This document shows positions 1-64,000 of a stretch of DNA of 64,000 bases, piece after piece. The position numbers and the translations under genes are program-made. The stretch is taken from positions 147,410 to 211,409 of the forward strand of contig NW_021835998.1 in NCBI RefSeq assembly GCF_006345805.1. The letters run 5' to 3'. Origin of the DNA: Octopus sinensis (taxonomy: Eukaryota). Numbering within the stretch: the first letter of the stretch is position 1; the number at the start of each line of letters is the position of its first letter. Below the pieces are notes generated by a model. That model was not told where the DNA came from. It worked only from the letters and a program-made list of their open reading frames with translations, and did not search any database.

Positions 1-129
1 CGCAGAAAAGGTATTAAATATTGAATATAGCAATTTATATATGGAAGAGTGTAGATTAATCAATTATTCTAATTTAAAATTACATTTGAATTATTTTTTA
101 AAAATGGCTTACCCAAAAGTATATTAATT

Positions 130-1182
130 TTGCGGAATTACTTTTCTATGCCTAAGGTCCTTTACACATTAAGGTGTGCTCCCTGTTTCAAAAGAGACGA
201 CCTTCTGTCAAATCTGGATAACATCCTCAGGCTCGGTACGAGCTCGCTATGTAATCTGGCCATTGACGATCCGGGTTGGTCTCAGGCATCTCTACCGGTG
301 CGCTGGGCGGCCTGGGCATGAGATCTTATTCCGATCTCGCCCTCCCAGCCTTCCTTTCCGCACGCTCTGCTTCACGTATTCTCTCAGACATCGTTCTCAG
401 AAACCTTCCCGAACGCAAATTGTCTGAAGATTACTCTGCTGCCTGTGGTCGGTGGGAAGCTCGGTTTGGCCCGTGTATACCTGATTCCACATCTATCCAG
501 CGCCAATGGGATGAAATCTCCTGTCAGAAAATATACGAAGACCTGATCGCCGTCTCTAATCAACACCGCCTCGCCTGCCTACGCGCAGGTCGCTGTCAAG
601 GCAGCGGTGCTTGGCTGAAGGCCCCCCCTCTTCCGAGCATCGGGACACTACTCGACGGCGATTGCCTCAGAGTAGCTATCTCCCTCCGCCTCGGTTTGAA
701 GATCTGCGTAATTCACAAGTGCCGCTGTGGGGCCATGATCGACCAGTACGGACTACACCCTCTTTCCTGCAGACGCAGTGCTGGGCGTGCCCCACGCCAC
801 GCTGCCCTAAATGACGTCGTCCTGAGGGGGCTCAAAGCTGCCGGAATCCCATCAATTCTCGAACCAGTTGGGCTTGCTAGGGGAGACGGAAAGAGGCCTG
901 ACGGTCTATCCACCTTCCCATTCGAGTTCGGAAAATCGCTGATATGGGATGCAACTTGCTCAGATACTTTTTCTGAACTAAATCTTCCTCCTTCAGCTGT
1001 CGCAGCTGGCTCTGCTTCTCGCAGAGCAGAAGAATTAAAGATTTCAAAGTACACCAATCTCTCGGAACGCTATCTGTTTACCCCGATCGCCGTGGAGACC
1101 TCTGGCGTAATCGGTGACAGGTCACTCATTTTCCTCAAAAAGCTGGGTCGTCTGATTTCTCGCAAGAGAAACGACACGCGTG
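130..1182 (+). mobile_element. CRE-clade-like non-LTR retrotransposon, 3' half (RT thumb, zinc knuckle, restriction-like endonuclease), 3'-truncated
   Basis: PKVLYTLRCAP, WSQASLPVRWGGLG (frameshift), HKCRCG..HPLSC..RHAALN, GDGKRPDG..WDATC..PIAVET motifs. Confidence 0.85.
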
Positions 1183-1400
1183 TTATGTTGTCACTTGCCA
1201 ACGTTAGGGTTAAGGTTAGGGTTAGATTTTGAATATTTATGTTGTCACTTGCCAACGTTAGGGTTTGGGTTAGGGTTAGATTTTGAATATTTATGTTGTC
1301 ACTTGCCAACGTTAGGGTTTGGGTTAAGGTTAGGGTTAGATTTTGAATATTTATGTTGTCACTTGCCAACGTTAGGGTTTGGGGTAAGGTTAGAGTTAAA
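1183..1400 (+). repeat. Minisatellite, 4 units (54/54/60 bp plus partial) containing degenerate TTAGGG tracts
   Basis: Unit TTATGTTGTCACTTGCCAACG-(TTAGGG-like)n-TTAGATTTTGAATAT starting at 1183, 1237, 1291, 1351. Confidence 0.9.
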
Positions 1401-2460
1401 GTTGTTACAAACTTTGCAAAAAATTTGATGTAAATTATAATTTGCTAATGTTGCAATTTATATTATCAAAAATAAAAATAATTCACATTCTAATTTGCTA
1501 ATGTTGTAAATAATTTTACTATTTTAAAGCAAGCATGGTTCAAATATAAAACATCATTTTCTCAAAAATTTAAAGTTCAATCATTAGTACGGATCGTTTG
1601 CTTTTATATTAGTTGGCCTTTTAGTAAATATTTGCTATGTAGTTGCCATGGAAACACGTAAAGGCCAGGTTGCCCACAGGGGTCTGATCACCCATGTGAC
1701 ATATTAGCAGAGTAAAAAAACTTTAATTGCAAATATTCATGGGGTTCGTTCTGTGTTTTTTCTCGTGGCATATTTACTTAATTGTGAAATAATTGTGCCA
1801 TTGTTACAAATTCGACGCGGCCGAAGGCCGCATAGGGAAAAATATACACATTGAATCATCCGGCCATAGGCCGGATTGTATTTTAGAGTTTTAATGATAA
1901 AAATAGAAATTTACAACATTTTTAAAAATTAAAAATGGATTTTTCTAATAAACTTTATTGTTGAGAATTGTTTGGCTAACCTTGGTTAAAGCGTTTTTAA
2001 ATAAAATGAAAAATCAATACGGTAATTATCTGGAAATGACTGGATGTTGGTTTTTTATTAACTCAGTAACTTCAATATTTTGGCAAAATAATATTAAAAT
2101 CAACAAAAGAATGAACAGAAAAAGAAAATAACTTCCGAAAGGTAGTTTTATTAAAATTTTATACATAACCGATATGGCGCCCCGACCTATCTGGACGGTG
2201 ACATACTTTTGTGTTATGTATTAATTTTAATTTATTATTCTGCTCCCATTTTCTATCGATCCATATTTTTAACCAGACATATTTTTAATGAGCACGACAA
2301 AGATTTTTAATCGATGTAAAAGCATTCTAAATTATTATTATAAAGCACTTTCGGAAAAGTCATAAGTTAATTAAGCTTTCCTTGTGCCACCATTGAAATT
2401 CTCCCGGTCATGCGTCTCCAGGCTCTCCGGTCAGTTGCGATCGTCCTGAGTGAGTCGAGA

Positions 2461-3440
2461 TCATCGCCATTTTTCAGTTTTTTTATTAATTCCAGCTAGA
2501 TCTTCATTTAGCGTGGTAGCCAGAGTGACCCTGGGTCTTCCACGGAAGTCTCCTTTGGAATGGGCAAAGTAGTTTTCCATCGCGATATTCGGCGGAGTGA
2601 GGCTGTCAAGTCTTAATATGTGTCCAAAGAGTCGCCATCTGGACTCCAGGATGTCCATAGAGATCGGTCTCGAATTGCATCTTTTGTATAGGGTGGAATT
2701 TGCTATTTTCCTTGAGAATTGCATGTTTATCACTCTTCTCAGTTGGTTCCGATGAAATCGGTCCAAATTGTTCATATCGGTCTTACTGATTCCCCACGTC
2801 GATCCATTGTACATTAGGACTGGGACAACAAATGTGTTGTATATTTTAAGTTTTGTCTTTGAATTTAGCTTCTTTAGGCGCCAGATGTTCATAAACTTAT
2901 TGTATGTGGCAATTGATAGTATTTTTCTGTGCATAATGTCTTCAGAGTCCCCTAAGAGAGATCCGACTTTTTTTTGTCTTCTCCAGGGCTCATCATGAGT
3001 TCGTTCAGATCGAATAAATTTCGTATGTTCAGTTTTATTGTGGTTGATTGTTAGAAACCATTTGGAAAAAATATCTGGTAATGTTTCGATAATAAATCGA
3101 AGGGTTTCAGCATCATCAGATACGAAGTCGACATCATCAGCATATATTATTTCGTTGTATTTAGTGTTGTCCACAAGAGGCCGAAAGTCTTTGAGTGCTG
3201 CCTCTAGGTAGACGATAAAGAGAACTGGGGACAGCGAATCGCCTTGTGGTATGCCCCGTGATGTGTAGAAATAGTTTGACACATTTTTACCAAGTTTGGT
3301 TGCTAATTGAGTGTTCTGAAGAAGCATTAGGATTATTCTGATGTCGTCATGATTTAAGAAGGTCATAAGTATTTCCACAAGTTTAGTTCTGTGAACAGAG
3401 TCGAATGCTCTGGACATATCGATGCCGAGTATTCTAAATG
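2461..3440 (-). mobile_element. RTE-like non-LTR reverse transcriptase, C-terminal part
   Basis: DMSRAFDSV, GIPQGDSLSP, YADD, RWRLFGHILR, GRPRVTL. Confidence 0.8.
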
Positions 3441-3818
3441 CGAATTTCTAAAAAGACTTTAACAAAAAATAATGCGTGTCGTTTCAGCAAAAAAATGCTG
3501 TTAAAGACAATTAATGGTGCACCTGATATCCAAGCTCAAAATCATTAAAGAAAGTAAACATCAACTCTAATAATCTGCCATTATAGATAAAAAAATGCTA
3601 AAGGAGAAGTATAAACGGTCGAAAATTATCTACTTTGGTTTTTATGTTTTTGGTCTCCAGGGTGGTTTTTAATTCGATCACGGTTATCGACTCTTATTTC
3701 TAAAGTATAGAAGTTAAATTCTTATAGTCTTTTTAAACTAATTTTAAAATAAAACGTAAAACTTTGGCTAAATGAAACAAAACAAAAATTAAAGAAACCA
3801 AAAGAGATAGTTAGATGG

Positions 3819-4688
3819 TTAAAAGGGTTTAGTTAAATGGGAAAAGTAACCCCATGTCATCACCTTAAAAAAAGGCCTGCACTTTAATTTACATTCATTG
3901 TTATTAAGTTCACATGCTTTCCTCAAGTAATCAAATTGCTCACAGTAGACTGTCGGCAAATCGATAGCCAGGCCGCCTTTAATCACTTCAATTTTTTTAA
4001 ATCCCAATTCTGTTATTTTCGAATATAAATTTCCGGATATAATAACTGAATCGGGTCCGAACCTAAAATATCTTAGTCAATGCAAATACAGTCTTTCTCC
4101 GCCAATATACTCCAAATTTTTAAGAAAGTTAAGATTTTTTAATTTAGCAGGAACGGAGATCATGACAAATCCTGTCAACGCCTGAACCGAACTTAGATAT
4201 TTAAAGTTTTCAATTTGAATTTCTCTAATTATAGAGATTTGCAATCAAGTACTCGTGTGGCATTATGAAAATGCTTCCGATTACGACAGAACAATGTTCA
4301 AATTGATTGATGTTCAAATTGGTGATCAAAATGACTTCTTCCACGATTTCACAAACTATTTTTGTGAAGAAAAACATTTCTAAACTATAAGAGTTGTTGA
4401 AAAGGTTCATTTTTATTTCGCGTCCACCGATTAATACTTCACGTTCTCCACACTCCAACTCATTTTCGCAATCGTGAATTATTTGTGCTATGAAAATTTT
4501 TGTGATCAAAAAACTTTTAACAAGTTTAGCGTCACACGGATATTTTAAGAAGGAAATTCGCTCTTTGCCCGAATCCAACGTGATTTTTTTTGTCTTTTTG
4601 CATTCTATGTATAAATAATGAGCCAAATTCCACCTTGTGAATTCACAATAAAAACCAGGGAGCTTACAATCGCTAGATAACAAAGCAT
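3819..4688 (-). CDS. Putative secreted receptor L-domain (EGFR/insulin-receptor-like) protein; spliced, ~240-260 aa
   Basis: ATG at 4688 gives signal-like MLCYLAIVSSLVFIVNSQ. GT-AG introns 4633-4605 (29 nt), 4252-4225 (28) and 4089-4063 (27) join the frames into TNLNINQFEHCSVVIGSIFI..YLSSVQALTGFVMI..LNFLKNLEYIGG..ITELGFKKIEVIKGGLAI. Two further in-frame introns (27, 30 nt) are possible. Confidence 0.7.
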
Positions 4689-4929
4689 TTTAACGAACGG
4701 GAAACCAATCTCCTTTTATATTAATCAGGTACGTAAGTTTTAGACACAATCAATAATTAAAAATGATTGAAATAAACACGTATTATCATTTCAAACATCG
4801 CTTGATAATTAATCTATTATTCCGAACATTGCAAGCTAATTAGTCTAAATAATATTAATCAATTAATTACTAAAAATAAAATAGTTGTAATTTACTAGAA
4901 GTTAACCAGCCATCCATCCGAAGTGAACT

Positions 4930-5165
4930 CCGCCAACATTATTGACGTTGCGTTGCCTCTTGCAATAGGAAGGGAGATCAACTGGAGAACGAAATTGTCA
5001 AGTGAGCCTTGGAGTCTGCAGGATACCCCGCCGTACTTAAACCAGTTGGGGTTGACAGAGGAGATTGAAAACGTCCTGATGAGATCACAATTTTTTCATT
5101 TGAAGAGGGGAAACCTCTAGTCTGGGACGCAACATGTGTTGACACTCTCTGCCCGTTCAACATTG
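4930..5165 (+). mobile_element. Degraded CRE-like endonuclease fragment
   Basis: ALESAGYPAVLKPVGVDRGD*KRPD..LVWDATCVDT. Confidence 0.7.
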
Positions 5166-5169
5166 CCGG

Positions 5170-6355
5170 AGCGCAGTGGACAGACTGTATGCTGCGAATT
5201 CGAGCCGAGTGAGTACGATGAAATGGACCTTATTGTCCGAAGAGTACTCCGAGAGAATCACGTCCATGTGTTGGCAAGCAATAAGGAGAGATTGTACTTG
5301 TCTCGCGGGCAGCTAGGACGTAAACTGAATAACATCGTACACTTAAGTGAGCGAATTCTTACTAAGATGCACGACACCTTGTGGAGTGGGTCGAGTGTAT
5401 CCCAAAGGAAGGCTGCCATCCTTGCTGCTGAAAAAGCACGTAGTGCACACCTAGGGACCATAAAAGGCTATGTGTCGGCTAAGTATGGTCTAGGTGCTAC
5501 CCAAGTTAATGTGAAGGAGTTGATCAAACTTCAAAAGGAGTCTCTAATTAAAAAGATCAACTTAAAAGTCCTTCACAAGACTCTCTTTAGCAGCCTGGAC
5601 AACCCGCACATTGACGTATCGTCGTCATCAACGTGGCTGAAATATGGAAATAACTCTCCCCGATCTGAAGGGTTGTTCTCATATTTGCAGGATAGAAACT
5701 TTTTTAATGGTCAACAGAAACAGTGTAACCACTGTAAGAGTAAGGCAATGACCGTTGACCATTTAGCCACGAAGTGCGGGAGTATGCTTTACCATGATTA
5801 CACATGGAGGCATAACGAGGTGGTAAGGTCCCTCCATCTTTTGCTCTGCAATAAGTACGGCTTGAGGCGGTCCAGAAAATAGCGAACCCATCGAGTTCAA
5901 TCGGTGTGTGAGAACTCGCGGGTGTGCATTAAGGTGGATACCCCCATACGCACCTCGATTGTTGTCCAGCACAACAGACCCGACATTGTGGTCCACGATA
6001 AGGTCACCGGGGAGATTGTTATCGTGGAGGTGGGCATCACGTGCCTAGACCGTTTGCAGATAGTGGAAGTGGAGAAAAGGAGCAAGTATGACCTCCTTGC
6101 AAACGAGCTAAAACTGATGCACCAGTGCAAAGTCCATGTCATTCCGTGTGTGATGACATGGGATGGACTGGTCACCAAATACCACAAGACAGTTGGATGT
6201 AGATAAGTCTCTACAGGCTTATATACAGTCAACTGTTCTTAAGAGGACTCTGGAAAGTGTCTCGTTTGATGCTCGCCGATCCAGCCCTTTCCTGACGTTT
6301 AGTCAGCAAGAGGCGCTGGACTGCACCTTCTCGAAGGTCTACAGTGCCAGAGAAG
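5170..6355 (+). mobile_element. R4/Dong-like non-LTR retrotransposon 3' half (thumb, CCHC, RLE)
   Basis: ERLYLSRGQLGR, CNHC..DHLATKC..RHNEVV, NRPDIVVHDK..IVEVG..EKRSKYDLLA; internal stop at 5880. Confidence 0.8.
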
Positions 6356-6589
6356 TTTTTTATATAAAGATTTAATCAATCAGTCAAAAGATGGATATCT
6401 TCAACAAGCAATTCCAATGGAAGATTTGGGAAATATTTTAATATGACCAAAACAAATATTCCGTCGTTCAAATTAAGGGATGTCCATTTTCTAACTTTTT
6501 TTGAAACTTTGGGATTTAAACTGCCTAGTGAGACACATTCCAGAGATCTTGTTTCCACTATTTTTGTGAAACAGGTTGAAAATAGCAAC

Positions 6590-6990
6590 GTTCTTTATGA
6601 AATGATATGTACTGATGATCTTAAAAAATACTATTCGACCTTATTGAAAATTAATATGAGGCAAATAATCGCATATGTGGGAGAAGCATCGAGTCGAGCA
6701 ACAACAACAATTGTTGGATGAAAATAAACGAACAGAGAACATGTTTTCATGAAATTAATTCAAAAAAATCAGAATTAATTGATAAGCATGTTTTTGCTTT
6801 AATGGATCTTGAAATGAACGGAATTGAGGATAATGATATTTTGTATAATGGAAATGATGAAATTGAAGGGTCCGATTTAAAAGATTCAATGAGAATAATT
6901 AATGATCTTGAAACTTCCTTATTCAACACTTGACCTGAAGGACTCAAAAAATACTATGAATTCAAGATAAAAATGTCAAGATTCTAAGAA
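6590..6990 (+). mobile_element. Remnant C-terminus of an older pogo/Tigger-like transposase
   Basis: KINMRQIIAYV and IINDLETSLFNT*PEGLKKYYEFKIKM align by eye with the C-terminus of the adjacent intact Tigger ORF. Confidence 0.45.
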
Positions 6991-7125
6991 ATAAATATAA
7001 TACTGGATTCAAAATAACTGATTATTTTTCATAGAATAAATTAATTCCTCTTTATTAATACGAAAAAACATATTTTATTATTAAAAATAGAGATATTTGC
7101 TTTTAAAATGTAAAAATTATATATA

Positions 7126-8868
7126 CAGTCCGACCCCAAAATGGGGCAGACCCCAGGGGTGGGGCACCCTCGGATTTTGGGGCACCCCCGCAATTTGGGG
7201 CACTTTATTCCAAAAGTACATTTTGGCAGAAAAAAAATAAAAATCGATAAAAAATTATGGAATTTTTGGGGCACCATAAAATCATTTATAAGGAATTAAA
7301 AATAAAATAAAATTATAATAAATTAATTATTTTTTGTTTTATTTTCAATTTATATTTTTATTGTTGTGGTTATGGATTACGAAACTAAATTGAAGATTGC
7401 TAAAGAAATTTTGAAGAAAAATTTATCTGAGAGGCAACTAATGAAAAAGTACAACACAAGTAAAGGAACAATATCAAGAATAAAACGAAATATTGTACCT
7501 TTCTTGCAACACGGCAATACTATTTCTGAGGAATATGACACATTTAAAGCCGATAAAGATAAATTTGATGATCAAGTCTTTGAAATATTTCAAAGACTAC
7601 GCGTAGATAAAATTCCGATTTCAGGCCCTATTTTGAAAAAAATTGCCTTAGTTACAGCTTCAAAAATTGGATTTACTTCTTTTAAAGCTTCCAATGGGTG
7701 GCTTGATAGATTTAAATTGCGGCATGAACTTCAATTCAAGTCAATATGTGGTGAAAAAGCTTCATGTGATTTATCTTATGTGAAAAATTATTTTGAAAAA
7801 TATGACCAGAAAGTATTAAAATATGGACCTGAGAATATATTTAATTGTGATGAAACTGCGCTTTTTATAAAAAGAACTCCTCAAAAATCATTTGTTGAAC
7901 AAGGCGAACCGTGTTTTGGTTATAAACAAGGGAAAGAAAGACTCACTGTTCTTCTATGCTGCAGTTTAATCGGGGAAAAACTTAATCCATTGATTATTGG
8001 AAAATATAAAAAACCTCGGTGTCTAAAAAATTTTGATGTTCAAGATTTTGGGTTATTGTATTCATCTTCTCAAAATGCATGGATGACTGGAAAGACTTTT
8101 ATGAGTTGGCTTACACTTATAAATGAATCGTTTTGCAAAAACAACAGAAAAATATTATTAATACTTGACAATGCGGGATGCCATAAAACTGCCGAATGTT
8201 CGAACATCGAATTTTTATTTTTGCCGAAAAATACAACGCCCTATTTACAACCTTTGGATATGGGAATAATCAAGATTTTTAAAGATTATTATTCCTCTTT
8301 CTTAATGGAATTTTTATGTTTTCAAGATTTCGAAAACGATTTTACACATTCTATTGGTAAATTAAATTTGCGTCAGGTTATGATGCTAATTTCAAAAGGA
8401 TGGGAGAAAATAGATGCTAAAAGTATTGTTAATTGTTGGAAGAAAATCGACAGGAACCGTGATTCTTATGCAACAAAAAACTGTCTAACAGATGAACATT
8501 TAGATCAAGTTGTTAACGAAACAATTGATGGAGAATGCGAAGACATGAACAATAATGTTTATGATACATATTCAGAAACCGAAAATAGTGAAAATGTCGT
8601 AGCAAAAACAAAAGATCTGCTTAACAATTTAGAAGAAAAAATTTCTAATGTTGCACCAAGTATGCTCCGAGATTTTTTTGATTTTCGGCTGAAATTGACG
8701 AACAATATCAGACAAACTCTACAAATAAAAAGAAAATAACTGAATATTTTAGTAAAAATGTTTTTTGATGTTTATTAATGGTTTAATTTTTAAAAAAATA
8801 ACAAACCCCTGTTTTTGGGGCACCCCCGCATTTTGGGGCACTTGGTGCCCCATTTGGGGGTCGGACTG
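7126..8868 (+). mobile_element. Complete pogo/Tigger-like DNA transposon
   Basis: TIRs CAGTCCGACCCC(A/C)AAATGGGGCA, TA flanks on both sides, subterminal TGGGGCAC repeats, uninterrupted transposase ORF. Confidence 0.93.
7372..8739 (+). CDS. pogo/Tigger (CENP-B-like HTH + DDE_1) transposase, ~455 aa, intact and intronless
   Basis: FKASNGWLDRFK, FNCDETALF, LILDNAGCH, LQPLDMGII. Confidence 0.9.
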   Translation: MDYETKLKIAKEILKKNLSERQLMKKYNTSKGTISRIKRNIVPFLQHGNTISEEYDTFKADKDKFDDQVFEIFQRLRVDKIPISGPILKKIALVTASKIGFTSFKASNGWLDRFKLRHELQFKSICGEKASCDLSYVKNYFEKYDQKVLKYGPENIFNCDETALFIKRTPQKSFVEQGEPCFGYKQGKERLTVLLCCSLIGEKLNPLIIGKYKKPRCLKNFDVQDFGLLYSSSQNAWMTGKTFMSWLTLINESFCKNNRKILLILDNAGCHKTAECSNIEFLFLPKNTTPYLQPLDMGIIKIFKDYYSSFLMEFLCFQDFENDFTHSIGKLNLRQVMMLISKGWEKIDAKSIVNCWKKIDRNRDSYATKNCLTDEHLDQVVNETIDGECEDMNNNVYDTYSETENSENVVAKTKDLLNNLEEKISNVAPSMLRDFFDFRLKLTNNIRQTLQIKRK

Positions 8869-8904
8869 TACCTCTATCTTAGGGGCACCCTAATTCAAAT
8901 TGAT

Positions 8905-9312
8905 GCTACAACTATAAAAAAAAATAATCAATAAAATAGTGGAAAAAGATCGGAATACTAAAAAAATCCAAATAGACAATAGAATTAAATTTAATGTAAA
9001 AAGTTCTTATGAATGGAGATTAATTAATTGATAAAGTGAATATAAATTCGCTTGCAAAATAAACTTTATCCAGGATATTTTACCAGTAGTCAAATTAATT
9101 AATCTTCAAACAAATAAATAAACAAAAATATTAAACAATAAAACATTAATAGCGAGATAAAATGAAATAAAAATTAACAACCAAATACACAACAAAAGAA
9201 AAAAAACATTAATAACACGTGATAATTTATTTCAATTAATTCGATAAATTTCGAACATTTAAAAAATTATATAAATAACATTTAATATTGTCAGTCATTT
9301 TGAATTCAATTA
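8905..9312 (+). repeat. Dispersed AT-rich repeat; second copy at ~25441-25982 carries a ~125-bp insert
   Basis: Near-identical AAAATAATCAATAAAATAGTGGAAAAAGAT...TCAGTCATTTTGAATTCAATTA in both places. Confidence 0.8.
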
Positions 9313-9479
9313 GGTTTATTCTATAAGTTTTTAAATATAAATTGGAATTTTGAATAATTATTTTTTAATTGTGATAAAAAATCATACTATAAAGGCTATT
9401 TTTAATTTAAAATTCCATTTTTAATGCTAATTTAAAGTGCTTTCAAAACATTTATTAATGTCACTCATAAAATGGAACC

Positions 9480-9860
9480 TTTATTAATAAAAAGGAACTA
9501 ATTAACTAAGCAATTTTTCTAAGTCCAGCGCCTCTCGCTTACTAAACGTCAGGAAAGGGCGAGCATCAAACGAGACACTCTCCAGAGTCCTCTTAAGAAC
9601 AGTTGACTTTATGTAAGCCTGTAAAGACTTATCTACACCCAACTGTCTTAAGTACCGCTTTTGGTATTTTGTGACCAGTCCATCCCATGTCATCCTTCAC
9701 ATTTATTTGGGTAGCACCCAGACCATACTTAGCCGACACATAGCCTTTTATGGTCCCTAGGTGTGTACCACGCGCTTTTTAAGCAGCAAAGATGGCAGCC
9801 TTCCTTTGGGATACACTGGACCCACTCCACAAGGTGTCGTGCATCTTAGTAAGAATCTCA
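9480..9860 (-). mobile_element. Internally deleted R4-like fragments including the element 3' end
   Basis: Reverse complement matches 5375-5515 and 6150-6320 (MTWDGLVTKY..KRTLESVSFDAR). Confidence 0.8.
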
Positions 9861-10773
9861 TTAAATGGTAATAAATTAAATTAATTCAAATAAAATATTT
9901 TGCAATCCATATAGTATTTTTTACAGCCTATACGGATTCCAGTCATCGAGATTTACAGCTGATATGCTGTGATGACATCGATGGTTTTGTGCAATACATC
10001 AAAAGCACGAAGGGGTCACTGGCATCTAAGACATAAATATGTTCTAGGCCTTTAGCTTTATACACAGAGGGAGACTTCACAATACTTTGGAAAATTTGGT
10101 TGAGGGGGACAGTGTCAGAATGATCCGTCTATTACTCAGAGTGTACGTCTTGGTAATCAGAGGTTTCTTCCTATTTGAGACAACGTTGTAGTACCGCGGG
10201 GAGATTCCTAGTCATCAATACTTTTTGTGACATATTTGAAGGCGGCACTCAGAGAATTCAGACTATTGATTGGCAATAACTTACAATTCAGCAAAAAATT
10301 GAATTTTTCGCTGTCACAGAATTGCTGATAAATTTTCTCAATTGTTTCGAAAATTTGAAAAGGATATTTCGAAGATGCACGCCAAAATTTTCGCATAAAA
10401 TAAACGTGTCAATTCATTTACAAAAACTTTAAAACAGCTTCATATCCGGATCTTGATGAGAAGTTTGTTGAGTGGATGAATTGATTGGAATCAAAAGGTC
10501 TCATTCAAGCAAATTAATTCTGAACTTACAAAAATTTTATAGCGCAATTTGTTGACGATTCAATCCGAAATCTTATTGTCGAAAGGGAAAATTTTATGTT
10601 TTTTATTTGTGATGCTGCCAGGTATATGAAGGCCGGTATTGTTTTAATCCATTTACGATTTAGCCGGGAAAATTTTGACCATCTATGTTGTAATCTTTTC
10701 CATATTAATTGCGAAGCCTATATTTTACATAATTTTTCAATGGGAGGTCAGAAAATCTTATCCAGGAGTTGAT

Positions 10774-11203
10774 GGCCCTCTTGGCTGAAGAGTATGCCCT
10801 GGATACTGGAATTCAGCCGTCGTGGGTTCGAATCCAGAAGAGGCTACTTTGGAGTCGGGGTTAATCTCGTCGAAGTTCCTTTGCCCGTGAGGTGACGAGT
10901 ACATCTGGCACGACACAGTATGTCAAAAAGGGATCTCCTTCCTATCCGGCCTTAGAAAGGCGTTACGTGGTCCACCAAATTCACTTGGAGATTTCGACTG
11001 GATTTGGAAACGCCGAGGGGGCACCTAATGCTCACCGAAAAAGGACCAATAGCTCTCCTACCCCCTGGGACATCGTCGTCGCAGGACGATGCACTTTGCA
11101 TAGGATTGAACCTTTCCGGAGGATCTCCGTCGAAGTGCGTCGGGATCACACGCTAATTAGTTTGGTCTTAACTGTGGTCTTGGTGTTTAATAAATAAATA
11201 AAT
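10774..11203 (+). mobile_element. tRNA-headed SINE, copy 1
   Basis: A-box-like TGGCTGAAGAG, B box GGTTCGAATCC (10825-10835), acceptor-like ends, ~350-bp body, (TAAA)n tail. Confidence 0.8.
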
Positions 11204-11207
11204 GACG

Positions 11208-11635
11208 TGGCTGAAGACTAAGCTATGGATAATGGATTTGGACAGTCGTGAGTTCGATTCCGAAGGAGGCCAGTTTTCATCCTGGGGCCAATTCTCGTTA
11301 TCGTTCCCCTGCCCATGAGGCAACGAGTACTTCTGGCACGACACAGTTGGAAATAGGGATCTCTTACCTTCCGGTCTTAGCGTGGCGTTATGGGGTCCAC
11401 CATGTCAGTTGGAAAATTCCATTCGGATATGGCAACGCTCAGGAGGCACTTAATGCCTACCGAAAAAGGACTTCTAGCTCTCAGACCCTGGGACATCGTC
11501 GTCTCAGGCCGATCATGCGGGCAGGATCGAACCTTTCAGAAGGATCTCCCTCGTTTGGATCGGCGATCACGGGAATAACTATAATTAACTGGCTTTGCCC
11601 GTATTTGGTCTTTAATAAATAAATAAATAAATAAT
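11208..11635 (+). mobile_element. tRNA-headed SINE, copy 2 (diverged subfamily, slightly 5'-truncated)
   Basis: Collinear with copy 1, B box GAGTTCGATTCC, (TAAA)n tail, flanked by AATGACGTG at 11201-11209 and 11633-11641. Confidence 0.8.
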
Positions 11636-11899
11636 GACGTGATAGCCAACGTACAGAATTGTCTTAAGAAGAACCAATCATTGCTGTTGTCATCGTTTTC
11701 AGTTGCTTTTCACCTGAAGAAAGACTTCATAAAATGGATGATCTGGTGCGTAGCGCCGGTTTAGGGATGGCAACAGGTCCTAGTATTATGTATTTAAACA
11801 GTTAAATATATAAATCGTTAAATATAAAAAAATTTATTGGTACTTGTGGATTTCATGCATCACGAAATAAGGCTCTAAATAAATTAATGATATTTTTTT

Positions 11900-12275
11900 T
11901 TGAATAATAGATCCAGGGTGCAATCATCGAGATACCAAAGATTAAGGGGTGATTCATTAACCCGAGCAATGGCATCCACGACAAGAGCGAGCAGTAATGG
12001 TCTCAAAGGATCACCCTGTTGGACGCCACAGAACGAAGAAATGAAGATTAAAAGTGATGGAAGCGAGTACGAAAGCAATATAAAAAAGGAAGCAAGTGTG
12101 GAACACGGTCTTGACATACCTCCAACAAATGCCCATGGTCCAGAGAATTGAAAGCATTAGTTACATCCAGTTTCAATAAGGCAAGGGGAATATTGGAACG
12201 AGTAGAAGCGTGAATAAAACAACGACAAGCATGGACAGAAGACTCGCAGCCGCCAGGAACACCCACACCCAACTA
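11900..12275 (-). mobile_element. CRE-like RT core fragment
   Basis: LGVGVPGGCE, KLDVTNAFNS, GVQQGDPL, WYLDD. Confidence 0.8.
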
Positions 12276-12689
12276 AATGGTGATTTTATGAAAATAAATT
12301 GGTCTCGATTTTCGAATATTCATTCTATTGCTACAATACAACAATGTGTCATACTGCGTTTCAATTTAGCTATTCGTTGCAGGGAAATCAGTACCCGCTC
12401 TTGAGGTGATTTATCACTGTCTTTTCACGAGCCCGCACAGGATCGCACCAGGTGGGAACCTGTTTTCCCATAAACCGGATAGGCTTCTGAGCGCGTTCAT
12501 TTTTTCAAGAACGTTGTATGCGTGCGGGGTGAAGCAGAGGTCTATCCCTGGAACCGTCTGACTTCTGTAGAAGGGTACGGACACATTGGATGCTTTTGAG
12601 TTTTCTCCATCATAATACAATTGAAAAAAGGCAGATTTTTTTAGAATTAAAAAAGAATTTTGAAATATTAACACCCTACCGTCAATCTC

Positions 12690-13035
12690 CAATAAAAATA
12701 TATCTCAAAAATGTCTCTGGATTATCTTATTCCTATAAAGTTGAAGAGATAATCGCAAAACTGTATGCATTATTATTTAAAATTATGGGTAATGCCCATT
12801 CGATTGGAGAAAATGTCATCCATCCTTGTTTAAATTTATTTATAAAAGATATCTTACAAAAAGATTTTCGAATATTATAAAGACTATTCCATTAATTAAC
12901 GACACTATACGAAGAAGAATTAATAAAATTTCTTATGAAATTCAACAATCCTTAATTTTATTTCTCAGAGAATGCAAGTTTTCAGTCAAACTTGACGAAT
13001 CAGTTGTTGTTGATAACCAGTCAATTTTTATAAAT
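12690..13035 (+). mobile_element. hAT (Buster/ZBED5-SCAND3-like) transposase fragment
   Basis: AHSIGENVIHP..IPLINDTIRRRI..FSVKLDES. Confidence 0.7.
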
Positions 13036-13244
13036 ACTTTTACATTTTATAAATATTATAGGTCCTATCTCGTCTTGATAATCAGGTTTCCCAAGCCCTT
13101 GAGTTGCTGGTTAATATCAAATTCAAACCTGGTGACATATTGCGTGTCAATTTATTTATTCTTTTCGAGGGTTTCTTGGGGTGATTTATCTTTGCCATGT
13201 TACCCATTATCGTTGTCCGGTGCAGGACTACAATTTTGACGAAC

Positions 13245-13630
13245 GGGTTGTAAGAAGAGTGTTGGTAGAATTTTTCGCCATACTTTACTCAACGACTTTG
13301 TCAAATGGACTCGAGATTCGGCAGGTTTTTCCTTCACACTAGAGCCTGTTGGCCTTTCAGGGAGTGACGGTGAGCGTCCTAACAGGGTGACTACTCTTTT
13401 TTTAAGGAAGGCAAGTCCCTGGTTTGAGATCAATTTTCGACGACACTTCTTCTGCGATAATGCTGCCAAAGACTGGCAAGAATCCGGGCTTTGCCAGGGT
13501 TTAGACTGAAGAGTCAAAGAGGATGAAATACCTGTGTATTTTGGATGCTTTTGAGTTTTCCCCTTTCGCCTTTGAAACCTCTGGAATCGTGGACAGGCTT
13601 TACTCAACTCTTCACTGATAGTCGAAAAAA
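13245..13630 (+). mobile_element. Degraded CRE-like endonuclease fragment
   Basis: RHTLLNDFVK..LEPVGLSGSDGERP. Confidence 0.65.
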
Positions 13631-13753
13631 ACAATCGGATTTAAATTTTAGATACAACTGCGAGACGAGATGTAATTTTTGAAACAGGTGTGTTATTTGT
13701 TTATAAAATTCAAGATCAGCGTAAGAGTTTTTTCTGAAAAACTGAACACGAAT

Positions 13754-14272
13754 TTAATTAGTAGCAGAGGATAAGATGGAATGGCAATTCCCACACAAGA
13801 TGGCTATTGATATGCGTTGGAGAAGCCATGTCCGTTCCCGATGATCATTTCTCCTTCTGCTTGCCAGGTCCCCCAGTTTAATGAGGAATTTTTTAGTTCT
13901 GGGACCGAGGACTCCCGACGTCTCCACTGCGATCGGGGCAAAGATATGGCGGTGAGATAATGCACTGTATTTCTTGATTTTTAGCGTTTCGGCCAGGTTA
14001 GCTGGGGAGCCCGACTCTGTAGCTGACGTAAAGATGTTTCCGGCAGAGAAGGTGTCCGTGCAAGTTGCGTCCCAGATGAGCGACTTGCCATTTTCGAAGG
14101 GGAAAGTCGTTAGGCCGTCAGGACGTTTACCATCCTCCCGAACCAGGCCGACCGGTTCCAACTGCGATGGGAATCCAGCAGTTTCAAGGGTCCGCTTAAC
14201 TATGTCGTTCAGGGCAGTGTGACGGGGAAAGCGTCCGGAGTTTTTCTGGCACGATAATGGGTGCAGTCCAAA
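13754..14272 (-). mobile_element. CRE-like 3' end (RLE domain to stop)
   Basis: HPLSC..RHTALN..DGKRPDG..WDATC..PIAVETSG..LQRISIAI. Confidence 0.85.
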
Positions 14273-15199
14273 TGTGAAAGAGTTATTTAACGAATAAAAA
14301 ATGCTCATGACATACTCGTGGTCAGCCCCATATTTGTCTCAGTCAGCATGCAACTAAAAAAGAGCCAAGTAAAACCAAATTTCCTTACTCGTGTTGGTGG
14401 GATTGTCTTCATTGACCACTATAGGAAAGTACTGGCAATAAAAAGAGAGGACTCGCAGCCACGCCAATGATCAAGGAAGAATCTAAGAGTATCTTGAACT
14501 AAAACCAAGTTGGTGTCGTTTCTCCGGATAGGATTAACTCAAATTTAACGCCGTTTTTTTTCTATAGGGTGTAGTGGAGGTCGGTTTTTTAAGAAAATTT
14601 TTGAAAACGGTTATTACAATAACTGGAATACCTGCAAACTTAAAACAAAAAAAATAATTCACAGTCTGAAAAACAAACAGCAATTAAATATACACTTTAA
14701 AAATCTGATTTTTAAACAATATGGCCATACAAAATACATGTTAATTTTTTCCAAGCCCCCCTTTTAACCCATTTTTAAGAACGTTGGTAAATGTTGAAAA
14801 AGCAGAATCACGGATAAACCAACATAAAACAAAAATCAACGCTTTTTGTTGACTATCAAGAAATCTATTTGATTTTGGCTTAACCATTGAAAACAATGAT
14901 TAAAAATTGTACAAAAACGACTAAAATTGAGATAATAATTAGACTTTAAACTAGAAATAGAAAAATTATCAAGATTCCACATGCAATTCTCGCCTGATTT
15001 TAACCCTAACCCAACGAGGGCTTTGCTCACCCCTAGCCCTACCACAAATCCTAACCAATCTAAGCAATCCGTTCGGCTGGGTTAATTTAGTTATAAATTA
15101 CTATGTATTGTTTCATATTTAAATAAAGAAAACAAGAAAACATATTAAACAAAAAAAAAAAAAACTTCACGAAATTAGCGTTTAAGGGGCATGGGTGCA

Positions 15200-15900
15200 A
15201 GAACCACAAAGGTCTCAATAGAACCAGACACCAGGTGATCGTGCTTCTTTATGAAAATAAGCTCACTTAAATATGTCATTCCACAGAGCCTTCATACGAA
15301 CTAAGCACGTAGCAGATACAACCTCTCCTTATTTGCAGCCAGCACATGGAAATGGATTTCCTTTATTATCTACGGATCATACAAATCCATATCATTGCAC
15401 TCATGATGTTCAAACTCCACAATACCCACATAATAATTAAGCAATCAAATGAGAGACTCATTCAATGCATGGAATAAATTCATAACATTTAGACGATTTT
15501 TACATTACATTGCTGCCCGCTCCCGCACTTCCTTTATTATTTAGATCTTGGTTTCAGAGAGTATAAGCAATTTGGAGTTTTTTGTGATCCGAGGTATTTA
15601 TAACTTGCGAGGTCGGTCTTCCCACATAATCGTCCATCTGACTATCATCTCGAAATTTGGCTGTATTGGATTTGAAGTATTCATTTATGACATGACTCCA
15701 CGGTGTTAAGCAATTTATCGTCAAGAATTATCCAATAGTTTTCATCAAAATTCTGTTTCATTTAAAATTGTATTAGGCCATTAAATATTAAGTAAGGTTC
15801 GGAACTCTCGCTTATTGAATGAGTCCAGTTCTTCTTTGCTTGTGTCCCCGGGATTGTATAGAAGGATAGGAAAAATAAACGTTTCAAATATTCTTAGACG
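15200..15900 (-). mobile_element. Highly degraded R4-like RT fragment
   Basis: LLNYYVGIVEFEHHECNDMD..HFHVLAANKE resembles the 5190-5290 translation. Confidence 0.55.
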
Positions 15901-16647
15901 CAGTTTTATTCAAATTTGTTTTTTATCCATTTGACCAGGACACCAATTCCTGTTGGGACCACTTAGTCGCCGTTGGGGAGAACGCGGAAATGTATTGGGA
16001 GAATATGATACGTTATTTCGACAATTATGAAAATGTGGAGGTTAGGAAAGTATTGGGAAAGAGGGTAGAGTTGAGTCAAAAAATGCACATATTGAGAAGC
16101 GTCGTTGAGCTGACCCTCCTACTCAATTGTCCATTATTGCGGTTATAACTAATGAAGGTTCCCTCCTTCTATTTTTCAATAAAATATTTTAAAATAAAAA
16201 TATATTAATAAGCTCACATTGGATGACAATAAATAAACAATACGTGTGTATATTAAACGTGCATTGTGGTATGCTCTAATTTCTTTACATGTCTCATTAT
16301 AAATAATCATAATATAAATGCCCTACTTGAATAATCATAATATTCTGGATTTTAAACACAATTCCAAAATTATTAAAGACAGCGAAAGTTATGTGTCCTG
16401 TCTATACATGATGTATACTCATATTACGGTAAATCCTGAAAATCAAAATAATTGTGTTAATCATGTTGAAAATACATCAATGTTGGGGCATTTAACCGTC
16501 GAATAGAAACATTAGTTCACAACTTATGTAACCCGGTTAAAATACAACCGCAAAAATACTCCAACAGCAGATTTGTAAGGTTTTTTATCAAAAAATATGT
16601 TTATCATATTTAAAATACATCAATGTTGGGTCATTTAATGAGCTAAT

Positions 16648-17310
16648 AAAATGTTCACTCATAACTTTGTACCACTTGTAACAAAGTTATAGTCTTTTTA
16701 AAATATAAATTTCTAACGTAAGGTTTTAAAAAGAATATAATCGCACATTTTTATTATAAAATGTTCACTCATAACTTTGTGCCACTTGTAACCAAGTTAT
16801 AGTCTTTTTAAAATATAAATTTCTAACGTAAGGTTTTAAAAAGAATATAATCGCACATTTTTATTATAAAATGTTCACTCATAACTTTGTGCCACTTGTA
16901 ACCAAGTTATAGTCTTTTTAAAATATAAATTTCTAACGTAAGGTTTTAAAAAGAATATAATCGCACATTTTTATTATAAAATGTTCACTCATAACTTTGT
17001 ACCATTTGTAACCAAGTTATAGTCTTTTTAAAATATAAATTTCTAACGTAAGGTTTTAAAAAGAATATAATCGCACATTTTTATTATAAAATGTTCACTC
17101 ATAACTTTGTGCCACTTGTAACCAAGTTATAGTCTTTTTAAAATATGAATTTCTAACGTAAGGTTTTAAAATAAATACAATCGCACATTTTTATTATAAA
17201 ATGTTCACTCATAACTTTGTGCCACTTGTAACCAAGTTATAGTCTTTTTAAAATATAAATTTCTAACGAAGGGTTTTAAAAAGAATACAATCGCACATGT
17301 TTACTATGTT
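16648..17310. repeat. 110-bp tandem satellite, ~6 near-identical copies
   Basis: ATGTTCACTCATAACTTTGT recurs at 16651, 16761, 16871, 16981, 17091, 17201. Confidence 0.95.
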
Positions 17311-17752
17311 CATTATACTCACACTTATTTACGACACAATTCTTCAAGTCGGGAACGTCGTCATTTCTTTCTGTCTATTTCAGCTGGTATTTATGCATAT
17401 GCTAATAATCTCAAGTTTTCTCACTCGTCTCACACTAAGCTCATTCCACCAGGAGTATCGACGAGACCATTGCCAACATAGTAGCCCACATACATGAAGC
17501 GATGGAGTGATGCATTTTGAATTCTGCTGTTTAAATGACCACGAAGTACGCTTTTGTTCATAAAGCCCACATTTCATGCCACCCTAGATTACTTATTTAA
17601 ATTATATCAATTGACAAAAATTGAGTCATATTTTAAAATATTTTTTTGGTTGAGCCTGTAGATATGTCCGTTCTTTTAGCAACCTTCTGTCAAAAACTCT
17701 TTCCGATTATTTAATAACAGTTAAAAATACAAATCTTTACAATACCTTATAG

Positions 17753-18197
17753 AACGGGGGTGTCAAAGATACGGCCCAAATGGCCCGCGGTAAAAGTTTA
17801 AAAGTGTATTTAAAATCATTTAACACCAAATAAAAATACAAGAATCTAGATTCTAGAATATAAATAAAAATGAAAAAATTATTACTTAAAAAATAATTAA
17901 TTGTTTTTTGGATTTATATTATTCTAATTGTTTTTCTTGTCTTGTGCTGATGCCTTTTTCAACAAAACGCAAAGTTGATACAGAATGCAGATCTTTTCAA
18001 AAAAGTGGAAACTGGAATATTTCTTTGCCGATTTAAATCGGAAACCTACCTGTTTGGTCTGTAGACAAGAAATTTCAGTTGTCAAAGAATATAACATTCG
18101 ACGACATTACCAAACCCACCATGCTCATGAATACAATAATTTGATGGTAAAAATTAGAAAAGAGAAGAAATTGATGTCAAGTTTCTGGAACATATTT
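17753..18197 (+). mobile_element. hAT (SPIN/GTF2IRD2-like) left end and BED-type zinc finger
   Basis: Terminus-like GGGGTGTCAAA..CGGCCC; KKWKLEYFF..KPTCLVC..KEYNIRRHYQTHH. Confidence 0.7.
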
Positions 18198-19077
18198 TGT
18201 CGCAGTCCGGAAGCGTTACGGCGCCGGAAGCGTTACGCATGTAAACAAAAAAAATTAAAAATACGTAAAACAATAATAATTTCATTTGAAAAGAAAAAAT
18301 ATCTATAAATATTAATAAATTATGAATAAATTTTAATCATTTTATCAAGTGTGTATAATGCGTTTAGTGCAAATAACAAAAGAATCCCTACAGAAAATCA
18401 AGGAATTTCAAGAAAACCCCTGTGATCTTCTTTTGGAGGATTCATCGTCTCGGATGAAATGATTTAGGCTAGCAAAATTGGCTATGTCATTTGTTTTTGA
18501 AGGCGAAACGCCATTCATTTGGCACAATAATCTAAAATTACGTTTTTTTTGTACGGATGAAACTGAATTGAGACGCAAATTTGTTGAGGTATGTATTTGA
18601 ATACAATATCAATAGGTTGAACACAATATTAATCACTTTGTCGATCTCCGAAGATATTCGGAAATTAATGACTCATTTAATTGGGTATTTGCCTTCTCTT
18701 AAACGATTAGATTCTTGTTATTGTTGATTCTTTTTCGAAATATTCCATGGTCGAGTTAGCTTATTCAAAAAGCTCCGCTGAAATTACATCTCTATTTCAA
18801 AAAGTTTTTTCTACGTGGGGCCTCCATTAATACTGCATACGGACAATGGCAAGGAATTTTGTAATGCCCATATGATTCGGCTTTGTGAAAAGTACAACAT
18901 AAAGCATGTACGAGGAAGACCAAGGGCTCCCTGGATTCAAGGTCAGGTAGAAAGGTTATAATTTGACTAAATTTAAATGTTTATAGGCTCAATCAAAGTA
19001 TAAAAAGGTGGATATCTTCCAAAAGTTATTCAGATGGACATTTTGGACGAGACTGCGATATTATCAAAGACATCATA

Positions 19078-21662
19078 CACCCCTCGACAAAAAATTTGGT
19101 TATTTAATCTTTCCTGCTTTTTTTCATTTAAAAACGAATAAATTCATACTTTAAGATCCTTTAGATCTTCTAAAATAATATTTATTTTGTATTTATAATT
19201 AAAATAGATTTAAATTTTATTATTGCAAGAAATTTAAAGCATGTCGGCAATTAGGTTAGTGACATAAAAATTGGTTATAAAATTTAGTATTTAGAGATTG
19301 ATCTTAATAAAAAAATATTTTTAGATATAATACTCTCGATTCGTTTATGAAAGGGAAAATAATTGCGCTATACGACTTAAATATGTCATATATTAAAATT
19401 TCTAAAGAAACCGGTGTTCCATATTCAACAGTCGTAAATTTTATCAAGAAATACAATAAAACTGGATCATATGACCGCCAACATGATTCTGGAAGACCAT
19501 CAATTTGAATAATGTGCAAATTAATCATTTGGTACCCACATCAGAGGAAAATTCATCTTTAACTGCTTCTGAACTCTCTAATGAAATAGAAAAGTTTTCT
19601 GGAACACGTGTCTCGTCTCGAACCATAATACGAAATTTAAATAAAAATGGAATTTTCGCAAGAATTGCAAAGAAAAAACCACTTCTAATAAAAAAACACA
19701 TGGTTTCCAGATTCGAGATCGTCCAAAAATTTCTTCAAATTTCAGACCATGATTTTAGATCAATAATCTTTCCTGATGAATGTATTTTTGAATTATTACC
19801 GATCCAAAAAAGAAAAATTGTGTATAGAAAAAAATTTGAAATGAATAAATTCGAAAATATTACTCCAACTGTCAAATTTGGAAAAGGTAAATTATGATGT
19901 AATAAAAAATTAGGGAAAGTCATGGTGTGGGGTTGTTTTTCCTATCATGGGGTAGGCGATTTGGTATTTATAGACAAAACGCTTAATTCTGCAAAATATC
20001 AATCTATTTTGACCAATAATTTGCCATATTCTGTACAAAAAATGGGGATTGTTGACTATATTTTTCAACAAGACAACGCTCCCTGCCATACATCAAAAAT
20101 GATTATTCAATATTTTCGCGAAAAAAATATTAAAAAATTAGAATGGCCTTGGCAATCTCCGGATTTAAATCCGATAGAGCATTTGTGGGCTTATATGAAG
20201 GTTCAAATTAGGCAAAGAAAAAATGAGAACATTCAGGCACTGAAGGAAAATCTATTAGATATTTGGAATTCTATTCCATCAAAAACACTTGAAAATTAGT
20301 TGAGTCAATGAAAAAAAGGTGGTGGGAGATCTATTCGGCAAAAGGAGGTTATTCTACATATTAATCTCACAATAACCAAATTTTATGCCAATTAAAGTCG
20401 TTGTTTTTTCCAAATTTCTTAGACAAAATTTCAAAATTTAAATAATTAAATTAATTTTTATCAATTTTATCAGATTTTAAAATACAGTGAATACCCCCAA
20501 ATTCGCCAATTCTTAGATTCGCCTTTTTAAAAAAAAAATTCTAGTTTCAATGGAAATTCGCCAATTCTGAAATTCGCCACAATTTTTTAAAATTTTTAAA
20601 TAAAAAATACAAAAATATGGATAAATAATACATTTTTAAAAAGTTCTTGTTCGAGTTTGAAAAAAGACATGAATTCCGTCTGAAAAAATTGCATGGGCAG
20701 ATAAAAATTATGTTCTTTCCTAAAAATGCAATAAGAATAATTCAACCAATGGACTTGGGAATTATCAAAACATTTAAAGTGCACTTTAATAGGCACCAAT
20801 TATTTTATCTCACTATAATTTTGGAAACTGACAAAGTTTCGATTTATGAATCCTATAAACATTTAAATCTTAAGGACACTGTTTTTTTATAAAAATGGCT
20901 TTGGAAGACGTATGCTCGAAAACTATTGAAAATTACTTCAAAAACTGAAAATAATAGATTTTGATGAACAGTCTACAGATAAAAATTTAATTGATGAATT
21001 GATAATTAAAACAGATATTTATGATCCTATTCAAATTGAAAAATTCATTTCTATAAATTATTTAGAAGAAAATGCAATTAGCGAAGAAAGTAATTTCGAT
21101 AATGAAGATCCTGAAGAACAATCTGCAGATAAAAATTTTTCCTTCAAATGAACAAACAATATTTCATCTCACTAGAAATGAGATTGGTGTAAAATTAAAA
21201 GAAATTGAGAAGTCACTAATCGAAATAGTCGAAAACGAAGATGTGCGTCTATACCATTTTTGCTTGCAGATGACATTTGAAGTTTGTAATTGTCAAATTG
21301 ACTTGAAAATGGTATAGTTACTTCAATTCGAAGATTTGAGGAAAAAAATCAAAATACAAAGAGACAACAAACAGGACTGGAATATTACTTTGATAAAAAA
21401 GCATAATTCTTTGTTAAAATAAAATTAATTTTTTCAATTACGTCAATTTTGGCTGTTTTCGAATTATTAAACATTTCTACTCACATTCAAAAATTATTGA
21501 TTATATTCTGAAATTCGCCATTTCTCAAATTCGCCGCAAAAAATGACGGAACCAAAAATAGCGAATTTGGGAGTATTCACTGTATATCTGAAGAAAAAAT
21601 TAAATCATTCTTTCTATGAATGAAGTAAGTTGAAGATTCACCAATATTTATGTCGAGGGGTG
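19078..21662 (+). mobile_element. Tc1-like transposon (with nested Tigger)
   Basis: Ends CACCCCTCGACA / TGTCGAGGGGTG with TA flanks; TVKFGK|GKVMVWGCF across a 27-nt intron (19887-19913); QQDNAPCH, SPDLNPIEH. Confidence 0.85.
20485..21582 (+). mobile_element. Internally deleted pogo/Tigger element inside the Tc1 right end
   Basis: TIRs CAGTGAATAC(C/T)CCCAAATTCGC, TA flanks, IQPMDLGIIKTFK. Confidence 0.85.
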
Positions 21663-22329
21663 TATTTGACTACAACAATACTGTTCATTCTACTACACGG
21701 AATATCCCATTCTACATCTTTATGGGAATGCAATTTCCAATAAGAACGAGTGATGAAGAATTAGAACAACTCTACTGTGTCACTGAAAAATTTGACGATC
21801 TAACGAATTCAAGACAAGAAACATACTCAAATATTTTACAAGCTGCGGAAAAAATGGCACAGAGACGAAGATGGAAGTACGACGAAGAACCTTTATGCAT
21901 AGGAGGGGAGGTAATAATTAGGTTACAATATTTAAACATGTAATTTATTTAGACAAGAAAATGATGCGAATGTAAGGCAATATCCTTTATATGACGGATT
22001 ACACATGGAAAAGTACACGATCATCGAGAGGGAAGGCGACATATGTACGCTAGAAAGTGAAAGCGGAGAAAAAATGGAGAGAATTCACATCTACCGATTA
22101 ATTAAAATCGGAATGCACCCTACAAATACTTAACTTTTGTAAAGTGCGTAATAAATATAATTTTTGTTGATTTTTTTTGTTTTTCTGGTGGTTTATTATG
22201 GAATTGTGTATTGATACAAATTGAATTTTTACATATTCTTATATATTATGATGAACATATTTTCATTTTATTTTTCTATTTGCTGTTTATTTTTCATTAT
22301 TCATTATTAGTATATTTATTGCTATCTCA

Positions 22330-22760
22330 AGTCTTTTCGTATACCAAGGAAGTCGATTTGAAAGCATTCATAAATCCTGATAAACATTATTAACAGTGAT
22401 TAGTGCGTTTTCTGATTTGGTTTATGGAAATGTGCCAAAAGATTGCTCAATTTATCTGGCCATAACGTCATATTTTCTAATTATAAGATCAAAAAAGTCA
22501 TATTTTTAAGTTCAAAATTCTGAAAAATCTATACGAAGAGTTCAATGTAGTTCAGATACATGGAAGAGAAAAACAATCCCCGTACACAGAGGATTGTAGA
22601 ACGTTTAAATCAAATCATCACCCGAAAACTCTTCAAAATGATAGACACAGATGAAAAAAAGTGGCTGGAAATTCTCAAAAAGCAGTGTACTGTTATAACA
22701 AGCCTGTACACTCATTTTTCAAATCAGAGTCTTAAACGAATCCCCAGAGAAGGTTGGTTG
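22330..22760 (+). pseudogene. Degraded Ginger-like integrase core
   Basis: QIHGR..NNPRTQRIVERLNQIITR. Confidence 0.55.
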
Positions 22761-22764
22761 TAAA

Positions 22765-23559
22765 AATGTACAGGAACTTGGCTAGAGGGAGCCAGAGTAC
22801 CTTTGGAGGATATCATAAGATTTATTTTCTTGTGGGCCAATAACATATCATCGGTCAAAGTGTGTTCAGACAATTTGGGGTGGGCTGGGCATACGACTGT
22901 GAATTGGTTGATGTACCTTCGTGATATTTGCATACAATCACTCACATCTCGTCGAAGAAGGAAAATAGGTTAGTGTATATTTAAATAGTATTAGGAGGTG
23001 AAGGAATGATAGTCGAGATAGATGAGAGTCATTTCTCAAAACGCAAATTTAACAAAGGCCGAGTATTGCCCAAGCAATGGGTATTTGGAGGGATATGTCG
23101 AGAGACAAAAAGCTGTTTCCTTGAGATGATCCCAGACCGTACAATGGAGACTCTCTCAAATGCGATATTGAACAATGTTGAAAAAGGAACTATTTTAATA
23201 TCGGACTGTTGGAAAGGATATTCTTCGGAATTCCTTGAAAGTGCAGGATATCATCATTTAACTGTGAATCACAGATACCACTTTGTCGACTCTACTACGG
23301 GAGCATACACACAACACATTGAACGGTTTGAAATTAATAATTAATTAATAGTATGTGGGGGAGCGCAAAATGGCGCAATAAGAGACAGAGAGGGACTGTC
23401 CGCAGGCATATGAATAGCTACTTCTCAGAATTTATCTGGAGGCAAGAACACAAGAAACAGGAATTTAAGAAAATTGTCAAAGCTATATCAATATGCTGGC
23501 CACCTCAGACCAAAGTGGAGGATAAATTAGTTAAATATTTAAAAAAAATTAGTAAATAA
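22765..23559 (+). mobile_element. Merlin (ISXO2/IS1016-like) transposase, 5'-truncated, two 26-nt introns
   Basis: KIG|GEGMIVEIDES (intron 22969-22994), WVFGG, SDCWKGY, TVNH, TQHIER|MWG (intron 23326-23351). Confidence 0.85.
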
Positions 23560-23617
23560 TTCATTTTTTATAGTAATTAATTATAAAACACATATATTAT
23601 CACTGGAAAAAATAGTA

Positions 23618-25399
23618 TGTCGCGACCCACGCTGGCGACCATCCAACCTTCATTTTGACAGGTTATGACCTTCAGTGATGTATTTTTGACATTAATTGCG
23701 ACCATCAGTTGACAGGTGATATATCGATGTATTTTTGTATTAATAAAAAAAAACTAAAGACATTTTAACACTTAAAAAAATTAACACTTTTTAACTCTGT
23801 TCATAGTAACTATCTTGGTTTCATTTCCTAATTCGATCTAAATGTTAGGAAAAACAACTAACCATTAATCTGTTATTAGACATTATATTTTTTACTTTTC
23901 CCTTTTCTTCATATGGGGATTCAAATCTGTGTAGCTTCAATGACGGATTCGTCCCACAATCTTTTAAGATTCGAACCTAAACTGTTATTATTTAATTATA
24001 CCTCATTCCCTATTTCAAAATCATATTTTGACCTGTGTACTCCCATCTTTGTATTCATTCTTTTAAAATAAGATGAATTCATGTCTGGAGGAGTGAAATT
24101 AAAAATTTTGTTATTCGTTTCTAAAATAAATACATCGTAAATTTACCACTAAGTTCATCTTCGACAAACAATGCCTCATTATTTTCATCTAAATTATAAA
24201 TAAGATTATAACCTGGTATTTCATGAATCACAGTGTTAATTCCAGAAATACCCCTAAACTTTTTGAAGGGGGTCTCATTGATCGCCGAGTGGTGTGTCGT
24301 ATTATAAGAAAAAGTTACTGTGTCTAAAAATCGTTTCCAATTTTTAGTTCCCTCTATTTCCATCATTTTGGCCAGAGCACGAGTTAAGGTTTGGTTAAAC
24401 CTCTCAATCACACCCTAAGTTATATAAACTAACAAACTTGTGACTGAGGATGGTTTGGCCTTCCATAAATATGCTTAATTTTGTTTTCCTCGCATAGTTG
24501 AGCCATAAGTTGGTTTTTGAATTCCAACCCGTTGTCCGTTTGCAAGATCTGACAATATCCAATTTGATAAAACAATTTTTGGAATTTATTCACCACTTCT
24601 TCAATTAAATTTTAAGTCTTACCAGAAGCAGTTTTATTTTTTAAAGATTTGCAGACAACAAATTTGCTGTGGATGTCAATAATTGTCAGTATCCAATTAA
24701 ATCCATCGTTAAACTCTTTATATCTTCTTACATCAATAAGATCCGCCTGGAATCTTTCATTGGGTTTTCCTGCAGTTACATGGTAATTAGAATCCGACAC
24801 CTAGGTATATTTTTTTTACATACTTTCAATGGTAGGGCAAATTTACAAATTTCGCAGTCTTTTATAATTTGTTTGATGATTGGACGTTTTACAGTGAAAT
24901 AGAATTCACTGCACTTTTTCTGAAGCTTTCGTATTCCCCAGTGGGATTCTTGGTGAATGGCGAATGCTAGTGTCCTCATCTCCATTTCATTGTCCAGACA
25001 AATGACCAATTTGTGTTTTTGGTTATTCTCGTCCTTTAGATAAAGACTATGAGTTAGGAGTCGCAAATATACCGATCATTAATAATGATAAATTGAGTCG
25101 CTTTTTTCATAAGTTTGTATTTTTCTGACTTGGATGTAGTCATCACTGGTTGTTGAAGTAGTACACTTCTCAGATTTTGGTATTCACTGTCGTTTTTCAC
25201 GTAGCCTAAGAATTAAGACTATATGAGCTAACATCTTTTGAGAGAAACCATAATTTTTTTCTAAAACGACGCTAAACCATTTCTTAAAATGAATTTTTTC
25301 CGGTTTAAATATCAAACTAATCACCTGTCAAACTGAAGGTCATAACCTGTCAAACTGATGGTCGCCAGCGTGGGATGGTCGCCAGCGTGGGTCGCGACA
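23618..25399 (-). mobile_element. Complete Ginger-like integrase DNA transposon, 1782 bp
   Basis: TIR TGTCGCGACCCACGCTGGCGACCATCC at both ends, TAGTA duplicated at 23613-23617 and 25400-25404, subterminal TGACAGG repeats. Confidence 0.92.
23781..25251 (-). CDS. Integrase-type transposase, 423 aa after removal of eight micro-introns
   Basis: Exons 25251-25233, 25205-25073, 25046-24824, 24800-24623, 24598-24438, 24414-24147, 24120-24002, 23976-23863, 23837-23781 total 1272 nt with no internal stop; HQESH..CEIC, FQADLID, QTDNG, D35E GVIERFN. Confidence 0.88.
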
Positions 25400-26039
25400 T
25401 AGTATTATTTTGAAACTCGCTAAAAAGTGGCTGTAGACTACTACAAAAGTAACAAAAAAATAATCAATAAAATAGTGGAAAAAGATAGAAATACTAAAAA
25501 ATCCAAATAGACAATAGAATAGAATTAAATTTAATGTAAAAAGTTATGAATGGAGATGAATTAATTGATAAAGTGAATATAAATTCGCTTGCAAAATAAA
25601 CTTTATCCAAGATATTTTACCAGTAGTCAAATTAATTAATCTTCAAACAAATAAATAAACTTTTTTCTGCATTTTGGTTAAAATGAACAACTACAATGTA
25701 AAGAAATCACTAATTAAGAGGCGGAACCGCAGACGAGAGGAGGATCGAGGCGGAAAAAAAAAAATAAAAATAAAAATAAATAAATAAACAAAAATGTTAA
25801 ACAATAAAACATTAATAGCAAGAAAAAAATGAAATAAAATTTAACAAACAGAAGCACAACAGAAGATAAAAAAACATTAATAACACGTGATAATTTATTT
25901 CAATTAATTCGATAAATTTCGAACATTTAAAAAATTATATAAATAACATTTAATATTGTCAGTCATTTTGAATTCAATTAAGTTTTTTTTTCCAAAACGA
26001 GCTGCTTCCCGGATTCAAAAGCGAAAAGCGTACAGCCGT

Positions 26040-26390
26040 CTGGACGTCGGTTCCAGAATAGAAGGGAAACCAGCTTTTTCCAGAGCTTTATGAATTAGAT
26101 TGTTAATTTCAGTGTGTCGAGGAAATCGGCCGGCGCTCATTTGACAAGACAGAGGATGTAGCCCAAAGGCGTCAACTTTATCCCCACAACGACATCGGTG
26201 AGGTCTGCAGACAGGGAGTCCAAGGCGATTACAGATACCCAAACGGAGTGAATCCCTATCGAGAACAGTATCCAAAAGCGGAGAAGGGAGTACATTGAGC
26301 CAGGAGCCTGAGTATGGCTGACAGGCGGAACGGAAACAAGCCAGTCTGTGTTGGTCGAGGAGTGGTTCCAAGTCAGTTGAAGATCGACGG
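26040..26390 (-). mobile_element. CRE-like zinc-knuckle fragment
   Basis: QHRLACFRSA..HRCRCG..HPLSC..RHTEIN. Confidence 0.8.
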
Positions 26391-26423
26391 CAAAGAATTT
26401 TGTCCCAGTCAGTTGAAGATCGA

Positions 26424-27820
26424 GGTACCTGGACGACGCGACCATTGGCGGCTCTGTGGAATCCATCACCGAGAACCTATCCCGCCTAATCCCTGCTTTG
26501 CGCATCCTTGGCCTAGAAGTTAACGTGAATAAATCGGAACTCCTAAACCTCAACTACCCTGAGGCGGATTTTCTGAATGTCAATATGATCATCCAAGACT
26601 TCATCACTTGTGCACAAGTAACCCAGCCATCAGAAGCAACCTTTCTTGGATGCTCTTTAAGCCCATCTGGCCTAAAGGCCCATCTGGCGAAGAAGGACAT
26701 GGAATTCTGTAACCTCAAAAGCAGTCTCTTGGAGTTAGACTCGCACATCGCTTTTTTCCTCATGAAAAGCAGTATACAGTCTGTAACAGCAAAAAGGAAT
26801 ATTCTTAAAACACCATTTAAAATTAAATAATATTCATTTTAAATATTTAAATCACTCTAATGACATTAATTATTATGTAATTACGTTTTTATAAATTTTA
26901 AAAATCTTTGAAAATACATAATTTTAGTTAATTATTTGAAATTTTGTATGAAACACACAGCAAAGCTTACTAAACAATTTTTGAATGAAAAAAATGTTGA
27001 ATTGTTGCAATGGCCCCCCAATCTCCTGATTGTAACCCAATCGAAAACTTATGGGGAATAATTAAAGAGAAAATAGCAGAAAGAGCGCCTCAGAATTTAA
27101 AAGATCTAAAGGCCGAAATTTTAAACGTTTGGAATGAATTTGATAAAGAAATATGCAAAAAATTGTCGTTAAGTTTTAGAAAAAGAACATTGGACCTTCG
27201 TCGTGCCAAGGGAAAATATATTAACTATTAATTCAATGGTTTTTATTGTTGGGTTTTGATATATTACTTTTTGCTGTTACAAAATTTCAAATAATTGACT
27301 AAAATTATGTATTTTCAAAGATTTTTAAAATTTATAAAAACGTAATTACATAATAATTAATGTCATTAGAGTGATTTAAATATTTAAGATGAATATTATT
27401 TAATTTTAAATGGTGTTTTAAAAATATTCCTTTTTGCTGTTACAGACTGTACATATGCCAAAACTTCTTTACACGCTCCGCTGCTTGTCATGCTACTCGC
27501 ATCCAGACATTCTGTCTTCCTTGGAAAAATCATTGAAATTCTGCGCGGAAGCAGTTCTGAACATTTCCTTTGACGAAATCGGTTGGACTCAAGCAAAACT
27601 TCCCGTCAGGTTCGGAGGGATCAGTCTTCGCTCGCCTAAAAATCTGACGCCACATGCACATTTCTCTTCAATTTCCAGAAGCCGTCAACTTGTCCGAAAG
27701 GTTCTACTCCCCTTCAACGAACTCTCTCTGGAGTTGCCGACTGCCGACTTCCTAGAATTCTGGACTGACGCGAACCTACCCCTCCCGTTCGACATGTCCG
27801 TGCAACGGGAATGGGATAGA
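26424..27820 (+). mobile_element. CRE-like RT C-terminal fragment interrupted by a Tc1-like element
   Basis: YLDDATIGG..FFLMKSSI[insertion]HMPKLLYTLRC..QAKLPVRFGG. Confidence 0.8.
26777..27449 (+). mobile_element. Internally deleted Tc1-like element with ~170-bp IR-DR-type TIRs
   Basis: CAGTCTGTAACAGCAAAAAGG ends, TA flanks, inner repeat TTTTGCTGTTACA, QSPDCNPIENLW. Confidence 0.85.
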
Positions 27821-28137
27821 GGGGGTCAGCCTACCGCGAACAAAACTCTCTACGTGACCCCCGAAAAGATCAGTGGGAGTGGCCTCCTGTTGAAAATTTT
27901 TGACAAACTTTACAAACAAAAACATTTGACACAATGTGTCATTGACGAGGTTCACTGTGTTAGTCCGGTCAATACATTGTGATTTTTAGTGGGTGATGAC
28001 TTTCGTCCATATTATAAACGATTTTATTTGCTCAAAACCGGGTTTAGCTGAGTTCCATTTATGTTGTTTACAGCCACGGCAACTGAGCGTGTGAGGATTG
28101 ATATCCTTCATCAAGTCCAAGTGAGTACTCCTAAATA
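27821..28137 (+). pseudogene. RecQ/BLM-family helicase fragment (copy 2 at ~34950-35266)
   Basis: LYVTPEKI..VIDEVHCVS|W..DFRP..VPFMLFTATATERVRIDI; 22-nt intron 27968-27989; frameshift and stop present. Confidence 0.8.
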
Positions 28138-29963
28138 CAGTGAACCCTCTCTATAGTGAACAGGCCATATTAATGCAATCTACAATAACAAATATCAGTA
28201 ATTCTCATTAATATATTTATTATAAAATGAATACCACGTTTAAAAATGTATAATATCATTTATTTAAATATTTTTGTGTTCACTATTAAAGAATAGTGAA
28301 CGTCAAATTTTTGTGAACATAAAAATATTAAATTTAATATTTTTACATATATATTTAAAATTCTTTAAAATGAATAAACTACACGTTCTACAGTTGTTAG
28401 CATGGTGGAAAATCGAAAACGCCTGTCATTTTTTCAAAAGAAGGAAATAATCGAATTTTATCATAAAATAGACATTACACACAGCGCGATTTATCCCTTT
28501 ATTTCAATGTTTCTCTGGGCTGCATAAACAAAATTTTGAAAAATTCTGAAGGAATACTTAATGTTCAAGATGACCAAAAAAAGAAGAAAATTTACTTGCC
28601 CAAGTCTCAACCATTCGACAGAGATCTATTTGAATGGTTCGTTAAAAAACGATCATTTGGATTTACAATCAATGAATATCTTTTGAAGTCCATGTCTCTA
28701 AAAATGGCGAAAGTTTGTAATATTCAAGGATTTCAAGCATCAAATGGATGGCTTGAGAAATTTAAAAATCGATATTGCATTGCTTCCCGTGCTTTATGTG
28801 GGGAAAATTAATTTGTTGAAACCTCTGTGATTGAAAATTTTACAGAAAGCCTCAATAGAAAATTAGAACAATATTGTTCAAAAAATTTTTTTAATTTGGA
28901 CGAAACTGGATTGTTTTTTAAACTTTTGTCGAACAGAACATTAGCTGTTGACTCGGACAAAAATCTGTCTAATAAACCGATAAAAGAAAGAGTAACTGTT
29001 ATGTTTTGCGTTAGTATGATGGGAGAAAAACTTGACCCATTTGTTATTGGAAAAGCCAAAAATCCACGCTGCTTTAAAGGAAGAAGAAATTTAATTAATA
29101 ATTTACAAGTGGAACTCAAATCAAATAAAAAAGCATGGATGACATATGGTTATTTCTCAGAATGGCATATAGAATTGAACAAAAAATGATAAAAAGAAAA
29201 ATTCTAATTTTACTTAATAATTCGACGTACACTTATATGATTTAGAATTCAGTAACATCAAACTCTTTTTTCCCCTCCAAATACAACATTGAAATTAAAA
29301 CCCAGGAATAATAAAATCATTAAAAGACAACTATAGACAACTCCTATGTGCATACTTGATTGAATTTTATATAAATGATAGCAATGTAGATCACGAAAAA
29401 GTTACGGAAAAGTTGAAGAAATTTACTCTATTGAATTGCTTGATATCCATAAATCAAGCTTGGTTAGAAGTGTCGGAATTAACAATTACAAATTGTTTCA
29501 AGAAAGCATTTGAAAATGCGTTAATGCAGAACCTGACAGAAATAGAAGAAATAGATGATGAAAATTTTTTGATTCATGCAAATGATCAAATTGACGACGA
29601 AAACTTTATACAAAACTTCGCGAGAAAACTAAAACAGCAAGACCAAGTTGAAGAGGAAGAGGAAAAATTTATGTTCCGACACTATATGAAGCTAGTGAAT
29701 ATGCGAAGGCGCTTGAATTATGGTTTCTTGAGAATGATTATGAACAAAGAGGAAAAGTATACGAAATACAAAAAATTTTAATAAATTATCAAACTAATCA
29801 TTCTCAAAAAATCACCGATTACATTATTAAAATCTCTAAATAATCTTTGTAATTATACTTTAATATTGTTTATTATTATTTTGATTCCTTTTGTTCACTA
29901 TAGACAATAGTGAACATGATGTTTTGACGTGGACATTTTGTTCATTATAGAGAGGGTTGACTG
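28138..29963 (+). mobile_element. pogo/Tigger-like transposon, copy 1 (defective)
   Basis: TIRs CAGT(G/C)AACCCTCTCTATA, TA flanks, FQASNGWLEKFK, FNLDETGLF. Confidence 0.9.
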
Positions 29964-29965
29964 TA

Positions 29966-30430
29966 GTACAGATGAAAATCCACATTCACATAGCCATGTT
30001 GTTGCAAATTGTTACTAAACTTCCAGTGCTTACTTTGCAAGTTTCGGAAACCTAACTTTCGGAGATCAAGGCCGCCTACGACAGTGGATAAGGCATCCAA
30101 ACTGGGAGTTGAGATCTCCAAGTCATTAGTTACTAAACATGTTTATTCTGCAGTTCTGAAAGTGGGTTTCTTTTTATACCAAAAATCATTTTAACATCTC
30201 AAATCTTTGTTGAAATGTGGCACTTATCAAATTGAGTGATATTATTAACAATGGCCTGATATCCATTGGGATGCTTTACGTCATCAGAATTTCTCAAATT
30301 ATAATTTTAGCGTCAATTTTGGCTATTCAATTAAAGTAGTTAGCTCTCATCTTCAGCTGCTTTTGTCTGCATTGCAAACACTGTATTTAAAGCGGATTAG
30401 ATAACTATTCTTAGAGTATTATTTTCTTTA
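29966..30430 (-). mobile_element. hAT C-terminal dimerisation-region remnant (also in duplication copy 2)
   Basis: FPKLAK*AL..QFATTWLCECGFSS. Confidence 0.55.
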
Positions 30431-30515
30431 TTTAGGTAAAGCGTATTCATCTCCACTTGTGTCGTATGTATGGAATTAAACGAAGCAGGAAATTGAAAGG
30501 TCTGATATCCATTGG

Positions 30516-31312
30516 ATTCTCCTTTGAGCAGAAAGATCCATTATATGGGATCCCACTTGCTGTGACACATTCTCCAACAGGAACCTAGCCAGGTCTGCCG
30601 TCGACCCAGGCTTTGCTTCCAATCGCGCGGAAGATCTCAAAATCCTGAAGTACGGTCACCTCTCCAGCTTTGTTTTCACGCCCATCGCCGTTGAGACCTC
30701 TGGGGTCTTCGGCCGCAAGTCGCTTTGTTTCCTACGCGGTTTGGGGAGAAGAATCGCCAAAAGGAGGGACTACCCGAGAGAGTCCTTCTGGCTTCTTCAA
30801 CGCCTTTCCATTGCCGTAATCGGCGGCAACTGCTTCGCAATCCGTGAGGCTGGAAGAACGCCCTAACCTGCGTAGTCTTAAACAATCCTTCTCCCTTTTC
30901 TAGCTGTCTTTTAATACACGTTCGTCATAAAAAACTACAAACACTACAACTATTATACACATACCGAATTACTTTGTTTTTTAAATTTTTTGGTAGAAAA
31001 TTTCGGTTGGAACTTAAAAAAATCTTTATCTCAGAGACACATCTTTCAACCCAGCACGAAGTTGACTGACAATTCTGGAGTAATAAATACTCGGCAGGAG
31101 ATATATGTGAATTGATCATTTTAATTATGTTTAAAATATCATTTTTGAAGCTTTTTGTATATGTATTTTTAATAAATTTGTTGCCATTTCCAAATCCTAA
31201 CTTTCAAATTTTGTAACAATATTTGCAATAGCGACATTATTTGGAAACCTGGATTGTTAGAATAGCTTCGGATATTCAAATTAGATATCCATTATCCGCG
31301 AATGATTCAAAA
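30516..31312. repeat. Inverted copy of ~42072-42869 (CRE 3' end plus hAT fragment)
   Basis: ORF 30676-30885(-) is identical to 42498-42707(+). Confidence 0.92.
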
Positions 31313-32640
31313 GGAGAATGTAGTTAAGCCGTCAGGGCGTTTGCCGTCACCTCTGTCCAAACCGACAGGTTCGAGGACGGATGGCAAGGAGATGGCGGTT
31401 CTTAGACACTCGGAGTCTAGGAGGTTCCCAATTGAAGGGAGGGGGAAGGCATCAATCCAAGCACCGCTGCCTGGGTGACAGCCAGCACGAAGTCAGGCGA
31501 ACTTGTGTTGGTTAAGTTTTGCAGTGAGTTCTTTGTACAAAGACCGACATACAATCTCGTCCCACTGGCGCTGGTTGTCCTCGGACTCAGGCTGCTTCGA
31601 GTCAAATCGGGCCTTTTATAAGAGACCAGCCGCGACAAAATCTGCAGAAACTTTCCTTTCAGAAAGGTTTCGAAGAAAGATGTCTGAGAGAGTGCGGGAG
31701 GCAGAATGAGAGGACAGATAAGCCATAAGAGCCAAATCGGAACAGGATCTCGAACCAAGGCCGCCCCAGCGCACAGGTAAGGTCGCCTGAGACCAGCCAT
31801 AATCATCGAAAGCAAGATTGCATAGGGAGCTCATACTGAGCTTAAGAATGTAATCGAAATCAGATAGGAGGTCGCTTCTGTGGAAGCAGGGTGCATATCT
31901 TAGCGTATAAAAAACCTTGGGGGCGGAAAAGTAATTTCGCAGGAGGAAAAATGCGACGTGATGCTTGATGTTTTTAAGCCTCTCGATCATTTTAGCGAGA
32001 TTTGAAATTTTTTCAGAAAATGAAGCTTCTAGGGAGGAAGAGCCTATGGGAACCCCAAGGATGGATAGATTGGAGTTTTCGGTGATACGAACCTCTGGAA
32101 GAAAATTGCAGCAAAAAGAAGAGGCTGCAGAGAATAAACTATGTTGAAAGCCGATGTTCGCGATTTCAGATTTTTTTGCGTTGATAGATAGGCAATAGCC
32201 GAGAGTGATAGGAGGATAAACCCGCGGTCGTCGAAAACGACCTCAAGAGGACTACAAATGGTGCCGTCGTCCAGGTACCAAATGTTAGAAGGGGACCGGA
32301 CAGAATGGGCGATGCCATTAACGCCTAGGGCGAAAAGCACAGGACCAAGGGGATCGCCTTGCTGGACCCCAGTAGACGAGGTGATAGGAACGTCGTCAAA
32401 CATAAGTATGCTTGGGGATGCGTAAGCGAGATGTACAAGGGAGTATGCGGAAGGAGCCATTTTGCGGCAGCACTCCAGTAAGTGATCCTGTCTGATGGAG
32501 TTAAAAGCATTAGATACGTCCAGTTTGACCATGATAAACTCCTCGGAAGATTCTAACAGGTCACGATTGGAATGAGCCGCGGCCTTGCAACCATTGGAAA
32601 CGCCGACACCAAGTTGAGCGGACAGAAAGTTTGGAGACAA
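31311..32640 (-). mobile_element. CRE-like RT core to endonuclease (copy at ~42517-44180 continues to the ORF stop)
   Basis: QLGVGV, KLDVSNAFNS, GVQQGDPLGP, WYLDD, DGKRPDG. Confidence 0.88.
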
Positions 32641-32919
32641 ACAAGGGACTATGGCATGACAGAGAAGCTTAACGGAGAGCTTCCGGAAAACATTTTTAGT
32701 TTTTGGTTATTAAGTTAAATTTTGGGGTTAATTTTTTTAGTTTTTAGGTTCATAAAGTTAAATATTATGTTAAATTTTTTATTTTGTAGGCTAAAAATCG
32801 CCCTAAATATAAGTAAGAAAATGATGACATTTCGTGTCAGCGATTAACTGATAGATTCTCAAACATATTCGGGAGGCGCAGTTTCGGACCTTACCTGTCC
32901 TATGATCAATTACCACTTG

Positions 32920-33128
32920 ATATTCCAGCTCTTGAATATAAATTGAAATTCTTCGCGGTCCAAGGACCCTAGGGAATTTACTTTCCTCATTCAGAGGATC
33001 CTGCTGGCTGTCATGCGTGGCAACAGCTGTTCCCTCCGTCTCGCTGGGAGAATTTATTAGTTTGTTGACTTTACTTAGTGATTATAAATAATACCTGTAA
33101 CACAAAAAAAAAAAAAAAAAAAAAAAAA
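32920..33128 (+). mobile_element. CRE-like 3' terminus with poly(A) tail (copy at ~44450-44665)
   Basis: DPREFTFLIQRILLAVMRGN..stop, then a run of more than 20 A. Confidence 0.7.
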
Positions 33129-33279
33129 TTGAAATTTTTTATAAATTAAACTAACTTTGTAATTTTTTAAATAATGTAACAAAAACTAGGGGTGCTTTTA
33201 TACTTTTGGGAGAACTTAAATAAAAACAATTATGTTATTGAAAATAAAATTTTATTACAAATAAACAAGTGTCCCAAGA

Positions 33280-33560
33280 CTAATTTGACCCACTGTATAT
33301 TCTGGAATAAATCTTCAAAAATAAAAGAATTGGGATTTAAACAATTTGAGGTGATTAAAGGGGGCCTGGCTATAGATTTGCCAACAGTCTACTGTGAGCA
33401 ATTCAATACTCAAAGAAACCATGCAGACTTGATAACGATGATTTGAAATTAAAATGCAATCCTCATTTAATAGCGATGACATGGGGTTACTCTTCTTATT
33501 TAAATGATTAAATAATTTCTTTTGTTCTCGTTAATTTTTTTTATTTCATTTAGTCAAAGT
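33280..33560 (+). pseudogene. 3' fragment paralogous to the L-domain gene (copy at ~44816-45095)
   Basis: SKIKELGFKQFEVIKGGLAIDLPTVYCEQF plus similar 3' flank. Confidence 0.8.
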
Positions 33561-35266
33561 TTTACGTGTTATTTTAAAATCAGAAAAACGTAATCGAGTA
33601 AAAAACCCCTCTACATACAAAGTTGATCAACTAATTTTGCCAATGATATGGAGGATGACAAGTTTTTTCAAATATAATAATAATTTTGAGAAGATAATAA
33701 TACAAAATATATAGCTAAGGATATAAAAAATGAAAATCTTAATAAGCTAAATTTTCTTATAAAAAATTATAAAAAGTACGTTCATACTAAGACATGAATA
33801 CCCGTTCCAAACCGTACACGGCAGTGGAATATATAGAGTAATTTTGGACTTGGAAAAAAACATTAGTTTTACCGAAAATTATTGGAATTTGAAATGCGGT
33901 TTGAAAAATGGCGGATCAGCCAAATGAACGATGGCATTTTTGAAATGGAAAAGAATTAAAATGCGATAAAGTCATTAATTGACTAATATCAGGTGCTCCG
34001 GAGAAAATAACTCAACGTTCTTGCTCATTAATGATAAGAATAGTCCGTAAAAACCAAGAATTATTTGAAATTTTGTATGAAACACACAGCAAAGCTTACT
34101 AAACAATTTTTGAATGAAAAAAATGTTGAATTGTTGCAATGGCCCCCCAATCTCCTGATTGTAACCCAATCGAAAACTTATGGGGAATAATTAAAGAGAA
34201 AATAGCAGAAAGAGCGCCTCAGAATTTAAAAGATCTAAAGGCCGAAATTTTAAACGTTTGGAATGAATTTGATAAAGAAATATGCAAAAAATTGTCGTTA
34301 AGTTTTAGAAAAAGAACATTGGACCTTCGTCGTGCCAAGGGAAAATATATTAACTATTAATTCAATGGTTTTTATTGTTGGGTTTTGATATATTACTTTT
34401 TGCTGTTACAAAATTTCAAATAATTGACTAAAATTATGTATTTTCAAAGATTTTTAAAATTTATAAAAACGTAATTACATAATAATTAATGTCATTAGAG
34501 TGATTTAAATATTTAAGATGAATATTATTTAATTTTAAATGGTGTTTTAAAAATATTCCTTTTTGCTGTTACAGACTGTACATATGCCAAAACTTCTTTA
34601 CACGCTCCGCTGCTTGTCATGCTACTCGCATCCAGACATTCTGTCTTCCTTGGAAAAATCATTGAAATTCTGCGCGGAAGCAGTTCTGAACATTTCCTTT
34701 GACGAAATCGGTTGGACTCAAGCAAAACTTCCCGTCAGGTTCGGAGGGATCAGTCTTCGCTCGCCTAAAAATCTGACGCCACATGCACATTTCTCTTCAA
34801 TTTCCAGAAGCCGTCAACTTGTCCGAAAGGTTCTACTCCCCTTCAACGAACTCTCTCTGGAGTTGCCGACTGCCGACTTCCTAGAATTCTGGACTGACGC
34901 GAACCTACCCCTCCCGTTCGACATGTCCGTGCAACGGGAATGGGATAGAGGGGGTCAGCCTACCGCGAACAAAACTCTCTACGTGACCCCCGAAAAGATC
35001 AGTGGGAGTGGCCTCCTGTTGAAAATTTTTGACAAACTTTACAAACAAAAACATTTGACACAATGTGTCATTGACGAGGTTCACTGTGTTAGTCCGGTCA
35101 ATACATTGTGATTTTTAGTGGGTGATGACTTTCGTCCATATTATAAACGATTTTATTTGCTCAAAACCGGGTTTAGCTGAGTTCCATTTATGTTGTTTAC
35201 AGCCACGGCAACTGAGCGTGTGAGGATTGATATCCTTCATCAAGTCCAAGTGAGTACTCCTAAATA

Positions 35267-37108
35267 CAGTGAACCCTCTCTATAGTGAACAGGCCATATT
35301 AATGCAATCTACAATAACAAATATCAGTAATTCTCATTAATATATTTATTATAAAATGAATACCACGTTTAAAAATGTATAATATCATTTATTTAAATAT
35401 TTTTGTGTTCACTATTAAAGAATAGTGAACGTCAAATTTTTGTGAACATAAAAATATTAAATTTAATATTTTTACATATATATTTAAAATTCTTTAAAAT
35501 GAATAAACTACACGTTCTACAGTTGTTAGCATGGTGGAAAATCGAAAACGCCTGTCATTTTTTCAAAAGAAGGAAATAATCGAATTTTATCATAAAATAG
35601 ACATTACACACAGCGCGATTTATCCCTTTATTTCAATGTTTCTCTGGGCTGCATAAACAAAATTTTGAAAAATTCTGAAGGAATACTTAATGTTCAAGAT
35701 GACCAAAAAAAGAAGAAAATTTACTTGCCCAAGTCTCAACCATTCGACAGAGATCTATTTGAATGGTTCGTTAAAAAACGATCATTTGGATTTACAATCA
35801 ATGAATATCTTTTGAAGTCCATGTCTCTAAAAATGGCGAAAGTTTGTAATATTCAAGGATTTCAAGCATCAAATGGATGGCTTGAGAATTTAAAAATCGA
35901 TATTGCATTGCTTCCCGTGCTTTATGTGGGGAAAATTAATTTGTTGAAACCTCTGTGATTGAAAATTTTACAGAAAGCCTCAATAGAAAATTAGAACAAT
36001 ATTGTTCAAAAAATTTTTTTAATTTGGACGAAACTGGATTGTTTTTTAAACTTTTGTCGAACAGAACATTAGCTGTTGACTCGGACAAAAATCTGTCTAA
36101 TAAACCGATAAAAGAAAGAGTAACTGTTATGTTTTGCGTTAGTATGATGGGAGAAAAACTTGACCCATTTGTTATTGGAAAAGCCAAAAATCCACGCTGC
36201 TTTAAAGGAAGAAGAAATTTAATTAATAATTTACAAGTGGAATACAAATCAAATAAAAAAGCATGGATGACATATGGTTATTTCTCAGAATGGCTCATAG
36301 AATTGAACAAAAAAATGATTTTACAAAAAAGAAAAATTCTAATTCTACTTGATAATGCGACTGTACACTTACGTGATTTAGAGTTCAGTAACATCGAACT
36401 CTTTTTTTTCCCTCCAAATACAACATCGAAGTTACAACCCCTTGATCAAGGAATAATAAAATCATTCAAAGACATGTATAGACAACTCCTATGTGCACAC
36501 TTGATTGAATTTTATACTAATGATGACAATGTAGATCACGAAAAAGTTACGGAAAAGTTGAAGAAATTTACTCTATTGAATTGCTTGATATCCATAAATC
36601 AAGCTTGGTTAGAAGTGTCGGAATTAACAATTACAAATTGTTTCAAGAAAGCATTTGAAAATGCGTTAATGCAGAACCTGACAGAAATAGAAGAAATAGA
36701 TGATGAAAATTTTTTGATTCATGCAAATGATCAAATTGACGACGAAAACTTTATACAAAACTTCGCGAGAAAACTAAAACAGCAAGACCAAGTTGAAGAG
36801 GAAGAGGAAAAATTTATGTTCCGACACTATATGAAGCTAGTGAATATGCGAAGGCGCTTGAATTATGGTTTCTTGAGAATGATTATGAACAAAGAGGAAA
36901 AGTATACGAAATACAAAAAATTTTAATAAATTATCAAACTAATCATTCTCAAAAAATCACCGATTACATTATTAAAATCTCTAAATAATCTTTGTAATTA
37001 TACTTTAATATTGTTTATTATTATTTTGATTCCTTTTGTTCACTATAGACAATAGTGAACATGATGTTTTGACGTGGACATTTTGTTCATTATAGAGAGG
37101 GTTGACTG
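35267..37108 (+). mobile_element. pogo/Tigger-like transposon, copy 2
   Basis: Same TIRs as copy 1; 323-aa ORF with DETG, LLDNA, LQPLDQGII. Confidence 0.9.
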
Positions 37109-37579
37109 TAGTACAGATGAAAATCCACATTCACATAGCCATGTTGTTGCAAATTGTTACTAAACTTCCAGTGCTTACTTTGCAAGTTTCGGAAACCTAA
37201 CTTTCGGAGATCAAGGCCGCCTACGACAGTGGATAAGGCATCCAAACTGGGAGTTGAGATCTCCAAGTCATTAGTTACTAAACATGTTTATTCTGCAGTT
37301 CTGAAAGTGGGTTTCTTTTTATACCAAAAATCATTTTAACATCTCAAATCTTTGTTGAAATGTGGCACTTATCAAATTGAGTGATATTATTAACAATGGC
37401 CTGATATCCATTGGGATGCTTTACGTCATCAGAATTTCTCAAATTATAATTTTAGCGTCAATTTTGGCTATTCAATTAAAGTAGTTAGCTCTCATCTTCA
37501 GCTGCTTTTGTCTGCATTGCAAACACTGTATTTAAAGCGGATTAGATAACTATTCTTAGAGTATTATTTTCTTTATTTA

Positions 37580-38117
37580 GGTAAAGCGTATTCATCTCCA
37601 CTTGTGTCGTATGTATGGAATTAAACGAAGCAGGAAATTGAAAGGACATTCGGTTGTCTCAATAATGTCGACCCAAAATGTCGAAATCAAAGTTGACACG
37701 TCGTCTGAAACGAAAGTCCAATTCAATAAACCTGATATTTTCGTTTATGACAAGAGGAAAAGAGAAATCAATTTAATCGAAGTGGGAGTTACCTCTCAAG
37801 ACCGTTTAAAGCAAGTTGAAGTGGAGAAATTTCACATATACGACCTGCTTGCAAACGAACTGTCGGTTCTCTATGAAGCAAAAGTGAAGATTATTCCAAT
37901 TGTCTTGACATGGGATGGAGTTGTCTCAAAGTTCTTTAAAAGTCATATGGACAAGTTATCCATTGAAGAAGGAACGAGGACATACATCCAGTCTGTTGTG
38001 CTGAAGAGGACGCTAGAGAGTATGCTTGTCGAGTACAGACATGGGATTAAGGTAGACAACGAGGAGTACGCCTCTTCCAAGAGAAGAAGAGAAACCACTG
38101 AAGATCTGGATTTTTAA
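37580..38117 (+). mobile_element. R4-like RLE domain (second family)
   Basis: NKPDIFVYDK..LIEVGVT..YDLLANEL..TWDG. Confidence 0.8.
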
Positions 38118-40246
38118 GTAACTAGTTTCACGTGATTGTTTTTATTGTTAAATGTTTGTTTTCTTTATTTGGAATTCAATTGTAAGTTTATTTTTCCTGA
38201 TTGGTAACTCGATTTCATGTTGGATTGACTTAATGTCGGCAGACATCTTCAATGTCCTTAATCATTAGATCACAACAAGACTTGAGTGTTTTTCAAGACA
38301 TTTTATACTTTTAATAATCGTCCACCCTGTTGGCCATTCCTCGACGATTTCCCCCCAACTTTGTAATCCCATGTAGACCAATTATATTCTGACTTGTCCT
38401 CTAATGAGGACCGACGACCTGAGGATGAATTAAGTTTGACATCTTTTTAGTGAGGACCGAAAAATGTGGATATTGTTCATATCGATCAATTTGATGTTCA
38501 CTGAAATGTGCGACGAGACACTTTATTTGGCATTGGAAATTGACTGGACTGTGGGGATGAGGCCATCGTGGTATGTGAAACTGGACGTTGAGAACTCTCA
38601 AGTCGAGTCTCAACGGAACACGACTACGACCTAATCTTAGCTCAAAATGAAGACCGTGTCTCACAATTCACCGAATAACTCACCCAACTGGAAATTAGAC
38701 TAGAAAACAGTGAATGTGATCTAAAAGTACAAGATGTAACAAAATCAAGGCAAAAAACGAGAACCTGGCCAACTCTCGACAGGCACACAACGACATTCTT
38801 TTCAGAATTGAGGAGACCGCAAAACTGGGAGATTTCTAGTCGAAAGTATCCCTAAAAGAGGAGGAGTTGTCAGTTCTCGACTCGGAAAAGAAAGAACGTG
38901 AGAGAGAAATACATGGTATAATCAATAAAATAACAAATGAGAGAAAAAGAAAGAGAATTGACAGTCCTGGACAACATTCGATCCAACCAGGCCAGACTGG
39001 TCAAGCAGAAGGAGTTAATAAATGAGGGAATGTGTTATGAGAGGGAAAGAAGGAAGATCAACGAGTTGGAATGTCTCAGCAATACTCGGAAGGATCACTT
39101 AAACAGGATACTCAGCGAGACAGGGAGTACTGCTCTATTCGTGAACTGCCGAACACTCAAAACCCAGCAAATCAAATTTATTCGCTAAAATTTGTTTTCG
39201 ATCGGTATCCTTGATTTACGTTATTTAATCAGATGGGCCATCATTATGCACATTTTCCGACTATTCACGAACTTTGCATATGCCAAGGGTCAGCCCTACA
39301 TGGCTGAACTTTACTTCCTAAAGTACACATTACCCACTGACCAATCAGGGCCCGATTTATGGCTCCCGACAAATGCCGGGTCTCCATAGATGTAGGAGGT
39401 GACAATTGAACATAGAAATGTATCAAAAATGTCAAAAAACTCGCGAAAAGGAATAAGAATGTGCAGACCAGTAGAGCGGCCTCCAAAAAGCTGAATATTT
39501 CCATGATTTGCTACACAAATGCAAGCACCCTTTCTTCACATTTACCCAAATCGAAGAGGCAAACAAGTTTGAATCTCAAAACATTGAGTTTAGGTAGATA
39601 AGAATCAGGTATAAATTCATTAATATTTAATAATTACGATTTAACACTTTAAACAAACCGGAAATGACGTCGTTTTAATAACAAAAGACGTAAATTTGCA
39701 AAAATTGTTGTAATTTACGTCTCCACTAACAATATAAATACATGTTTTGCGTTCTGCGGATGATAAATACTACTTTGAAATGAAGAGTTGTTTGTATCAA
39801 TTTCTCATTGAAAATTTAAACAATAAGTGCCCTTATCTTTCGTGGATTGGGATGTCGAATTCGTTTAGCATTACAAATCCAACTGAACTAGCAAGAATGT
39901 AGGAGGAGTTAAAAGACAAACCGAGGATCCTAAAAAGAGAAAAAGGGCAGAAACATATCTACACTTTTTATGAAGAAATTTGGACAAAAGATGTCCATTG
40001 GAAATCTTATGAGGAATATACACCTACTTACTGCTGCTCGAATGCATATGAGCCCCTCTAAATTATGACGACCTCATGCAATCTTATTTTTGAGAATATG
40101 AGGTCCCACACTCGGAAAATCAAAACAACTTTCCGCAGTAGAGTTATGAAGAACGCCTCTTACTTCAATATTACGATGATCTGTCAAACTATAACTTCTT
40201 TTGCTGAAATTCATTAAATAAAATATATATTAATTGTTACATTCAT

Positions 40247-41035
40247 ACACAAAAGCAACTCGCCTATAGACGAGTTGTCGCCTAACTCGCCTAAATTTAT
40301 TTGGCGACAACTCGCCTACTTAAAATAAATAAAAAATTTTATTTTTACCAGATTAAATCTAATTAATTAAAATTTCAACAATTTTTTTACTTTAATCCTT
40401 ATGACTGACTTTGAACTGCTTAAAAGCCAAAGAGGTGGCAAACTTTTACTACACCGGAACTATTTGTATAATACAGATAGAAAAAAAGACGGTCTTACCT
40501 ATTGGAGGTGCAGAAATCGAGAATGCAGGGCGAAGTGCACGGTGGATGCTCAAAACAAGTTAAGCACAAAAAATGCTCGTAATCATGGCTCCTTTGAGGA
40601 TCATGAGATAAAAAGCATGAAACTAGTTTCTGACCTAAAAGATGCCGCAAAGACGTCAGAAGACAGAACTATGAATGTGGTGTCAAGAAGCCTCATTGGA
40701 GCCAATGTTGACGTCATTAAAATCTTGCCAAAAGAACGTTCATTGACTCGTCTCGTTCAACGGGAAAGAGAAACACTGATACCAAATTTTGTTCCGACCA
40801 TTCCTGAAATTCCTAAAAGTTTGTGGTATAATGATCGGGGCGAAATTTTTTATCGCAAGGATTCTGGAATTAATGATGTAAATCGTTGCGTCATTTTTTG
40901 TTCGGATTATCAGGCTGACATTTTGAGAAAATCAGATGTCTGGGTTATTGATGGTACCTTTAAAAGCGTGCCTAATCAATTCGAACAAATGATTACAATA
41001 CAAGGAAGATGCTTAGGTAAAACTAATCATTTTCA
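40247..41035 (+). mobile_element. MULE-like transposon 5' part with FLYWCH domain, truncated
   Basis: SQRGGKLL..YLY..YWRC..C..H, WVIDGTFK; subterminal AACTCGCCTA repeats. Confidence 0.85.
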
Positions 41036-41039
41036 AAAA

Positions 41040-41220
41040 AAATTATCAAACTAATCATTCCCAAAAAATCACCGATTACATGATTAAAATCTCTAAATAA
41101 TCTTTGTAATTATACTTTAATATTGTTTATTGTTATTTTGATTCCTTTTGTTCACTATAGACAATAGTGAACATGATGTTTTGACGTGGACATTTTGTTC
41201 ATTATAGAGAGGGTTGACTG
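41040..41220 (+). mobile_element. Third copy of the right end of the 28138/35267 Tigger family
   Basis: Matches 29785-29963 and ends GAGAGGGTTGACTG-TA. Confidence 0.85.
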
Positions 41221-41649
41221 TAGTTGACTTTTAAAAGAGAGGATCTTTGCTAGGTTTATCTTCAGTTTCAACCGTTTAAACCTCAAATATGAAATAAGGC
41301 CTAAGCGTCCTTCTCGAATAGTAAACGACATTGTCAAAATGATCTTCAACCGTTTCCAAGGCTGGGATCATTTACTGTCTTTCGAAGTTTTTTTTGTTTA
41401 TTTCTATTTGGTCAATATCATTTTTAAGATCATGTTTTCCAATTCCTTTCTTGGACGCTATACTCAGCTTAATTTTAAACAAAAAATAAATGTTAAGTAT
41501 AAGTAGAAAAAATTAAGTTAAAAAGTTAAAATTTAATAATAGTATCAAATAATTATTAAAATGATTTTTAACAATATTTTATTTAAAAATATTTTAACTT
41601 TATAATTTTGATTTTATTTATTAATTTTTTTAAATTAACGTTCCTGTGA

Positions 41650-42460
41650 TGATTGGATCGTTAAAATTTCCCGAAACAACATATTTGATATTGTTTACTG
41701 CTCCTAACAAGAACACTTCGCAATAATTTGGTTCAAAGGCAAAATTTCCTTTGTTAATTTCGGATTCAGAAAATCATATGAAATCAGGTAAACTTTTATG
41801 CTTATATTTTAGCTTTAAAATACTTAAAAATCTTTACACCAAGTTATTCCATGTCAGATGTGCCGTTCATCTATTACACAATTGCTGTGAGAAAATAAGA
41901 GAATCTTAACTGGAATTGAATGATAGCTACTGTACAAGCTGCAATTATCAGGAACAATAGAAGAAAATTAATATTCAAAGACAGAAACATCACCATTTCA
42001 TTTGACAAGATGGGGTTCCTGGCATAAGGCCGCTACATACTATTCAGAAAATCTGATCGGAATTCAAAATATTTTTGAATCATTCGCGGATAATGGATAT
42101 CTAATTTGAATATCCGAAGCTATTCTAACAATCCAGGTTTCCAAATAATGTCGCTATTGCAAATATTGTTACAAAATTTGAAAGTTAGGATTTGGAAATG
42201 GCAACAAATTTATTAAAAATACATATACAAAAAGCTTCAAAAATGATATTTTAAACATAATTAAAATGATCAATTCACATATATCTCCTGCCGAGTATTT
42301 ATTACTCCAGAATTGTCAGTCAACTTCGTGCTGGGTTGAAAGATGTGTCTCTGAGATAAAGATTTTTTTAGTTCCAACCGAAATTTTCTACCAAAAAATT
42401 TAAAAAACAAAGTAATTCGGTATGTGTATAATAGTTGTAGTGTTTGTAGTTTTTTATGAC
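41650..42460 (+). mobile_element. Degraded hAT-like transposase
   Basis: FHVRCAVHLLHNCCEKIR, TRWGSW, QSTSCWVERCVSEIK..NRNF. Confidence 0.6.
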
Positions 42461-45399
42461 GAACGTGTATTAAAGACAGCTAGAAAAGGGAGAAGGATTG
42501 TTTAAGACTACGCAGGTTAGGGCGTTCTTCCAGCCTCACGGATTGCGAAGCAGTTGCCGCCGATTACGGCAATGGAAAGGCGTTGAAGAAGCCAGAAGGA
42601 CTCTCTCGGGTAGTCCCTCCTTTTGGCGATTCTTCTCCCCAAACCGCGTAGGAAACAAAGCGACTTGCGGCCGAAGACCCCAGAGGTCTCAACGGCGATG
42701 GGCGTGAAAACAAAGCTGGAGAGGTGACCGTACTTCAGGATTTTGAGATCTTCCGCGCGATTGGAAGCAAAGCCTGGGTCGACGGCAGACCTGGCTAGGT
42801 TCCTGTTGGAGAATGTGTCACAGCAAGTGGGATCCCATATAATGGATCTTTCCTGCTCAAAGGAGAATGTAGTTAAGCCGTCAGGGCGTTTGCCGTCACC
42901 TCTGTCCAAACCGACAGGTTCGAGGACGGATGGCAAGGAGATGGCGGTTCTTAGACACTCGGAGTCTAGGAGGTTCCCAATTGAAGGGAGGGGGAAGGCA
43001 TCAATCCAAGCACCGCTGCTGGGTGACAGCCAGCACGAAGTCAGGCGAACTTGTGTTGGTTAAGTTTTGCAGTGAGTTCTTTGTACAAAGACCGACATAC
43101 AATCTCGTCCCACTGGCGCTGGTTGTCCTCGGACTCAGGCTGCTTCGAGTCAAATCGGGCCTTTTATAAGAGACCAGCCGCGACAAAATCTGCAGAAACT
43201 TTCCTTTCAGAAAGGTTTCGAAGAAAGATGTCTGAGAGTGCGGGAGGCAGAATGAGAGGACAGATAAGCCATAAGAGCCAAATCGGAACAGGATCTCGAA
43301 CCAAGGCCGCCCCAGCGCACAGGTAAGGTCGCCTGAGACCAGCCATAATCATCGAAAGCAAGATTGCATAGGGAGCTCATACTGAGCTTAAGATGTAATC
43401 GAAATCAGATAGGAGGTCGCTCTGTGGAAGCAGGTGCATATCTTAGCGTATAAAAAACCTTGGGGGCGGAAAAGTAATTTCGCGGAGGAGAAAATGCGAC
43501 GTGATGCTTGATGTTTTAAGCCTCTCGATCATTTTAGCGAGATTTGAAATTTTTCAGAAAATGAAGCTTCTAGGGAGGAAGAGCCTATGGGAACCCCAAG
43601 GATGGATAGATTGGAGTTTTCGGTGATACGAACCTCTGGAAGAAAATTGCAGCAAAAAAGAGAGGCTGCAGAGAATAAACTATGTTGAAAGCCGATGTTC
43701 GCGATTTCAGATTTTTTTGCGTTGATAGATAGGCAATAGCCGAGAGTGATAGGAGGATAAACCCGCGGTCGTCGAAAACGACCTCAAGAGGACTACAAAT
43801 GGTGCCGTCGTCCAGGTACCAAATGTTTAGAAGGGACCGGACAGAATGGGCGATGCCATTAACGCCTAGGCGAAAAGCACAGGACCAAGGGGATCGCCTT
43901 GCTGGACCCCAGTAGACGAGGTGATAGGAACGTCGTCAAACATAAGTATGCTTGGGGATGCGTAAGCGAGATGTACAAGGGAGTATGCGGAAGAGCCATT
44001 TTGCGGCAGCACTCCAGTAAGTGATCCTGTCTGATGGAGTTAAAAGCATTAGATACGTCCAGTTTGACCATGATAAAACTCCTCGGAAGATTCTAACAGG
44101 TCACGATTGGAATGAGCCGCGGCCTTGCAACCATTGGAAACGCCGACACCAAGTTGAGCGGACAGAAAGTTTGGAGACAAACAAGGGACTATGGCATGAC
44201 AGAGAGAAGCTTAACGGAGAGCTTCCGGAAAACATTTTTAGTTTTTGGTTATTAAGTTAAATTTTGGGGTAATTTTTTTAGTTTTTAGGTTCATAAAGTT
44301 AAATATTATGTTAAATTTTTTATTTTGTAGGCTAAAAATCGCCCTAAATATAAGTAAGAATGATGACATTTCGTGTCAGCGATTAACTGATAGATTCTCA
44401 AACATATTCGGGAGGCGCAGTTTCGGACCTTACCTGTCCTATGATCAATTACCACTTGATATTCCAGCTCTTGAATATAAATTGAAATTCTTCGCGGTCC
44501 AAGGACCCTAGGGAATTTACTTTCCTCATTCAGAGGATCCTGCTGGCTGTCATGCGTGGCAACAGCTGTTCCCTCCGTCTCGCTGGGAGAATTTATTAGT
44601 TTGTTGACTTTACTTAGTGATTATAAATAATACTGTAACACAAAAAAAAAAAAAAAAAAAAAAAATTGAAATTTTTATAAATTAAACTAACTTTGTAATT
44701 TTTTAAATAATGTAACAAAAACTAGGGGTGCTTTTATACTTTTGGGAGAACTTAAATAAAAACAATTATGTTATTGAAAATAAAATTTTATTACAAATAA
44801 ACAAGTGTCCCAAGACTAATTTGACCCACTGTATATTCTGGAATAAATCTTCAAAAATAAAAGAATTGGGATTTAAACAATTTGAGGTGATTAAAGGGGG
44901 CCTGGCTATAGATTTGCCAACAGTCTACTGTGAGCAATTCAATACTCAAAGAAACCATGCAGACTTGATAACGATGATTTGAAATTAAAATGCAATCCTC
45001 ATTTAATAGCGATGACATGGGGTTACTCTTCTTATTTAAATGATTAAATAATTTCTTTTGTTCTCGTTAATTTTTTTTATTTCATTTAGTCAAAGTTTTA
45101 CGTGTTATTTTAAAATCAGAAAAACGTAATCGAGTAAAAAACCCCTCTACATACAAAGTTGATCAACTATTTTGCCAATGATATGGAGGATGACAAGTTT
45201 TTTCAAATATAATATAATTTTGAGAAGATAATAATACAAAATATATAGCTAAGGATATAAAAAATGAAAATCTTAATAAGCTAAATTTTCTTATAAAAAT
45301 TATAAAAAGTACGTTCATACTAAGACATGAATACCCGTTCCAAACCGTACACGGCAGGCAGTGGAATATATAGAGTAATTTTGGACTTGGAAAAAAACA

Positions 45400-46300
45400 T
45401 TAGTTTTACCGAAAATTATTGGAATTTGAAATGCGGTTTGAAAAATGGCGGATCAGCCAAATGAACGATGGCATTTTTGAAATGGAAAGAATTAAAATGC
45501 GATAAAGTCATTAATTGACTAATATCAGGTGCTCCGGAGAAAATAACTCAACGTTCTTGCTCATTAATGATAAGAATAGTCCGTAAAAACCAAGAATTAC
45601 TCGAAAAGAATTGGCTGATGATTTAAAAATTACAAGAACATCAGCTTGGCTTTGTACAATTAATTCTACATTACGCAATGAAAGTATCAATAAACAAAGG
45701 ACCAGTCGTGTTCCGTTATTAAAAAAATACACACCTCTACACAAATTAGATATTCCAAATATCTTTTAAATAAAGAAAATAAATTCATAAACAATATTTT
45801 ATGGTCGGAAGAATTTCAAAATACAACTTTTAGGACTGAACTTGTCGCCTTCGATTTGGCGTAAATTCGATCAGACAAATAACCAAAAATGCACCATACC
45901 TATCATAAAGCACTGGGTAGGAATTATCATGCTGTTAAGCTGTTGTTCATTAACAGGAAGAATCACGCTGTTGGGCTATTTTTCATTAAAGTATCATGCT
46001 GTTGGGCATTTATTTTTAATAGATGGAATAATGAATTTGCTCAAATATTGAAAAATCTTGAAACAGTGCCTATTTCGTGCGGTCGATAAATTGAATTTGA
46101 CCAACAATTGACATTTCAGCATGGCAGCGACTGAATGGTTAATAAGGAAAAAAATTAATGTTTTGAAATGGCCAAGCAAATCACCAGACCTCAATCCAAT
46201 CAAATATCCATAAAAAATAAAATAGTAGAGTTGAGAGATTAAATAGTAAAAATGAAAAGATGTAAATGATGAAAGTGAAAAAAAAGATTAAATTATTGTC
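45400..46300 (+). mobile_element. Degraded Tc1-like transposase
   Basis: [26 protein letters not shown]. Confidence 0.7.
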
Positions 46301-46714
46301 AAAATAAAATCAATTCAATTACAGAATATCCTATATTATAAGAACTTCTGGAAATCGACAATATATTTAACCAATTTTAAACAGAAAATAAAAATTCATA
46401 AACTGTGATTATATAACAAAACAATAAACAACTAAACTAATTATGAATAGCAACAAAATTAATTATCAAAAAACGAATATTTTATTATAATATAATTAAA
46501 ATTATTAATTAAAAAAATAGATTAATTTTTGAATTTATATATTCTAAAGAATCTTCACGGACCGGCTCTTTGATTATCGAGGGACTTAGGTAACCCCAAA
46601 GTTTCTTGCCGTTTTAAGATTGCTTGCTTAAGAATTAATACAGTAGAACTATCCACTAATTATTTATGTTTTGATGTGATTGTACGACTAAATAGTGCGA
46701 TTATCCAAATATTA

Positions 46715-46810
46715 TGTCGCGTCCCATACAAGCTACCCATCCCATGGTTGCTACATGTTGCCTGTCAATCTATTATAATGCCTGTCATAGTGACTGTCAA
46801 AATCAATTGA
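46715..46810. mobile_element. Isolated Ginger-like terminus
   Basis: TATTA-TGTCGCG followed by (C)CTGTCA repeats, as in the complete elements. Confidence 0.6.
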
Positions 46811-47624
46811 ATTGGTTCATAATCAATAAAATGAAGTGTATTTATTAAAAGATCAATAACTGTTTTAACAATAAAGAATTTATTAAAATTAGGCGTATAT
46901 GTTTTTTACTAAATATTTTAATATCTATAAGTTCTTGTTGAAATTCTTCATTTGGTTTTGAATTTGCTCAAATATTGCAAAATCCTGAAACAATGCATAT
47001 TTCGCGAGGTCGATAAATTAACTAAATATTTTGATATCTATAAGTTCTTGTTTAAATCTTTCATTTGGTTTTTTGGGAATCACATAGAATTAAAATCGGA
47101 AACCTAAATTAAATTTATTAATTTTATACTTTAAGTGCTATAGAAAACTTGCAAATTGAGCATTCTTTGATAAATCGTTCTATAATTTTCCGCTTTACTG
47201 TAAAATAAGAGTGTAAACAAGTTAATAATTTTTACAGAGTGTAAAGATCCAAAGTATATTCGTGAATTTCGATGAGAATCTGCAATATTTTTTCATTTCA
47301 CTCTTATTATCAACGCAAATAACTAGTTTGTGCTTTTGAAATCTTTTGTCTTTGAAGTATTAGCGGTCATCGATAACAATAAATTTGGTAGATTTTTTAG
47401 TTATATTTTTTATTTTTATTGGGATGTCTGTACAGGTTCGTCATTTAAGATACTCACAATAAATTGATATTCTGATAAATTGATATTTTATATATAGGCA
47501 AAAATATTTTAGAGAGGACATGTTGAAAATTCTGAATAACGCTAAAAAATATTAAATATCTCCCCTACGAGTAACGCATGATAAAAACTACAATAATTAT
47601 GACATCTGGCAGTGTATTGTTTGC

Positions 47625-48440
47625 ATTAAAAAAGAAACTAATTAACTAAGTCATTTTTCTAACTAAGTCCAGAGCCTTTGAAGTGAGCAGAGAGTGGAAC
47701 TCCACGCACCTCCTCGCCTTCTTCCTCCTCTTCTCTGGCACTGTAGACCTTCAGAAGGTGCAGTCCAGCGCCTTTCGCTGACTAAACGTCAGGATCTTTG
47801 AAGACCGAGCGAACAGCTTAATGTCGTCTATGAACATGAGATGGTTGGTGCTAAAACACCCTCTTTCATGTTCGATCGACATTTGTTCGAATTGGGCAGT
47901 GAGGACTTTACTCAGCGGTTCTAGGCAGAGGACAAACTGCAGTGGCGACATGCTGTCGCCCTGTAAAATGCCCCTCTCTAGCTTAACTTCGCCTATATCG
48001 CATTTGTTGTAGTGTAGATGCACGTTCCACCTGTCCATCACAGTTGCAACAAATTTGATAAACCACGAAGGCAACTTGAGCTTTCGCAGACACTCAACGA
48101 GGTAGGCATGATAAACCGAGTCATATGCTTTCTTCACATCCACCCACATCGACACTAGTGAGTTTCTGTGGGCTCTCGCGAGGCATTTGTTGATCAGTGC
48201 CTGGTCCTTAGCTTCCTGGCAATCCCGCCGAGTACCTAACTGGTTCTCGGACAGAATCCCATTCACCTCCACGAAATTTCTGACCTCAGTAGCCACCACC
48301 TTGGTCATCAACTTGTACAGGTTGGGCATACAGGTTATTAGACAATAATCTGTCGGAGCGGAAGGGTTATCTACTTTAGGGATCAAATAAGTGACCCCAG
48401 TACATAATCACTCTGAAATCGAGCCAGGATCTAGTGTAAA
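47625..48440 (-). mobile_element. R4-like RT core joined by deletion to the element 3' end
   Basis: WVDVKKAYDSV, GILQGDSMSP, HLMFIDDIKL fused to LTFSQRKALDCTF. Confidence 0.85.
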
Positions 48441-48559
48441 CTGTTCGATTGCTCGACACATGCAGTCATGGATTATTATTAATAGCACGTACACAGAACC
48501 AAAGAAATGTTAAATTAGCTAAGGTCTCGTTTGTGCCGTACGTTCAGAAATCTTGTTCA

Positions 48560-49672
48560 CCAGGCGTCTCCATCGGGGTCTGCTTTGAGCATATACTCAT
48601 AGGTCTTCAAGGTCGTCAGCACATCCAAGTTTTCTTCCAATTCCGTTGAGATCCTTGTTTAGTGCAACTGGGAGAGTGACCCTGGGCCTTCCTCTGAACG
48701 CTGTGTGGTTGTTATTGTTAAAGTAATCATTTATTACCGTGTTTGCTAGCGTGTTTATGTCCATCCTAAGTACGTGTCAAAACACCCTCCATCTTGATTC
48801 TATGATATCGATGCTTATTGGCACCGATCGTGTCATAGCATATAATTTTCTGTTACGTATCTTTTTTGGCTATCCTAGGCCCAGTGGATTGCGTAGTTGT
48901 TTTCTGTTCGATTCCCCTGCGATTTTTACGTGTTCAGTCTTTTCTTGATTAATGTACACCATCTCTCAAATTCGTCCGGAATTTTCTCCAAAACAGATGC
49001 AAGTTCCTGATCATTTTCTGACACAAAGTCTTTGTCGTCTGCATATATAATTTCCATCGGCATCAATCCTTCGTACTTTGTTCTGAGATCTCTCAGTGCT
49101 GCCTCCAGATATACAATGAATAGAACCGGAGATAGAGAGTCCTCTTGAGGTGTTCCAATTGTTGTCCCGAAAGGATTTGATAACTCGTTTCCAACCCGTA
49201 CAGTTAATTCGGTTTTAGAAAGTAGGAAACGGACAAGCCTAGTGCTATCTTCAAGAAAACTCCCCAAAACGTTCAACAACGATTTCCTATTGACAGTGTC
49301 AAACGCACTGGACATGTCCACTCTCAGAATTTTAAAGTCATTTTTGTATTGTTGACTAGCACATATCCATCTATGAGACCAGACAGCGTCTGCCGTCGAG
49401 CTACCCCTTCTGAATCCACTCTGTCCTGGCGACAGAAAATCGCAAACATCAGAAGATATCCGATTAAGAGTTATCAGAAATATAATTTTTCTCAGTGGCT
49501 TCAGTAGTATCACTGGTCTTAGATTTTTTAGCGGACCCTTGCTCTTTCCTAGTTTATGTAAAGGAATTAAAATTCCATCCCCAAGTTTCAAAGGTGAATT
49601 TGTCTCAAATACCACATTGAAAATGTTCGTAATGAAGGCTGTCAATTCGCTTGGTGTTTGTCTATATAGCAA
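48560..49672 (-). mobile_element. RTE-like reverse transcriptase, decayed
   Basis: NLRPVILL, QSGFRRG, DMSSAFDTV, YADD, GRPRVTL; same family type as 2461-3440. Confidence 0.8.
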
Positions 49673-50047
49673 GACAGGTTTTGGTGAAAAATTTGCTAGT
49701 TTTCGGTAGTCTAAAGATAAAGGAACTACTGCGATTTCACAAAATAAGGTAATTTGAATTTGTTGTTTAAAGACTCAGTCAATAGTCTCTTACAAGCCAT
49801 TGAGGAAATGGCTAAAGTCAAGAATTTGTGTTATGCAAAAGAAGTAAATAAAAACTGTTTCGGGATTCTTTTTTTTACTAATAATATATTTAAAAAATAT
49901 TAGTAATAAGATATATTTTCTTACTATTGTAATAATAAATTACGCGTCAATGCTGAAATTTTTTTTAATTTTCTAATTTTATTAAGCCGAAACGTCCCAA
50001 ATCGACTATAAATACAGTCGATATTATTTACACGTTAACGATCAAAT

Positions 50048-50574
50048 ATGTCTAAAGATAAACAAAAATGTACCTGCATGAGAATTCCATGTCGATGTAA
50101 AACCGATGGGAGGTCAGACATTCACTGGAGTAGCAAGAATGAGACTCAAAGACGAAGAAATGAACCAAGACAATCTCTGAGCAGAGAAAGGGACAATTCA
50201 AATACAATAAATGATGACTTCAGACGCGAACGTTGGAATAAAATTATAAATATCGAGAGACAAGTTATACGTGAATGGGATGATCCAAGAAGCAATTATA
50301 TAACACTACCAAACTGTATCATAACTGATGACTCGCACATACATTGTTTGATTTATTTAACCATTTTTTATCAGATGTCGTTAATAAAAAACGGACATAT
50401 ACAGCTTTTATGAAGAATTCGGAAATCCCAAAAGAGAGTGGCAACAAAAAACCAATTGCACTTCAAAACCAAAAAAAAGATCAAGAAAGATGCGACGGAG
50501 ATCACAAAAATGATAAAGAATATAAGAAAGATGACAAAAACGGTATTTTTAACGAAAATAAAATTATCTTTTAG
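50048..50574 (+). CDS. Orphan multicopy gene, ~165 aa, one 29-nt intron; function unknown
   Basis: TATAAA at ~50007; intron 50346-50374 joins the two listed ORFs in frame; paralog at 63000-64000. Confidence 0.45.
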
Positions 50575-50859
50575 AAGATCCTCCAGTCTTCAGTATAGAT
50601 TGGTTACTTAAAAAATAGCTTTTCTTATTTCTTGTTTTTTTAACTTTGTTGCTAGTTTTGTTTAACTAAGTTTAATTTAATCAATTACAAATATTTGTTG
50701 ATCTGATTTTCAAATAGTGACCTCATCCATGCAGGCACTCATTAAGTAGTTTAAAACTTTATACAAGTTTAATATTTTATTTACGACGGCAATTTATAAA
50801 ACGAACTCAGAAGAAACTCGAACTCTGAAGAAACCTAAACAGTTCACTCGCTCCCCGAC

Positions 50860-51660
50860 AGTATGTCAGTCGTGGCTCGTGTCAAACCCCCACAAACGGG
50901 GGATCCACTGCATCCTCTGTGATGCCCATTTCCACCTGAGCTGTGTATCTTTGTTTAAGGCGACTGCAAGTGCTTTGATACTCCTGGCATATCTATCCTC
51001 CATTTCGATGTGCAACAACTTGGCCTCGGAGATCTTACTCAAACCTCTCGAATCTTGCCTGGACGGTGCTTTGTCGGATGGGCTTGCTACCTGGGATTGC
51101 TCCTTTTCTGAGAGGCCTAGAGATTTCTCCTCTCAACTTACCTGGGACATTATCGCATGGCGAGCCCGTGTGTCTGAGCTCTCGACAACCCTTGACCAAC
51201 ACCGCCTGGTATGCCTTCGTGCCGCATCCGCCCCTCACTCTGGCAGCTGGCTGAATGCTCTCCCTCTCTCCAGTATCGAGATGTTGCTAGACGATGCTGC
51301 CATACGCTTCGGAGTCGCTCACCGACTCGGTCTGGATGTTTGCGCAAAACACCGCTGCAGATGCGGTGAGGCCGTTAGCGAAAAGGGACTGCACTCACTT
51401 TCCTGCAAGACGAGCGCAGGCAGAGAACACAGACACAAGGCCCTCAATGAAATCGTGAAGGCCGGTCTCGAATCGACGGGCCATTCGTGCCTCCTCGAAC
51501 CGGTCGGACTCGATCGGGGAGATGGCAAAAAGCCTGACGGGATGACAATAGCCTTCGTATGGGATGTTACCGTTGTGGATACCTTCTCAAAGCGAGGATC
51601 GATTCTTCCGCTGCGAACCCCATTTCGGCTGCAAACCACGCCGAAAGGATGAAACTACAA
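50860..51660 (+). mobile_element. Internally deleted CRE-like element with an N-terminal PHD-like finger
   Basis: GIHCILCDAHFHLSCVSL fused to AYLSS..HRCRCG..GDGKKPDG. Confidence 0.7.
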
Positions 51661-51843
51661 GATGAAACTATGCTCACTTCGAAGGCTCTAGACTTGGAAA
51701 AATTACTTAGTTAATTAGTTTCTTTTTTATCAATAAATGTTTGGGCCGAGAACCCCTGAGGTTTCGACTGAGACCGGCACGAAGTAGAACCGGTTTATGA
51801 GGAAAGAGTACCTTTTGAGCTTTCGAAAGGATGAAACTACCGA

Positions 51844-54800
51844 ATAAATATTTTAAATGATCGAAAATTTAAAAACATTAAAAAATAGTAAAGTTAGCGT
51901 CGGAAATACATTTAAGTTTGGCAATAAGAATAAGGCTAAAAACAGACTTTGGAATAGGGATTATTATTAGAACCAAGATCACCGTCCAAAACATAAAACT
52001 AATTAATCAGGTGATCCCGGCTTCTCTGAGGAGGGTCCTCAACTTTGCCCGGTGCTCCTCTCTAGTCCCGGCACAATTTCTGTGAGGGCGCGGTGGTGGG
52101 GTTTTAGGGCCTGTAGCCCCGAGGTTTCTTCCCAAGATTTCATTAAATGGGGCGATGAATAGATGTTCATTCGGTCCTTGCAGTGCTTTTCGAAAGCTTA
52201 CTTGAAATTTTTCGATTTTAACGCGGTTCGTTTCACCGATGAACCCTCCCCACGCCTCACAAGCATAACTAAGGGAGGGTTCGATGAATTGCCGGTATAT
52301 TGATTGGCGTGTGGAGAAGCTGATCCATTGTTTGCATTTTCGGAGAAACACTTTTAAGATGTTCAGTTTCTTCATGCAGCTAGTAGTAACATTTTCAACT
52401 TGTTAGGAGAAACACATATGACTATCGTAAGTCACGCCGAGGATTTTCTGGGATTTTTTAAAGGGAATTTCCATGTTGTTTAGATATAAGTTCACTGCCA
52501 TTTTACCAAGCTTCCTTGCTGAAGTCATAAACGTAGTGACAGGTTTTTCAGGACTCGTTGATAGTCGATTTATCGAGAGCCAACTTTCGAGATTGTGGAG
52601 GTAGTTCTGCAGTTTTGTACTTGTCGTGTTCACCTCACGGCTCCGGGTAGCAATTACAATGTCGTCAGCGTATGATAATACGATTGAGTCTTTGTCGTTT
52701 GGTAGCGGGAGATCTGATAAGAATAAGTTAATAGAGCTGATGAAAGGGGTGAGCCTTGAGGGACTCCGTTTGGAAAATATCGTGACATCGTCTTGTATTG
52801 TTGGATCCTGCCTCTTCGGCCGCTGAGGAAGTTAGCTAGCCACATTTTCAGCCTTAGGTGAATTCCACTAAGGTATATTTTCCTGGTCAGTATTTTTCTG
52901 GGAACGGAGTCAAAAGCCTTATGGATATCCACTGAGCACATAACCGTTTTTTGGTTATACGGTTTGGTAGATAGTCCATCTGAGATGAAATCGTCAAAGT
53001 GTCAAGGTGCGAGGTAGTTGATTTACCACATTTGAATCCATGTTGAAAGTCCAAATCCGGGAGATATTGTTTGATGTGGTTGAGTATAAGTTTTTCCAGA
53101 ACTTTGGAAAGGACGCAGAGGAGAGAAATTGGCCTGTAGGACGCCGGGTTGTCTTTTGGTCTCCCTGGTTTCAGAATAGGGCGAATGTGTGCCATTTTCC
53201 ATAATGTGGGTATTGCGTTGTTGTTTATAGAGAGGTTGTAAATTTGACAAAGAGCTGATATTGCCACCTGTCCTAGATTTTTCACTAGAATAGTAGGAAT
53301 TCCTTCAGGTCCACAAGAGCCAGTGCTTCTTAAATTTCTGATAGTCTGAGACACCTCCTCTTGAGTGAGGATTATCATGTCCCGACATCTTCGAGGTTTC
53401 AACCAGTTCAAGCATGGTCCATCATATTTCCTGTGGGGGATGTTGCTGATCCCAGCGTAGAACTTTATCAGTTTGTTGGTGAAGAGAGCCGCATTATGCT
53501 CACCCGATTTAAATCTCTCCGGGTTTGTGAATCTTCTTAGGGATGCCCATACTTTTGTTAGTGGGACCTCCGCATTTAATCCTCTGGCGAACTTTTCGGC
53601 CCTCCCGTACCGTTTGTCTTTTGCAGATTGTTCTATGACTTTATTCAGTAGTCTGATCCGATGCCGGTTATCTCTTGTAAGATGAGGGCAACCTTTCAAT
53701 GAGTTCCGTTCCTCGATTAGAGGTAGAAGAACCCTCGAAGGAAATTTTCTTACTGGTTTTAGATAAATTTTCCTCATTCTTAAGAATGATTTTCTTCCAA
53801 TCAAAATTGTTCGGTAGAAATGCTTGAGGGCGTTGTCGACCGAGTCGAAATCATGTACATCAAAGTTAACCAGTGCTTTGTCAATGGAATAGGCAAAATT
53901 GACCCAATCTGCGTACTTGTAGTCGTATTTTAGGTTGCGGAACCCCTTTCTAAGGGGCGATTTGACTTGGACTTTTATAATTAACGGATTGTGATCACTC
54001 CGTAAATCGTAGGTAACGCCCCATTTGACCAGAGGTGGGAGGTTGGAAGAACAAAGAATCAGATCGGAAGAGGTAAGCTTGTCCTTGGTGTTGTATGGAG
54101 TTCTTGTGTGCAGTGAGATGTTGTTCAGGATTACAAGATTGTCCAATTGCTCGAGGATAGACTTTCCTCGGGAGTCAGCGGTTTGTGACTTTAACCAATG
54201 CGGGTGTTTTGCATTCAAGTCCCCACAAATGATTAGATTATCGAGATTATCAAACGGGCGTATATCTGTGATAAATTTTTTCGCACACGATCCTGTTGGT
54301 GGGATGTACATATCGCAAATCAATATGTTTCCAACTGAGGTGGGGATAGTAATTGCAGAAAATTCCAGACTCGTGTTTTTGCTTCCTTTAGAGCTGAGCG
54401 AAGGGGAGATCTCCTGGTATTCTCCTGGTACCGGGATTAGATTCCACATCCCCACAGATAGTAAGAAGGGCAAAACGGGAAAGTGAGGTCGACAAAGAAG
54501 GCCGCCCCGGACTGACGATAGTCGCGGGAGGATGAGCGAATGATTCTTTTTTCATTAATCCAATAACTGGATTTTTGCGCCACCACAAAAGGCAAATCAC
54601 ACGACGCATGCTTTGGAATAGGGATAGGAATTAGTGTTAAAGTTAGGGATTCTTATTATCTTATAAATATTTTAAATGATCGAAAATCTAAAAACATTGA
54701 AAAATAGTAAAGTTAGGGTCGGAAATACATTTAAGGTTGGCAATAAGAATAGAGCTAAAAACAGACTTTGAAATAGGGATAGGAATTAGTGTTAAAGTTA

Positions 54801-55140
54801 GAGATCCTTATTATTGTATAAATATTTTAAATGATCGAAAATTTAAAAACATTGAAAAATAGTAAAGTTAGGGTCGGAAATACATTTAAGTTTGGCAATA
54901 AGAATAGGGCTAAGGACAGACATTGGGATAGAGATAGGAATTAGTGTTAGGGATCTGATTTCGGGTTGGATATGGCTCAGATATGGTCAGGGTTAGAGAC
55001 TGGCTAGAGTTAGGGAATAGAATAAGTTTAGAGATTTGATATGGTTAGAGATTAGTTTAGGAAGATTCTTGGTATAGTGTTTGGGATTTATTAGGTTATG
55101 AAATCATTGGTGTTAGCGTTAAGAATAGGATTTGTTTAAC
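51844..55140. repeat. 155-bp tandem repeat with GTTAGG/GTTAGA hexamers, split by a LINE (repeat parts 51844-51961 and 54611-55140)
   Basis: ATAAATATTTTAAATGATCGAAAA at 51844, 54663, 54818; the period is 155 bp once the LINE and one TSD copy are removed. Confidence 0.85.
51962..54610 (-). mobile_element. Ingi/Vingi-like LINE (2A-like peptide, partial APE, RT), frameshifted
   Basis: 15-bp TSD CTTTGGAATAGGGAT (51947-51961, 54611-54625); (TAA)n tail; GDVESNPG, GDLNAKH, SDHNP, YRPISLL, DIHKAFDSV, GVPQGS, YADD. Clade assignment is inference. Confidence 0.85.
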
Positions 55141-55182
55141 AAATAAATGACGTGCTAGTTACTGTGTGTTAGCGTGCCTTGC

Positions 55183-57915
55183 TTATCTAATTACCGAACA
55201 GTTAAACATGTTTTTATTTTTTTTAAATACGAAAAATTTTATCATCTTTTTTAATCTTTGAGAGTGTATCTTTATATGAAATCCTTCACTGTTATATATC
55301 ATGACAAAATTATTAGATAATTTTTCAATAATTTTCACAGGCGAAGAATATGAACTTTCAAATTTCTCTAGTCTGAGAGATGGATTTGTCCCATAATCCT
55401 TCAGAGTTCTTGCCTTTAGAAGTAAAAAAAATGATGTATAATTATCTCCTACTTCAAGATCGTACTTAGAACGATGAACATACATTCTTTTGTTCATTCT
55501 TATGAAATAACAAGAATCTAAATTTATCGGTACGAAATTAAAATCAAAAGATTTTTCTTGTTCCTCGTCTAGTATGATTTATAAATAAAACGTTACTTGG
55601 CAAATCTATTGATGCATTTTTCTCCAAAATTACTGTACCGACTTCTGGCTCTTCATTAGTATTTAAAACATCTGAAAACATCTTAAATTTTGAATCCAAC
55701 TATCGTCTCTGTTTTCACCAACTTGAGAATAATTAACGAATGGATTAAATCCAGGTATTCCACGATATCTCATAAATGGAGTTTCATCTATATTATACTT
55801 TTATTTATTGCACCTGTCGAAAAATGTTTTGTCAGATTATACACATAAACTTCTTTCCTGACATGCTTGATCCAACTTTTGTTTTGATCTTCAGAATCAG
55901 ATTGTTTGAGGGGTGTAGAAAAACAGCAAACGTCACATTTATATATATGCGCCCCTGAATAAGCACAAAAGAGTCCGCTTTCTTAATTAGACTTCGTTTG
56001 CGGAATCTGTTGTTTATCTGTGGAATCTTCCCTTCGAGGATTTTAATTCGTTATATTCAATCTGATCTTGAACGAAGGATCTTTGATTTGATTATGGCAT
56101 GGTTTCAACAAAACAAAAGTAAGCGTTAAACGAGATTAAAAATGTTATATGATTCTGGTACGCTGCTTAAATTAAATTAGATAGATTTTATATATTATAT
56201 ATATTGGAATATTATGTCGCGAGCCGAGCGCGCGACCGAGCGCTAGACGCGACTTTGACACCTGTCATACCTGTCATCCACCTGTCAGTCTAATTGCCGC
56301 GTACCATACTCACCCAGATAAAATATTATCCACGCTAGCATAATTTTGTCTACACTTTGTTATGTCGGGCCAGCGTTTGTTTGTAAAAGATCAAGATGAA
56401 TATAATTTCCTAAGATTATACTCAATAATGAGGAGGTCGATCTTTCCAAACATAAGAAGTATCGACTCAAAAAGAAAGCAGAAAATTTCCTAATTAAAGG
56501 GGAAACTATATCTTAAAGATGTAAACGGCCTACACAAGCTCGTAATTGCTTCACGAGCTTAGAAGAGATGAAATTAATTGCACGTGAGATTCATGAAGCT
56601 AATCATTGCGGACATAATGCTTTGGAAGCCTTATGTAGGCGAAGATTTTTTATTAGAGAGAGAGAGAGATCATTCGCCAAGTTGTTAAAGAATGCAATAT
56701 TTGCAAATTTTCAGTTCCACTAAAACAATATGATGATTCAACTCATATTGTTGCTGATTTACCTAATGAAAGATTTCAAGTAGATTTAATTGATCTTAAA
56801 CGGTATAAAATTAACTTATTTTGTAGATTTAAAAATGAAAACAATGATTTTTCTTGGTTAATGTCTGTAATAGAGTATATTCGAAATATGCGTTTACAAG
56901 GAATCTTAAAAATAAAAGTGGAGTAGAGGTGGCGAATAATCTGAATGATATTTTTATGGATTTTGGTCCCTGCAAGTTTCTCCAATCAGACAACGGAACA
57001 GAATTCAAAAATTCTCATGTGACAAAAGTATGTGAAGAGTTTTGTGTTCGACAAATACATGGAAGACCAAACAATCCCCAGAGTCAGGGAATTGTTGAAC
57101 GATTTAATCAGACGGTCACAAGGAGCCTTTCAAAATTATGAGGTTTGGGTGACACCAAAGAGTGGGTAAAAACACATAAGAAAGACTGTGTTTTGTACAA
57201 TCAAACACCTCATTCATCTACAGGTGAATTATTTGTCTTAAATTTTTGCAGGCGTTAGCCCCTTTGAGAGATATCGTGGAATTCCTGGATTCAATACTGT
57301 TTAGGAAATACTGATGTTGAGGCAGCTGAACTTCAATACACTCCCGAATTAACAGTAAATGTTTTAAATTCAACTAAAGATGAATTCGAATTCAACTTCC
57401 CAAAAGTTAACTTGGATTCTCCATATTATAAGAGAATGAACAGGAAGATGGGAGTGCATGTGTCTAAATATGAATTAAACATTGGAGACATTGTATTTAT
57501 TTTATAATTACTTAAAAGGTTCGCATTCAAAAGATTATGGGACAAATCCTTCCTTGAGATTAACCAGGTTTGAACATCCATACGGGGATCCATTCACTAT
57601 TGTTGCGAAATTGTCTAACAATTTTGTCAATGTGGAAAATAGTGATGGATCAGTAATGAAAGTTCATGCCAAACGACTTAAGAAGTTATAACAGTCAGAA
57701 ATAATAATTGTCCTGATCTAATCAATAAAATAAGTTATTTGACATGATTGACATTGAGTAAATTTGATTGGTCGCGTCTAGTGCTCGGTCGCGCGCTCGG
57801 CTCGCGACATATTATCTCAATTGTACTAACGTTATTTTGTATTTTTTATTGATTTTAGTAGCTAACAAAATCGATATGTGCGCGTCGTGTTCGCGTGCTC
57901 GCTGCGCTCGCGACA
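55183..57915 (-). mobile_element. Decayed Ginger-like element hosting a nested relative
   Basis: MNKRMYVHRSKYDLEVGD..KDYGTNPSLRL; N-terminus RSFVQDQIEYN near 56100; terminus CGCGACA-TAATA at 57915. Confidence 0.7.
56215..57809 (+). mobile_element. Full-length but mutated Ginger-like integrase transposon, 1595 bp
   Basis: ~39-bp TIR TGTCGCGAGCCGAGCGCGCGACCGAGC, TATTA duplicated; HEANH..CNIC, FQVDLID, QSDNG, GIVERFN; introns 56803-56826, 57224-57251, 57493-57518. Confidence 0.9.
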
Positions 57916-57984
57916 TAATATTTATGAATTATTTATGGCATGATTTAGTTTTGTTTTTTTGAAATGTTATTACATTCTAATTAG

Positions 57985-58596
57985 TTTACACGCATTGTCC
58001 TGTAGGAGGAGTGCTGGCCGATTTCCCCGCCACGTCCTCCTCAATGAAGTGGTGAAAAGGGCTTTGGATTCTGCGGGATTCCCATCGACCCTTGAACCTA
58101 TTGGGCTCTGCCGCAGTGACGGAAGCGTCCTGACGGGATGACTATATTCCCCTTTAGAGGAGGAAGGTCTCTTGTTTGGGATGTAACTTGCGTCGACTCC
58201 TTTTCAGATACTGTGCTCACAGGAACAGCCAGTACACCAGGCTACGCAGTGCGCTGGCAGAAGAAAGGAAGTTGACGAAGTACGCTGTGCTCCGAACGTC
58301 GTGAGTTTGTCCCCCTAGCCTTTGAGACCTCGGTGTGGTTGGAAAGAAGGTAGAAAATCTGTTACGGGTTGTGGGAGGAAGAATCTCACAGAATACAAAT
58401 GACCGGAGGGAGACGAGCTGGCTTTTCCAGCGCATCTCGGTTGCAATTCTTCGCGGAACTGCCTCTCTATCCGCAGTGCTTCGTCGTTGGACTAACCCTC
58501 AAGTTCACGACATTAATTCTCTATTAAATAATTTGACTGTTTTAAAATTATTTTCTGCTAATTAAATATTGTTCCCTACTAAAAAAAAAAAAAAAA
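57985..58596 (+). mobile_element. CRE-like 3' end with poly(A)
   Basis: [31 protein letters not shown], then an A run. Confidence 0.8.
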
Positions 58597-58899
58597 TTAG
58601 TTAAATAGATACCGGATTTGTCGTTTGGCAGTTTTATTTTTTGAATTTGGTTATTGATTTTTGATTTTTTCTGAGTATTATCACATGATCAATATTTCTT
58701 AACGATTTTGAATTATTTATTGGCTGGTTTACTTTAATTTTTCTCCTATCGTTATTTTATTACTTGCCTTTTTGCTTTCAAAAATTGGTAGCTCAGACTT
58801 TTTTAAGAATTAAAAAAAATTAACTGTTTTTTTAAAACGAAAACAAAAAACTCCGGGAAGAAAGAAGAGCTCGATCTGAGAACATTGCTAAAAAACGGC

Positions 58900-59500
58900 T
58901 AGGTCCCGGTCAAACGGATAGCTTGCGCGTTGCCGCGCATGATTGTAACCGAGATCCTTTGTCTCAGCCAAGAGGATTTGCGTGCATCAATATTTCTCCT
59001 ACCTATAAAGTGGCCGAAGTCTCTTAAGAATTAAAATTTTTGCGGGCCTAAGGCTCGGATGTCTCGAAAGCCAAAGGGACAAAGGAATGTTGGGCGGCGA
59101 GTTGTCTGTACTTCTTGGTTTTGGAGGCTACCGCCAAAACTGCGGCCGATCCAGGAGAAGATGTAGATGAGAGTATCGCGGATAAAGACCAGGTTTCTGT
59201 GCACGTAGCATCCCAGATCAAACATTTTCCATTTCAGAATGGGAAGGTTCTCATCCCATCAGGGCGTTCCCGTCCCCCCTGTCCAGACCGACTGGTTCAA
59301 GTACATTCTGGAAACCGACAGCATTGAGTGCTCTCAAAATGACGTCGTTGAGTGCCCCGTGACGAGGCAAGCGGCACGAGAGAGAATGTAGGCCTTATAT
59401 GAAAGGCCGAAGTATTTTGTCAGTTTTGTATCATCAGCCCTCTTAGCGGCGGATTTAGCCTCCAGAGTATACAAGTCTAGGTGTGAGGCAGAAAATGTAT
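58900..59500 (-). mobile_element. Degraded CRE-like endonuclease fragments
   Basis: [31 protein letters not shown]. Confidence 0.7.
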
Positions 59501-60336
59501 CCTAGCAGATTGTTCTAATTATTTACATTAAAATAAACGGTTTCTTCAATAACCTTCAAGTACCACGTCCTTTGTCGAAAGAGAGGAGACTAATATTTTA
59601 TAGAATAAATAAACTTAAAATTGGTCCTTTAGCATGCTTGTCGAGAGATTCACCTTATTTAATTGCCCTATTTGCCAAGTCTGATAATTCGAGTTTTGTG
59701 GAGGATTGCGCGGTAACTATTATTTTTGTTTGTGAAAACTATTTTTTTCATAATTAGAGATTTTGAATCATTGGGAAATATTGTTAAACCACGGTGCAAT
59801 GAAGGCACGATTGATTACTAAAATGTAATCTCTTTCGCCGTCAAAGCATTTCTTTTTACAGTGTTCATAAATGTTTGATTAGATTTTCGCTTATTTAATC
59901 AATCATTGAAACACTTGAATTTTTGAAACACTTGAATTTTTAAAACCATAGGTCCGAATAAGAATGTATCATTGGTGTAATCGATCCATTCTTGATGGAG
60001 ATGGATCTAAAGCGAGATAAAGCATCTTTCTAAGTTGGAAAAGGTAGAATATAGACATTTTGTCTACCTTTATAGGCTTTTGATGATTGAATCTTTCATC
60101 GCATTTCCTTTTTTGTGTAAATGATGTTCATTTTGCGTACTATTGAACTTTGACAAAAAATAAGTAACTCTAGCTTACAAAAGAGCAAATGAACAAAAAA
60201 AGTAATTGCAAATTAAAAAGGACAAAGAATTTTTTTATTTTGTTGAAACAAAAATAGGAAGCCAAAAGGAAAAGAAAGTAAAGAAAAGACAAAAAAGGGA
60301 AAGTAGGTGTTAGGTCTTTTTTCATTTTATAAGATA

Positions 60337-60632
60337 CTAGCCTCGGCAGTCGCTTCCTCACCGCGACCTAGCTCTGCGGAGGGCCTGTTTCATCAAACAC
60401 TATAAGTTTATGTAGATGTATAAAACTACCTGGTTTAATGTAACCCTATTCTATCGCCTGTTTGATAAACGATGTTTGTCGTCCGTCCTTCCTTGGCATA
60501 TATGAATAATTTTCTCTTCTGCCTACCCTCGAGCATCCCACATACAGGTCCATGTGAAAAGCACTCACTCTCTAAAATAAACCCAACTACCTTTAATGAC
60601 TGTCCCTGGGCCTTGTTTATTGTCATTGCAAA
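60337..60632 (-). mobile_element. Helitron 3' end (Pif1-like helicase C-terminus, hairpin, CTAG)
   Basis: FAMTINKAQGQSL..FSHG..TTNIVY; GTCGC..GCGAC hairpin ~10 nt before the terminal CTAG|T. Confidence 0.85.
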
Positions 60633-61004
60633 CTTTTTTTTCATTTTTTGTGGTTTATTTTTTTTTATATTAATTGTTTCATTTTTCCTTTGTAATTTCC
60701 TTTTTTTTTTTTTATTTTTTTTTGTTTTTTACTGGCGGAAATGGGGCAGGGGGGAGATGCGGCAGGCGGAAATGCGGCAGGCAAGAAAGCGACACACAAA
60801 AAAAGCGACACAACAAAAAGATTTAATTAATTACCTTATTAGCTGACCGTTTTTTCTTCAGCTTCGTTTTTCCTCCTTCGGTTATCTATTTAAAAAATTA
60901 TTTTTGAATAATAAAAAAGTTTAGGAAGAGGCATACGAAAATAAATTCTATCTTTACGAAAAACTCAAGTAAATAGTTAATATTTTTACGCAAACTTCTG
61001 ATTG

Positions 61005-61235
61005 CGCTGTCAATTGGTGGTAAATTGTGTTAATGGTTGTGCTAATGTGGTTTCAAACTATCAAAGTGTTTTTCAAAATCTGTTAATTGCACACTGTATT
61101 CAAGGTCGTGCGTCAATTGGTGGTAAATTGTGTTAATGATTGTGCTAATGTGGTTCAACTATCAAAGTGGTTTTTTCAAAATCTGTTATTGCACACTCTA
61201 TTCAAAGTTCGTGCAATCTGTGATTGCACATTCTG
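61005..61235. repeat. ~104-bp tandem duplication
   Basis: GTCAATTGGTGGTAAATTGTGTTAATG at ~61008 and ~61112. Confidence 0.8.
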
Positions 61236-61424
61236 TCAAAGTCAAATATGATAATAGCTTTAATTTTGATTCATGGTCGATAATGATATATGCATTTAAT
61301 TTTAAAGAGGAAAAACATAGGATGAATTGAATTTCTTTATCGCGAATAATTGGGAGTTCATCATTGTTAATATTCTCGCTGTCGTTTTCATCAAGGATAT
61401 TCTTAATACGTGAGATTTTTGCTT

Positions 61425-62452
61425 GAAGGTTTTAATGGACCTCATCATGAATGTCGAGGACATTCGCGTTGTTCATTTTAATCAAAATGCCAGAAAATAA
61501 TTTTTTGATTTTTTGGGGGAAAGGTTTTAAGGACTTCATCATGTAAGTCGAGGACATTGTAGTTGTTCATTTTAACCAAATGCAGAAAATAATTTTTTGA
61601 TTTTTGGGGAAAGGTTTAAGGACTTCATCATGTAAGTCGAGGACATTGTAGTTGTTCATTTTAACCAAATGCAGAAAATAATTTTTGATTTTTTGGGGGA
61701 AAGGTTTTAAGGACTTCATCATGTAGTCGAGGACATGTAAGTCGAGGACATTGTAGTTGTCATTTTAACCAAAATGCAGAAAATTTTTTTTAATTTTTTT
61801 TGGGGGGGAAGTTTTAAGGACTTCATCATGTAAGTCGAGGACATTGTAGTTGTTCATGTTAACCAAAATGCAGAAAAATTTTTTTTTATTTTTTGGGGGG
61901 AAGGTTTTAAGGACTTCATCATGTAAGTCGAGGACATTGTAGTTGTTCATTTTAAACCAAAATGGCAGAAAATTTTTTTAATTTTTTTTGGGGGAAGGTT
62001 TAAAGGACTTCATCATGTAAGTCGAGGACATTGTAGTTGTTCATTTTAACCAAATGCAGAAAATAATTTTGATTTTTTTGGGGGGAAAGGTTTTAAGGAC
62101 TTCATCATGTAAGTCGAGGACATTGTAGTTGTTCATTTTAACCAAAAGCAGAAAATTTTTTTTTAATTTTTTGGGGGGGAAGGTTTTAAGGACTTCATCA
62201 TGTAAGTCGAGGACATTGTAGTTGTTCATTTTAACCAAAATGCAGAAATTTTTTTTTAATTTTTTTGGGGGGGAAGGTTTTAAGGACTTCATCATGTAAG
62301 TCGAGGACATTGTAGTTGTTTTTTAACCAAAATGCAGAAAATTTTTTTTTAATTTTTTGGGGGGAAGGTTTTAAGGACCTCATCATGTAAGTCGAGGACA
62401 TTGTAGTTGTCATTTTAACCAAAATGCAGAAGAATTTTTTTTTAATTTTTTG
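61425..62452. repeat. ~92-bp satellite, ~11 copies with variable T and G homopolymers
   Basis: GGACTTCATCATGTAAGTCGAGGACATTGTAGTTG recurs every 89-107 bp. Confidence 0.95.
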
Positions 62453-62999
62453 TGCGCGACCGGCAAAAGTGGGGCTAGCAGATGTCCAATCCCACGGGTA
62501 AACAGATACTGATCCGTAAGAATTCATTGTCCAGTAGTAATCCCGTCTCGGGTATAGGAAGTGCTTTGAGCCAGTCTCTTGTATGCGACTGAAAAGGCAG
62601 TTTAGTAAGGCCAGCTGAAATTGGCCTGATAAAACATTAACTATATCTACGGGAAGTAATTGTTCGTTAGACGTCATCTATAAAAGTAGTGATAAAATTT
62701 TTTTGATTCTACAAGTTTGTATGTTATGGTGATCAAAAAAGTAATGTTCTTGATAAGTTTAATATTTATTTTTGCACCTTTAGCCTTGTTACCTTTGATT
62801 TTAGCACCGGAATAAAAGTTCTCTACAAATTTGAAAACTAGAGAACTACTAAAATAACTTTGATAATCCTTCGAAGGACTAATTGGTTATTGAATTCAAA
62901 GAATGTCAATGGTAATAACTATTTGTACTAGACTTAGAAGAAATTAAATAAACATCACAGGCAAAACTTACTTTTATAACTAGTTTTATTATTTGCGGT

Positions 63000-64000
63000 C
63001 GTAGATAAAATATTAAACGTGTATTAATTTTTAAACTACTTAATGAGTGCCTGTGTGGATAAGGTCACTAAAATTACCTAAAAACATTCTAGAAATATAT
63101 TGATACAAATAAATCAATTACATTTTAAAAAAGTCTCAAGTTTAGAAATTTAGAAATTTTAACAAAATATCAATTTTGAAAATAAGGTCAAAACAACAAT
63201 ATTTGAAATTGATTAAATTAAACTTATTTAAACAAAACCAACGACAAAGTTAAAAAAACAAGAAATAAGAAAAGCTATTTTTTAGTAGCCAATCTATACT
63301 GAAGACTGGAGGATCTTCTAAAATATAATTTTATTTTCGTCAAAAATACCGTTTTTCTCATCTTTCTTATACCCTTTATCATTTTTGTGATTTCCGCCGC
63401 ATCTTTCTTGATCTTTTTTTGGTTTTGAAGTGCAATTGGTTTTTTGTTGCCACTCCTTTTTGGGATTTCCGAATTCTTCAAAGAAGTTGATAAAAAATTA
63501 GTATAAGATATATTTTCTTACTATTGTAATAATAAATTACGCGTCAACGCTGTAAATTTTTTTTATTCTCTAATTTTATTAAGCCGAAACGTCCCAAATC
63601 GACTTTAAATACAGTCGATATTATTAAAACGTTAACTATCAAATATGCCTATAGATAAACACAAATGTACCTGCATGAGAATTCCATGTCGATGTAAAAC
63701 CGATGAGTGGTCAGACATTCACTGGAGAAGCAAGAATGAGACTCAAAGACAAAGAAATGAACCAAGACAATCTCTGTGCAGAGAATGGGACAATTCAAAT
63801 ACAATAAATGATGACATCAGACGCGAACGTTGGAATAAAATTATAGATATTGAGAGACAAGTTATACGTCAATGGCATGATCCAAGAAGCAATTATATAA
63901 CACTACCAAACTGTATCATAACTGATGACTGCCACATACATTGTTTGATTTATATAACAATTATTTTATCAAATGTCGTTAATAAAAAAACGGACATATA
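63000..64000. repeat. Rearranged paralog of 49900-50790 (3' part inverted at 63000-63481, 5' part at 63500-64000 on +)
   Basis: MKNSEIPK.SGNKKPIALQNQKK on -; MPIDKHKCTCMRIPCRCKTD from 63645 on +. Confidence 0.85.

What the first reader, a model, noticed from the sequence alone, without database searches (positions are those of the whole stretch)
18198..57915. A multi-family TGTCGC-ended transposon group with a TA-N-TA target site and shared CCTGTCA subterminal motif
Seen: seven termini begin TGTCGC (18198, 23618, 25399, 46715, 56215, 57809, 57915), although the rest of their TIRs differ. Six of them abut TANTA (TAGTA x2, TATTA x3, TAATA) and the seventh abuts TATTT. (C)CTGTCA/TGACAGG repeats lie just inside the ends at 23650-23720, 25320-25355, 46760-46800 and 56255-56290. 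The element at 56215-57809 sits inside the 5' end of an inverted relative. Inference: a sequence-specific, quasi-palindromic 5-bp target and a conserved transposase-binding motif across divergent families.
Basis: partly seen in the sequence, partly recalled or inferred. Interest (0 to 1): 0.72.

Follow-up and report, generated by a model that had tools for sequence, protein, structure and literature searches.

The report
Compact Ginger-type transposons with strict target
These are several related families of a known kind of jumping gene that uses a retrovirus-like integrase; here they are unusually small, one copy is intact with eight tiny introns, and they insert into a symmetric seven-base AT-rich site, duplicating five bases.

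Summary
The seven TGTCGC ends are termini of five insertions of Ginger-type (Ginger2/Tdd-like) DNA transposons encoding an HHCC + DD35E integrase. The element at 23618-25399 is intact: 1,782 bp, 423 aa, eight introns of 23-27 nt. Short-read contigs show the empty site of 56215-57809 with one TATTA, so five bases are duplicated; 2 bp and 4 bp are excluded. All seven ends have A at -6, so the target is the palindrome ATA-N-TAT, the animal Ginger2 site RTATAY plus one central base. Corrections: seven ends are five events; CCTGTCA occurs in 3 of 5 families and flips orientation; and the TIRs do not simply differ, because all five families share a 17-18-bp repeat register, a better candidate for transposase sites. 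The nearest named proteins are from microsporidia, and a published Nosema MITE matches one TIR at 30 of 39 positions but shows no ANTA flanks. Palindromic AT-rich targets are the rule for integrase elements. Verdict: new variant of a known kind, modest interest.

The parts
23618..25399 (-). Intact element E23618, 1,782 bp, TGTCGC...GCGACA, TSD TAGTA on both sides, 27-bp perfect and about 60-bp imperfect TIR
23781..25251 (-). Transposase gene, 9 exons, 8 GT-AG introns of 23-27 nt, 423 aa; H82 H86 C115 C118, D145 D206 E242 (DD35E)
   Evidence: Pfam rve and Integrase_H2C2 hits on exon frames, most below the curated cut-off because they are fragments
23656..23716 (+). TGACAGG repeats inside the 3' end of E23618 (inward positions 39 and 93)
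25324..25352 (+). CCTGTCA repeats inside the 5' end of E23618 (TGACAGG inward, positions 48 and 70)
56215..57809 (+). Element E56215, 1,595 bp, 39-bp TIR (38 of 39 match), TSD TATTA; full-length integrase gene with three tiny introns, frameshifted in this assembly
56261..56287 (+). Three CCTGTCA copies inside the 5' end of E56215 (inward positions 47, 56, 67)
55186..57915 (-). Host element of the nested insertion: 5' end at 57915 (flank TAATA), interrupted 105 bp in by E56215, internally deleted integrase at 56044-55186, 3' TIR not found
46715..47481 (-). Deleted relative: 3' end at 46715 (flank TATTA), CCTGTCA at inward positions 47 and 67, N-terminal integrase remnant 47481-46911, 5' TIR not found
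18198..22135 (+). More distant relative: 5' end at 18198 (flank TATTT), integrase pieces 18550-19017 and 21629-22135, split by nested Tc1-like and pogo-like insertions; 3' TIR not found; the GCGACA at 22041 is inside coding sequence
22487..22760 (+). Fragment of a sixth relative (catalytic core), no termini found
41990..42037 (-). Candidate further end, TGTAGCG with outside flank ATAGTA; no partner, no integrase homology, no 17-bp period; unproven

Best explanation
The ends belong to five families of one lineage of compact Ginger-superfamily (Ginger2/Tdd-like) DNA transposons. Each encodes one four-domain integrase (N-terminal extension, HHCC finger, DD35E core, SH3-like C-terminal domain) and has no reverse transcriptase. 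Shown: structure, intact gene in one copy, 5-base duplication, ATA-N-TAT at both full sites, nesting, 17-18-bp repeat register in the TIRs. Inferred: the integrase pairs the two ends on tandem sites spaced 17-18 bp apart, frees the CA-3'OH ends, and a two-fold symmetric complex joins them 5 bases apart across ATA-N-TAT; it reads two ATA half-sites and ignores the middle base, and host repair makes the TANTA duplication. This is the animal Ginger2 half-site with the stagger widened from 4 to 5. CCTGTCA is an accessory subterminal site in one sub-branch, for the integrase or for a host factor. How the element is excised is not shown and is described as unknown for Ginger1 (PMC2836005).
For: Pfam rve and Integrase_H2C2 on element frames. 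Spliced 423-aa ORF without stops, 47% identical over 418 aligned residues to P0001. A model of P0001 matches prototype foamy virus integrase over its whole length, E 5e-20. Ends fit the TGTNR rule; TDD-4/5 make 5-bp TSDs; Ginger2 targets RTATAY. Only 2 or 5 bases fit as TSD at 2 of 2 paired elements; a contig joint skips 1,600 = 1,595 + 5 bases, 2 contigs, depth 911. A at -6 in 7 of 7 ends. Best self-match lag is 17 or 18 in 5 of 7 ends, at least one end in 5 of 5 families, shuffle p from under 0.0002 to 0.013. In the tree the window proteins fall with KRBA2-like and related stand-alone integrases, apart from 4 Gypsy and 2 Copia rows (SH-aLRT 99); KRBA2 belongs to the GINGER2 clade. Odd-length TSDs with a free central base in a longer palindrome are general.
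Against: Only five insertion events, one of which (18198, TATTT) breaks the rule, and three are seen from one side only. No TDD-4 or named Ginger2 sequence could be put in the tree (FASTA supplements unreadable); the window clade is separate from the KRBA2-like clade, the tree is the quick one without bootstrap, and E18198 is 43% filled with a long branch. The Nosema MITE NbT19 with a matching TIR shows ANTA in 0 of 7 left flanks, so the strict target may be local. The joint was found at 85% likeness, where the tool warns of repeats, and the letters between its sides were 'not known'. The 17-bp period is absent at 23618 (p 0.69), borderline at 56215 (p 0.08), and the lag was noticed before it was tested. 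No binding or transposition data.
Confidence: 0.82

Rival explanations
1. The target preference is only a liking for bendable AT-rich DNA; the strict look of TANTA comes from a small sample.
For: Five events; 18198 does not fit; flanks are 73% A+T; NbT19 flanks are AT-rich but 0 of 7 are ANTA; AT-rich palindromes and flexible steps are general for integrases.
Against: P(at least 4 of 5) = 2.4e-7 at the local TANTA rate; A at -6 in 7 of 7 ends; both full sites are exact ATA-N-TAT palindromes; 0 of 14 non-terminal hexamers have TANTA.
Confidence: 0.12
2. CCTGTCA/TGACAGG is a host transcription-factor site or an inherited remnant, not a transposase site. The TGTCA core resembles TALE-homeodomain sites (recalled, not from a call).
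For: Present in 3 of 5 families, reversed in E23618, outside the 39-bp TIR of E56215, degenerate at 57809; 4.3% of 2000 shuffles give a comparable shared 7-mer; not in the first 400 letters of NbT19.
Against: It sits at both ends of E23618, at the same inward positions 47 and 67 in 46715 and 56215 and at 48 and 70 in 25399; background is 0.013 copies per 120 bp.
Confidence: 0.4
3. The duplication is not 5 bp: either a Tc1-like 2-bp TA, or 7 bp (ATANTAT) with ends GTCGC...GCGAC.
For: 2 bp fits both paired elements by sequence; the joint has 7 letters that fit either side.
Against: The empty site lacks element + 5 bases, which rules out 2 bp with TGT ends. Seven bases would need GT...AC ends, against the TG...CA rule of integrase elements.
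Confidence: 0.04
4. They are remnants of LTR retrotransposons (solo or inverted LTRs), or a separate group (Polinton-derived, IS481EU, a third Ginger group) rather than Ginger2/Tdd.
For: Databases label the nearest proteins 'Gag-Pol polyprotein'; the C-terminal domain aligns with that of Ty3 and foamy virus integrase; the clade is separate from the KRBA2-like rows.
Against: A complete 1.8-kb element with TIRs, eight spliceosomal introns and no RT or RNase H excludes a retro-element; Polinton and IS481EU lack HHCC and have other TSDs. A distinct Ginger subgroup is not excluded.
Confidence: 0.15

Closest known systems
Ginger2/Tdd DNA transposons (Bao, Kapitonov, Jurka 2010, PMC2836005)
   Same: TGTNR ends, TIRs, single HHCC + DDE integrase, no RT, introns, AT-rich palindromic target; 5-bp TSD as in TDD-4 and TDD-5.
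   Different: 1.6-1.8 kb against 2.7-6.7 kb for the listed autonomous families; TIR 27-39 bp against 45-297; target ATA-N-TAT with 5-bp TSD against RTATAY with 4-bp TSD in animals; eight 23-27-nt introns; 17-18-bp repeat in the TIR, not mentioned in the parts read.
KRBA2/SCAND3-like GINGER2 transposases (Llorens 2012, PMC3575427)
   Same: Nearest named non-microsporidian group in the profile search; same side of the tree against Gypsy and Copia.
   Different: A separate clade; matches cover only about a third to a half of the query and miss the lineage-specific C-terminal motif.
Stand-alone integrases of microsporidia (Dictyocoela, Nosema granulosis, Pseudoloma), annotated as Gag-Pol or transposable element
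   Same: 41-47% identity over the whole protein to P0004 and P0001, 57-62% in the core; E23618 and E56215 group with Dictyocoela at SH-aLRT 96.
   Different: The microsporidian proteins are continuous reading frames (458 aa on a 1,475-bp contig, 424 aa on 1,466 bp); their ends and TSDs could not be read.
Nosema bombycis MITE NbT19 and the unclassified TGT-ended, 5-6-bp-TSD MITEs of He et al. 2015 (PMC4405373)
   Same: NbT19 starts with TGTCGC and matches the E56215 TIR at 30 of 39 positions without gaps, with the same 17-bp register (counted by eye).
   Different: Filed there as Tourist-like, non-coding, no transposase assigned; 0 of 7 left flanks are ANTA; right ends were cut in the text copy, so TSD length is unread.
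Ginger1; GingerRoot/IS3EU; IS481EU; Polinton
   Same: Integrase-like DDE enzyme with TIRs.
   Different: Ginger1: 4-bp CCGG/CCGT TSD, OTU or Ulp1 domain. GingerRoot/IS3EU: TA ends, 6 bp. IS481EU: no HHCC, 4/15/25 bp. Polinton: 6 bp, AG ends, no HHCC.

Membership tests
Ginger superfamily (broad) | Single transposase homologous to Gypsy integrase with HHCC finger and DDE core | tested here: met
Ginger superfamily (broad) | TIRs with TGTNR termini | tested here: met
   TGTCG at 7 of 7 ends; TIR pairs at 2 of 2 complete elements
Ginger superfamily (broad) | No reverse transcriptase, RNase H or LTR inside the element | tested here: met
   the 423-aa gene fills the 1,782-bp element
Ginger2/Tdd | 4-bp (animal) or 5-bp (TDD-4/5) TSD | tested here: met
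   5 bp
Ginger2/Tdd | Preferred target RTATAY (from 64 Nematostella copies) | tested here: not met
   ATA-N-TAT at 2 of 2 full sites; same half-sites, one extra base
Ginger2/Tdd | TIR about 45-300 bp | tested here: inconclusive
   39 bp; 27 bp perfect and about 60 bp imperfect
Ginger2/Tdd | GPY/F and YPYY motifs absent | tested here: inconclusive
   no literal GPY/F or YPYY in the E23618 protein, but a beta-rich C-terminal domain aligns with Ty3 and foamy virus integrase
Ginger2/Tdd | Clusters with TDD-4 and the named Ginger2 families | not testable with these tools
   reference FASTA unreadable; only indirect placement beside KRBA2-like rows
Ginger1 | 4-bp CCGG/CCGT TSD and C-terminal OTU or Ulp1 domain | tested here: not met
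IS481EU / IS3EU / Polinton | No HHCC motif; TSD 4/15/25 or 6 bp | tested here: not met
   HHCC present, 5-bp TSD
Gypsy or Pao LTR retrotransposon | Direct LTRs, gag-pol with RT, no introns in the integrase | tested here: not met

The most novel reading that the evidence does not exclude
This is an undescribed third Ginger lineage, shared by horizontal transfer between microsporidia and an intron-dense eukaryote. In this host it took up tiny introns family by family, tightened its target to a near-strict 7-bp palindrome and widened the stagger to 5 bp. Its ends carry arrays of 17-bp-spaced transposase sites, as Mu- and Tn7-type ends do (recalled) and retroviral ends do not. It would also supply the missing transposase for unclassified TGT-ended Nosema MITEs, and at 423 aa and 1.8 kb would be the smallest intact, probably recently active model for how an integrase-only enzyme excises a transposon.
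Probability: 0.3. Interest if true: 0.6.

Novelty: new variant of a known kind. Interest (0 to 1): 0.36.

Why it matters
Ginger elements sit between LTR retrotransposons and cut-and-paste transposons, and their excision step is unexplained. A minimal intact copy with defined ends, a candidate site array and a strict target makes that question easier to ask. RTA-TAY against ATA-N-TAT is a natural pair for how an integrase changes stagger while keeping its half-site. The link to microsporidian proteins and MITEs would correct 'Gag-Pol' and 'Tourist-like' labels and offers a case of intron gain in a transposon gene. None of this overturns current views.

Tried and rejected
No whole genome is held, so the genome-wide TSD logo could not be made. 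Metagenome (79 loci) and viral (17 loci) scans with the alignment gave only distant integrases, best segments 20-46% identical; a TIR/TSD scan of all 96 loci showed no member of this lineage with readable ends. The degenerate TIR pattern found 0 matches in viral contigs and 0 in prokaryote genomes. Earlier scan notes held nothing on this genome or protein; one loosely related note came up by words. Runs X2 and X3 hold next to none of the stretch and were not used. The very high depth in the bin over 56215 may be short TIR-bearing copies or low-complexity AT-rich contigs; not used. GCGACA at 22041 was rejected as the partner of 18198 (inside coding sequence, flank ACATA). TGTCGC at 40276/40309 lies in the end repeat of a FLYWCH-bearing element, and 31236/42149 and 31637/43185 lie inside longer duplicated stretches. 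The end at 42037 stays a candidate. The careful tree did not finish; the quick tree was used. No host gene was found among 80 of 159 long frames scanned, so host lineage was not tested. Literature searches for TANTA with TSD and transposon gave 0 papers; ATANTAT, RTANTAY and related terms gave 26 papers, of which the 15 listed were all unrelated; Dictyocoela with transposable elements and integrase gave 0. Repbase and most subscription papers are not in the library.
Full report
Observation. The window is 35.5% GC and holds 21 TGTCGC hexamers on both strands. They are termini for reasons that do not depend on the flank: 23618/25399 and 56215/57809 are inverted-repeat pairs, and 18198, 46715 and 57915 each lead into integrase homology. 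The other 14 hexamers are internal, and 0 of 14 abut TANTA. The seven ends are five insertion events. TANTA holds at 4 of 5; at the local flank rate (34 of 2,302 positions) the chance of at least 4 of 5 is 2.4e-7, with the caveat that the motif was picked from these sites. All 7 of 7 ends have A at -6, and both complete sites read A-TANTA-T, so the target is the palindrome ATA-N-TAT.

TSD length. By sequence, only 2 or 5 bases are repeated at 2 of 2 paired elements; 4 bases fails at both. Contigs of run X1 laid on 55100-58000 show a joint from 56208 to 57809 that skips 1,600 bases, element (1,595) plus 5, in 2 contigs of summed depth 911, against 93-104 for two copy-specific contigs nearby. 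Other copies of the outer family therefore carry one TATTA, which excludes a 2-bp duplication and confirms the nesting. The tool warns that joints at this likeness can come from repeats (here the wanted case) and that depth is not copy number. Seven letters fit either side of the joint, so a 7-bp duplication with GT...AC ends is formally possible; the TG...CA rule of integrase elements argues against it.

What the elements are. Frames inside them hit Pfam rve and Integrase_H2C2. E23618 splices, with eight GT-AG introns of 23-27 nt, to a 423-aa frame with H82, H86, C115, C118, D145, D206 and E242, filling the 1,782-bp element. E56215 has a full-length gene with three tiny introns and several frameshifts. 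At 56497, 56551 and 56874 high-depth contigs differ by 1-2 bases, giving the frame change seen (my frame count), and two high-depth contigs of 188 and 265 bases differ by one gap and no substitution. This looks like assembly error in a young family, though copy-specific decay is not excluded. The elements at 46715, 57915 and 18198 are deleted, and each lacks its other end. Intron positions are partly shared: E23618 and 46715 share one, E23618 and E56215 share another, and others are family-specific.

Relatives. The core of E56215 found 5 proteins at E up to 1e-10 among 29 candidates, 4 from Dictyocoela at 57-62%. The representative search gave 327 proteins at that level; of 10 top ones looked up, 2 carried a name. 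A 19-sequence profile found 199 proteins, 120 listed; the named top hits are Dictyocoela, Nosema granulosis and Pseudoloma, then Acaulospora, then KRAB-A domain-containing protein 2-like proteins. In a 64-row quick tree (SH-aLRT only) E23618 and E56215 group with Dictyocoela and one unnamed protein (96), inside a 23-row clade rich in microsporidia (92); E18198 falls elsewhere in that clade on a long branch with 43% of columns; these and the KRBA2-like rows stand apart from 4 Gypsy and 2 Copia rows (99), with one Polinton-like row on the same side. A model of P0001 (pLDDT 77.6) matches foamy virus integrase end to end and Ty3 integrase next.

Known systems. Bao et al. 2010 (PMC2836005; parts 1-3 of 5 read; alignment files unreadable) define Ginger2/Tdd by TGTNR ends, HHCC + DDE, 4-bp TSD in animals, 5-bp TSD in TDD-4/5 and target RTATAY, and call excision of Ginger1 unknown. 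Llorens 2012 (PMC3575427; part 1 of 3 and passages) place KRBA2 in GINGER2. Kojima and Bao 2023 (PMC10045372; passages) give 4 or 5 bp for Ginger2. Zhang 2013 (PMC3845634; passages) report TATA for an insect Ginger2 MITE. Linheiro and Bergman 2012 (PMC3276498; passages) show that target motifs are generally AT-rich palindromes longer than the TSD, free at the centre when odd, and shared by related families. Serrao 2015 (PMC4422553; abstract and one section) show that 4- and 5-bp staggers coexist among retroviral integrases. GingerRoot (PMC6839031), fungal transposons (PMC5751038, which lists Ginger in one microsporidian) and microsporidian TEs (PMC7313128) were seen as passages. I file the elements in the Ginger superfamily. 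They work like Ginger2/Tdd, but I do not file them there because RTATAY is not met and no reference could be placed in the tree.

Subterminal motif. CCTGTCA/TGACAGG is far above background (7 copies in 63 kb outside the ends) and keeps position: 47 and 67 in both 46715 and 56215, 48 and 70 at 25399. But it is in 3 of 5 families, reversed in E23618, degenerate at 57809 and absent at 18198 and 57915; 4.3% of 2,000 shuffles give some 7-mer with at least four G/C shared by three families. A stronger shared feature lies inside the TIR. Without gaps, 12 of 36 columns agree in at least 4 of 5 families (0 of 5,000 shuffles), and the best self-match lag among 8-23 is 17 or 18 in 5 of 7 ends, at least one per family; 23618 lacks it and 56215 is borderline. 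I noticed the lag before testing it. He et al. 2015 (PMC4405373; passages and supplements; cells cut at 400 letters, the family table in .doc and the alignment figure not readable) note unclassified TGT-ended MITEs with 5-6-bp TSD in Nosema. Their NbT19 matches the E56215 TIR at 30 of 39 positions in the same register (by eye), lacks CCTGTCA in the part held, and shows ANTA in 0 of 7 four-letter left flanks. The unseen right ends bear on whether its TSD is 4 or 5 bp. This supports the repeat register as the conserved element and suggests that the strict target is local.

Mechanism. Shown: anatomy, intact gene, 5-base duplication, palindromic sites, nesting, repeat register. Inferred from integrase chemistry: the enzyme pairs the ends on tandem sites, exposes CA-3'OH, and a symmetric complex joins across ATA-N-TAT with a 5-base stagger; repair duplicates TANTA. 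Excision is assumed to be cut-and-paste and is untested. The host looks intron-dense, since Tc1-like and Merlin genes nearby also have 26-27-nt intron candidates, unlike the continuous microsporidian frames. Horizontal transfer is therefore plausible, but the host was not placed and many rows of the clade are unnamed.

Verdict. A real feature and a new variant of a known superfamily.

Noticed in passing
window 1-64000: The window is a pile of nested transposons; no host gene was seen among the 80 of 159 long frames scanned, plus 29 element frames. Hits: several RT-bearing non-LTR fragments, pogo/Tigger, Tc1, Merlin, FLYWCH and Spin-doc finger genes.
   Followed up: partly
window 19200-21584: A Tc1-like element and a pogo-like element with inverted ends (about 20488-21584) sit side by side inside the integrase gene of the 18198 element.
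   Followed up: partly
window 17979-18197: The 18198 end truncates a Spin-doc zinc-finger frame (PF18658, hAT/Spin-like); its continuation was not found.
   Followed up: partly
window 19887-19913, 22969-22994, 23326-23351: GT-AG intron candidates of 26-27 nt in Tc1-like and Merlin transposase genes; tiny introns seem to be a host-wide trait.
   Followed up: partly
window 1149-1397: Tandem 54-60-bp units rich in TTAGGG-like repeats directly after a non-LTR retrotransposon C-terminal frame (267-1232); similar GTTAGGG-rich repeats at 54611-55100. Resembles telomere-associated retro-elements (recalled).
   Followed up: no
window 26930-29970 and 34059-37112; 31310-34070 and 42859-45606: Two near-identical multi-kilobase duplications (offsets about 7.13 kb and 11.54 kb), plus an inverted copy 30531-31312 against 42073-42852; recent duplication or assembly artefact.
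   Followed up: no
window 27840-27980 and 34970-35110: Short frame end resembling a RecQ-type helicase motif (by eye, no Pfam hit) fused to a retrotransposon frame.
   Followed up: no
window 16536-17385 and 61401-62518: Tandem arrays of 110-bp and 93-bp units; a 54-bp stretch at 25646-25699 is an inverted match to the 93-bp array.
   Followed up: no
window 5121-5882, 37581-38117, 47751-48407: Non-LTR retrotransposon frames that look like a group common in microsporidian genomes (recalled, not searched); if true, more than one element class is shared with microsporidia.
   Followed up: no
window 41990-42037: Possible eighth end, TGTAGCG with outside flank ATAGTA and one TGTCA inside; no partner or coding homology.
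   Followed up: partly
L005 5-5059: A metagenome contig with a distant integrase between long perfect inverted ends starting TGTGTCGC and flanked by AATT; possibly another Ginger- or Polinton-like element.
   Followed up: no
PMC4405373 supplements 4 and 5: Several Nosema families filed as Tourist-like have TGT...ACA ends whose four-letter flanks fit a 5-bp duplication; they may be solo LTRs or Ginger-type MITEs.
   Followed up: partly

Follow-up and report, generated by a model that had tools for sequence, protein, structure and literature searches.

A compact Ginger-like DNA transposon with eight predicted micro-introns and microsporidian relatives in the Octopus sinensis assembly

Introduction

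The described transposons closest to the element reported here carry a DDE enzyme of the integrase type between terminal inverted repeats (TIRs). Ginger1 elements, in the account given in PMC2836005, have TIRs with TGTNR ends, spliceosomal introns and a Gypsy-like integrase of ~400 aa made up of an N-terminal extension, an H2C2 zinc finger, a DDE domain and a GPY/F-type C-terminal domain, and our element, whose introns are predicted ones, is like them in each of these features, with the GPY/F letters kept only in part. Ginger2/Tdd elements are given as the source of KRBA2/SCAND3 in PMC3575427, and elements of Ginger type, defined by their rve domain, are reported from the microsporidian Anncaliia algerae in PMC5751038; PMC7313128 and PMC4455052 offer context only. 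GingerRoot (PMC6839031) and Polinton/Maverick elements likewise place an integrase-type DDE enzyme within TIRs. As described, GingerRoot has a 6-bp target site duplication (TSD), TA termini and no HHCC finger, and Polintons have a 6-bp TSD, AG.. ends, a DNA polymerase and an integrase without a zinc finger; the element reported here differs from both on every one of these counts.

The locus was analysed within a 64,000-nt stretch of the Octopus sinensis assembly (GCF_006345805.1, contig NW_021835998.1, positions 147,410 to 211,409), hereafter the window. Its transposon agrees in structure with the broad definition of Ginger, being a TIR element with one Gypsy-integrase-like DDE enzyme and neither RT nor gag, with TGTNR termini, an H2C2 finger and a D-D35-E triad. 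Our reading, to which we assign a probability of roughly 65%, is that it is a TIR transposon with eight predicted micro-introns, carried by what is likely a dicyemid, and that its family likely came from microsporidia and gained its introns later. In what follows family A is the family of the window copy, and B to E are related families in the same assembly.

Results

The transposon (23618-25399, 1782 bp) is bounded by perfect 27-bp TIRs starting TGTCGCGA, the left one at the 3′ end of its gene (23618..23644) and the right one at the 5′ end (25373..25399), and a 31-nt imperfect inner arm extends beyond the perfect part. The 5-bp sequence TAGTA stands on both sides (23613..23617 and 25400..25404), so the perfect repeats of ~27 bp and the duplication claimed in the original prediction are both present. 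Both ends read TGTCG, a form of the TGTNR terminus found also in families B and E. Near the left end lie two subterminal TGACAGGT motifs (at 23656 and 23710, spanning 23656..23717 on the plus strand), in inverted orientation to those at the opposite end of the element. There the 5′ subterminal repeats (25320..25390, minus strand) consist of a 22-nt pair containing TGACAGGT and of 17 nt in which the inner TIR is repeated in tandem. The motifs may be binding sites for the encoded protein. TGACAGGT is common to families A and B (23656-23717 and 25323-25352; 56260-56288), its orientation being opposite at the 5′ end.

The insertion point lies inside the terminal repeat of a Merlin (IS1595-type) element (22764..23612, plus strand), and that repeat resumes at 25405-25446. 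A search for empty TAGTA sites had been proposed, and nine paralogous Merlin ends in 8 distinct loci run through a single TAGTA into the sequence of the window's right flank. The left-flank search, for which 15 loci were fetched (one of them the window itself), gave paralogous empty sites; the right-flank search returned no allelic empty site. A 5-bp TSD flanks every one of the 18 family-A loci that have both ends. It is chiefly TATTA or TAATA, and where rarer letters occur they covary on the two sides (TAATT, TAATG, GAATA, TAGTA). Among the 30 family-B loci examined, the TSD is found in 7/7 with both matching ends. TAWTA is the target preference of the transposon, and the window copy is an insertion into a TAGTA site.

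The gene runs on the minus strand from an ATG at 25251 to a TAA ending at 23781. Removal of eight GT-AG segments gives one stop-free frame of 423 aa, and the predicted segments, frame, H2C2 finger and D,D35E spacing were all recovered; retaining any single segment cuts the frame to 7-410 aa. GC content is 34% in the exons and 25% in the introns. From the 5′ end, all on the minus strand, exon 1 with the ATG (25233..25251) is followed by intron 1 (25206..25232, 27 nt, phase 1), exon 2 with the N-terminal extension (25073..25205) and intron 2 (25047..25072, 26 nt, phase 2). Exon 3 (24824..25046) carries the zinc finger, H82-x3-H86 and C115-x2-C118, and matches Integrase_H2C2 (E 2.4e-5); intron 3 (24801..24823, 23 nt, phase 0) separates it from exon 4 (24623..24800; rve, E 0.0032), which encodes D145. 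Intron 4 (24599..24622, 24 nt, phase 1), which holds an in-frame stop, is seen in family A only. Exon 5 (24438..24598; rve, E 1e-6) supplies D206 and, across intron 5 (24415..24437, 23 nt, phase 0), exon 6 (24147..24414; rve_3, E 1.8e-4) supplies the catalytic E242, with 35 residues between D206 and E242. Intron 6 (24121..24146, 26 nt, phase 1, alternative donor at 24149) falls in a variable linker in which related families also have a phase-1 intron. Exon 7 (24002..24120), intron 7 (23977..24001, 25 nt, phase 0), exon 8 with the SH3-type C-terminal domain (23863..23976), intron 8 (23838..23862, 25 nt, phase 0) and exon 9 with the TAA stop (23781..23837) complete the gene. Single exons match Integrase_H2C2 and rve, each falling under the Pfam cut-off when taken alone. 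The positions of introns 2, 3 and 8 are common to families C/D, that of intron 5 to family D (L111) and that of intron 7 to branches A, B, C and D.

The C-terminal module had been predicted to be GPY/F-like. An SH3-type domain collinear with the C-terminal domain of Ty3 integrase is present and aligns with it, and the tripeptide itself reads, by eye, EKG in the window copy and DPF in family B. In the YPYY region upstream of the finger, compared by eye with the definition in PMC2836005, the F and LY positions are conserved; families A, C and E have the P, and only family C has F-P.

With 71 GT-AG spans of 19-34 nt on the gene strand, it could be supposed that the segments are not introns, and that the 423-aa frame of a dead copy with small insertions is an artefact of picking GT-AG pairs in AT-rich DNA. 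A blind spliced alignment, guided by a profile from 16 external proteins only, nevertheless reproduced introns 2, 3, 4, 5, 7 and 8 to the nucleotide. For intron 6 the acceptor was exact and the donor fell at 24146 or 24149 (at most 3 nt off); intron 1, upstream of the profile-aligned part, lies outside the reach of this test. The profile alignment scored 842 when spliced; the score was 611 when no intron was allowed, 633 when introns had to measure 41-80 nt, and 31 on the opposite strand. The diverged subfamily L004 has all eight introns and all 16 splice dinucleotides: over introns 1-5 it differs from the window at 30 of 103 interior bases and at none of the 20 GT/AG bases, and its introns 1, 3 and 5 are each longer by 1 nt (28 nt for intron 1) with the frame intact. 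Splice dinucleotides thus stay invariant while intron lengths drift. Five intron positions recur at the same codon and phase in families ~45-50% identical, with unrelated intron sequence, and 77 distinct introns over nine well-aligned positions measure 21-34 nt (median 26). The dN/dS of the spliced frame is 0.17-0.21 between subfamilies and, with few changes to count, 0.44-0.50 between the closest copies, which points to purifying selection along its whole length. Together with host genes of identical intron style (below), these observations leave the artefact reading hardly credible. The eight micro-introns are very likely real, and that the locus is a real, spliced DNA transposon seems to us highly probable.

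Searches with the natural 288-aa frame of family B returned 25 proteins and 58 cluster representatives (E up to 1e-30); exon 6 alone, used as query against longer proteins, gave no match. The closest named relatives come from Dictyocoela roeselum (KAG0418124.1), D. muelleri and Nosema granulosis, to which the window protein is 42%, 38% and 38% identical over its full length, and all are labelled 'Gag-Pol polyprotein'. The D. roeselum protein (458 aa) sits on a 1475-bp contig with 98 nt left for TIRs, UTRs and any introns, and that of Nosema (424 aa) on a 1466-bp contig with 191 nt left. Judged from the contig room of these two proteins, the microsporidian relatives look to have few introns or none. 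The relatives scanned (P0146, P0126) contain rve and H2C2 only, with no OTU/Ulp1; the 'Gag-Pol' label is misleading, as the microsporidian relatives have neither gag nor RT. Metagenome and viral contigs yielded distant relatives only (best segments 21-39%), with a TIR in 0 of 8 loci checked, and no named Ginger, TDD, GIN1 or KRBA2 sequence was among the relatives returned by the protein searches.

A profile of the window group matches Ty3-G integrase (E 7.5e-23, positions 33-416), C-terminal domain included, and also that of prototype foamy virus (PFV). The modelled D. roeselum protein (85-row fold, pLDDT 85.8) is laid out like an integrase and ends in a beta-barrel tail, and Foldseek with this model placed the PFV and Ty3 intasomes first (E 7e-19 to PFV). 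These matches, the 'Gag-Pol polyprotein' label of the relatives, and the LTR-like TG..CA ends and 5-bp TSD could be taken to mean that the element is what is left of an LTR retrotransposon or a Polinton, mobilised by the enzyme of another element. The ends, however, are inverted rather than direct, 1782 bp is too small for gag, RT or polB, and the relatives are stand-alone proteins of 400-460 aa with rve and H2C2 only, which in a wider quick tree form a group apart from RT polyproteins and Polinton-like integrases. An RNA intermediate would moreover have stripped the introns, and selection acts on the whole frame; the remnant reading is highly improbable. A Gypsy LTR retrotransposon as such was rejected on the inverted ends, the single 423-aa gene and the lack of direct LTRs, gag and RT/RNase H.

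The window lies at the end of an unplaced contig of 211 kb (C12469, which carries GalE) with a GC content of 33-41%. Genes on this contig have introns of the same style: GRP94 has seven of 24-28 nt in its aligned part, and GalE six of 23-34 nt, hand-placed, leaving a stop-free 339 aa. The adjoining Merlin gene has two 26-nt introns (22969-22994 and 23326-23351), and a Tc1-type transposase (DDE_3, 19487-20299) one of 27 nt (19887-19913), so that micro-introns appear to occur in several DNA-transposon superfamilies of this host. A pogo-like transposase, recognised by eye at 7327-8739, has one 470-aa frame and no intron and is perhaps a more recent arrival. Host genes also contain GC-AG micro-introns of 26-27 nt (L061:6501-6527; GalE intron 3). 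The original prediction is supported in that the element is compact, is a DNA transposon with TIRs and a Gypsy-like integrase, and has eight introns of host type. Its description of the intron density as extreme does not hold: the element has 5.4 introns per kb, GalE 5.1 and GRP94 3.3, the neighbouring Merlin and Tc1 genes also have 26-27-nt introns, and Dicyema japonicum averages 6.2 introns per 1155-bp CDS according to PMC6736024.

The assembly combines two animals, a micro-intron animal having been co-assembled with a mollusc. On the chromosome-scale contig C1 (213 Mb) GRP94 is interrupted by an intron of 3.2 kb, and multi-unit molluscan haemocyanin is encoded on contigs C5 and C28; none of the transposon matches listed lies on C1, C5 or C28. 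Many innexins are found on small transposon-bearing contigs, with introns of 22-29 nt in 3/3 read. The innexin family is expanded in the second animal, on unplaced contigs such as C12469, C9300, C8299, C7512, C9073 and C12605. GRP94 with an identical exon occurs on three small contigs, which suggests several haplotypes or individuals.

Animal introns shorter than 30 nt are described in PMC13644364 for myxobolid myxozoans and Dicyema japonicum, and the genome of the latter has 36.7% GC and 49% repeats (PMC6736024). From the intron size, the innexins and the co-assembly with a mollusc, rather than from a match to dicyemid sequence, we consider the carrier very probably a dicyemid. Another micro-intron animal such as a myxobolid, with the element otherwise as described, would also have introns of this size (median 22-27 bp in myxobolids, PMC13644364); no dicyemid sequence was matched, and GRP94 is ~46% identical to that of many animals alike. 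The bulk of the assembly, however, is a mollusc with multi-unit haemocyanin; myxosporeans alternate between annelids and fish, whereas dicyemids live in cephalopod renal organs (PMC12953835); and the GC of the contig fits that of D. japonicum (PMC6736024). A myxobolid or similar carrier is therefore improbable. Hosts of two further kinds were rejected, a ciliate-type one since the frame has a single TAA, its stop, and normal Gln codons, and a microsporidian one on the animal-type GRP94 and the many innexins.

The window also contains segmental duplications of ~99% identity (26930-30500 with 34059-37645, 3.6 kb; 31310-34070 with 42859-45606, 2.8 kb). Pieces of non-LTR retrotransposons with a restriction-like endonuclease lie at 5121-6206, 37581-38117 and 47751-48407. 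Similar non-LTR retrotransposons occur in microsporidian genomes, and the pieces would be a hint of wider sharing of mobile elements.

The prediction that the element might still be active fared unevenly. The whole gene is covered by four copies examined, and only that of the window is free of stops and frameshifts, although some frameshifts in the other full-length copies may be sequencing errors; a genome search in which 40 of 342 candidates were scored found no identical second copy. Sixteen internally deleted copies of 1.3-1.6 kb are 96-100% alike and mostly at different sites, so the family was probably moved in trans fairly recently. They are not processed cDNAs, as introns 2-4, 6 and 8 are kept and the gaps ignore intron borders. 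The copies have a mosaic make-up. In the 5′ part of the gene the window copy and L003 differ at 9 of 632 positions; near the 3′ end they differ at 21 of 119, and there the window copy agrees with L004 instead (3 differences in 119). Current activity of the window element is plausible.

Five further pieces of the integrase group lie in the window (56215-57809, 55180-56000, 46715-47480, 18637-18960 and 22560-22680). The first is a broken copy of the sister family B (plus strand, TSD TATTA, 27-bp TIR), which has no intron at six of the eight positions and two of its own. The fragment at 18.6 kb has predicted introns at other positions again (~codons 159 and 240 of the external profile). Elsewhere, two family-B copies (L034 on C9497, L036 on C10213) are unbroken and one residue apart, with four introns, at different target sites. 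These appear better candidates for recent activity than the family of the window.

Introns were mapped over 35 loci of this assembly (codon.phase, window numbering), with no more than two sites counted in the linker (residues ~296-335), one near 302-308 and a phase-1 site near 324-330. The positions in family A are 7.1, 51.2, 126.0, 185.1, 239.0, 328.1, 368.0 and 406.0; families C/D have 51.2, 126.0, 171.2, ~304.1, ~324.1, 368.0 and 406.0, and D has 239.0 as well; the positions in family B are 151.2, 284.1, ~330.1 and 368.0; and family E has 50.1 and 141.2, neither at a position used in A-D. The distinct positions in A-D number at least 12 with both linker sites, or 11 with one dropped. A tree of 36 hand-chosen rows, 14 from this assembly and 22 external (some of which may derive from mRNA contigs), with its root set by the choice of outgroup, unites A-D of this assembly (97/86). 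With three Dictyocoela proteins and one further protein these form a 100/99 clade nested among stand-alone proteins. Family E branches apart from A-D, and a single clade for all rows of this assembly is rejected (p-AU 3e-5). Family A is basal in the best tree (91/80), in which case family B would need four intron losses; A+C/D as one clade is not rejected (p 0.34).

Discussion

The simplest reading of the tree and the intron map is at least two horizontal arrivals, each with later intron gain. Opportunity is documented, as microsporidia infect dicyemids (PMC4150386, PMC8262960) and are reported to exchange transposons with animals in both directions (PMC4202319). Gained introns would be kept because a DNA transposon is copied as DNA. 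We favour transfer followed by gain, with modest confidence. The introns could instead be old, the animal family having been intron-bearing throughout and the microsporidian versions having lost theirs via cDNA, or the transfer having run from animal to microsporidian. Ginger1 has 1-4 introns, some long conserved (PMC2836005), the exchanges are bidirectional (PMC4202319), and a basal family A means that family B lost four introns, so loss does occur. Intron-rich copies are also under-sampled in databases; protein collections made by intron-blind gene callers miss intron-rich animal relatives, which biases the comparison toward gain. Against old introns, the clade of this assembly sits inside a large set of full-length proteins encoded on short contigs, two separately placed lineages have non-overlapping intron sets, a further fragment in the window has yet other predicted positions, and repeated complete loss is less economical. 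We regard old introns as unlikely, without dismissing them.

On the reading of transfer followed by gain, at least two lineages would have entered horizontally before acquiring their introns. The eight 23-27-nt introns would need no more than the normal spliceosome of their carrier, a micro-intron animal that is likely a dicyemid. By analogy with integrase chemistry, the 423-aa protein, with its N-terminal extension, H2C2 finger, DDE core and SH3-type tail, would recognise both the TIRs and the subterminal repeats. Cleavage at the ..CA-3′ ends would then be followed by their joining to target strands with a 5-bp stagger, from which host repair would make the TSD. The same protein would move deleted copies in trans. 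Cut-and-paste movement by its own enzyme, also part of the broad Ginger definition, would agree with the insertion that the empty sites record.

What appears to be new is the microsporidian affinity of the family and the branch-specific intron sets, neither of which figures in the original prediction. Literature searches turned up no account of this family, nor any of introns gained by transposases in dicyemids; one may exist in Repbase, in subscription papers or in supplements (for example Bao's alignment file). Cases of intron gain that offer both an intron-poor outgroup and a large number of dated branches are rare, and here one transposase gene has at least 11 positions in related families and two in a second lineage, in a parasite known for genome reduction. 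If two jumps and the subsequent gains are true, nature would have run the experiment of de novo intron gain more than once in one genome-reduced animal, and micro-introns would confine the element to hosts that can splice them. There are practical consequences as well. Gene finders that accept no intron shorter than 30-40 nt overlook such elements wholly, and genes and repeats of the second animal hidden in this assembly would be wrongly assigned to the mollusc.

The comparison with known systems points to a Ginger-like group that has no clean fit to either defined subgroup and is mislabelled in databases. Tentatively, and at a little under even odds, we propose a third Ginger-like group of 1.6-1.8 kb with a 5-bp TAWTA TSD, filed as microsporidian 'Gag-Pol', which would have jumped at least twice from intron-poor microsporidia to a dicyemid, each lineage then gaining its own 21-34-nt introns to the average density of the host. 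Membership in Ginger/Tdd-4, as originally suggested, stands in part. The Gypsy-like integrase, TIRs, TGT ends and introns agree with it, whereas the TSD and the missing protease tail exclude Ginger1 and the fit to Ginger2/Tdd is partial. Ginger1, as described in PMC2836005, has a 4-bp CCGG/CCGT TSD as against the 5-bp AT-rich TAWTA here; an OTU/Ulp1 tail, whereas our protein stops at 423 aa after the SH3-type domain; a length of 2.6-7 kb with TIRs of 40-270 bp, as against 1.8 kb with a 27-bp perfect TIR; and 0-4 introns, as against eight. Its GPY/F and YPYY letters are kept here only in part. By the same source, TDD-4/TDD-5 share the 5-bp TSD in an AT-rich target, whereas animal Ginger2 has a 4-bp TSD in RTATAY, and Ginger2 is said there to lack GPY/F and YPYY, motifs whose literal letters are degenerate in our element while the homologous domains are present. 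Compared with Ginger2/Tdd, the TIRs are also shorter and the element smaller. Judged by published descriptions, the element is Ginger-like in its working, falls outside Ginger1 and has no clean fit to Ginger2. The integrases of Ty3/Gypsy and foamy virus (PDB 7q5b, 3oyi, 5frm) resemble its protein in profile matches and the modelled D. roeselum relative in fold, although they are parts of Gag-Pol that integrate cDNA, and here the gene stands alone between TIRs. The microsporidian 'Gag-Pol' proteins are alike in length, domain order and clade, and differ in appearing to be single-exon or nearly so.
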